A stretch of 24,000 nucleotides of DNA, from assembly GCA_031430575.1 (NCBI GenBank), contig JANPBT010000055.1, forward strand, positions 30,820 to 54,819. The letters run 5' to 3'. The stretch's first letter is position 1; each line of letters begins with the position of its first letter. The stretch comes from Betaproteobacteria bacterium (lineage in GTDB: Bacteria > Pseudomonadota > Gammaproteobacteria > Burkholderiales > Casimicrobiaceae). The notes under the pieces are model-generated. The model was not told the DNA's origin and ran no database searches. It was given only the letters and a program-made list of their open reading frames with translations. Position numbers and translations under genes: made by a program. Shown here piece by piece: positions 1 through 24,000 of the stretch.

Positions 1-40
1 GGCACCGCACCCCGAGTTCGCGTTAAAACCGCCGGGCGCG

Positions 41-994
41 GTGCCCGCCATGATTCCTGCGTGCGCGCACTACGCGGGCAACGAAAAATTCATTCGCAAA
101 GCGGACGATCTGCGCCGCAGGTATGCCTACCCTTTCGACATCACCTGCGATTGCGAAGACGGCGCGCCTGTCGGCCAAGAGCGCGCGCACGTTCGCCAAA
201 TCGCTGCGCTTATTACAGAACTATCGAAAGGCGGCGGGCGCTTTGGTGTGCGCATCCACGACATTTCGACGCCGCACTGGTTCGACGAAATCGACGTGCT
301 CGTCGGCGCTGCTGGAAATTCTCTGGCCTACCTCACCTTTCCCAAAGTTGATAGCGCAGAAGCGTTGCAACGCAAATTAGCACACTTAAGATCGGCTGAG
401 CGCAAATTTGGAATCGCAAGGCCGATCCCCATACATGCGATGATCGAATCGCAGGAAGGGCTTCGCAATGTCGACGCCATCGCCGCAACCTCGGCCGTTG
501 AGGCGATTGATTTTGGCGTGATGGATTTTGTCTCCGATCATGCCGGCGCGATTCCCGTATCGGCGCTGAAATCGCCAGCGCAATTCGATCATGTTTTAAT
601 GCGACGCGCGCGCGCCGAAATCGTCGCTGCGGCGCTGCGTCACGGCAAAGTAGCCGCCGATAGCGTCACCATTGAATTCACCAAACCAGAGCAAGCTAAA
701 AACGACGCGATCCGTGCGCGCACCGAGTTTGGGTATCAGCGCAAATACAGCGTGCACCCTGATCAAATTCCGCAAATTTTGCTCGGCATGCGTCCGAGCG
801 ACGAAGAAGTTGCGTTTGCATGTGGGGTCTTGCTTGCGGGCCACGACGCCGCGTGGGGCCCGATTCGGTTTCAAGATGAGCTTCACGACCGTGCCTCGTT
901 TCGCTATTTCTGGCAATTGCTCAAACGCGCACGTGCCGCGGGCGCGCAGGTTACGAAATCCGCTGAAATACGCTTTTTTGCACCATCAAAATGA
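41..994 (+). CDS. HpcH/HpaI aldolase / citrate lyase beta (CitE)-like acyl-CoA lyase family protein
   Basis: 317-aa ORF with CitE-like blocks (DCEDGAP, FPKVDSAEAL, MIESQEGLRNVDAIAA, DFGVMDF). It has a GTG start at 41, but the frame is open back to base 2, so the true start could lie at ATG 50 or off-window. Confidence 0.75.
   Translation: MPAMIPACAHYAGNEKFIRKADDLRRRYAYPFDITCDCEDGAPVGQERAHVRQIAALITELSKGGGRFGVRIHDISTPHWFDEIDVLVGAAGNSLAYLTFPKVDSAEALQRKLAHLRSAERKFGIARPIPIHAMIESQEGLRNVDAIAATSAVEAIDFGVMDFVSDHAGAIPVSALKSPAQFDHVLMRRARAEIVAAALRHGKVAADSVTIEFTKPEQAKNDAIRARTEFGYQRKYSVHPDQIPQILLGMRPSDEEVAFACGVLLAGHDAAWGPIRFQDELHDRASFRYFWQLLKRARAAGAQVTKSAEIRFFAPSK
108..123 (+). repeat. Copy of 16-mer ATCTGCGCCGCAGGTA (16/16), inside the CDS, read as LRRRY
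   Basis: Exact match read directly from the sequence. Confidence 0.9.
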
Positions 995-1022
995 GCGTGC
1001 CAGTATTACTCGCCACACCGCA

Positions 1023-1095
1023 ATCTGCGCCGCAGGTAAGTCATCGCAGAGGCTCACTAATGAAGCAAATTTCCGCACGTACCTGCGGCGCAGAT
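1023..1095. repeat. Inverted pair of the 16-mer: forward copy 1023..1038, reverse copy 1080..1095, 41-nt spacer
   Basis: Both arms are 16/16. The pair lies in the gap between the citE-like stop (994) and the prpB start (1177). Confidence 0.9.
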
Positions 1096-1176
1096 AAAAG
1101 GGTGAGAAACATTCGACCCAGCAGCTGACCCGTCATTTTTATTATTAACCGCCAACTGATTCGATAGACCGCCACT

Positions 1177-2055
1177 ATGCAAACCCCCGGACAACGCTTC
1201 CGCCAAGCACTTAAAGAAGAATCGCCCCTGCAAGTGATCGGCGCGATCAACGCCAATCATGCGCTCCTCGCGCAACGCGCGGGCTATCGCGCGATCTATT
1301 TATCGGGCGGCGGTGTCGCTGCCGGCTCGCTTGGTTTGCCCGATTTGGGCATTAACAATTTAGATGATGTGCTCACCGACATTCGCCGCATCACCGATGT
1401 GTGCGACGTGCCGCTCATGGTCGATATCGACACTGGCTTTGGCCCCTCCGCATTCAACATCGCCCGCACGGTGAAATCCCTCATCAAATTTGGCGCGGCG
1501 GCCTGCCACATCGAAGATCAAGTCGGCGCGAAACGCTGCGGCCACCGCCCGGGTAAAGAAATCGTGACTACCGAAGAAATGGTAGACCGCGTAAAAGCCG
1601 CTGCGGACGCGAAAACTGACCCCAATTTTTTCTTAATCGCCCGCACCGACGCGATACAAGTGCATGGCGTAGATGCCGCGATCGAGCGCGCGGTGAAGTG
1701 CGTCGAAGCCGGCGCTGACGGCATCTTCGCTGAAGCCGCCTATGATTTGCCGACGTACGAAAGATTTGTAAAAGCGGTGAACGCCCCCGTGCTCGCCAAC
1801 ATCACCGAGTTCGGCAAAACGCCGTTATTCACCGTTGATGAATTGAAATCGGTCGGCGTGCAAATCGTGCTCTACCCGCTCTCCGCCTTCCGTGCGATGA
1901 ACAAAGCCGCGGAAAATGTCTACACCGCCATCCGCCGCGACGGGCATCAGAAGAATGTGGTGGAGACGATGCAGACGCGCGATGAGCTTTATGACCGGAT
2001 TGGGTATCACGCGTTTGAAGAGAAGTTGGATGCGTTGTTTGCGGGGAAGAAGTAA
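1177..2055 (+). CDS. prpB: 2-methylisocitrate lyase
   Basis: 292 aa with the isocitrate-lyase/PEP-mutase fold signature [18 protein letters not shown] and a typical PrpB N-terminus (FRQAL...[25 protein letters not shown]). It sits with prpC, acnD and prpF. Confidence 0.93.
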
Positions 2056-2058
2056 TTC

Positions 2059-2319
2059 ATGCCGACGTTAAGCGCGTTTTACGGAATATTGATTCGGATG
2101 TACTTCGAGGATCACGCACCACCGCATTTTCACGCGCTTTACGGTGAATTTGAAGCATTGATTGATATTCAAAATTTGGCTGTAATTCGTGGCGCACTTC
2201 CGCGTCGCGCGCTGCAACTCACGCTTGATTGGGCAGAGTTACATCGCGAAGAATTGCTTTCGGATTGGGCGCTTTGCCAGATCGGAAAAACGCCCAACCC
2301 GATTCCACCTCTGCTGTAA
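2059..2319 (+). CDS. DUF4160 family protein
   Basis: 86 aa with the characteristic N-terminus MPTLSAFYGILIRMYFEDHAPPHFHALYGEFEA. It starts 3 nt after the prpB stop. Confidence 0.8.
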   Translation: MPTLSAFYGILIRMYFEDHAPPHFHALYGEFEALIDIQNLAVIRGALPRRALQLTLDWAELHREELLSDWALCQIGKTPNPIPPLL

Positions 2320-2336
2320 CATCAAGGAGAACTGTG

Positions 2337-2597
2337 ATGATTGACTGGCATGTTAAGTGCGTTGAGGTTACAGATGAAACTTCGCTCAGAGTAACGTTCG
2401 CCGATGGCATTTCTGGCATGGTACGCTTTGAGTCATCGCGCTTTCGAGATGCCTTCGCGCCGTTGCGCGAGCCAAAGATATTTTCCGATGTAAAGATTGA
2501 GCACGGCGCATTGACCTGGCTCAATGGCGAGATTGATCTTGCTCCTGATGCAATGTATGACCAATTGAAGGCGCATGGAGAGTGGAGATTGAGTTAG
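2337..2597 (+). CDS. DUF2442 family protein
   Basis: ATG 2337 is preceded by AAGGAG (2324..2329). The product MIDWHVKCVEVTDETSLRVTFADGISGMVRF... has DUF2442-like size and pattern. The longer 2229 start would overlap the DUF4160 gene and lacks an RBS. Confidence 0.75.
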   Translation: MIDWHVKCVEVTDETSLRVTFADGISGMVRFESSRFRDAFAPLREPKIFSDVKIEHGALTWLNGEIDLAPDAMYDQLKAHGEWRLS

Positions 2598-3004
2598 TGC
2601 ATCGAGCCAAACCAATTTGGACGCACATTACCATCCAAGTGTCCAACATCGAACAAAGCATCGCCTTTTATGAACGCTGGTGCGGCATGACTATTGTTCG
2701 GGATCGAAGAATTACGGGCGGCAACACGGTATGGATGGGCTCCTACGCAGATTCGGACAAACAACGGGATTTGCTATTGGTGCTTGACCCGGAACCGGTG
2801 ACGGATCGAATGCGGCATTTCGGATTTCAACTTGAGAACTTAATCGACTTGGACGCTATGGCGGTAGAGGCAGAACAGGCAGGTATCCTCGCTGCGCCGC
2901 CAACGCTTTTAGGGGGAGAGCTCGGGCACTACTTGATGATCCGGGATCCCGATGGGCATGACGTGGAATTTACCGTTGGGCAGCCAATTCGTGGATTGCA
3001 GTAG
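2582..3004 (+). CDS. VOC (glyoxalase/bleomycin-resistance/dioxygenase) family protein
   Basis: 140 aa with HITIQVSNIEQSIAFYERWCGM ... HFGFQL ... YLMIRDPDGHDVEF, typical of the VOC fold. The start is uncertain: GTG 2582 or in-frame GTG 2597, which overlaps the upstream TAG. Confidence 0.7.
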   Translation: MEIELVHRAKPIWTHITIQVSNIEQSIAFYERWCGMTIVRDRRITGGNTVWMGSYADSDKQRDLLLVLDPEPVTDRMRHFGFQLENLIDLDAMAVEAEQAGILAAPPTLLGGELGHYLMIRDPDGHDVEFTVGQPIRGLQ

Positions 3005-3009
3005 CCAGC

Positions 3010-3117
3010 GTAGGGTGCGCACCGTCAGTGAGAAGCATGGTATGTGCAAAGCAACATCGCCGCGGGCGACCGGTGCGCAAAAGAGCGTTGCGCACCCTAC
3101 AGGGCGTACTTTTTTTT
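3010..3117 (+). terminator. Structured intergenic element with a T8 tract; possible terminator or REP-like element
   Basis: Segment 3089..3100 can pair with 3010..3021 (12 bp) or with 3072..3080 (9 bp, GGTGCGCAA/TTGCGCACC). A T8 run at 3110..3117 follows. The element begins 6 nt after the VOC stop. Confidence 0.4.
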
Positions 3118-3144
3118 CAAGAGATAAGTTTCAAAATAGGGCAA

Positions 3145-3160
3145 TTCTGCGCCGCAGGTA
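3145..3160 (+). repeat. Copy of the 16-mer (15/16, TTCTGCGCCGCAGGTA), intergenic, ending 28 nt upstream of the prpC ATG
   Basis: Read directly from the sequence. Confidence 0.9.
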
Positions 3161-3187
3161 TTTAACAAAAAACGTAGCGAAACTCAT

Positions 3188-4351
3188 ATGACTGATACGA
3201 CATCAACCACAACGCCAGGCTTCAAACCCAAAAAATCTGTAGCCCTTTCCGGCACTGCGGCGGGCAACACCGCGTTGTGCACCGTTGGCCGCACGGGCAA
3301 CGATCTCGCCTACCGTGGCTACGATATTTTGGATATCGCCGATGACTGCGAGTTTGAGGAAATCGCGTTTTTGCTCGTTCACGGCAAGCTGCCAAACATT
3401 GCCGAGCTCGCAGGCTACAAAGCAAAGTTGAAATCGTTGCGCGGCGTGCCCGCAGCGGTGAAAGCGGCGCTCGAGCAGTTGCCTGCCTCCGCCCATCCAA
3501 TGGATGTGATGCGCACGGGCGTATCGGTGTTGGGCTGCGTCTCACCTGAAAAAGACGATCGCAATCACGCTGGCGCGCGCGACATTGCCGATAAATTGAT
3601 GGCCTCGCTCGGCTCAATGATGCTTTACTGGTATCACTTTTCGCACAACGGCAAGCGCATTGAAGTTGAAACGGACGATGATTCGATCGGCGGACATTTC
3701 CTACATCTCCTGCATGGCACGAAGCCCCCAGAAGCGTGGGTCAAGGCGATGCACGTTTCGCTCAATCTGTATGCCGAGCATGAGTTCAATGCGTCGACCT
3801 TCGCGTGCCGCGTGGTGGCGGGCACAGGTTCGGACATGCATAGCGCGATTTGCGGCGGTATCGGCGCGCTGCGCGGCCCTAAGCATGGCGGTGCCAATGA
3901 AGTGGCGTTCGAAGTGCAAAAGCGCTACGAAACGCCTGACGAAGCCGAAGCCGACATCAAAGCGCGCGTGGAGCAAAAGCAAGTGGTGATTGGCTTCGGT
4001 CATCCGGTCTATACCATCGCAGACCCGCGCAATAAAGTGATCAAAGACGTCGCGCGTAAGCTCTCAAAAGACAAAGGCGACATGAAGATGTACAACATCG
4101 CAGAGCGGCTCGAAACCGTGATGTGGGACATCAAAAAAATGTTTCCAAATCTAGATTGGTTTAGCGCAGTGAGTTATCACATGATGGGCGTGCCCACCGC
4201 CATGTTTACCCCGCTTTTTGTGATTTCGCGCACGAGCGGCTGGAGCGCGCATGTGATTGAGCAACGCATCGACGGCAAGATCATCCGCCCGAGCGCAAAT
4301 TACATCGGACCGGAAGATCAACAGTTTGTACCGATTGAAAAAAGGACGTAA
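3188..4351 (+). CDS. prpC: 2-methylcitrate synthase
   Basis: 387 aa citrate-synthase family protein ([27 protein letters not shown]) of PrpC-like length, in prp operon context. Confidence 0.93.
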
Positions 4352-4722
4352 TGAACTTTAACCACGCGATGGTGAACGTGAGCGATCTAACGAAGAGCTT
4401 GGCGTTTTATACGCAGCTCTTTGGCCAATCCGCGCGCGTGATTTCAGCGGTGGATCATTACGCACGGCTCGCATTTGCAAGTGGCACTTCTCTTTCCTTG
4501 CATGCAACAGAAGGCAAATCTGCGCCGCAGGCATCGAGCAATGCGTTGTATTTTGACTGCGACGTCGATGCGCAATTCGCACGACTACAGTCGCTAGGCG
4601 TCGTGTTTTCCCAAGCGGCGAACGATCAACCGTGGCACTGGCGGGAAGCGCATTTGAGTGATCCAGATGGTCATCCCCTCGTGCTTTTTCACGATACAGC
4701 GGCTAATCGGAGAGTGCGTTGA
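4351..4722 (+). CDS. VOC/glyoxalase family protein
   Basis: 123 aa (HAMVNVSDLTKSLAFYTQLFG ... LSDPDGHPLVLF). Its ATG overlaps the prpC TAA by 1 nt (TAATG). Confidence 0.75.
   Translation: MNFNHAMVNVSDLTKSLAFYTQLFGQSARVISAVDHYARLAFASGTSLSLHATEGKSAPQASSNALYFDCDVDAQFARLQSLGVVFSQAANDQPWHWREAHLSDPDGHPLVLFHDTAANRRVR
4518..4533 (+). repeat. Copy of the 16-mer (15/16, ATCTGCGCCGCAGGCA), inside the CDS, read as SAPQA
   Basis: Read directly from the sequence. Confidence 0.85.
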
Positions 4723-5201
4723 TCCCGAGCGCTCAGTTACTCGGCGAGCTTACCTCTCGCCGCGCCACACGCGCTGATTTGCCAGCGCTGCTCACGCTCA
4801 TCGCTGACGACGCGCTCGGTAAAAATCGCGATGCTGATCACGACCACCCGATTTATGCGGCAGCGTTTGAGCGCATTGACGCCGATCCTAATCAGTATTT
4901 GATGGTGGTTGCGCGCTTGGATGAAGTCGTCGGCATGGCGCAAATCACGCTCATCCCCGGCTTGTCGCGCAGAGGCGCGACGCGTGCGAATATTGAAGCG
5001 GTGCGGGTCGCAAGTGGATTGCGCGGGCAAGGGGTCGGCACGTGGCTCATGCTCGAAGCGCAGAAGTATGCGCAATCGCAAGGCTGCGCGTTGCTTCAAT
5101 TAACGAGTGATAAGGTGCGCGATCAAGCGCATCGCTTTTACGGGGAGCTCGGTTACGAAGCATCCCATATTGGATTTAAGCGTCGGTTGGAGATCATATG
5201 A
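4719..5201 (+). CDS. GNAT family N-acetyltransferase
   Basis: 160 aa with the acetyl-CoA binding motif RGQGVGTWLMLEAQKYAQSQG and C-terminal RFYGELGY. The TTG start overlaps the upstream TGA (TTGA). Confidence 0.82.
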   Translation: MIPSAQLLGELTSRRATRADLPALLTLIADDALGKNRDADHDHPIYAAAFERIDADPNQYLMVVARLDEVVGMAQITLIPGLSRRGATRANIEAVRVASGLRGQGVGTWLMLEAQKYAQSQGCALLQLTSDKVRDQAHRFYGELGYEASHIGFKRRLEII

Positions 5202-5932
5202 AACAAATGCAAATGTGCGCCGCAGGTATCGCCTTTTTGATCGGAGCCAGCATTGCTCAAGAGGCGAGCGCTCAACTAACCGGCTCTCGGGTCGACGGCT
5301 ACCAGCGCGAAGTTGAACAAAAACTCAAAAAATCGCGTGATGACTATCTCGTAGAAAAGGAAGCGGCACGCGCCAGCAAGGCAGCAGCGAACGCTGGATA
5401 CGGTTTTTCGAATCGGATAGAGGCTGAAGGTGTGCCGCTTTCAAAGCGCGGCTCGCAGTGGAAAATCAGCACAACCCGATATAGCTGCGCTGGCGGGCTC
5501 GCGCTGGTGACAAAGCAACGGCTTTCTTCGGCCGACTTTACCGCAGGCATCGCTGAGCGGCGCGATGCAGGCAGTACCGCGCGCGGCGCCATTTTTACCA
5601 AAAACAAACCCGATCAAATCGAGCTCGATGCGCTCGACGATCTTGATTTAAATTTAAAGAAAATCAAACCGGTTACGCTCACGTTTAAATACAAGAACTA
5701 CCAACTCAATGCCGAAAAAGCGCTTACCGGCTGGCATTTGACCAACCGAACGCAAGGTATTTCCTGGGCTGTGAAGCAAGGTAAGGGCACACTTAAAAAC
5801 TCATATTCTGGTCGCGTACTCGCGCAAGACTGCCGCGGTGGCTCACCGTTTGTTACCGATGCGCCCGAAAGCGAAGATGACGATCTCGCGCCATTCGCGG
5901 CAAGATCGTCTAGTGTTTTTATTACGAAATAG
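5198..5932 (+). CDS. Hypothetical exported protein
   Basis: 244 aa with an N-terminal signal-like segment MKQMQMCAAGIAFLIGASIAQEASAQ. Its ATG overlaps the GNAT stop (ATGA). I recognise no family. Confidence 0.6.
   Translation: MKQMQMCAAGIAFLIGASIAQEASAQLTGSRVDGYQREVEQKLKKSRDDYLVEKEAARASKAAANAGYGFSNRIEAEGVPLSKRGSQWKISTTRYSCAGGLALVTKQRLSSADFTAGIAERRDAGSTARGAIFTKNKPDQIELDALDDLDLNLKKIKPVTLTFKYKNYQLNAEKALTGWHLTNRTQGISWAVKQGKGTLKNSYSGRVLAQDCRGGSPFVTDAPESEDDDLAPFAARSSSVFITK
5213..5228 (+). repeat. Copy of the 16-mer (15/16, ATGTGCGCCGCAGGTA), codons 6-11 of the exported protein, read as CAAGI
   Basis: Read directly from the sequence. Confidence 0.85.
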
Positions 5933-6021
5933 CGACCATAGCGCGTCCGCCAAACAGCGGATGCAGCGTGGCTTCAACGAAAACTTCTACACGTACATTT
6001 AACTTCATCTGATCAACTTCG

Positions 6022-8607
6022 ATGTATAAAAAAAAGCTTCCTGGAACCACGCTTTCATATTTCGATGCCCGTGCCGCGATTGACGCGATAACACCTGGCG
6101 CCTACGCAACGCTGCCCTACACCTCGCGCGTGCTCGCGGAAAATTTAGTACGTCGCGCTGATCCGGCCAAGCTCAACGACTATCTTTCGGAACTCATTTT
6201 GCGCAAGAGTGACTTGGATTTTCCGTGGTTTCCAGCGCGCGTGGTTTGCCACGATATTCTCGGCCAAACTGCATTGGTCGATCTCGCAGGCCTACGCGAT
6301 GCCATCGCCGATGAGGGCGGCGACCCGGCGGAGGTTAATCCCGTTGTGCCAGTGCAATTGATTGTCGATCATTCGCTCGCGGTGGAGTGCGGCGGCTTCG
6401 ATCCCAATGCGTTTGAAAAAAATCGCGCGATTGAAGATCGTCGCAACGAAGATCGCTTTCATTTCATCGATTGGACGAAACGGGCATTTAAAAATGTAGA
6501 AGTGATCCCGCCGGGTAATGGCATCATGCATCAAATCAATTTGGAGCGCATGTCGCCCGTGATTACGGTGCAAGATGGCGTTGCATTCCCCGACACTTGT
6601 GTAGGCACCGATAGTCATACCCCACACATTGATGCGCTTGGCGTCATTGCGATTGGCGTCGGGGGATTGGAAGCAGAAAACGTGATGCTCGGTCGCGCAT
6701 CGTGGATGCGCTTGCCAGAGATCGTCGGTGTTGAACTTTCAGGTAAGCCGCAGGAAGGCATCACCGCGACAGACGTCGTGCTCGCGTTAACAGAATTTTT
6801 ACGGCAACAAAAAGTCGTCGGTGCCTATCTGGAATTTCGCGGCGTAGGCGCTTCCGCGCTCACGCTGGGTGATCGGGCGACAATCTCCAACATGGCGCCA
6901 GAGTATGGCGCAACGGCAGCGATGTTTTTCATTGATCAACATACGATTGATTATTTGCGGCTCACTGGCCGCGAAGACGCGCAGATTAAATTAGTTGAAT
7001 CCTATGCGAAACACACGGGGCTGTGGGCCGATGCGCTTACGACTGCCCAATATCCCCGCACGATTTCATTCGATCTTTCCACGGTCGTGCGCAATATGGC
7101 CGGACCATCAAACCCTCACGCTCGGGTTGCGACGACTGATCTTGCTTCCAAAGGCATCGCAAAACCATGGTCGCAATCTGGTGATTTGATGCCCGATGGC
7201 GCGGTCATCATCGCAGCCATTACGAGCTGCACCAACACGAGCAACCCGCGTAATGTGATCGCAGCGGGCTTGCTCGCGCGCAATGCCAATCGTCTGGGGC
7301 TCACGCGCAAGCCGTGGGTGAAATCTTCACTGGCGCCAGGCTCAAAAACGGTTGATCTCTATTTACAAGAAGCCGGGCTCAAAACCGAGCTTGAAAAATT
7401 GGGGTTCGGTATCGTAGCTTTTGCGTGTACGACGTGCAACGGCATGTCGGGCGCACTCGATCCCATCATTCAAAAAGAAATTGTTGATCGCGATCTTTAC
7501 GCAACTGCAGTGCTTTCGGGTAATCGTAATTTCGATGGCCGCATTCATCCGTATGCCAAGCAAGCCTTTTTAGCCTCGCCACCGTTGGTCGTAGCCTATG
7601 CGATTGCAGGAACGGTGCGCTTTGATATTGAGCGTGATTCTTTCGGTGCTGATGCCAATGGCAATCCGATTTTGCTGAAAGACTTGTGGCCAAGCGATGC
7701 CGAGATTGATGCAGCAGTAAAGGCTAGCGTAAAGCCAGAGCAATTCCGTAAGGTCTATGAGCCGATGTTCGCCATTGGCGTGGCCAGCACCGAGCACGTT
7801 AAGCCGCTCTACGATTGGCGCACGCAGAGCACCTACATTCGCCGCCCGCCCTATTGGGAAGGTGCGCTGGCAGGTGAGCGCACCCTGCGTGGCATGCGTG
7901 CGCTGGCTGTGCTGGGCGACAATATCACCACCGATCATCTTTCGCCTTCAAACGCGATCATGCTCGACAGTGCCGCAGGTGAATATTTAGCCAAAATGGG
8001 TCTGCCCGAGGAAGACTTTAATTCCTATGCGACCCATCGCGGCGATCATCTCACTGCGCAGCGCGCGACATTTGCCAACCCCACGCTCATGAATGAAATG
8101 GCAGTCGTTGATGGCAAAGTAAAAAAGGGCTCGCTCACTCGCGTTGAGCCCGAGGGCAAAGTCACCCGCATGTGGGACGCGATCCAAACCTACATGGAGC
8201 GCAAGCAGCCGCTCATCATTATTGGCGGCGCGGATTACGGGCAAGGCTCATCGCGTGATTGGGCGGCCAAGGGCGTGCGGCTGGCAGGTGTTGAAGTGAT
8301 CGTCGCCGAGAGTTTTGAGCGCATCCATCGCACCAATTTAGTAGGGATGGGCGTGTTGCCACTGGAATTTAAAACGGGCACCAATCGACTCACGCTTGAG
8401 CTTGATGGCAGCGAAACTTACGACGTCATCGGCGAGCGCACGCCCCGCGCCACGCTGACCGTAGTGATTCATCGCAAAAACGGCGAGCAAATCGAAGTGT
8501 CCGCGACGTGCCGACTCGATACCGCAGAAGAAGTTTCGATCTACGAAGCGGGTGGGGTATTGCAGCGCTTTGCAAAAGACTTTTTGGAAAGCAAAAAATC
8601 AGCATGA
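6022..8607 (+). CDS. acnD: Fe/S-dependent 2-methylisocitrate dehydratase (aconitase family, AcnD)
   Basis: 861 aa with an AcnD-type N-terminus (LPGTTLSYFDARAAIDAITPGAYATLPYTSRVLAENLVRR) and aconitase cluster-ligand regions ([19 protein letters not shown]). It is immediately followed by prpF. Confidence 0.92.
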   Translation: MYKKKLPGTTLSYFDARAAIDAITPGAYATLPYTSRVLAENLVRRADPAKLNDYLSELILRKSDLDFPWFPARVVCHDILGQTALVDLAGLRDAIADEGGDPAEVNPVVPVQLIVDHSLAVECGGFDPNAFEKNRAIEDRRNEDRFHFIDWTKRAFKNVEVIPPGNGIMHQINLERMSPVITVQDGVAFPDTCVGTDSHTPHIDALGVIAIGVGGLEAENVMLGRASWMRLPEIVGVELSGKPQEGITATDVVLALTEFLRQQKVVGAYLEFRGVGASALTLGDRATISNMAPEYGATAAMFFIDQHTIDYLRLTGREDAQIKLVESYAKHTGLWADALTTAQYPRTISFDLSTVVRNMAGPSNPHARVATTDLASKGIAKPWSQSGDLMPDGAVIIAAITSCTNTSNPRNVIAAGLLARNANRLGLTRKPWVKSSLAPGSKTVDLYLQEAGLKTELEKLGFGIVAFACTTCNGMSGALDPIIQKEIVDRDLYATAVLSGNRNFDGRIHPYAKQAFLASPPLVVAYAIAGTVRFDIERDSFGADANGNPILLKDLWPSDAEIDAAVKASVKPEQFRKVYEPMFAIGVASTEHVKPLYDWRTQSTYIRRPPYWEGALAGERTLRGMRALAVLGDNITTDHLSPSNAIMLDSAAGEYLAKMGLPEEDFNSYATHRGDHLTAQRATFANPTLMNEMAVVDGKVKKGSLTRVEPEGKVTRMWDAIQTYMERKQPLIIIGGADYGQGSSRDWAAKGVRLAGVEVIVAESFERIHRTNLVGMGVLPLEFKTGTNRLTLELDGSETYDVIGERTPRATLTVVIHRKNGEQIEVSATCRLDTAEEVSIYEAGGVLQRFAKDFLESKKSA

Positions 8608-9812
8608 ACGAAGCGAAATCTGCGCCGCAGGTATTTGTGGCTCAAGTCAAAATCTGCGCCACATACATGCGGGGCGGCACGAGCAAGGGCGTTTTTTTCA
8701 AGCTCACCGATTTGCCTGCTAACGCGCAAACGCCAGGCACCGCGCGCGACGCGCTGCTGCTGCGCGTCATCGGCTCACCAGACCCTTATGGCAAGCAAAT
8801 CGATGGCATGGGCGCGGCCACGTCGAGCACATCTAAAACAGTGATTCTCTCAAAAAGTAGCAAGCCAGATCATGATGTCGACTATCTTTTCGGGCAAGTT
8901 TCGATTGAAAAGCCCTTCGTGGATTGGAGCGGCAATTGCGGCAACCTGTCGTCTGCAGTCGGACCATTTGCCATCAGCAATGGCTTGATTGATGCTGCGC
9001 GCGTTCCTCATGATGGCATGTGCACGGTGCGGATCTGGCAGGCGAATATTCAAAAGACGATCGTGGCTCATGTGTCGATGCGCGCGGGTGCGGTGCAAGA
9101 AACGGGTGGCTTTGAGCTTGATGGCGTCACCTTCCCGGCTGCTGAAATCGAGTTGGAATTTTTAGACCCTGCCGATGAGGGCGAAGACGGTGCGAGCGGA
9201 TCAATGTTCCCGACGGGTAACGTGATCGATACGCTCAAGGTGCCCGGCGTCGGTGAATTTCAAGCGACAATGATTAACGCCGGAATTCCCACAATTTTCT
9301 TAAACGCTACCGATCTCGGCTATACCGGAATCGAGCTGCAAGATGCCATCAATGGCGATGGCACTGCGCTCAAAAAATTTGAGGCAATTCGTACCTACGG
9401 CGCAATCCGCATGGGTTTAATTAAATCCCCCGAAGAGGCAGCGGCACGACAACACACGCCGAAAATCGCCTTCGTTGCGCCCCCGAGATCGTACGTGGCA
9501 TCAAGCGGGAAAACTGTTAACGCATCCGAAATCGATCTTTGCGTGCGCGCACTTTCAATGGGCAAATTGCACCACGCGATGATGGGCACGGCCGCCGTTG
9601 CGATTGGCACCGCCGCTGCGATCCCCGGCACGTTAGTGAACTTAGCTGCAGGCGGAGGCGGCAAGCCTGCCGTGCGCTTCGGGCACCCTTCCGGCACATT
9701 GCGCGTAGGCGCAGAAGCCTCGCAGAGCAATGGGCAGTGGGTGGTGAAAAAAGCGGTGATGAGCCGCAGCGCGCGGGTCTTAATGGAAGGCGTTGTGCGC
9801 GTACCGGGTTGA
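8604..9812 (+). CDS. prpF: 2-methylaconitate cis-trans isomerase PrpF
   Basis: ATG 8604 overlaps the acnD TGA (ATGA). The 402-aa product contains ATYMRGGTSKGVFF and CGNLSSAVGPFA, both typical of PrpF. The longer ORF from 8508 lies inside acnD. Confidence 0.9.
   Translation: MNEAKSAPQVFVAQVKICATYMRGGTSKGVFFKLTDLPANAQTPGTARDALLLRVIGSPDPYGKQIDGMGAATSSTSKTVILSKSSKPDHDVDYLFGQVSIEKPFVDWSGNCGNLSSAVGPFAISNGLIDAARVPHDGMCTVRIWQANIQKTIVAHVSMRAGAVQETGGFELDGVTFPAAEIELEFLDPADEGEDGASGSMFPTGNVIDTLKVPGVGEFQATMINAGIPTIFLNATDLGYTGIELQDAINGDGTALKKFEAIRTYGAIRMGLIKSPEEAAARQHTPKIAFVAPPRSYVASSGKTVNASEIDLCVRALSMGKLHHAMMGTAAVAIGTAAAIPGTLVNLAAGGGGKPAVRFGHPSGTLRVGAEASQSNGQWVVKKAVMSRSARVLMEGVVRVPG
8618..8633 (+). repeat. 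Copy of the 16-mer (16/16), codons 5-10 of prpF, read as SAPQV
   Basis: Read directly from the sequence. Confidence 0.9.
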
Positions 9813-9822
9813 CCTCGCCCTA

Positions 9823-9868
9823 AATACCTGCGGCGCAGATTGAAGCAAAAATCTGCGCCGCAGGTATT
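9823..9868. terminator. Inverted pair of the 16-mer forming a 19-bp-arm hairpin between convergent genes
   Basis: AATACCTGCGGCGCAGATT (9823..9841) and AATCTGCGCCGCAGGTATT (9850..9868) are perfect reverse complements with an 8-nt loop. The pair lies between the prpF stop (9812) and the minus-strand stop (9874). U-tracts are weak on both sides. Confidence 0.6.
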
Positions 9869-9873
9869 CAGAT

Positions 9874-10281
9874 TTAACGTCCAGGGATCGGCGATTTTTG
9901 AGTCGTGCCGCCATAGCCGTGCACTTTATCGCGCGCTTGCACAACGATAAATTTCACATGCGCCGGTAGTTTCACACCATACAAATCACGCGTGAACGGC
10001 TGCTCATCGGCATGATCGTGCCAGAGGATTCGCTCGCCGTAGATCTTTCCGTCTTCACCCTGCAGGCGAAATGCATCCGCATACCGAGCAGGCGTATCGT
10101 AGGGCGACGAAATCGTGACATCGAAATCAAATATCTGCGTCTCTTTTGTTCCTCGAATTTTCACAGCGATAACATCAGGAAATCGCTGCGTCGCTTTTTG
10201 CGCGCCGGACGGTAAGGGTTGGGCGATGCTACCCACGCCTCCCATCAAAAATATCAAAAGTGCGGCCACAATCATCTTCAT
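9874..10281 (-). CDS. Hypothetical exported protein
   Basis: The preferred start is ATG at 10281, which gives MKMIVAALLIFLMGGVGSIAQP (signal-like). This ATG overlaps the upstream gene's TGA (ATGA). I recognise no family. Confidence 0.55.
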   Translation of the reverse strand: MKMIVAALLIFLMGGVGSIAQPLPSGAQKATQRFPDVIAVKIRGTKETQIFDFDVTISSPYDTPARYADAFRLQGEDGKIYGERILWHDHADEQPFTRDLYGVKLPAHVKFIVVQARDKVHGYGGTTQKSPIPGR

Positions 10282-10703
10282 TTGAGTTCCGCTCGCTTCC
10301 AGGAATCGGGCAACGTTGCCCATGATTTTCGATTGCCATCGCCAATGCTTACCGTCGGCTCATCAAATGGCGCTTCAGCGGCGAAGCACCCACCTGCGAT
10401 TCCGATTAATCCGGGCAGGGTCGAGACCGTCCAATAGAGGGTCGTTCCACATCGACTGCAAAAGTGGCGTGACTGATCGTGGTTTTGGGTCTCATGATGG
10501 AAAGCATAGGTTTTCATTTCGCCACGTTTTTCAATCACTTGCGAAATTGAAAAATAGGTCGAAATCCCGAAGGCGCTGCCCGTGCGTCGTTGGCAATTAT
10601 TGCAATGGCAGACCCCATGCATCTCAGGCGCGCCTTGCACGCAGATGATTGCGCTCTAGCATGCGCAGCGCGCCGTTCGCTGAAGTAAGGCTTCGGGATT
10701 CAT
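10278..10703 (-). pseudogene. GFA (CENP-V/glutathione-dependent formaldehyde-activating) family gene interrupted by an in-frame TAG
   Basis: ATG 10703 gives MNPEALLQRTARCAC, then TAG at 10658..10656. The same frame continues SAIICVQGAPEMHGVCHCNNCQRRTGSAFG...HFCSRCGTTLYW. The first Cys pair of the GFA zinc site lies upstream of the stop. The tracked ORF 10278..10640 starts at a GTG after it. Confidence 0.6.
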
Positions 10704-10745
10704 CGCAAATGAGTGTAATTCACCCCGCTTCTAGGGCAAAGGTGA

Positions 10746-10774
10746 TTGCTTTTTGGGTGCAAATTCGGTATGAT
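10746..10774 (+). promoter_or_regulatory. Candidate sigma70 promoter for vapBC
   Basis: TTGCTT (10746..10751), a 17-nt spacer, then TATGAT (10769..10774), about 40 nt upstream of the vapB ATG. Confidence 0.4.
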
Positions 10775-10815
10775 TTGATTTAAATAAATTCATATTTTCG
10801 TCGCCACTGCCCGAC

Positions 10816-11070
10816 ATGGAAACCACCCTCGCCGAACGCGGCCAAATCGTGATCCCCAAAGCTTTGCGCGACCAGTTGGGCTTAGTGCCAGGATGCAAGC
10901 TCGATATCGAGAACGTTAACGGCCGGCTGACCATTTCAAAAAAGCCCGATGATGCACTGGCGCAATTGCGCGGGCGATTCACCCTAACGCCCAATACCTG
11001 CGGCGCAGATTTGGTCGATGCCATGCGCGGGCGCGATGTTGGCGACGTAAAAGTGGGCACTCCGGCATGA
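10816..11070 (+). CDS. vapB: AbrB/MazE/SpoVT-family antitoxin (VapB-like)
   Basis: 84 aa. RGQIVIPKALRDQLGLVPGCKLDIE is a SpoVT/AbrB swapped-hairpin motif. The gene overlaps the downstream PIN gene by ATGA. Confidence 0.85.
   Translation: METTLAERGQIVIPKALRDQLGLVPGCKLDIENVNGRLTISKKPDDALAQLRGRFTLTPNTCGADLVDAMRGRDVGDVKVGTPA
10995..11010 (-). repeat. Copy of the 16-mer in reverse orientation (16/16), inside vapB, read as TCGAD
   Basis: Read directly from the sequence. Confidence 0.9.
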
Positions 11071-11507
11071 CACTCGCCGTTGATTCCGCCGTGCTCATTG
11101 ATTTGCTTGCGGCTGGTAGCGCAGCCCGAATGAACCCGGCGGAAGACGCGATTCGCGTCGCGCTCACCCAAGGCGTTGTCGTGATGAGCGATGTGGTCGT
11201 CGCCGAGGTTTGCGCAGGATTCGGCGATGGCGCTGAAGTGATGGATGCGCTGCGCGATGCGGGCATTACGCTTTCGCCAATGAACGAGCAAGCCTGCGTG
11301 CGCGCGGGCGAGATGCATCGCAAATATCTCTCGCGCGCTAAGAAAGCATCGCAAAGCGAATTCAAAGCGCGCAACGTCTCTGATTTTCTCATTGGCGCAC
11401 ACGCGCATTTGCAGTGCAGCGGGTTAATCACCTACGATCATGCGTTTTACCGTGACTACTTCAAGGGATTGCGTTTAATCACTCCGAAAGCTTTGGAAAA
11501 TGCTTAA
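11067..11507 (+). CDS. vapC: PIN-domain ribonuclease toxin (VapC-like)
   Basis: 146 aa with N-terminal LAVDSAVLIDLL (first acidic PIN residue) and a later DFLIGAHA motif. It is coupled to the AbrB-type antitoxin. Confidence 0.85.
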   Translation: MTLAVDSAVLIDLLAAGSAARMNPAEDAIRVALTQGVVVMSDVVVAEVCAGFGDGAEVMDALRDAGITLSPMNEQACVRAGEMHRKYLSRAKKASQSEFKARNVSDFLIGAHAHLQCSGLITYDHAFYRDYFKGLRLITPKALENA

Positions 11508-11955
11508 AAATCGCCTTTTCTGCGCCGCAGGTATTTCACTATTTATAAGCCTTAGCGCCAGCGCAGACGCGCTCCCGCAAGCTGGCGCGTGGGCTTTTGA
11601 AGTCGTCACCGACTTATCAAAAATTCCTAAGGAAATGCGCGAAAATTTCCCAACGATTAATTTTGAGCGCTGCATCAAAGCAGATGAGATCGCTTCACCA
11701 AAAGCATTTGGCTTACAAACGAGCGCGCAAATGGGCGCGCGCTGCAGCCACCCGACATTTTCGTTGGCCGATGGCAATCTTGCCTATACCTTTGAGTGCG
11801 ATAGCAGCACAACGCTCACCGGCGAAGCGCGCGGAAATTACGCTGCGCGACGCGTCAATATTCAACTCATTTCTCGGCCCGTGCCCGTCGTGCGCGGAAT
11901 TAACACCGTTCATCAAAAAATCACGGCGAAATTCGTCGGTCAGTGCAAAAATTAG
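11500..11955 (+). CDS. Hypothetical exported protein, possibly DUF3617-like
   Basis: 151 aa with signal-like MLKNRLFCAAGISLFISLSASADA. The conserved-Cys spacing and size resemble DUF3617, but the family call is weak. It overlaps the vapC end by 8 nt. Confidence 0.55.
   Translation: MLKNRLFCAAGISLFISLSASADALPQAGAWAFEVVTDLSKIPKEMRENFPTINFERCIKADEIASPKAFGLQTSAQMGARCSHPTFSLADGNLAYTFECDSSTTLTGEARGNYAARRVNIQLISRPVPVVRGINTVHQKITAKFVGQCKN
11518..11533 (+). repeat. Copy of the 16-mer (15/16), codons 7-12 of the exported protein, read as CAAGI
   Basis: Read directly from the sequence. Confidence 0.9.
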
Positions 11956-11979
11956 TTATCAAAAAAAGGAAAACACCTC

Positions 11980-14900
11980 ATGTCTCACAATGCCTTTAAC
12001 ACCGCCAAAGAATTCCCGCTCGGCGCTGGGAAAACCGGTAAGCTCTACTCGCTACCCGAGCTCGCAAAAACTTTTCCCACCGTTAGTAAATTACCCGTGT
12101 CGATTCGCATCGTTTTGGAATCGGTATTGCGTAATGTAGACGGAAAAAAAGTAACCGAAGCGCACGTCAAAGAGCTGGCAAATTGGGGCGCGACGGATAA
12201 GCGCACCAATGAGATTCCCTTTATCGTTTCGCGCGTCGTTTTGCAAGATTTCACCGGCATTCCCCTGCTTGCTGATTTGGCGGCAATGCGCAACGTCGCC
12301 GTGGCGCAGGGCAAAAACCCGAAGACGATTGAGCCGCTCGTGCCTGTCGATCTGGTGGTGGATCATTCGGTAATGATCGATCATTTCGGGTCTAAAGACG
12401 CGCTTGATCTCAACATGAAATTGGAATTTCAGCGCAACGAAGAGCGCTATCAATTTATGAAATGGGGCATGCAGGCTTTCGATACCTTCAAAGTCGTCCC
12501 GCCTGGTGTCGGCATCGTTCACCAAGTCAATCTCGAGTATTTAGCGCCGGGCGTTCACACCAAAAATGGCGTGACCTTTCCCGATACGGTCGTCGGCACC
12601 GACTCGCACACCACGATGATTAACGGTATTGGCGTGGTCGGCTGGGGCGTCGGCGGCATCGAGGCAGAAGCGGGCATGCTCGGCCAGCCGGTTTACTTCC
12701 TAACGCCAGATGTAGTGGGCGTTAACCTCAAAGGGAAATTGCGCGAAGGCGTTACCGCGACCGATTTAGTATTGACCGTAACCGAAATGCTGCGCAAAGC
12801 AAAAGTGGTCGGTAAATTCGTTGAGTTTTTTGGCGACGGCACCGAGACGCTCACCTTGCCAGATCGCGCGACCATTGCCAATATGGCGCCAGAATACGGC
12901 GCGACAATGGGCTTCTTCCCGATTGACGACGCCACCATTGATTATTTGAAATCCACTGGCCGCAGCGAAGAGACGATTTCTGCATTTCAAAACTACTTCA
13001 AAGCGCAGGGCTTGTATGGCGTGCCAAAAGCGGGCGAGATCCATTACTCGCAAACCGTCGAGCTCGAGCTTTCCACGATCACCGCTTCGCTCGCAGGCCC
13101 CAAGCGCCCGCAAGATCGTATTGAGTTGCCATTTTTGGGAGCGAAATTTACCTCGCTTTACAGCCAGCCCGTCGCCGATGGTGGCTTTGGACTTCCCGCA
13201 GAAAATTTACGCAAACGCTTCCCAATGGCAAGCGGCGCTGAAATCGGTAATGGCGATATATTGATTGCCGCGATTACCTCTTGCACCAACACTTCCAACC
13301 CCGGCGTCTTGCTCGCGGCGGGCTTGCTGGCGAAGAAAGCGGTTGAAAAAGGCTTGACCGTCAAGAAGCATATTAAGACATCGCTCGCGCCGGGATCGCG
13401 CGTTGTTACTGAATATTTAACCAACGCCGGCTTGCTGCCTTACTTGGAGCAATTGGGCTTCGCGGTCGCGGCCTATGGCTGCACAACCTGCATTGGCAAC
13501 GCTGGCGATCTCACCGCTGAAGCAAATGATGCGATCAACGCAAATGATTTGATCTGCGCGGCAGTGCTCTCTGGCAATCGCAATTTTGAAGCGCGAATTC
13601 ACCCTAATTTGAAAGCGAACTTTCTCGCTTCTCCACCGCTGGTTGTTGCTTACGCAATCGCGGGAACGGTTATTCGCAATATCGAAACCGAGCCTATTGG
13701 TCTTGATAAATCTGGCCAGCCCGTATTTTTGCGCGATCTTTGGCCGACCAGCCAAGAAATCGCCGCAGTGATGGGCTTTGCTAAAGATCCAGCCACCTTC
13801 CGTAAGCTCTACGCCAATTTGGGCGCAGATAATCCCCTCTGGCAAAACATCAAAGGCGCGACTGGCGACGTTTACGATTGGCCAAAAAGCACCTACATCG
13901 CTGAGCCACCATTCTTCGATCACTTCTCGATGACGCCTTCGGCCTCGGCGACTGCGATCATGGGCGCAAAGGCGCTCGGCGTATTTGGCGACTCGATCAC
14001 CACCGATCATATTTCACCTGCTGGCTCATTCAAAGACGCAACACCGGCTGGGAAATTTCTGCTGGCGCAAGGCGTGCAAAAAGCAGACTTCAATAGCTAC
14101 GGCTCGCGTCGTGGTAATCATGAAGTGATGATGCGCGGCACTTTTGCTAACGTGCGCGTTAAAAATTTGATGTTGCCCTTAAAAGCAGACGGCGCGCGCG
14201 AAGAAGGCGGCTTCACATTGATGCAGCCGTCTGGCGAAAAAATGCCGATTTACGATGCCGCGATGAAATACATCGCCGCAAAAACGCCAACCGTGGTCTT
14301 TGGCGGCGAAGAATATGGCAGCGGCTCCTCGCGCGATTGGGCTGCAAAGGGCACGCAATTGCTCGGCGTAAAAGCGGTCATCGTGCGCAGCTTTGAGCGC
14401 ATTCACCGCTCTAACTTGGTGGGCATGGGCGTGTTGCCATTGCAATTTAAAGGCAACGATAGCGTTGAAAGCCTTGGCATCAAAGGCGACGAAACTTTTG
14501 ACATCGCAGGCTTGGAAGGCATGAAGCCGCAGCAAGATTTAACGCTAACGATTCACCGCGCCGATGGCACGAAAAAAGATGTCGTCGTCACCTCGCGCAT
14601 CGATACGCCAATCGAAATCGACTACTTCAAGCATGGCGGCATCCTGCCGTATGTGCTGCGTGAGCAATTAAGCAGCGCCGCGCCTGCGGTTGCTGTTGCG
14701 CCCGCTGCTGCGCCAGCGGCCATCGCCGCTGTGGCAGCGGCTGCGGCGACCGTGGCAGCGATTGCAAAACCAGCGGCAACGCCTGCCGCCGCCTTCGTTA
14801 AAAAAGACCCTTCACCCACCGTCGATCTCGCAGCGCATGGCGAGCGGGCGGTCGCGGCGGCCGGCGTTGCCACTGCAGCGATTGGTAGCCGCGCCGTTGG

Positions 14901-15789
14901 GTCTACTTCAGCGGGCACGCCCGATCTCAAGCGCGGCGGCGTTCCGTGGTGGGTCTGGCTCATTGGCCTTGCATTGATTGGCTGGCTGCTGAAAAGCTGC
15001 ATGACTGAGAAAGCGGTTGTCGTTGAAAAGAAGCCAGAAACCGCAATCGTGACCCCGGTCGCAGAGCCTGCAAAGCCATCGATTAGCTTCGGTAAATGGC
15101 TCGCAAGCTTGGTGGGGCCCAAAGTTGCGCTCACTGGCAACACTAAAGACCAAGCCGCAAAAGATGCACTGCTCGGCGCGGCAAAAGGCGCTTTCGGCGA
15201 AGGCAACGTGATCGACAAATTAAACGTCGATGCCAGCGCAGGCATCTGGAATTGGGAAGGCAAATGGCCAGACCTTTTCGCTTGGATGCGCGGCCCGCTC
15301 TTTCAAGCGCGCGGCGGCAATCTCGATTTCAGCGGCGATACCTTGCGCATCACCGGCAAAGTCGATACCGACGCAATCAAAGCCGATATTGAAGCTAAGC
15401 TGCGCGCCATCGTTGGCGATAAAGTCAAAATCGATAATGCGCTCGTCGTTGAAGCTGCAAAGCGCGTCGCCATCGAGGCCAACTTTGATACCGGCAGCGC
15501 CAAGATCAAGCCGCAATATTTCGCCAAGCTCAATACTTTTGCCGCGCAAGTGGCAAAAGAGGGCTTGAAAGGCGAAATCGGCGGCCACACCGATAGCGTC
15601 GGCCAAGCCGCTTCTAACCAAGCCTTGAGCGATGCCCGCGCTAACGCAGTGCGCGATTATCTGGTCAGCAAAGGCGTTAGCAAAGAAGCGCTTGCAGCAG
15701 CCGGCTACGGCGATACCAAGCCCATCGCCGACAACGTGACCCCCGACGGCAAAGCTAAAAATCGCCGGATTGAATTTACGCAGAATTAA
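11980..15789 (+). CDS. acnA: Aconitate hydratase A fused in frame to an Ala/Pro-rich linker, a single TM helix and a C-terminal OmpA-like peptidoglycan-binding domain
   Basis: 1269-aa uninterrupted ORF with RBS AAGGA upstream. About the first 895 aa are full-length AcnA, ending ...[16 protein letters not shown]. The Ala/Pro linker follows (about 14670..14930), then the TM segment [17 protein letters not shown] (about 14940..14995). The C-terminus is OmpA_C-like ([27 protein letters not shown]...[11 protein letters not shown]...NRRIEF). Confidence 0.85.
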
Positions 15790-15813
15790 ATCCCGTTCAA
15801 CGTAACAAGCCGT

Positions 15814-15856
15814 AAAAACTGCGCCGCAGGTAGTGATACCTGCGGCGCAGTTTTTT
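15814..15856. terminator. Rho-independent, potentially bidirectional terminator built from two inverted copies of the 16-mer
   Basis: A5, then CTGCGCCGCAGGTA (15819..15832), a GTGA loop, then TACCTGCGGCGCAG (15837..15850), then T6. It lies 25 nt after the acnA-fusion stop. Confidence 0.85.
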
Positions 15857-15898
15857 GTGAGGGGGTTGCAATCTGCGCTCAATCGACATGCGTTGCCG

Positions 15899-15998
15899 AA
15901 AAAAAGATGACGGCTCAGCGGTTACCCGATGAGCCGTCAGAGCTTTAAAGTAAAAACTTTTTTGTAACGCCGGATCCCATTCCATTTCGCTACAAATT
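15899..15998 (-). ncRNA. Candidate tracrRNA
   Basis: Minus-strand 15996..15961 (UUUGUAGCGAAAUGGAAUGGGAUCCGGCGUUACAAA) complements the crRNA-sense repeat at 29 of 36 positions plus one G.U pair. It is followed by a small hairpin AAAGU-UUUU-ACUUU (15960..15947). A terminator follows: 9-bp stem GACGGCUCA/UGAGCCGUC (15938..15909) plus U7 (15905..15899). A TATATT -10-like box lies at 16009..16004 on the minus strand. The 5' end is approximate. Confidence 0.7.
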
Positions 15999-16036
15999 GG
16001 AATATACAGTCGTTTGGGCGAAAAACAAAACACATC

Positions 16037-19000
16037 ATGCGAATAATCGGTTTGGATTTGGGGATTGCTTCCGTAGGCTCGGCAGTCGTTGATTTAGATG
16101 AAGTTGCTGGCATCGGGCAGATCGTTTTCGCCGGCGCGCGGGTATTCCCCGCAGCCGAAGATGCGAAGACCGGTGATTCGCTTGCTTTGCCAAGACGCAT
16201 GGCTCGCGGCATGCGCAGGCGCATTGATCGCCGCCGCTTCCGGCTTGATCGGCTCTGGGAATTGCTGACCGAGGCGGGGCTTTTCGATGCACAGGGAGGG
16301 CCGCAAGGCTTTCAGGCGCTGCTGCAAGTAAGAAGGGATGATTTCTGCGCCGCAGGTATCTCGCCTGAAGACGCCGCTGAAAAAACCGATCCTTACCGCT
16401 TGCGGGTTGCTGGGCTTGATCGCAAGCTTGCAGATTGGGAGTGGGTGCGCGCACTGATGCATATCGCCGCGCGGCGCGGCTTTCGCTCAAACTCCAAAGC
16501 CGCAGAAAGTGATGCGAAATCAGATACCGGCAAGATGAATACCGAGATTCGCAAAACCGAGAAATTGTTCGCCACTTTCGAATCCAGAACAGTCGGCGAA
16601 TACGTGCTTAAAAGCACTCAGTTTGCCGAGCATAAGCGCAACAAAGCCGGTAGCTACGCACTCACCCTCAAGCGCGATTGGCTGCGTGAAGAAATTGCAA
16701 AGCTTTTCCTAGCGCAGCGCCAATTTGGCAATTCGCACGCGAGCGAAGATCTAGAAGCAAGATTCCTTCACCGCTTTTATGAGCAAAAACACTATGACCA
16801 AGGCAACATTGATGAAATGATCGGCGAGTGCCAATTTGAGCCACGGGAGCAGCGGGCGGCGAAAGCGACATGGACGTTTCAGCTCACAATGCTTTTGCAA
16901 AAAATTAACCATTTACGTTGGTCTGGTTCCGGTGAAGCGCTGGTTTCCCTCGATGAAGCGCAGCGCAAAGCCGTGCTCGAATTGGCCATCAAGCGCCCAA
17001 AAGTGACTTACGCCCAAATCCGAAATGTCATTGAAATGCCAGATCGAGGGCGATTTAACGGCATCAGTTATCGCGAAAAACGCGGGAAAGATGGTGCGGT
17101 AAAAGAGGCTGATCCGGTCAAGGCAAGCGAAGACGCGACGTTCGTTGAAATGAAAGCCTTTCACTCGCTGCGCAAGCAAATCATTGATACCTGCGGTGAA
17201 ATTTCGTGGGAATCATTGCGCGCGCATCCTGAAAAGTTGGACGTACTTGGCAGCGCGCTGTCAAAATTCAAGGCCGATGATCGGCGCACCGAAATGATGG
17301 AGGCGGCTGGGATCGAGCCCGCAGTTATCAAGGCGGCTCTAGCCCTTTCTTTCGATGGCTTTGGCTATTTAAGCTTGCTTGCCTTGCGAAAGCTGCTGCC
17401 GCATTTGGAGGCCGGTATGCGCTACGACGAAGCGGCGACTGGTGTCTACAAAGATCATCGCGGCGTTTCCACTGTCGTTAAAACCAAGCTCCTTCCCCGC
17501 ATCCCGACCGAGGAGGTGCGCAACCCCGTAGTGCTGCGAGCGTTGACGCAAACGCGCAAGGTACTCAATGCGCTCATCCGTGAATTTGGTTCGCCAAATC
17601 GCATTCACATCGAGCTAGGGCGCGAAGTGGGCAAGAGCCGCGAAGAGCGCAATGAAGTCAAAGACGGTCAGGAAGTCTATCGCTTAGAAAAGGAAAAGGC
17701 AGCAAATCAATTTCGGGAAACATTTCCTGGATATGGTGAACCAAAAGGCGAAGACATCCTGCGCTTCCGGCTCTGGCGCGAGCAAGATAAGAGGTGCATT
17801 TACTCGGACGAATACATCAATCCCGAAAACCTGCTCGCCCAGCGCTACGTTGAAATCGATCATATCCTCCCGCTATCGCGCTCGCAGGATGACGGCATGC
17901 ACAACAAAGTGCTTTGCCTAACGGCCCAGAATCAGCGCAAGCGCAATTTCACGCCCTATGAATGGATGGGCGGCGCGGACGACTCGGATCAATGGCGGAA
18001 ATTTAAATCGCGGGTCGATTCATTGCGCGGACTTCGTAAACCAAAGCGCGACCGGCTACTGCGGGCAGATTTCACCGATGCCACCGCCGAAGGTTTTAAA
18101 GAGCGCAATTTGGTTGATACCCGCTACATCACCAAATTTTTTAAAAACTTCGTTGAAACCCATTTGGAGATTGCAGTCATCGAAGGCGATCGCCAGCCTT
18201 ACGTGCAAACCGGCTCCGGAAAGCTCACCAGCTTTTTGCGGGCACAATGGGGATTGCTCAAAGTGCGCGATGCAAGTGATCGGCATCATGCGCTCGATGC
18301 AATCGTAATCGCTTGCGCCACCAAATCGATGGAACATCGGCTGACCCGCTACCACCAAGCCATGGAAATTTACACCGATAAGCCGCACGAAGCCGCCGAA
18401 TTGCTCGATGTAAATACCGGCGAAATCACCAGCAGTCACTACCGAGATTTGCGCAAACAATTTCCAAAACCGTGGCCAGGTTTCCGCGATGATGCGATTG
18501 CCGCGCTGGAGACGGTTTTCGTTTCAAGGCCGCCGCGCCGCAAATGGAGCGGGCCGCTGCATAAAGAAACGATTTACGGCATCGGCAAAGATGCGGGTAC
18601 GATTTCCCAGCGCGTTCGCATTGAAAACGTAAAGAAATCAACGCTTGAAAAGGCGATTGATCCCGTGCGTAATAAGCTGCTTTACGATGCGATCCGTGCG
18701 CGCTTGGAATTGCACAACGACGACATCAAAAAGGCTTGGATCACCCCGCTGGAATACGACAATGGCGGCGCAGTGCGGCAGGTTCGTGCGATTACCATTG
18801 AAGACAAAATGGGCGATGGTGTGCAAGTACGCGGCGGTATTGCAGCCAACGGGGAGATCGTGCGAGTGGATGTGTATAAGGATGCGAAAGGGAAAAACTA
18901 TTTAGTGCCGATTTATATTTCTGATTTTGGGAAACCTATGCCGATGCGGGCGATTTATCAGGGTAAACCAATTTCGGAATGGCCAGTAATGGATCAAAGC

Positions 19001-19261
19001 TATTCCTTCGCGTTTTCGCTCTACAAAGACGACGTTATAGACATCGATGAGAAGGGACTTGTGTATTTTCAAAGCGTCCACAGCAGAACAAGCAATTTAA
19101 ATGTCACGAGTTCAGACAGGAGCATGAAGTGGGACGGCGTTGGGCCTAAAACTCTTAAGAAATTCAACAAAATGTCTGTCGATATCCTCGGTCGAATCTC
19201 CTACGTAAAAAAGGAACGCCATCTTGCCTTGGCAAAACGTCCTCATCAGTCAGCCGACTAA
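16037..19261 (+). CDS. cas9: Type II-C CRISPR-associated endonuclease Cas9
   Basis: 1074 aa. RuvC-I IGLDLGIASVG (D7), Arg-rich bridge helix RRMARGMRRRIDRRRFR, HNH block EIDHILPLSRSQDDGMHNKVLC...NQRKRNFTPYEW and RuvC-III HHALDAIVIA are all present. It is followed by cas1 and cas2 only, with no csn2 or cas4. Confidence 0.97.
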   Translation: MRIIGLDLGIASVGSAVVDLDEVAGIGQIVFAGARVFPAAEDAKTGDSLALPRRMARGMRRRIDRRRFRLDRLWELLTEAGLFDAQGGPQGFQALLQVRRDDFCAAGISPEDAAEKTDPYRLRVAGLDRKLADWEWVRALMHIAARRGFRSNSKAAESDAKSDTGKMNTEIRKTEKLFATFESRTVGEYVLKSTQFAEHKRNKAGSYALTLKRDWLREEIAKLFLAQRQFGNSHASEDLEARFLHRFYEQKHYDQGNIDEMIGECQFEPREQRAAKATWTFQLTMLLQKINHLRWSGSGEALVSLDEAQRKAVLELAIKRPKVTYAQIRNVIEMPDRGRFNGISYREKRGKDGAVKEADPVKASEDATFVEMKAFHSLRKQIIDTCGEISWESLRAHPEKLDVLGSALSKFKADDRRTEMMEAAGIEPAVIKAALALSFDGFGYLSLLALRKLLPHLEAGMRYDEAATGVYKDHRGVSTVVKTKLLPRIPTEEVRNPVVLRALTQTRKVLNALIREFGSPNRIHIELGREVGKSREERNEVKDGQEVYRLEKEKAANQFRETFPGYGEPKGEDILRFRLWREQDKRCIYSDEYINPENLLAQRYVEIDHILPLSRSQDDGMHNKVLCLTAQNQRKRNFTPYEWMGGADDSDQWRKFKSRVDSLRGLRKPKRDRLLRADFTDATAEGFKERNLVDTRYITKFFKNFVETHLEIAVIEGDRQPYVQTGSGKLTSFLRAQWGLLKVRDASDRHHALDAIVIACATKSMEHRLTRYHQAMEIYTDKPHEAAELLDVNTGEITSSHYRDLRKQFPKPWPGFRDDAIAALETVFVSRPPRRKWSGPLHKETIYGIGKDAGTISQRVRIENVKKSTLEKAIDPVRNKLLYDAIRARLELHNDDIKKAWITPLEYDNGGAVRQVRAITIEDKMGDGVQVRGGIAANGEIVRVDVYKDAKGKNYLVPIYISDFGKPMPMRAIYQGKPISEWPVMDQSYSFAFSLYKDDVIDIDEKGLVYFQSVHSRTSNLNVTSSDRSMKWDGVGPKTLKKFNKMSVDILGRISYVKKERHLALAKRPHQSAD
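16343..16358 (+). repeat. Copy of the 16-mer (15/16) inside cas9, read as CAAGI
   Basis: Read directly from the sequence. Confidence 0.9.
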
Positions 19262-20144
19262 GCTCTCGATTAAGCTTGGCAATCTGAGCGTCTCGCAAGC
19301 GGGGCGGGAACTTACCCTGCCGCTTGATGATATTGCCACGCTCACGTTGGAGAGCCCGCAGATCTCGCTCACCATGCCCGTGCTCGCCGCTTGCGCCGCG
19401 CGCGGCATCGCGGTTATCGTTTGTGATGACAAGCATACGCCAAACGGATTGCTGCTGCCGGTCGGCCAACACAGCAAGGCTGCGGAAATCGCCGCCCGCC
19501 AGCATGAGTGGACGCTGCGCTTTCGCGCCTTGATCTGGGCGCAATTGACCGAAGCGAAAGTGCGCGCGCAAAGTGCCGTGCTCCATACCTGCGGCGCAAA
19601 ATCGGCACGGCTCACTCGTATCATCGCAGAAATCACGGCGGAGAATGCCGCCGAGAAAGAAGCTCAAGCCGCCCGCCTTTACTGGCCGCTGCTCTTCAGC
19701 GAGGGCTTTACCCGGCAGGGAATGAGTAGCGTGAGCTTCGCGCTTGATTATGGGTATACGGTCGTGCGCGCGGCGGTTGCCCGCGCGCTCATTGCATACG
19801 GATTTCACACCGCGTGGGGCGTCCATCACCGGCATCCGCAAAATGCCTTCAACCTCGCCGACGATTTCATTGAGCCCTTCCGCCCCTTCGTCGATTGGTG
19901 GGTGCGCGGCGATGGCACGCTCGATCAAAGTGATACTCCGCTCACGCTCGCGCAACGCGCTCGGCTGACGCAAGCCTTGCAAATTGAATGCGTGCTGGAA
20001 GGCAAGCTCTATAGCCTACAAACCGCAATCGACCGCGCCGCGCAATCGCTCGCCACTGCCAGCGCGAGCGGCAATGCGGCGCACATTAAGCTGCCCTATG
20101 CGCCGCAGGTATGGAAACTCAGCGAAAGCCTGCCCGACGGTTAA
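19224..20144 (+). CDS. cas1: CRISPR-associated endonuclease Cas1 (type II)
   Basis: 306 aa. The N-terminus MPWQNVLISQPTKLSIKLGNLSV parallels type II Cas1 proteins. TTG start with AAGGA 8 nt upstream. It overlaps the cas9 3' end by 38 nt. Confidence 0.92.
   Translation: MPWQNVLISQPTKLSIKLGNLSVSQAGRELTLPLDDIATLTLESPQISLTMPVLAACAARGIAVIVCDDKHTPNGLLLPVGQHSKAAEIAARQHEWTLRFRALIWAQLTEAKVRAQSAVLHTCGAKSARLTRIIAEITAENAAEKEAQAARLYWPLLFSEGFTRQGMSSVSFALDYGYTVVRAAVARALIAYGFHTAWGVHHRHPQNAFNLADDFIEPFRPFVDWWVRGDGTLDQSDTPLTLAQRARLTQALQIECVLEGKLYSLQTAIDRAAQSLATASASGNAAHIKLPYAPQVWKLSESLPDG
19586..19601 (-). repeat. Degenerate reverse copy of the 16-mer (14/16) inside cas1
   Basis: TACCTGCGGCGCAAAA, read directly from the sequence. 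Confidence 0.75.
20096..20111 (+). repeat. Degenerate forward copy of the 16-mer (14/16, 13-nt core intact) inside the cas1 3' end
   Basis: CTATGCGCCGCAGGTA, read directly from the sequence. Confidence 0.8.
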
Positions 20145-20183
20145 ATTCAAGCCCAACATCCGCGCCTGCAAGGAACGACCGCG

Positions 20184-20516
20184 ATGCCAAACGCCACGCC
20201 CCACTACATGCACCTTTTCATCTTTTTCGATTTGCCTACGACGACGAAAAGCGCGAAGCGCGAATACGTGCGCTTTCGGAACTTTCTGCTCAATGAAGGT
20301 TTTGATATGATTCAGTTTTCGGTGTACGTGCGATTGCTGCCGGGGCCTAAAGCGGCCGCTCGGGAATTGCGTAACGTTGAAAACAACGTGCCACCCGATG
20401 GTAACGTGCGATCACTAGTCATCACCGATCAGCAATACGCGAGAATGGGGTTGCTCATTGGCCCGCGCACCGTGCGCGAAACGCACGTAAAGGCGACGCA
20501 GCTCTTACTTTTATAG
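20184..20516 (+). CDS. cas2: CRISPR-associated endoribonuclease Cas2
   Basis: 110 aa. HLFIFFDLPTTTKSAKREYVRFRNFLLNEGFDMIQFSVYVR is the canonical type II Cas2 pattern. RBS AAGGAA lies 8 nt upstream. Confidence 0.93.
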   Translation: MPNATPHYMHLFIFFDLPTTTKSAKREYVRFRNFLLNEGFDMIQFSVYVRLLPGPKAAARELRNVENNVPPDGNVRSLVITDQQYARMGLLIGPRTVRETHVKATQLLLL

Positions 20517-20542
20517 GAATTTGATAGTGGCTATCCGCACAG

Positions 20543-20575
20543 AAAAAAAGTCCTCGCCCCTTTCGGGACAAGGAC
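20543..20575 (-). terminator. Rho-independent terminator on the minus strand, at the cas2-proximal end of the array
   Basis: The minus-strand RNA GUCCUUGUCCC-GAAA-GGGGCGAGGAC forms an 11-bp stem (9 Watson-Crick plus 2 G.U) with a GAAA tetraloop, followed by U7. On the + strand the two G.U pairs become A.C mismatches and no U-tract follows, so the element is strand-specific. Confidence 0.7.
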
Positions 20576-20588
20576 TTACGCGGGATCA

Positions 20589-22143
20589 AGTGTAGCGAAC
20601 TGGAATGGGATCAGGGGCTACAACCACGGTAAAGCACTGGGAGAGCGGCCTCAAAGTGTAGCGAACTGGAATGGGATCAGGGGCTACAACCATGGGGTAT
20701 TGACATACACCAAACTTGGGAGTGTAGCGAACTGGAATGGGATCAGGGGCTACAACGTAGGTAGCGAACCTATGCCGTAAATCCATAGTGTAGCGAACTG
20801 GAATGGGATCAGGGGCTACAACCAGAGAAACGCGCTTGAACTAAATAAGATTAGTGTAGCGAACTGGAATGGGATCAGGGGCTACAACACCCAGCAATAG
20901 AGTTTGCCTACGACCCAGAGTGTAGCGAACTGGAATGGGATCAGGGGCTACAACGCCTTACACTATCACCAGCCACCAAGGTTGAGTGTAGCGAACTGGA
21001 ATGGGATCAGGGGCTACAACAGCGCGATGCGCTCGCTCGTTGGCACGTTGAGTGTAGCGAACTGGAATGGGATCAGGGGCTACAACCACGGCGGTCGCGT
21101 GTGGGTGCTGCATATCAGTGTAGCGAACTGGAATGGGATCAGGGGCTACAACCTCGGATATAAAATTGTTACAGCGCACGATAGTGTAGCGAACTGGAAT
21201 GGGATCAGGGGCTACAACACGCAATCGGCGGCAGCCGCGTTGCGCCGCAGTGTAGCGAACTGGAATGGGATCAGGGGCTACAACTTGCATCCGCAAGCGG
21301 TTCGGCCTCAAGGTAGTGTAGCGAACTGGAATGGGATCAGGGGCTACAACCCTACCGCCGGTGCTAACAACGCCGTGCGAAGTGTAGCGAACTGGAATGG
21401 GATCAGGGGCTACAACACAGCTAATTGACAAGATGCTGAAAGATGAAGTGTAGCGAACTGGAATGGGATCAGGGGCTACAACATCTACCTTCGATTTCGT
21501 CATGCAAAACTTAGTGTAGCGAACTGGAATGGGATCAGGGGCTACAACAGATTTCTGCGATCACTAAAGCGACGGCACAGTGAAGCGAACTGGAATGGGA
21601 TCAGGGGCTACAACGTGATCGCCGTATTCTTGGGCTTGACGATTAGTGTAGCGAACTGGAATGGGATCAGGGGCTACAACACACGTACTGCAACTACCTT
21701 ACCTGCGGCGAGTGTAGCGAACTGGAATGGGATCAGGGGCTACAACGCGATCAATGACGGCGGCTTTAACGGCTAAAAGTGTAGCGAACTGGAATGGGAT
21801 CAGGGGCTACAACTGTTTGTAATAAATAGTTCCGGCTATGACGAGTGTAGCGAACTGGAATGGGATCAGGGGCTACAACCGGCGGGCTTGAATGCGCTTA
21901 CCAGCGCATAGTGTAGCGAACTGGAATGGGATCAGGGGCTACAACTCAAACGGCCACCACCACGTAATCCGTAGGAGTGTAGCGAACTGGAATGGGATCA
22001 GGGGCTACAACCCACCTTTAACGACGCAGCATTGTGTTTGAAGTGTAGCGAACTGGAATGGGATCAGGGGCTACAACTAAGCGATGATAACCGCGTCAAC
22101 CATATCGAGTGTAGCGAACTGGAATGGGATCAGGGGCTACAAC
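20589..22143 (-). CRISPR. CRISPR array with 24 repeats of 36 nt and 23 spacers (22 of 30 nt, one of 31 nt at 21747..21777)
   Basis: The repeat on the + strand is AGTGTAGCGAACTGGAATGGGATCAGGGGCTACAAC. Its minus-strand reading GTTGTAGCCCCTGATCCCATTCCAGTTCGCTACACT resembles the Neisseria II-C repeat class (GTTGTAGC...GCTACA.T). Orientation is supported by the tracrRNA anti-repeat and the minus-strand terminator at 20543..20575. Repeat 16 (21579..21614) carries one SNP at 21583. Confidence 0.97.
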
Positions 22144-22213
22144 CGACGCGAGTGCGCCCCCTCTCGGGGGCACCCGCGCATCGAGTGGCTGCGCCACAGG
22201 TCACTAAAAAATC

Positions 22214-22267
22214 AATACCTGCGGCGCAGATTTGCCATTTTTGAGCCATTTCTGCGCCGCAGGTATT
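22214..22267. repeat. Inverted pair of the 16-mer with 17-nt arms and a 20-nt loop; on the minus strand it is followed by GA plus U6
   Basis: AATACCTGCGGCGCAGA (22214..22230) and TCTGCGCCGCAGGTATT (22251..22267) are reverse complements. An A6 run at 22206..22211 on the + strand gives the minus-strand U-tract. Confidence 0.85.
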
Positions 22268-22436
22268 GCCCAAATCCACGTCAAAACGCCCGACTCTCAA
22301 GATTGAGATACAACCTTGCCGCGCGGTCTCCTGCTGGGGCGGCTTACTGCCCGTGCTGCGAGCACATCGCGCGCGCCCGCCGGTGAAGTAGCGCTTTATG
22401 ATGAAATCAAGCTCTGCGCCAGCATGAGGTCTTGCA

Positions 22437-23729
22437 ATGTTTAGTGTTTTTACGCCAACGCATAATGCGCGTTTTTTAAGCGATACGTTTCAGTCTTTAC
22501 TTCAGCAAACGCGCACCGATTGGGAATGGCTCTTGGTGCCAAACAATGGCGCGGTGATTCCCGATGAAATTGCTGCGCATGCGCAGGTGCGGGTGATGCC
22601 AGCGCCAGATTGGGTCTCGCGCTTGGGCGTGGGCGCATTGAAGCGATTTGCTTGCGAGCATTGTGCGGGCGATTGGTTTGTTGAGCTTGATCATGATGAT
22701 TTTTTGATGCCTGAGGCACTGGCTGAGCTCGCGCTCGCGGCAGAAGCAGGCGCGGGTTTCGTTTACTCTGATTGCGCAAATTTCCGGGCTGATTTTTCAA
22801 GCGAAATTTTTGATGCGGCGTATGGCTGGGAGAGCTACCCAGTGGAATTTGCGGGCATTTCTTATACGGCCATGCGATCTTTTGCGGCGAACGCGAGCTC
22901 GCTGCATCAAATCTATTACGCGCCTAATCATTTTCGGGCATGGCATCGCGATGCTTATCAAAAATCAGGCGGGCATGATTCATCGATGCCGGTGGCCGAT
23001 GACCATGATTTGGTCTGCCGCACTTATCTGGCGGGCGTGCCTTTCACCCACATCGCGAAATGCCTTTACCTTTATCGCTTGATCGAAGGTGGTGAAAATA
23101 CTTACATCAAACGCAACGCCGAAATTCAAACGCGGCAGCAAGCGCTTTCCAATCAATACGTCTACGCGCTGATCGAGGAGTGGGCAAGGCGCGAGGCATT
23201 GCCGATTTACGATTTGGGCGGCGCACACAATTGCCCCCCGGGTTTTCTCAGCGTTGATCTGGTGGGCGCAGACGTTAATTGTGATATTCGCAATGGCTTG
23301 CCCTTTGCATCAGATTCGGTCGGGTGCATCCGTGCATTTGATTTCTTGGAGCATATTCCGACCTGCGTCGATTCGGCTTGCAATCATGGGGCAGATGGCG
23401 CAAGCGCGCGCTGCGTGGTGGGCGTGATGAATGAAATTTATCGGGTATTGGCGCCCGGCGGTTGGCTCATTTCGCGCACGCCCTCAACCGACGGGCGCGG
23501 CGCATTTCAAGACCCAACGCACGTCTCTTACTGGAACCCGAATTCATTTTGGTATTACACCCGTCGCGAGCAGGCGCGATTTGTGCCGGGCATCACCGCA
23601 AAATTTCAGGCGGCGCGCATCTGGCAATCATTCCCAACTGAGTGGCACAAAACCCACAATATTTTGTACGTTTACGCTGATTTAGTCGCGCTAAAAGGGC
23701 AGCGCCAGCCCGGCATAAAGGAAATTTGA
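22437..23729 (+). CDS. Bifunctional glycosyltransferase family 2 / SAM-dependent methyltransferase-like protein
   Basis: 430 aa. The N-terminal half is GT2-like (FSVFTPTHNARFLSDTFQSLLQQT, ELDHDDF, ADDHDL). The C-terminal half is class I methyltransferase-like (IYDLGG..., IRAFDFLEHIP, MNEIYRVLAPGGWL). Confidence 0.8.
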   Translation: MFSVFTPTHNARFLSDTFQSLLQQTRTDWEWLLVPNNGAVIPDEIAAHAQVRVMPAPDWVSRLGVGALKRFACEHCAGDWFVELDHDDFLMPEALAELALAAEAGAGFVYSDCANFRADFSSEIFDAAYGWESYPVEFAGISYTAMRSFAANASSLHQIYYAPNHFRAWHRDAYQKSGGHDSSMPVADDHDLVCRTYLAGVPFTHIAKCLYLYRLIEGGENTYIKRNAEIQTRQQALSNQYVYALIEEWARREALPIYDLGGAHNCPPGFLSVDLVGADVNCDIRNGLPFASDSVGCIRAFDFLEHIPTCVDSACNHGADGASARCVVGVMNEIYRVLAPGGWLISRTPSTDGRGAFQDPTHVSYWNPNSFWYYTRREQARFVPGITAKFQAARIWQSFPTEWHKTHNILYVYADLVALKGQRQPGIKEI

Positions 23730-23813
23730 AATCCTAGGATATTTCAATATAAAAATACCCTTTTGGGATAATTTCAACCTAAAATGTTCCTTTCCGTATT
23801 CAATTAATCCGCT

Positions 23814-24000
23814 TTGAGTCCTCGTTCGCCGACAAATTTGCTCAAAATTACGATTGCAGGCTTCAGCCTCGCGGTGCTCAATGCTTTCGCAGCCACACAA
23901 ACAACGGTTGACCCCACAACCGTGCTCTCGCTTGGCAATGGCGAGCTCGATTTGTGTTGCGGCGATTTACTCATCGCAGGCCGATTAGAAATCGGCAACG
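23814..24000 (+). CDS. Possible 5' end of an exported protein, truncated by the window end
   Basis: This frame is open from the stop at 23805..23807 to the window end. In-frame TTG codons at 23814 and 23838 would give (M)LKITIAGFSLAVLNAFAATQTT, which is signal-peptide-like. There is no clear RBS. The competing antisense ORF 23804..23998 looks less protein-like. Confidence 0.3.
   Translation, partial: MSPRSPTNLLKITIAGFSLAVLNAFAATQTTVDPTTVLSLGNGELDLCCGDLLIAGRLEIGN

Follow-up and report, generated by a model that had tools for sequence, protein, structure and literature searches.

The window, by which we mean the whole 24,000-nt stretch of DNA analyzed here, carries an HpcH/HpaI-like lyase gene, prpB, prpC, acnD, and prpF, an aconitase gene, and cas9 and cas1 with a CRISPR array. 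A short oriented motif recurs across these genes and the spacers between them. The exact 13-mer TGCGCCGCAGGTA is present 17 times and the 16-mer containing it 18 times, against an expectation of about 0.001 for the 13-mer (i.i.d. model). This confirms the over-representation reported in a first-pass annotation, whose 18 coordinates and strands all proved correct. Seven of the 16-mer copies are exact, nine have one mismatch, and two have two mismatches; the only one without the exact 13-mer starts at 4518 and reads GGCA. Dinucleotide-preserving shuffles of the window gave no 13-mer matches and a mean of 0.03 matches to the 16-mer (two mismatches or fewer). We also noted an extra copy, TGCGCCGTAGGTA (9392 to 9404, minus strand), which lies inside prpF and differs from the 13-mer at one position. 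Because other degenerate copies are few in the window, the motif family is sharply defined. Its core is TGCGCCGCAGGTAT (ATACCTGCGGCGCA on the opposite strand), and stop codons are absent from all six reading frames of the motif.

Copies in genes and at gene ends

Eight of the 18 copies in the window are genic, and five of these are firmly intragenic. The GGCA variant (4518 to 4533, plus strand) falls at residue 56 of 123 in a glyoxalase-family gene and encodes KSAPQA. A minus-strand copy (10995 to 11010), antisense to an AbrB-type antitoxin (vapB-like) gene, encodes NTCGAD at residue 60 of 84. In cas9, the copy at 16343 to 16358 (plus) encodes FCAAGI at residue 103, within a variable loop where distant Cas9 homologues have a gap. 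The cas1 gene holds two copies: one antisense to the gene (19586 to 19601, minus; HTCGAK at residue 121), at a site where a Cas1 of 91% identity from a different metagenome also carries it, and one at residue 291 (20096 to 20111, plus), where the core is kept across strains and the flank is polymorphic (TAT, TCT, or ATT, encoding Y, S, or I). The remaining three lie near N termini. An exact 16-mer (108 to 123, plus) encodes DLRRRY at residue 23 of the lyase, and two copies lie in signal peptides, one at residue 6 of a 244-residue hypothetical protein (5213 to 5228, plus; MCAAGI) and one at residue 7 of a DUF3617 protein (11518 to 11533, plus; FCAAGI). The first-pass annotation had counted ten copies within CDSs, which calls for correction. 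The copy at 8618 to 8633 (plus), which had been assigned to prpF, is outside the conserved PrpF body at the acnD-prpF junction, either in the 30-nt spacer or in an N-terminal extension that has no counterpart in relatives, and the copies at 22216 and 22250 overlap only an unsupported 100-residue ORF.

The intergenic copies include a single one 27 nt upstream of prpC (3145 to 3160, plus), with an extended flank comprising a T-run, GAGA, an A-run, GGC, and ATTC. As had been proposed, others form inverted pairs at gene ends; there are four such pairs, all folding into long hairpins (z-scores from -4 to -9). Between the end of the lyase gene and prpB, the copies at 1023 to 1038 (plus) and 1080 to 1095 (minus) are separated by a 41-nt spacer (dG -44.7 kcal/mol, z -4.25). 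The convergent prpF and a 149-residue gene are separated by a pair at 9825 to 9840 (minus) and 9851 to 9866 (plus) that gives a 19- to 23-bp hairpin on either strand (dG -37.6 and -41.8 kcal/mol, z -9.05 and -8.35). An 18-bp stem is formed by the pair at 22216 to 22231 (minus) and 22250 to 22265 (plus), between the CRISPR array and a glycosyltransferase gene (dG -38.8 kcal/mol, z -8.87). Directly 3' of the aconitase stop codon, the pair at 15817 to 15832 (plus) and 15837 to 15852 (minus) comprises an A-run, a 19-bp stem, a 4-nt loop, and a T-run (dG -43.0 kcal/mol, z -6.12), the predicted form of a bidirectional intrinsic terminator. The spacings are heterogeneous (4, 10, 18, and 41 nt), and both head-to-head and tail-to-tail arrangements occur.

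Distribution and conservation in related genomes

Density outside the window had been named beforehand as a check on the motif, and it is not near random. The same core was found at unrelated loci on related metagenome contigs at 0.46 to 0.97 copies per kb. JGI contig Ga0654436_0000042 has 16 exact and 3 one-mismatch copies in 40.1 kb (rml/LPS genes, a T2SS operon, and others), and the same rml/LPS-T2SS region of a second genome has 9 exact copies and 1 with one mismatch. A 3.1-kb cas1 contig carries three copies, two 2-kb MAG contigs carry one each, and in a phage head (structural) module the density of the motif comes near that of the host. No copies were present in 81 kb from relatives with 84 to 87% identical AcnD or GspE, and wide scans across collections of genomes, metagenomes, and viruses returned essentially chance singletons only. 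The best named protein matches are to Burkholderiales/Casimicrobiaceae-type MAGs, with Neisseriaceae absent among the top matches listed. These sequences indicate that the motif is genome-wide in its lineage and restricted to it: a 14-base word that recurs about every 1 to 2 kb, in genes and between them, in a small group of uncultured freshwater Betaproteobacteria.

Immediately 5' of the core (position -1), C is found in 16 of 20 window-type copies and T in 24 of 25 sister-genome copies (Fisher P = 1e-7), indicating two genome-level dialects. The 4 nt flanking the core on one side are dialect specific, and A/T tracts join them wherever the sequence can vary freely. The dyad CTGCG-C-CGCAG, which the first-pass annotation had singled out, is not kept in the sister dialect, where the conserved unit is TGCGCCGCAGGTAT(T). 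At 10 orthologous sites in two genomes we counted 7 differences among 130 core positions, compared with 10 to 17% divergence elsewhere; by this measure the core is conserved above background.

In the intergenic copies the motif extends beyond the 16 nt first given to it. These copies have A/T tracts at -4 to -1, -14 to -9, -24 to -21, and -34 to -30, about 10 bp (one helical turn) apart, and the flank of about 35 to 45 nt that they share includes conserved G/C positions (GAGA, GCC, and GGC) as well. Compared with a relative that lacks the motif, the intergenic gspF-gspG copy resembles a 31-nt insertion. Paired copies at several loci of the sister genomes share 31-nt arms, AATACCTGCGGCGCAAATTAGCTATTTTTTT, around a loop of about 13 nt.

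Genic copies consist of the core and about 4 nt only, and they make up 8 of the 19 copies in the 40-kb region (about 42 to 45% in the two regions). RmlD and NIF3/YbgI align to solved orthologues through the motif-encoded EIPAAQK and EIPAAQN with a length difference of at most one residue, and in GspL, GspD, and Cas9 further copies fall in linkers or loops that vary. The alignments indicate that the genic copies arose as substitutions without insertion, in loops or low-complexity linkers. The motif is not limited to a mobile or repeat element. Given the coding fraction, intergenic DNA still has more copies than expected (P about 1e-5 to 4e-7); a similar enrichment has been reported for DUES, a class that comprises the DUS of Neisseriaceae and the USS of Pasteurellaceae.

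Likeness to known repeats and uptake sequences

Both the motif and the Pasteurellaceae USS (Hin-USS, AAGTGCGGT, with its extended flank, and Apl-USS) have a strong core with weaker A/T tracts to one side of it, about a helical turn apart. Both occur on either strand in genes and spacers (hundreds to thousands of copies would be implied here), form inverted pairs at gene ends, and contain GCGG (in fact TGCGG), the inner core essential for USS. The USS core, however, is 9 nt rather than 13 to 14, and USS has two A/T tracts, whereas the motif has four with conserved G/C bases between them. USS belongs to the Pasteurellaceae, where its predicted receptor is ComN/PpdA, and the motif to a betaproteobacterium.

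With the Neisseriaceae DUS the motif shares a density of about 0.5 to 0.8 per kb and a substantial genic fraction (34% has been reported for the DUS of N. meningitidis). Terminator-like inverted pairs and species-level dialects at flanking positions around a fixed inner core are also common to both. The DUS has an invariant A at +10 where the motif has G, and the conserved block of the motif runs 6 nt past the end of the DUS; the hosts also differ, DUS being a Neisseriaceae sequence. The reverse complement of the motif shares TACCTG with AG-eikDUS, which we take to be AGGCTACCTGAA. The first-pass annotation held the sequence to be of neither DUS nor USS type. It is indeed otherwise unrelated to USS, but its reverse-complement core contains CTGCGG, in which CTG, the essential inner core of DUS, overlaps the USS core GCGG; this overlap may be a coincidence.

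REP/BIME/REPIN elements and Ssn-related NTS repeats likewise are abundant, short, oriented by asymmetric flanks, and able to form long intergenic hairpins as inverted pairs. They lie almost exclusively outside genes, and every unit forms a hairpin by itself, whereas nearly half of the motif copies are genic, by substitution. Cyanobacterial HIP1 (GCGATCGC) is also hyper-abundant inside and outside genes, lineage specific, and of unproven function. Unlike the motif, it is perfectly palindromic over 8 bp, lacks an orientation and an extended flank, and has no habit of forming pairs and terminators. HIP1 is not known to be linked to uptake and so counts against reading hyper-abundance inside and outside genes as a sign of an uptake role.

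Interpretation of the motif

In the literature consulted, motifs of such length, density, and distribution between genes and spacers are described for DUES only, in two families only. We consider it somewhat better than an even bet (probability about 0.55) that we are dealing with a self-DNA tag specific to this lineage and of the DNA-uptake-sequence (DUES) kind. An uptake sequence had been suggested in the first-pass annotation; every testable sequence-level prediction of that idea was borne out, and its functional part is drawn by analogy.

A REP/REPIN- or MITE-like nature is improbable. On this reading the motif would form the conserved head of a small, non-autonomous element, and a RAYT or other transposase would move the paired form, a palindrome of about 75 nt, with the single copies as remnants. 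The shared 31-nt arms, the flank common to intergenic singles, and the gspF-gspG insertion are what such an element would leave, but the genic copies align to their orthologues almost without length change, and REP/NTS-type repeats are essentially extragenic (2% of NTS repeats are in genes). The spacing and orientation of the window pairs are heterogeneous, the core, a 4-bp dyad with one base at its center, is unable to fold alone, and about 90 kb of lineage sequence contained no GTAG-type heads, target-site duplications, RAYT, or transposase. The strongly folding pairs, above all the one behind the aconitase gene, could suggest that the copies are halves of intrinsic terminators duplicated around the genome. 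We regard this as very unlikely: 10 of 18 copies in the window and 13 of 19 in the 40-kb region have no partner, many are genic or occupy short intra-operon spacers (gspE|gspF|gspG), pairs whose 5' flanks face each other have no U-tail, and none of the four pairs was among the sites listed by a simple consensus terminator scan of positions 1 to 20000. We give equally little credence to the motif being a polar signal on the chromosome, as Chi and KOPS are, or a target of an Ssn-type single-strand nuclease of the lineage. Single copies are skewed 8:2 toward the plus strand in the window, but the 40-kb region has them at 6:7, and no consistent co-orientation emerges; Chi and KOPS motifs, moreover, are 8 nt or shorter. 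One sister genome does have an Ssn-type GIY-YIG gene, but the repeat flanking this gene is another one, the NTS-like hairpin repeat CGTCATCCCGGCGAAGGCCGGGATCC. The REP/REPIN, MITE, Chi/KOPS, and Ssn-target readings each fail one defining test.

A less remote, though still doubtful, explanation is that the motif is kept for a reason other than uptake, as the site of an abundant DNA-binding or -processing protein (nucleoid organization, repair, recombination, or modification) or through biased repair or gene conversion, as suspected for HIP1. This reading, too, fits the genome-wide presence of the motif, both in genes and between them, its above-background conservation, and its dialects, and the motif-bearing phage module is expected if whatever makes the motif acts on all resident DNA. 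In the roughly 90 kb of lineage sequence, genes for competence or a type IV pilus were not seen; the sole pilus-like system there was a classical T2SS. To our knowledge, however, no DNA-binding or -processing system of this sort uses an asymmetric site that is 14 nt long and occurs about once per 2 kb: parS, matS, SlmA sites, KOPS, and Chi are much rarer, or are at most 8 nt and strand skewed, and repair-driven biases concern words of 4 to 8 nt. The one-sided phased A/T tracts and terminator-forming pairs also closely mirror the USS/DUS pattern. Some features sit less well with an uptake tag: the invariant core of 13 to 14 nt exceeds that of any known DUES (9 to 12 nt), the shared intergenic flank and 31-nt insertion hint at copy-and-paste spread of a longer unit, and the phage module carries the motif, DUES having been reported to tend to be missing from recently acquired DNA.

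If the motif is a self-DNA tag, double-stranded DNA bearing the core would be bound by a receptor at the cell surface that belongs to a type IV pilus/competence machine and is most likely a minor pilin. Conspecific fragments would therefore be preferentially imported and recombined. Each import that swapped a near-match for a match would spread the motif by molecular drive, and selection would restrict it to tolerant positions, such as signal peptides, loops, and low-complexity linkers in proteins and the spacers between genes. At gene ends, inverted pairs would have been co-opted as stem-loops, at least one with full terminator form, and a change in receptor specificity between sister species could have shifted the preferred flank genome-wide (C versus T at -1). 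Self-DNA tags, by which Neisseria and Haemophilus recognize DNA worth importing, are so far known from two families only, and the tag proposed here would lie outside both the Neisseriaceae and the Pasteurellaceae.

Abundance of the motif and its spread across the lineage

An exact search of the window recovered 17 copies of the 13-mer TGCGCCGCAGGTA, and a search with up to two mismatches recovered 18 copies of the 16-mer ATCTGCGCCGCAGGTA, reproducing in position and strand every copy listed in the first-pass annotation. Dinucleotide-preserving shuffles gave 0 copies of the 13-mer and 0.03 of the 16-mer (≤2 mismatches), and the i.i.d. expectation for the 13-mer was 0.001 at 54% G+C. Just two one-mismatch copies were found in the window, at 4518 and at 9392 (the latter inside prpF), so the motif family is sharply bounded. 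Elsewhere in the window no k-mer besides the CRISPR repeat was comparably repeated, and the window gave no match in Rfam or tRNA scans.

The proteins of the window were on record in one NCBI contig and two Logan runs; runs SRR20217180 and SRR20217191 contain the window strain. When a genome collection was scanned with the 16-mer, the matches listed were mostly chance singletons, together with two informative 2-kb contigs of a single MAG, Betaproteobacteria bacterium OTE_75_metabat_118 (JANMDS01). One of these carries the motif 43 nt 3' of gspE and the other within a molybdopterin oxidoreductase gene. Sister contigs were reached through the 90%-identity cluster of the MAG GspE, which contained JGI contigs as long as 175 kb. 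The gspE region of contig Ga0654436_0000042 (21.7 kb) held 9 exact and 3 one-mismatch copies; extended both ways to 40.1 kb, it held 16 exact and 3 one-mismatch copies among genes for a porin, COQ7, greA, rml functions, an LPS ABC transporter, a complete type II secretion system (T2SS) operon and others. The corresponding 21.7-kb region of a second genome (contig Ga0654462_0000033) held 9 exact copies and 1 one-mismatch copy. A 3.1-kb contig encoding a Cas1 91% identical to that of the window (DNA ~80% identical) carried three copies, at both cas1 sites and at the site after the CRISPR array. Densities per kilobase were 0.79 in the window, 0.47 in the unrelated 40.1-kb region and 0.46 in the second genome. 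The window and the sampled contigs thus share with the DNA uptake enhancing sequences (DUES; the DUS of Neisseriaceae and the USS of Pasteurellaceae) a short motif present about once per kilobase on both strands, where ~0.001 copies would be expected.

The closest motif-less relatives were represented by 81 kb of syntenic prp loci (AcnD 87% identical) and T2SS loci (GspE 84% identical). This sequence contained no copy with up to one mismatch and no other hyper-abundant word. The first-pass annotation had allowed that density might fall to near random outside the window, or that the motif might be limited to a mobile or repeat element family. Neither proved to be the case: the motif stays abundant at loci beyond the window, and it is not limited to such a family. 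The motif is real, sharply defined, lineage-wide and oriented.

A metagenome scan with the 19-mer of the window type gave just six chance singletons; this word is too strict and excludes the sister dialect (TTTTGCG...). Two scans of viral collections also gave singletons, with the single exception of phage contig L082 (IMGVR_UViG_3300043409_002969). Positions 1-9782 of this contig comprise a head module (terminase small and large subunits, portal, protease, major head protein and adaptor) with three exact and several degenerate motif copies, including a pair with extended flank 3' of the major head gene. L082 is probably a (pro)phage of the motif lineage, and its copies could be a host marker or a sign that the process generating the motif works on any DNA resident in the cell. 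One motif-less relative, L073 (GCA_043767585.1, JAYUGS010000156.1), has an ordinary REP-like repeat of its own, GTAGGGTGGGCAACAAGTTGCCCAC, with 3-4 copies in 15 kb. It has in common with the window two unusual insertions in the prp locus, DUF4160/DUF2442 genes following prpB and an antitoxin/PIN gene pair following prpF.

Positions of copies within and between genes

The window runs from an HpcH-like lyase gene through the methylcitrate genes prpB, prpC, acnD and prpF, with small genes interspersed, to a vapBC-like pair, a DUF3617 lipoprotein gene, an aconitase ORF, cas9-cas1-cas2 with a 24-repeat array (20588-22144), and a glycosyltransferase gene. Copies lie in genes at 8 of 18 sites in the window and 8 of 19 in the 40-kb region (42-45%). 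Intragenic copies in the window had been put at ten; they exist, in the smaller number counted here, and the copy at 8618, once placed in prpF, sits at the acnD-prpF junction outside the conserved PrpF body. Five copies are firmly intragenic: at residue 56 of a glyoxalase, residue 60 of the vapB-like product, residue 103 of Cas9 and residues 121 and 291 of Cas1. Three more lie near N termini, two of them in signal peptides (MCAAGI and FCAAGI). No stop codon occurs in the motif in any frame on either strand, and the gene copies of the window are translated in five of the six frames (LRRRY, SAPQ, CAAGI, TCGA and YLRRR). The sixth frame, IPAAQ, was found in the compared record L020 and dominates in the sister genome, where it accounts for six of the eight gene copies in the 40-kb region. 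Frame bias of this kind has been reported for DUES.

Published uptake sequences are placed at permissive, poorly conserved positions. The motif encodes EIPAAQK in RmlD and EIPAAQN in the NIF3/YbgI homologue, and both proteins align with solved enterobacterial orthologues across the motif, either gap-free or with one residue of difference. Other copies lie in the Pro/Ala-rich C-terminal tail of GspL, in the hypervariable GspD linker that follows the signal peptide (two copies) and in a loop of Cas9 that is gapped among distant homologues. Gene copies at permissive positions (linkers, loops, signal peptides) and, from the RmlD and NIF3 alignments, acquired by substitution are a further DUES trait. 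Judged from these alignments, the gene copies match the published uptake-sequence pattern and not the outcome of a mobile element.

Where the extended motif falls at a gene start, it yields a typical signal-peptide N terminus, M-x-K-x-x-x-F-C-A-A-G-I... (window 5198-5260 and 11500-11560; compared record L077, 14481-14530). The A-tract supplies Lys codons (AAA; MKQ, MLK or MKK) and the core the start of the hydrophobic region, and several secreted proteins begin in this way. The aconitase ORF (11980-15789, plus strand) encodes a complete AcnA (residues 1-898) and reads through into an Ala/Pro-rich linker, a transmembrane helix, a BON-like domain and an OmpA-type peptidoglycan-binding domain, for a total of 1269 residues. 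An envelope anchor fused to a cytoplasmic Fe-S enzyme is odd; the fusion may be genuine, or may stem from loss of a stop codon or an error in assembly. The CRISPR array, of type II-C, consists of 24 36-nt repeats separated by spacers of ~30 nt. It is missing from Logan assemblies of the window strain, in which the cas2-glycosyltransferase gap is 402 nt (L042, 5885-6287; L044, 557-959), through either repeat collapse in assembly or true strain variation.

Intergenic inverted pairs at gene ends, noted in the first-pass annotation, were borne out: the window has four, with stems of 16-23 bp and strong predicted folds (z of -4 to -9), and the 40-kb sister region has three. In the sister genomes, two extended units with a common A/T-tract region form palindromes of ~75 nt with 31-nt arms. 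The pair at 15817-15852 reads as A-run, stem, GUGA loop, stem and U-run, and so has the form of a bidirectional terminator. Inverted pairs as terminator-like stem-loops are another trait of DUES, the full terminator form being seen here in one pair. Terminator function alone does not explain the motif, because most copies are single.

Dialects and constraint on the core

Two dialects were distinguished by position -1, which is C in 16 of 20 copies of the window type (window and MAG) and T in 24 of 25 copies on three sister contigs (p = 1e-7). As in DUES, differing flanks surround a common inner core, which does not vary between the two dialects. In the sister genomes the downstream T (GGTAT) never varies; it is less conserved in the window type. 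Compared site by site between orthologous loci, the flank goes with the genome: after gspE it is AATC in the MAG, CTTT in one sister genome and ATTC in the second, and that after the CRISPR array is AATC in the window and TTTT on the cas1 contig. The dyad CTGCG-C-CGCAG, earlier regarded as part of the core, is not essential, because the flank differs by genome and the sisters have T at -1; the conserved unit is the asymmetric TGCGCCGCAGGTAT.

Across ten orthologous sites the cores of the two sister genomes differ at 7 of 130 positions, while their aligned DNA differs by 10-17% (p ~0.001 for core conservation at a 14% background). The cas1 codon before the core occurs as three alleles, TAT (Tyr; window 20098), TCT (Ser; L042 5470) and ATT (Ile; compared record L074, 1892), all with the core intact; the Ser allele agrees with the motif consensus. 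Strains of the window species differ once at a motif site, and this change, from TAT (Tyr) to TCT (Ser), shifts the flank toward the consensus.

The 16-mer was upheld as a real unit but is not the full length of the intergenic copies, which extend beyond 16 nt into a common one-sided flank. T-tracts or A-tracts occupy positions -4..-1, -14..-9, -24..-21 and -34..-30 of this flank and are separated by conserved G/C bases, as in the representative copy TTTTT-gGAGA-nn-tGCc-n-AAAAAA-tGGC-n-aTTT-core. In unpaired sister-genome copies, A/T content is ≥0.9 at -34..-30, -14..-9 and -4..-1 and 0.7-0.9 at -24..-21. In the second sister genome (record L078, 11704-12006) the gspE-gspF spacer has grown to ~300 nt through extra DNA with G- and C-rich runs (CCCTCCCCCCGGGGGGGAGGG...), which is present in neither L077 nor L004, another compared record.

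Relation to known systems and proposed function

DUS dialects have CTG at +6..+8 and A at +10 in common. The reverse complement of the motif (AATAC-CTG-CG-GCGCA) likewise has CTG, but it has G at +10 and six further invariant bases in a block of 13-14 nt, and it is therefore not a DUS dialect. Nor did the named protein matches point to Neisseriaceae: the best were to Burkholderiales, Ralstonia, Methylibium and Casimicrobiaceae, with Neisseriaceae absent from the top lists, which suggests Betaproteobacteria of a Burkholderiales/Casimicrobiaceae-like lineage. The USS is defined by a 9-nt core, AAGTGCGGT or ACAAGCGGT, with inner core GCGG and phased A/T-rich flanks. Like it, the motif has GCGG (as TGCGG) and one-sided phased A/T tracts, the tracts beside the core being spaced one helical turn apart as in Haemophilus; unlike it, the motif differs in core sequence and length, and its host is probably not gammaproteobacterial, so that it was not assigned to the Pasteurellaceae USS. 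The invariant centre CTGCGG holds both inner cores, a co-occurrence that may be chance. Sequence-specific DNA uptake is known from two host-associated families; papers up to late 2025 described such motifs in Neisseriaceae and Pasteurellaceae only, and full-text searches with the motif string returned unrelated primers and sequences and no relevant paper.

Chi- and KOPS-type motifs are no longer than 8 nt and strongly co-oriented with replication. They were set aside on the 13-14-nt core and the absence of skew, single copies, counted by strand, being split 8:2 in the window and 6:7 across the 40-kb region. Ssn-related motifs (NTS/SRM) are hairpin repeats beside an ssnA (GIY-YIG) gene and rare in genes; Ssn single-strand nucleases modulate transformation in Neisseria. 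In L078 (5700-6210), a gene for a 95-residue GIY-YIG protein (5781-6068) lies between AAA ATPase and VWA genes, with no counterpart at that position in L077. To either side of it stands a hairpin repeat, CGTCATCCCGGCGAAGGCCGGGATCC or TGTCATTCCGGCGAAGGCCGGAATCTC, and both closely resemble published NTS/SRM targets. A PDB sequence search with this protein gave no match. This NTS-like repeat is a second, separate repeat system of the lineage; as the repeat flanking the nuclease gene is a different one, the motif was rejected as an Ssn target.

All the hallmarks of DNA uptake sequences that we tested at sequence level are present, together with a USS-like extended architecture and two dialects. 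From these hallmarks we infer that the motif serves as a DNA uptake sequence, with a probability of roughly 0.55. DUES hosts possess a type IV pilus/competence machine, a DNA-receptor minor pilin (ComP or ComN/PpdA), ComEA, ComEC and DprA. No type IV pilus or competence genes were found in ~90 kb of lineage sequence, where a T2SS was the only pilus-like system, and neither competence nor marker genes were found in the 40-kb stretch of Ga0654436_0000042. A less probable explanation is that the motif is a binding site unrelated to uptake or the product of a biased-repair process; its occurrence in a phage head module slightly favours this. Less probable still is a copy-and-paste mobile element of the REP/REPIN or MITE kind, for which the longer intergenic unit is the main argument, along with a gspF-gspG copy that resembles a 31-nt insertion when set against a relative lacking the motif. 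Such an element leaves unexplained the gene copies, which carry just the core and ~4 nt and arose by substitution, and it was on these copies that REP/REPIN and MITE were rejected. REP, BIME and REPIN elements are, moreover, extragenic, imperfectly palindromic and associated with a RAYT transposase, whereas 42-45% of motif copies lie in genes, the unit has just a 4-bp dyad around one base and no hairpin, and neither a RAYT nor any other transposase was found in the ~90 kb.

There is an even chance that the motif represents a third DNA-uptake-sequence system, hosted by uncultured Betaproteobacteria of fresh water that belong to neither Neisseriaceae nor Pasteurellaceae, a system whose 14-nt core ATACCTGCGGCGCA joins CTG and GCGG and is accompanied by USS-like phased A/T tracts. 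The origin of uptake specificity, and a common origin of DUS and USS, are under debate, and it has recently been proposed that minor-pilin recognition of the two diverged from a common origin and did not arise by convergence. The motif would then be the first environmental, non-host-associated case of DUES and could be a link supporting that common origin; a third case with dialects of its own would make self-DNA tagging more widespread than thought. The motif is apparently of recent origin, since it is missing from sister lineages at 84-87% protein identity, and it would offer a young system in which to study motif origin and the coevolution of receptor pilin and motif. The motif, its two dialects and carrier contigs are already defined. 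In metagenomics the motif would also be a ready marker by which contigs, and phages too, could be assigned to this lineage.

Follow-up and report, generated by a model that had tools for sequence, protein, structure and literature searches.

An aconitase A gene fused in frame to a predicted membrane and peptidoglycan anchor in uncultured betaproteobacteria

Does an aconitase A gene that runs on, in the same frame, into a membrane helix and an OmpA-like domain encode one genuine protein, and if so, where would that protein hold the enzyme? The question is raised by an open reading frame at 11980..15789 on the + strand of the window (the whole 24,000 nt stretch of betaproteobacterial DNA analysed here), which encodes 1269 aa with no internal stops. 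The AcnA part ends at 14670 (...VLREQL) and the frame continues as SSAAPAVAV...; the order of the protein is AcnA, Ala/Pro linker, one transmembrane (TM) helix, spacer, BON-like region and OmpA-like domain. A first-pass annotation made from the letters alone had described such an ORF with a complete AcnA ending at about 14670, and the coordinates, Pfam and NCBIfam all agree with it. Automated annotation of the fused proteins reads plainly ‘aconitate hydratase’, and the architecture is thereby hidden in current databases. No published description of an aconitase–OmpA fusion was found in a literature search. The parts of the gene are as follows.

11980..14670 (+): AcnA moiety, a complete aconitate hydratase A, aa 1–897 (full-length Pfam and NCBIfam matches, motifs)
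14671..14922 (+): Ala/Pro-rich low-complexity linker, predicted cytoplasmic, aa 898–981 (sequence, composition)
14836..14901 (+): conserved juxtamembrane motif within the linker, aa 953–974 (alignments of fused relatives)
14941..14994 (+): single TM helix, ~aa 988–1005 (hydropathy, Hessa-type sums, AlphaFold helix)
15001..15087 (+): Pro/Lys/Glu-rich spacer, predicted periplasmic and disordered, ~aa 1008–1036 (pLDDT <50, variable in relatives)
15088..15450 (+): BON-like region, ~aa 1037–1157 (2l26 profile match, model, Foldseek)
15469..15789 (+): OmpA-like (OmpA_C) peptidoglycan-binding domain and stop codon, ~aa 1164–1269 (Pfam, PDB matches, Foldseek)

In principle, acnA could have been joined to an unrelated downstream OmpA-family gene in a single contig through loss of its stop codon, through an indel or through chimeric assembly. 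The exact 1269-aa protein was not found by gene-position look-up, an out-of-frame TAA is present at the junction (confirmed in CAATTAAGC), and there are standalone TM-BON-OmpA proteins of comparable size, all of which might be read in this way. However, a Logan assembly from another sequencing run (L167) is identical over the junction and the whole tail (1158/1158 bases). Eight other fused proteins come from other samples and carry differing junction codons: seven represent 90 %-identity clusters (P0122–P0128; 80–88 % identical, 100 % coverage, 1266–1293 aa), and the eighth (P0225, 1188 aa) is a divergent AcnA fusion of the same architecture. The 90 %-identity clusters have further members, and six further fused DNA loci are present in different samples (JGI 3300079840, 3300079872 and 3300081713; GCA_031376405.1, GCA_965187085.1 and GCA_965186245.1). 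Protein divergence of 12–25 % excludes a single mis-assembled template for all fused contigs. The out-of-frame TAA is irrelevant, since relatives with CAACTGGGT and CAGTTAGGT at the position of CAATTAAGC are fused too. A search for orthologous fusions had been named by the first-pass annotation as a test of its proposal; such fusions were found, with no stop after VLREQL in the fused relatives, and the lost stop or indel at about 14660..14680 that it had entertained is refuted by these relatives together with the independent assembly.

The pattern of substitution points the same way. Even in the closest fused pairs dS is at least 1, with synonymous sites near saturation, yet dN/dS of the tail (TM helix to end) is 0.04–0.21, as compared with 0.03–0.06 for AcnA. 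By these ratios, the tail, read in frame with AcnA, evolves under purifying selection. In a neighbour-joining tree all nine fused AcnAs cluster together, and in the four loci where the downstream neighbour is visible it differs each time while the tail stays with acnA. Unfused AcnAs among the 120 best matches are ~893–948 aa long and none has an OmpA domain. Downstream of the unfused orthologues L084 and L085 there is no OmpA gene, the genes there being unrelated; the idea that the fusion arose when acnA read through into a neighbouring OmpA gene was rejected on these grounds. Because the independent assembly is identical, the relatives are fused and the tail is under purifying selection, an artefact is now a vanishingly improbable explanation. 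Sequence comparison confirms the fusion as genuine, vertically inherited and conserved within a clade of uncultured betaproteobacteria.

A homologue search with the whole tail missed fused relatives at ~70 % tail identity, the Ala/Pro linker probably having flooded the word index, and a search with the tail trimmed to start at the TM helix also omitted the AcnA fusions; it is not exhaustive for long proteins. Species-representative genome contigs scanned with the tail gave distant OmpA domains only and no genome of the fused clade.

The AcnA moiety is complete. Pfam Aconitase matches aa 57–562 (536 bits) and Aconitase_C aa 692–824 (130 bits), and three NCBIfam models cover aa 1–897: NF009520 end-to-end with 1415.7 bits (cut-off 905), NF006757 with 1346.7 (cut-off 686) and TIGR01341 with 1289.3 (cut-off 945). 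The AcnD model scores 818, under its cut-off of 1420, which identifies the moiety as AcnA, not AcnD. The cysteines C435 (SCTN) and C501/C504 (GCTTCIGN), which ligate the [4Fe-4S] cluster, are intact, and substrate-binding motifs including DHISPAG are present; the roles of these motifs in cluster and substrate binding are those established for aconitases. By its motifs the moiety is catalytically intact and is predicted to be enzymatically competent, and the low dN/dS between fused lineages is consistent with retained function. Neither a signal peptide nor a twin-arginine (Tat) motif is found at the AcnA N-terminus, and export of AcnA was rejected for this reason.

The reaction that the fused enzyme would catalyse is suggested by its neighbours. 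The fusion gene closes a methylcitrate-cycle (prp) cluster, a context that had escaped the first-pass annotation. The cluster is arranged as follows.

1177..9812 (+): prp cluster (Pfam)
1177–2055 (+): PrpB (Pfam)
3188–4351 (+): PrpC (Pfam)
4719–5201 (+): GNAT (Pfam)
5198–5932 (+): ORF of no assigned family within the cluster
6022–8607 (+): AcnD (Pfam)
~8625–9812 (+): PrpF (Pfam)
11500..11955 (+): DUF3617 gene, 151 aa, with a signal-peptide-like N-terminus, 24 nt upstream of the fusion ORF (Pfam)

The prp order is the same in two fused (L082, L083) and two unfused (L084, L085) loci, and unfused acnA orthologues likewise come last in the cluster. In most of the fused loci the DUF3617 gene adjoins acnA, as it does in one of the two unfused loci that were inspected. 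AcnD and PrpF make 2-methyl-cis-aconitate, which AcnA and AcnB accept as a substrate (PMC5690661). Given its position as the last gene of the cluster, the tethered enzyme most likely hydrates 2-methyl-cis-aconitate to 2-methylisocitrate. It probably acts on citrate/isocitrate as well; that the fused AcnA is dedicated to the methylcitrate cycle would be a guess.

Between the enzyme and the membrane lies a linker of 84 aa (898–981), 43 % of it Ala and with no Met. The first-pass annotation had put it at about 90 aa; the Ala/Pro-rich, low-complexity character stands and the length is slightly shorter, and its remark that the tail has no ATG before the TM segment holds. Among fused relatives the distance from the end of AcnA to the PWW motif of the helix is 83–109 aa. 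Indels in the linker are many and all in frame, the other two frames contain stops, and dN/dS is 0.14–0.28. The juxtamembrane motif (aa 953–974) is the sole part of the linker kept across the fused clade. In-frame GTG codons exist within the linker of the window itself.

The TM helix described in the first-pass annotation is borne out: the segment ranks first among TM candidates on a Hessa-type scale, and the AlphaFold model has a helix at aa 990–1007. KRGG stands before it and SC after it. All nine AcnA fusions keep the PWW core unchanged, W990 and W991 are invariant in the fusions and in P0016 and P0031 (the latter a SucC fusion), and a G-x-P-W-W-x-W motif is common to P0031, P0225 and YidB-type relatives. 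By Kyte–Doolittle hydropathy the Ala-rich linker outscores the helix (2.03 vs 1.65), and in one relative this linker is as TM-like as the actual helix on a crude scale. A second TM segment there was nevertheless rejected, as far as is possible without a dedicated predictor, as the stretch contains Pro, is unconserved and varies in length. An internal lipobox with LspA cleavage at LLKSC after the helix was also considered and rejected, since residues −3 and −2 depart from the canonical ones, a signal of this kind would lie inside the protein, and P0225 reads KSF there. Charges around the helix give a weak positive-inside signal, with a net +1 to +2 ahead of it and 0 behind it. From domain logic, crude hydropathy and the AlphaFold helix, an N-in/C-out topology is predicted, with AcnA cytoplasmic and the OmpA-like domain periplasmic.

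Beyond the helix and spacer, two BON-like segments had been proposed. Pfam BON_like (PF21923; aa 1046–1084) reaches 21.2 bits, under the cut-off of 24.1, and Pfam BON (PF04972) 13.7 bits, under 27; tail homologues do have BON/BON_like domains in precomputed annotations. The tail profile matches Rv0899 (2l26, E = 4e-43) across both its BON (B) and OmpA-like (C) domains, the model of the region contains two beta-alpha-beta units, and 2l26 is the top Foldseek match of the tail model. On this profile match, model and Foldseek result, the region is homologous to the B (BON) domain of Rv0899/ArfA. The two units and their BON relationship are therefore upheld, and the pair probably makes up a single Rv0899-type B domain, not two canonical BON domains.

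The OmpA-like domain, called canonical from the outset, remains so. Pfam OmpA (PF00691) matches aa 1169–1262 with 77.2 bits against a cut-off of 27.2, and the OmpA_C core is intact (GGHTDSVG...LSDARANAV; GHTD...LSxxRA). Profile matches in the PDB are to the C-domains of OprF, OmpA, YiaD and Pal, and the model superposes on those of OprF and OmpA (Foldseek TM-score 0.77–0.78, rmsd 1.8 Å). The conserved Asp and Arg of the GHTD...R core presumably contact diaminopimelate, as in the complex of Acinetobacter baumannii OmpA with peptide (3td5). The domain is thus likely to bind peptidoglycan non-covalently. Single anchor, BON-type domain and OmpA-like domain follow one another in the Rv0899/ArfA-type order, although the protein as a whole, its anchor being internal, is no ordinary member of that type.

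The reading favoured here, and held to be reasonably probable, is that the product is a single polypeptide: an active aconitase of the prp cluster that is tethered to the inner membrane and anchored to the cell wall. A flexible leash of ~85–110 aa would connect a cytoplasmic [4Fe-4S] AcnA to a helix that crosses the inner membrane once, and on the far side a periplasmic Rv0899/ArfA-type module would grip peptidoglycan non-covalently. The fused protein would stay uncleaved, and the aconitase would be kept at the cytoplasmic face of the inner membrane with its position fixed relative to the cell wall. As to physiological purpose, tethering might put this step beside membrane partners such as succinate dehydrogenase and the respiratory chain, or might limit diffusion of the enzyme.

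Two other readings accept the ORF. The halves may act separately, through cleavage of the linker or an internal start, such that the fusion serves to co-express a soluble AcnA and an ArfA-like envelope protein. The linker is long, of low complexity and poorly conserved, like a protease-accessible spacer, the GTG codons noted above are in frame, and by itself the tail looks like a whole standalone protein. Yet no start codon or Met in the linker is conserved among the relatives, and the + strand shows no promoter-like or terminator-like signal where AcnA meets the tail; internal initiation of the tail was rejected accordingly. Moreover, if co-expression were the sole function, stop-and-restart would be expected to recur over such divergence, and it is seen in none of the nine lineages, while the conserved juxtamembrane motif suggests a functional cytoplasmic stretch next to the helix. 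Separate halves are therefore considered unlikely. Alternatively, AcnA may be mainly a sensor of Fe-S status, oxidative stress or iron, or an RNA-binding apo-protein, the tether coupling its state to the envelope or localizing mRNAs. Bacterial AcnA switches to an RNA-binding apo-form, as is generally known for E. coli AcnA/AcnB, and the first-pass annotation had speculated along these lines about RNA binding and localization; the idea is still speculation. Rv0899-type modules are in addition tied to stress adaptation, namely acid adaptation and ammonia secretion (PMC6151718). Against a regulatory role, the AcnA part is conserved like ordinary enzymatic AcnAs and keeps all checked catalytic motifs, the prp-cluster position common to unfused orthologues points to metabolism, and the data contain no sign of signalling across a single helix. 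A role chiefly as sensor or regulator thus appears decidedly unlikely, and the tethered, active enzyme is retained as the preferred reading.

A further sequence hints at a wider theme. P0031, a single sequence from a single contig, is SucC fused to a similar tail. The linker, G-x-PWW-x-W helix, (BON) and OmpA tail could conceivably be a portable module that bolts soluble central-metabolism enzymes to the envelope (AcnA here, SucC in P0031), a tentative and rather unlikely proposal. In 80 related loci no SucC fusion was found; 79 have complete SucC ORFs of ~380–390 aa, and the remaining one (L087) is cut at the contig end. Apparent SucC extensions in related loci proved to be alignment joins, and P0031 stays a singleton. 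In a profile search with the tail, multi-repeat BON/OmpA proteins dominate, and the long matches checked are extra BON repeats or YidB/DUF937 proteins, with no further enzyme fusion; this search omitted the AcnA fusions too, probably as these are absorbed into AcnA clusters when sequences are grouped at 50 % identity.

The soluble enzymes of the TCA cycle are generally regarded as free to diffuse, and any order of the bacterial ‘metabolon’ rests on weak, transient contacts. Covalent fixing of a ~100 kDa Fe-S enzyme to the inner membrane and peptidoglycan, kept through divergence, would amount to a natural experiment on enzyme position. The tail, at ~370 aa, may also serve as an off-the-shelf module with which to fasten cytoplasmic proteins to the Gram-negative envelope. 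Were the SucC case not a one-off, deliberate spatial organization of the cycle at the membrane would be indicated; a portable module, if true, would mean a TCA/methylcitrate enzyme assembly beside the membrane, physically fixed to the cell wall.

Canonical AcnA is soluble. The fusion resembles it in the full-length HMM match (TIGR01341/NF009520), the catalytic residues and the AcnD–PrpF adjacency shared with unfused orthologues, and differs in bearing an extra 372-aa membrane and cell-wall anchor. That anchor had been likened to those of MotB and Pal. MotB, TssL/TagL and Pal-type proteins do share a C-terminal OmpA-like peptidoglycan-binding domain, and MotB and TssL are N-in, single-pass inner-membrane proteins. 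Nevertheless, the tail belongs to the Rv0899/ArfA type: its scores for MotD (69.5–72 vs 283) and Pal (61 vs 125) are far under the NCBIfam cut-offs, and so are those for the TssL OmpA domain (77–80 vs 139.8) and YiaD (105–107 vs 175). The fusion lacks a lipoprotein signal peptide and has no MotA or T6SS genes nearby, and it contains a BON-like region that these families do not have.

Gloeobacter violaceus PsaB (PDB 7f4v), which matched the tail profile, is likewise a bioenergetic protein with a C-terminal OmpA-like extension. This extension has been hypothesized to anchor the complex to peptidoglycan and is unseen in the solved structure (PMC11565984). PsaB is, however, already an integral membrane protein, and no soluble enzyme is tethered by it. 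Closer in sequence are two kinds of protein from Pseudomonadota whose tails are homologous at 39–42 % identity: standalone TM-BON-OmpA proteins (~275–320 aa) and YidB/DUF937-linker-TM-BON-OmpA proteins (~470 aa). Like the fusion, the YidB-type proteins have an Ala/Pro linker, a helix that opens with G-F-P-W-W-W and a Cys following that helix. In both kinds, by contrast, the cytoplasmic part is ~15 aa or a small domain of no assigned function, and none of the top matches carries an enzyme.

The best relative of solved structure is Rv0899 (ArfA/OmpATb) of Mycobacterium tuberculosis (PDB 2l26, 2lbt, 2lca), in which a membrane anchor, a BON-type domain and an OmpA-like peptidoglycan-binding domain likewise follow one another (PMC6151718) and which has ~29 % identity to the tail. 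In Rv0899 the anchor is N-terminal, after a short segment, whereas here it is internal, after an 897-aa enzyme and a linker, and the host is a Gram-negative betaproteobacterium.

The fusion gene is a single unbroken ORF (window 11980..15789, + strand) encoding 1269 aa. The first-pass annotation had read it as AcnA followed by a linker, a TM helix, BON-like segments and an OmpA domain, and every one of these elements was found where it had been placed.

Domain matches in the fusion protein (Pfam)
aa 57-562, Aconitase, above cut-off
aa 692-824, Aconitase_C, above cut-off
aa 1046-1084 and 1122-1158, BON_like and BON, sub-threshold
aa 1169-1262, OmpA, 77 bits against a 27-bit cut-off

NCBIfam AcnA models cover aa 1-897 end to end with scores well over their cut-offs, while the AcnD model scores under its own. 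The three cluster cysteines and every AcnA catalytic motif checked are present. The AcnA part stops at 14670, from where the frame continues into an 84-aa linker (43 % Ala, no Met), a TM segment and a further ~260 residues.

The fusion is genuine, as indicated by three independent lines of evidence: an independent assembly, fused relatives and selection. A separate Logan assembly (L167, run SRR20217180), starting 13 codons ahead of the junction, is identical to the window at 1158/1158 bases up to the stop codon. Outside of the tail the differences are two SNPs in cas1 and the CRISPR array, which has collapsed in L167, given a cas2 to GT2 gene interval of ~400 nt vs ~1,950 nt in the window. A full-length protein query recovered the window's own protein (P0121; NCBI, 57-kb contig), seven more 90 %-identity clusters (P0122-P0128; 80-88 % identity at 100 % length, 1266-1293 aa), all with Aconitase and OmpA domains, and a more distant AcnA fusion of 1188 aa (P0225). 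The fused clusters hold extra JGI and NCBI members on contigs of up to 276 kb. Only the full-length query recovered the fused relatives; a word-indexed homologue search twice missed those of ~70 % tail identity, and 50 %-identity representatives likewise lacked them, making tail-only negatives for the fusion protein unreliable. The ORF is intact in all six other fused loci, which come from different samples.

Other fused loci and their sources
L082, JGI 3300079840
L083, GCA_031376405.1
L169, GCA_965187085.1
L170, GCA_965186245.1
L171, JGI 3300079872
L086, JGI 3300081713

Selection acts on the tail as well as on the enzyme. Between the TM helix and the stop codon, dN/dS values are 0.04-0.21, compared with 0.03-0.06 for AcnA and 0.14-0.28 for the poorly conserved linker, where alignment is uncertain; synonymous sites are close to saturation in these comparisons, since dS is ~1.0-1.5 even between the closest pairs. 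Among fused relatives, the stretch between the AcnA end and the PWW motif varies from 83 to 109 aa through many indels, all of which keep the frame, with stops present in the other two frames. No conserved Met or start codon was found in the linker across fused relatives, and no promoter-like or terminator-like site on the + strand at the junction. A lost stop codon or indel had been left open initially, with an out-of-frame TAA at the junction in its favour. However, junction codons differ among fused lineages (CAATTAAGC, CAACTGGGT, CAGTTAGGT), so the TAA is incidental. With the junction reproduced in L167, relatives fused through other codons and selection on the tail, a lost stop or assembly error is refuted and, for practical purposes, excluded; the competing reading of a true fusion with orthologues in other samples is upheld.

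Once its low-complexity linker is removed, the tail shows homology with a large family from Xanthomonadales/Lysobacterales and other Pseudomonadota. Its members are standalone proteins, ~275-320 aa long, that start with a short N-terminus and a single TM helix, followed by a BON or BON-like region and an OmpA domain. An exhaustive profile search with the tail returned 3772 representatives at E < 1e-30. In a second homologous type of ~470 aa, the cytoplasmic part is a YidB/DUF937 domain, joined by an Ala/Pro linker to a helix that starts G-F-P-W-W-W and has a Cys after it; this anchor design is the same as that of the aconitase tail, and the module could plausibly have come from the YidB/DUF937-type family. 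Members of this type with a BON and OmpA region, some up to 750 aa, are P0016, P0253-P0256, P0384, P0415, P0455 and P0493.

The best solved-structure match of the tail is Mycobacterium tuberculosis Rv0899 (ArfA/OmpATb, 2l26; E = 4e-43), in an alignment spanning both its BON and OmpA-like domains. In Rv0899, an N-terminal segment that anchors the protein in the membrane precedes a BON domain and an OmpA-like C domain (PMC6151718). In the AlphaFold model of aa 982-1269 (mean pLDDT 73), residues 990-1007 are helical and lead, through a disordered spacer, to two beta-alpha-beta units; an OmpA_C-like domain follows. Foldseek ranks 2l26 top for this model, and its OmpA part superposes on the OprF and OmpA C-domains with a TM-score of 0.78 and an rmsd of 1.8 A. 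Family models for MotB, Pal, YiaD and TssL all score far under their cut-offs on the fusion protein; thus the label ‘MotB- or Pal-type’ anchor, used at first, is better replaced by ‘Rv0899/ArfA-like’. The tail retains the whole GHTD...LSxxRA core, through which characterised OmpA-like domains bind diaminopimelate.

An N-in/C-out topology would be the coherent reading, given that AcnA carries no signal or Tat motif and requires Fe-S assembly in the cytoplasm, that the OmpA-like domain is meaningful in the periplasm only, and that there is one convincing TM segment. The charge bias around the helix is weak (+1 to +2 before, 0 after). The Ala-rich first half of the linker (window 14677-14790, aa 900-937) reaches 2.03 on the Kyte-Doolittle scale, vs 1.65 for the TM helix, and in the fused relative P0125 it beats the real helix on a Hessa-type sum. 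The helix count given by simple TM predictors could therefore be wrong for AcnA fusions. A second TM segment here is unlikely, as the stretch contains Pro, is unconserved and varies in length. Shortly before the TM helix lies a 22-aa motif, HGE(K/R)A(V/I)AAAG(V/M)ATAAIGSRA(T/V)G (window 14836-14901, aa 953-974), kept in all main fused clade members inside the otherwise variable linker; judging from this conservation, it may have a function on the cytoplasmic side, next to the membrane.

In a midpoint-rooted NJ tree of AcnA cores, constructed without support values from 9 fused and the 36 closest unfused sequences (45 in total), all nine fused cores fall into one group. A tight clade unites eight of them (87-97 % core identity), with P0225 as a deep sister (74-76 %), a pattern consistent with a single origin of the fusion. 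The closest unfused AcnAs are 77-79 % identical, and those named belong to Betaproteobacteria, Burkholderiales or Usitatibacteraceae MAGs. Two unfused loci, L084 and L085, occupy the same syntenic slot (AcnD, PrpF, (DUF3617), MazE/PIN toxin-antitoxin pair, then AcnA). The genes downstream of their AcnA are unrelated, which argues that, as far as these relatives go, the tail did not arise by read-through into a gene already present downstream. The tail is attached to acnA in every fused locus, and the downstream neighbour differs in all four where it is visible (Cas9 in the window, UvrA, acyl-CoA dehydrogenase, LacI and ABC transporter); contigs L170, L171 and L086 end soon after the gene and were left out of this comparison.

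The P0225 tail has a Thr/Ala-rich periplasmic spacer and no BON-like region, and in these respects is closer to the tail of P0031 than to the main fused clade. P0031 (650 aa, JGI, L001:977-2929), found in the first tail search, begins with an entire succinyl-CoA synthetase beta subunit. Behind it come an Ala/Pro linker, AKKSGLPWWLWVAVAALAAFLLQRGC, another Ala/Pro stretch and, last, an OmpA domain; the TM helix reads G-L-P-W-W-L-W, with Cys after the helix. The gene lies in a normal sucCD operon, sucD (L001:2989-3882) beginning 60 nt downstream. P0031 is thus a second TCA-cycle enzyme bearing a tail of the same design, possibly part of a wider theme. No second SucC fusion was found among 80 related loci: 79/79 complete SucC ORFs are of normal length (~380-390 aa; the ORF of L087 is truncated by the end of the contig), making this fusion a single, unreplicated observation. 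The closest unfused SucC is 90 % identical to that of P0031.

The fusion gene stands at the end of a methylcitrate-cycle cluster.

Genes of the cluster (window coordinates)
1177-2055, PrpB
3188-4351, PrpC
4719-5201, GNAT acetyltransferase
5198-5932, ORF of no assigned family
6022-8607, AcnD
to 9812, PrpF
10816-11507, VapBC-like pair
11500-11955, DUF3617
11980-15789, acnA fusion

The prp arrangement recurs in fused and unfused relatives, with PrpD in place of AcnD/PrpF in L082. Between prpC and acnD/prpD, the GNAT gene and an adjacent gene for a 231-257-aa protein without Pfam match (window 4719-5932, L082:4293-5473, L083:2415-3664) form a pair conserved in prp clusters of the fusion's lineage. 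An antitoxin/PIN pair (VapBC- or MazE/PIN-like) lies between prpF and acnA (window 10816-11507, L084:5230-5885, L085:4652-5317); the two unfused relatives have it in the same place, a stability that is unusual for a toxin-antitoxin module. In six loci acnA is directly preceded by one or two DUF3617 genes, whose products have signal-peptide-like N-termini.

DUF3617 genes near acnA
Directly upstream: window 11500-11955, L082:6934-7974, L083:7504-7980, L086:951-1906, L169:58-519, L171:2874-3350
Further upstream, other genes between: L084:4664-5077 (unfused), L170:3833-4309 (fused)

None is annotated near acnA in unfused L085. A predicted periplasmic DUF3617 protein seems to go with this aconitase whether or not the tail is present. 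On its 3′ side, the fusion gene adjoins a type II-C-like CRISPR-Cas locus (window 16037-22144); in fused relatives this place is taken by other genes.

CRISPR-Cas locus (window coordinates)
16037-19261, Cas9, 1074 aa
19224-20144, Cas1
~20184-20516, Cas2
20589-22144, CRISPR array, ~24 repeats, period 66

AcnD and PrpF make 2-methyl-cis-aconitate, a substrate of AcnA and AcnB (PMC5690661); an AcnA at the prp position is thus the logical enzyme for its hydration to 2-methylisocitrate. Given the intact catalytic motifs and cluster cysteines and the prp-cluster position, the best explanation is a catalytically active aconitase that a flexible leash of ~85-110 aa would hold against the inner membrane on its cytoplasmic side, with the anchor itself immobilised on peptidoglycan. 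Beyond a ‘tethered aconitase’, candidate purposes of the arrangement include closeness to the respiratory chain or succinate dehydrogenase, limits on diffusion, partitioning and protection.

All component domains belong to well-known families; their combination makes a new domain architecture that an uncultured clade of betaproteobacteria has conserved. No description of an aconitase-OmpA fusion or a membrane-anchored aconitase was found in full-text literature searches, and source annotations of the fused proteins read ‘aconitate hydratase’ only. The fusion should surprise specialists and is experimentally tractable, as far as an uncultured host allows. Among bioenergetic proteins, the nearest precedent for an appended OmpA-like domain is the photosystem I protein PsaB of Gloeobacter (PDB 7f4v chain aB, 872 aa), in which the domain at residues 753-862 matches the tail profile. 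Unlike AcnA, PsaB is already a membrane protein, and its extension is hypothesised to anchor PSI to peptidoglycan (PMC11565984).
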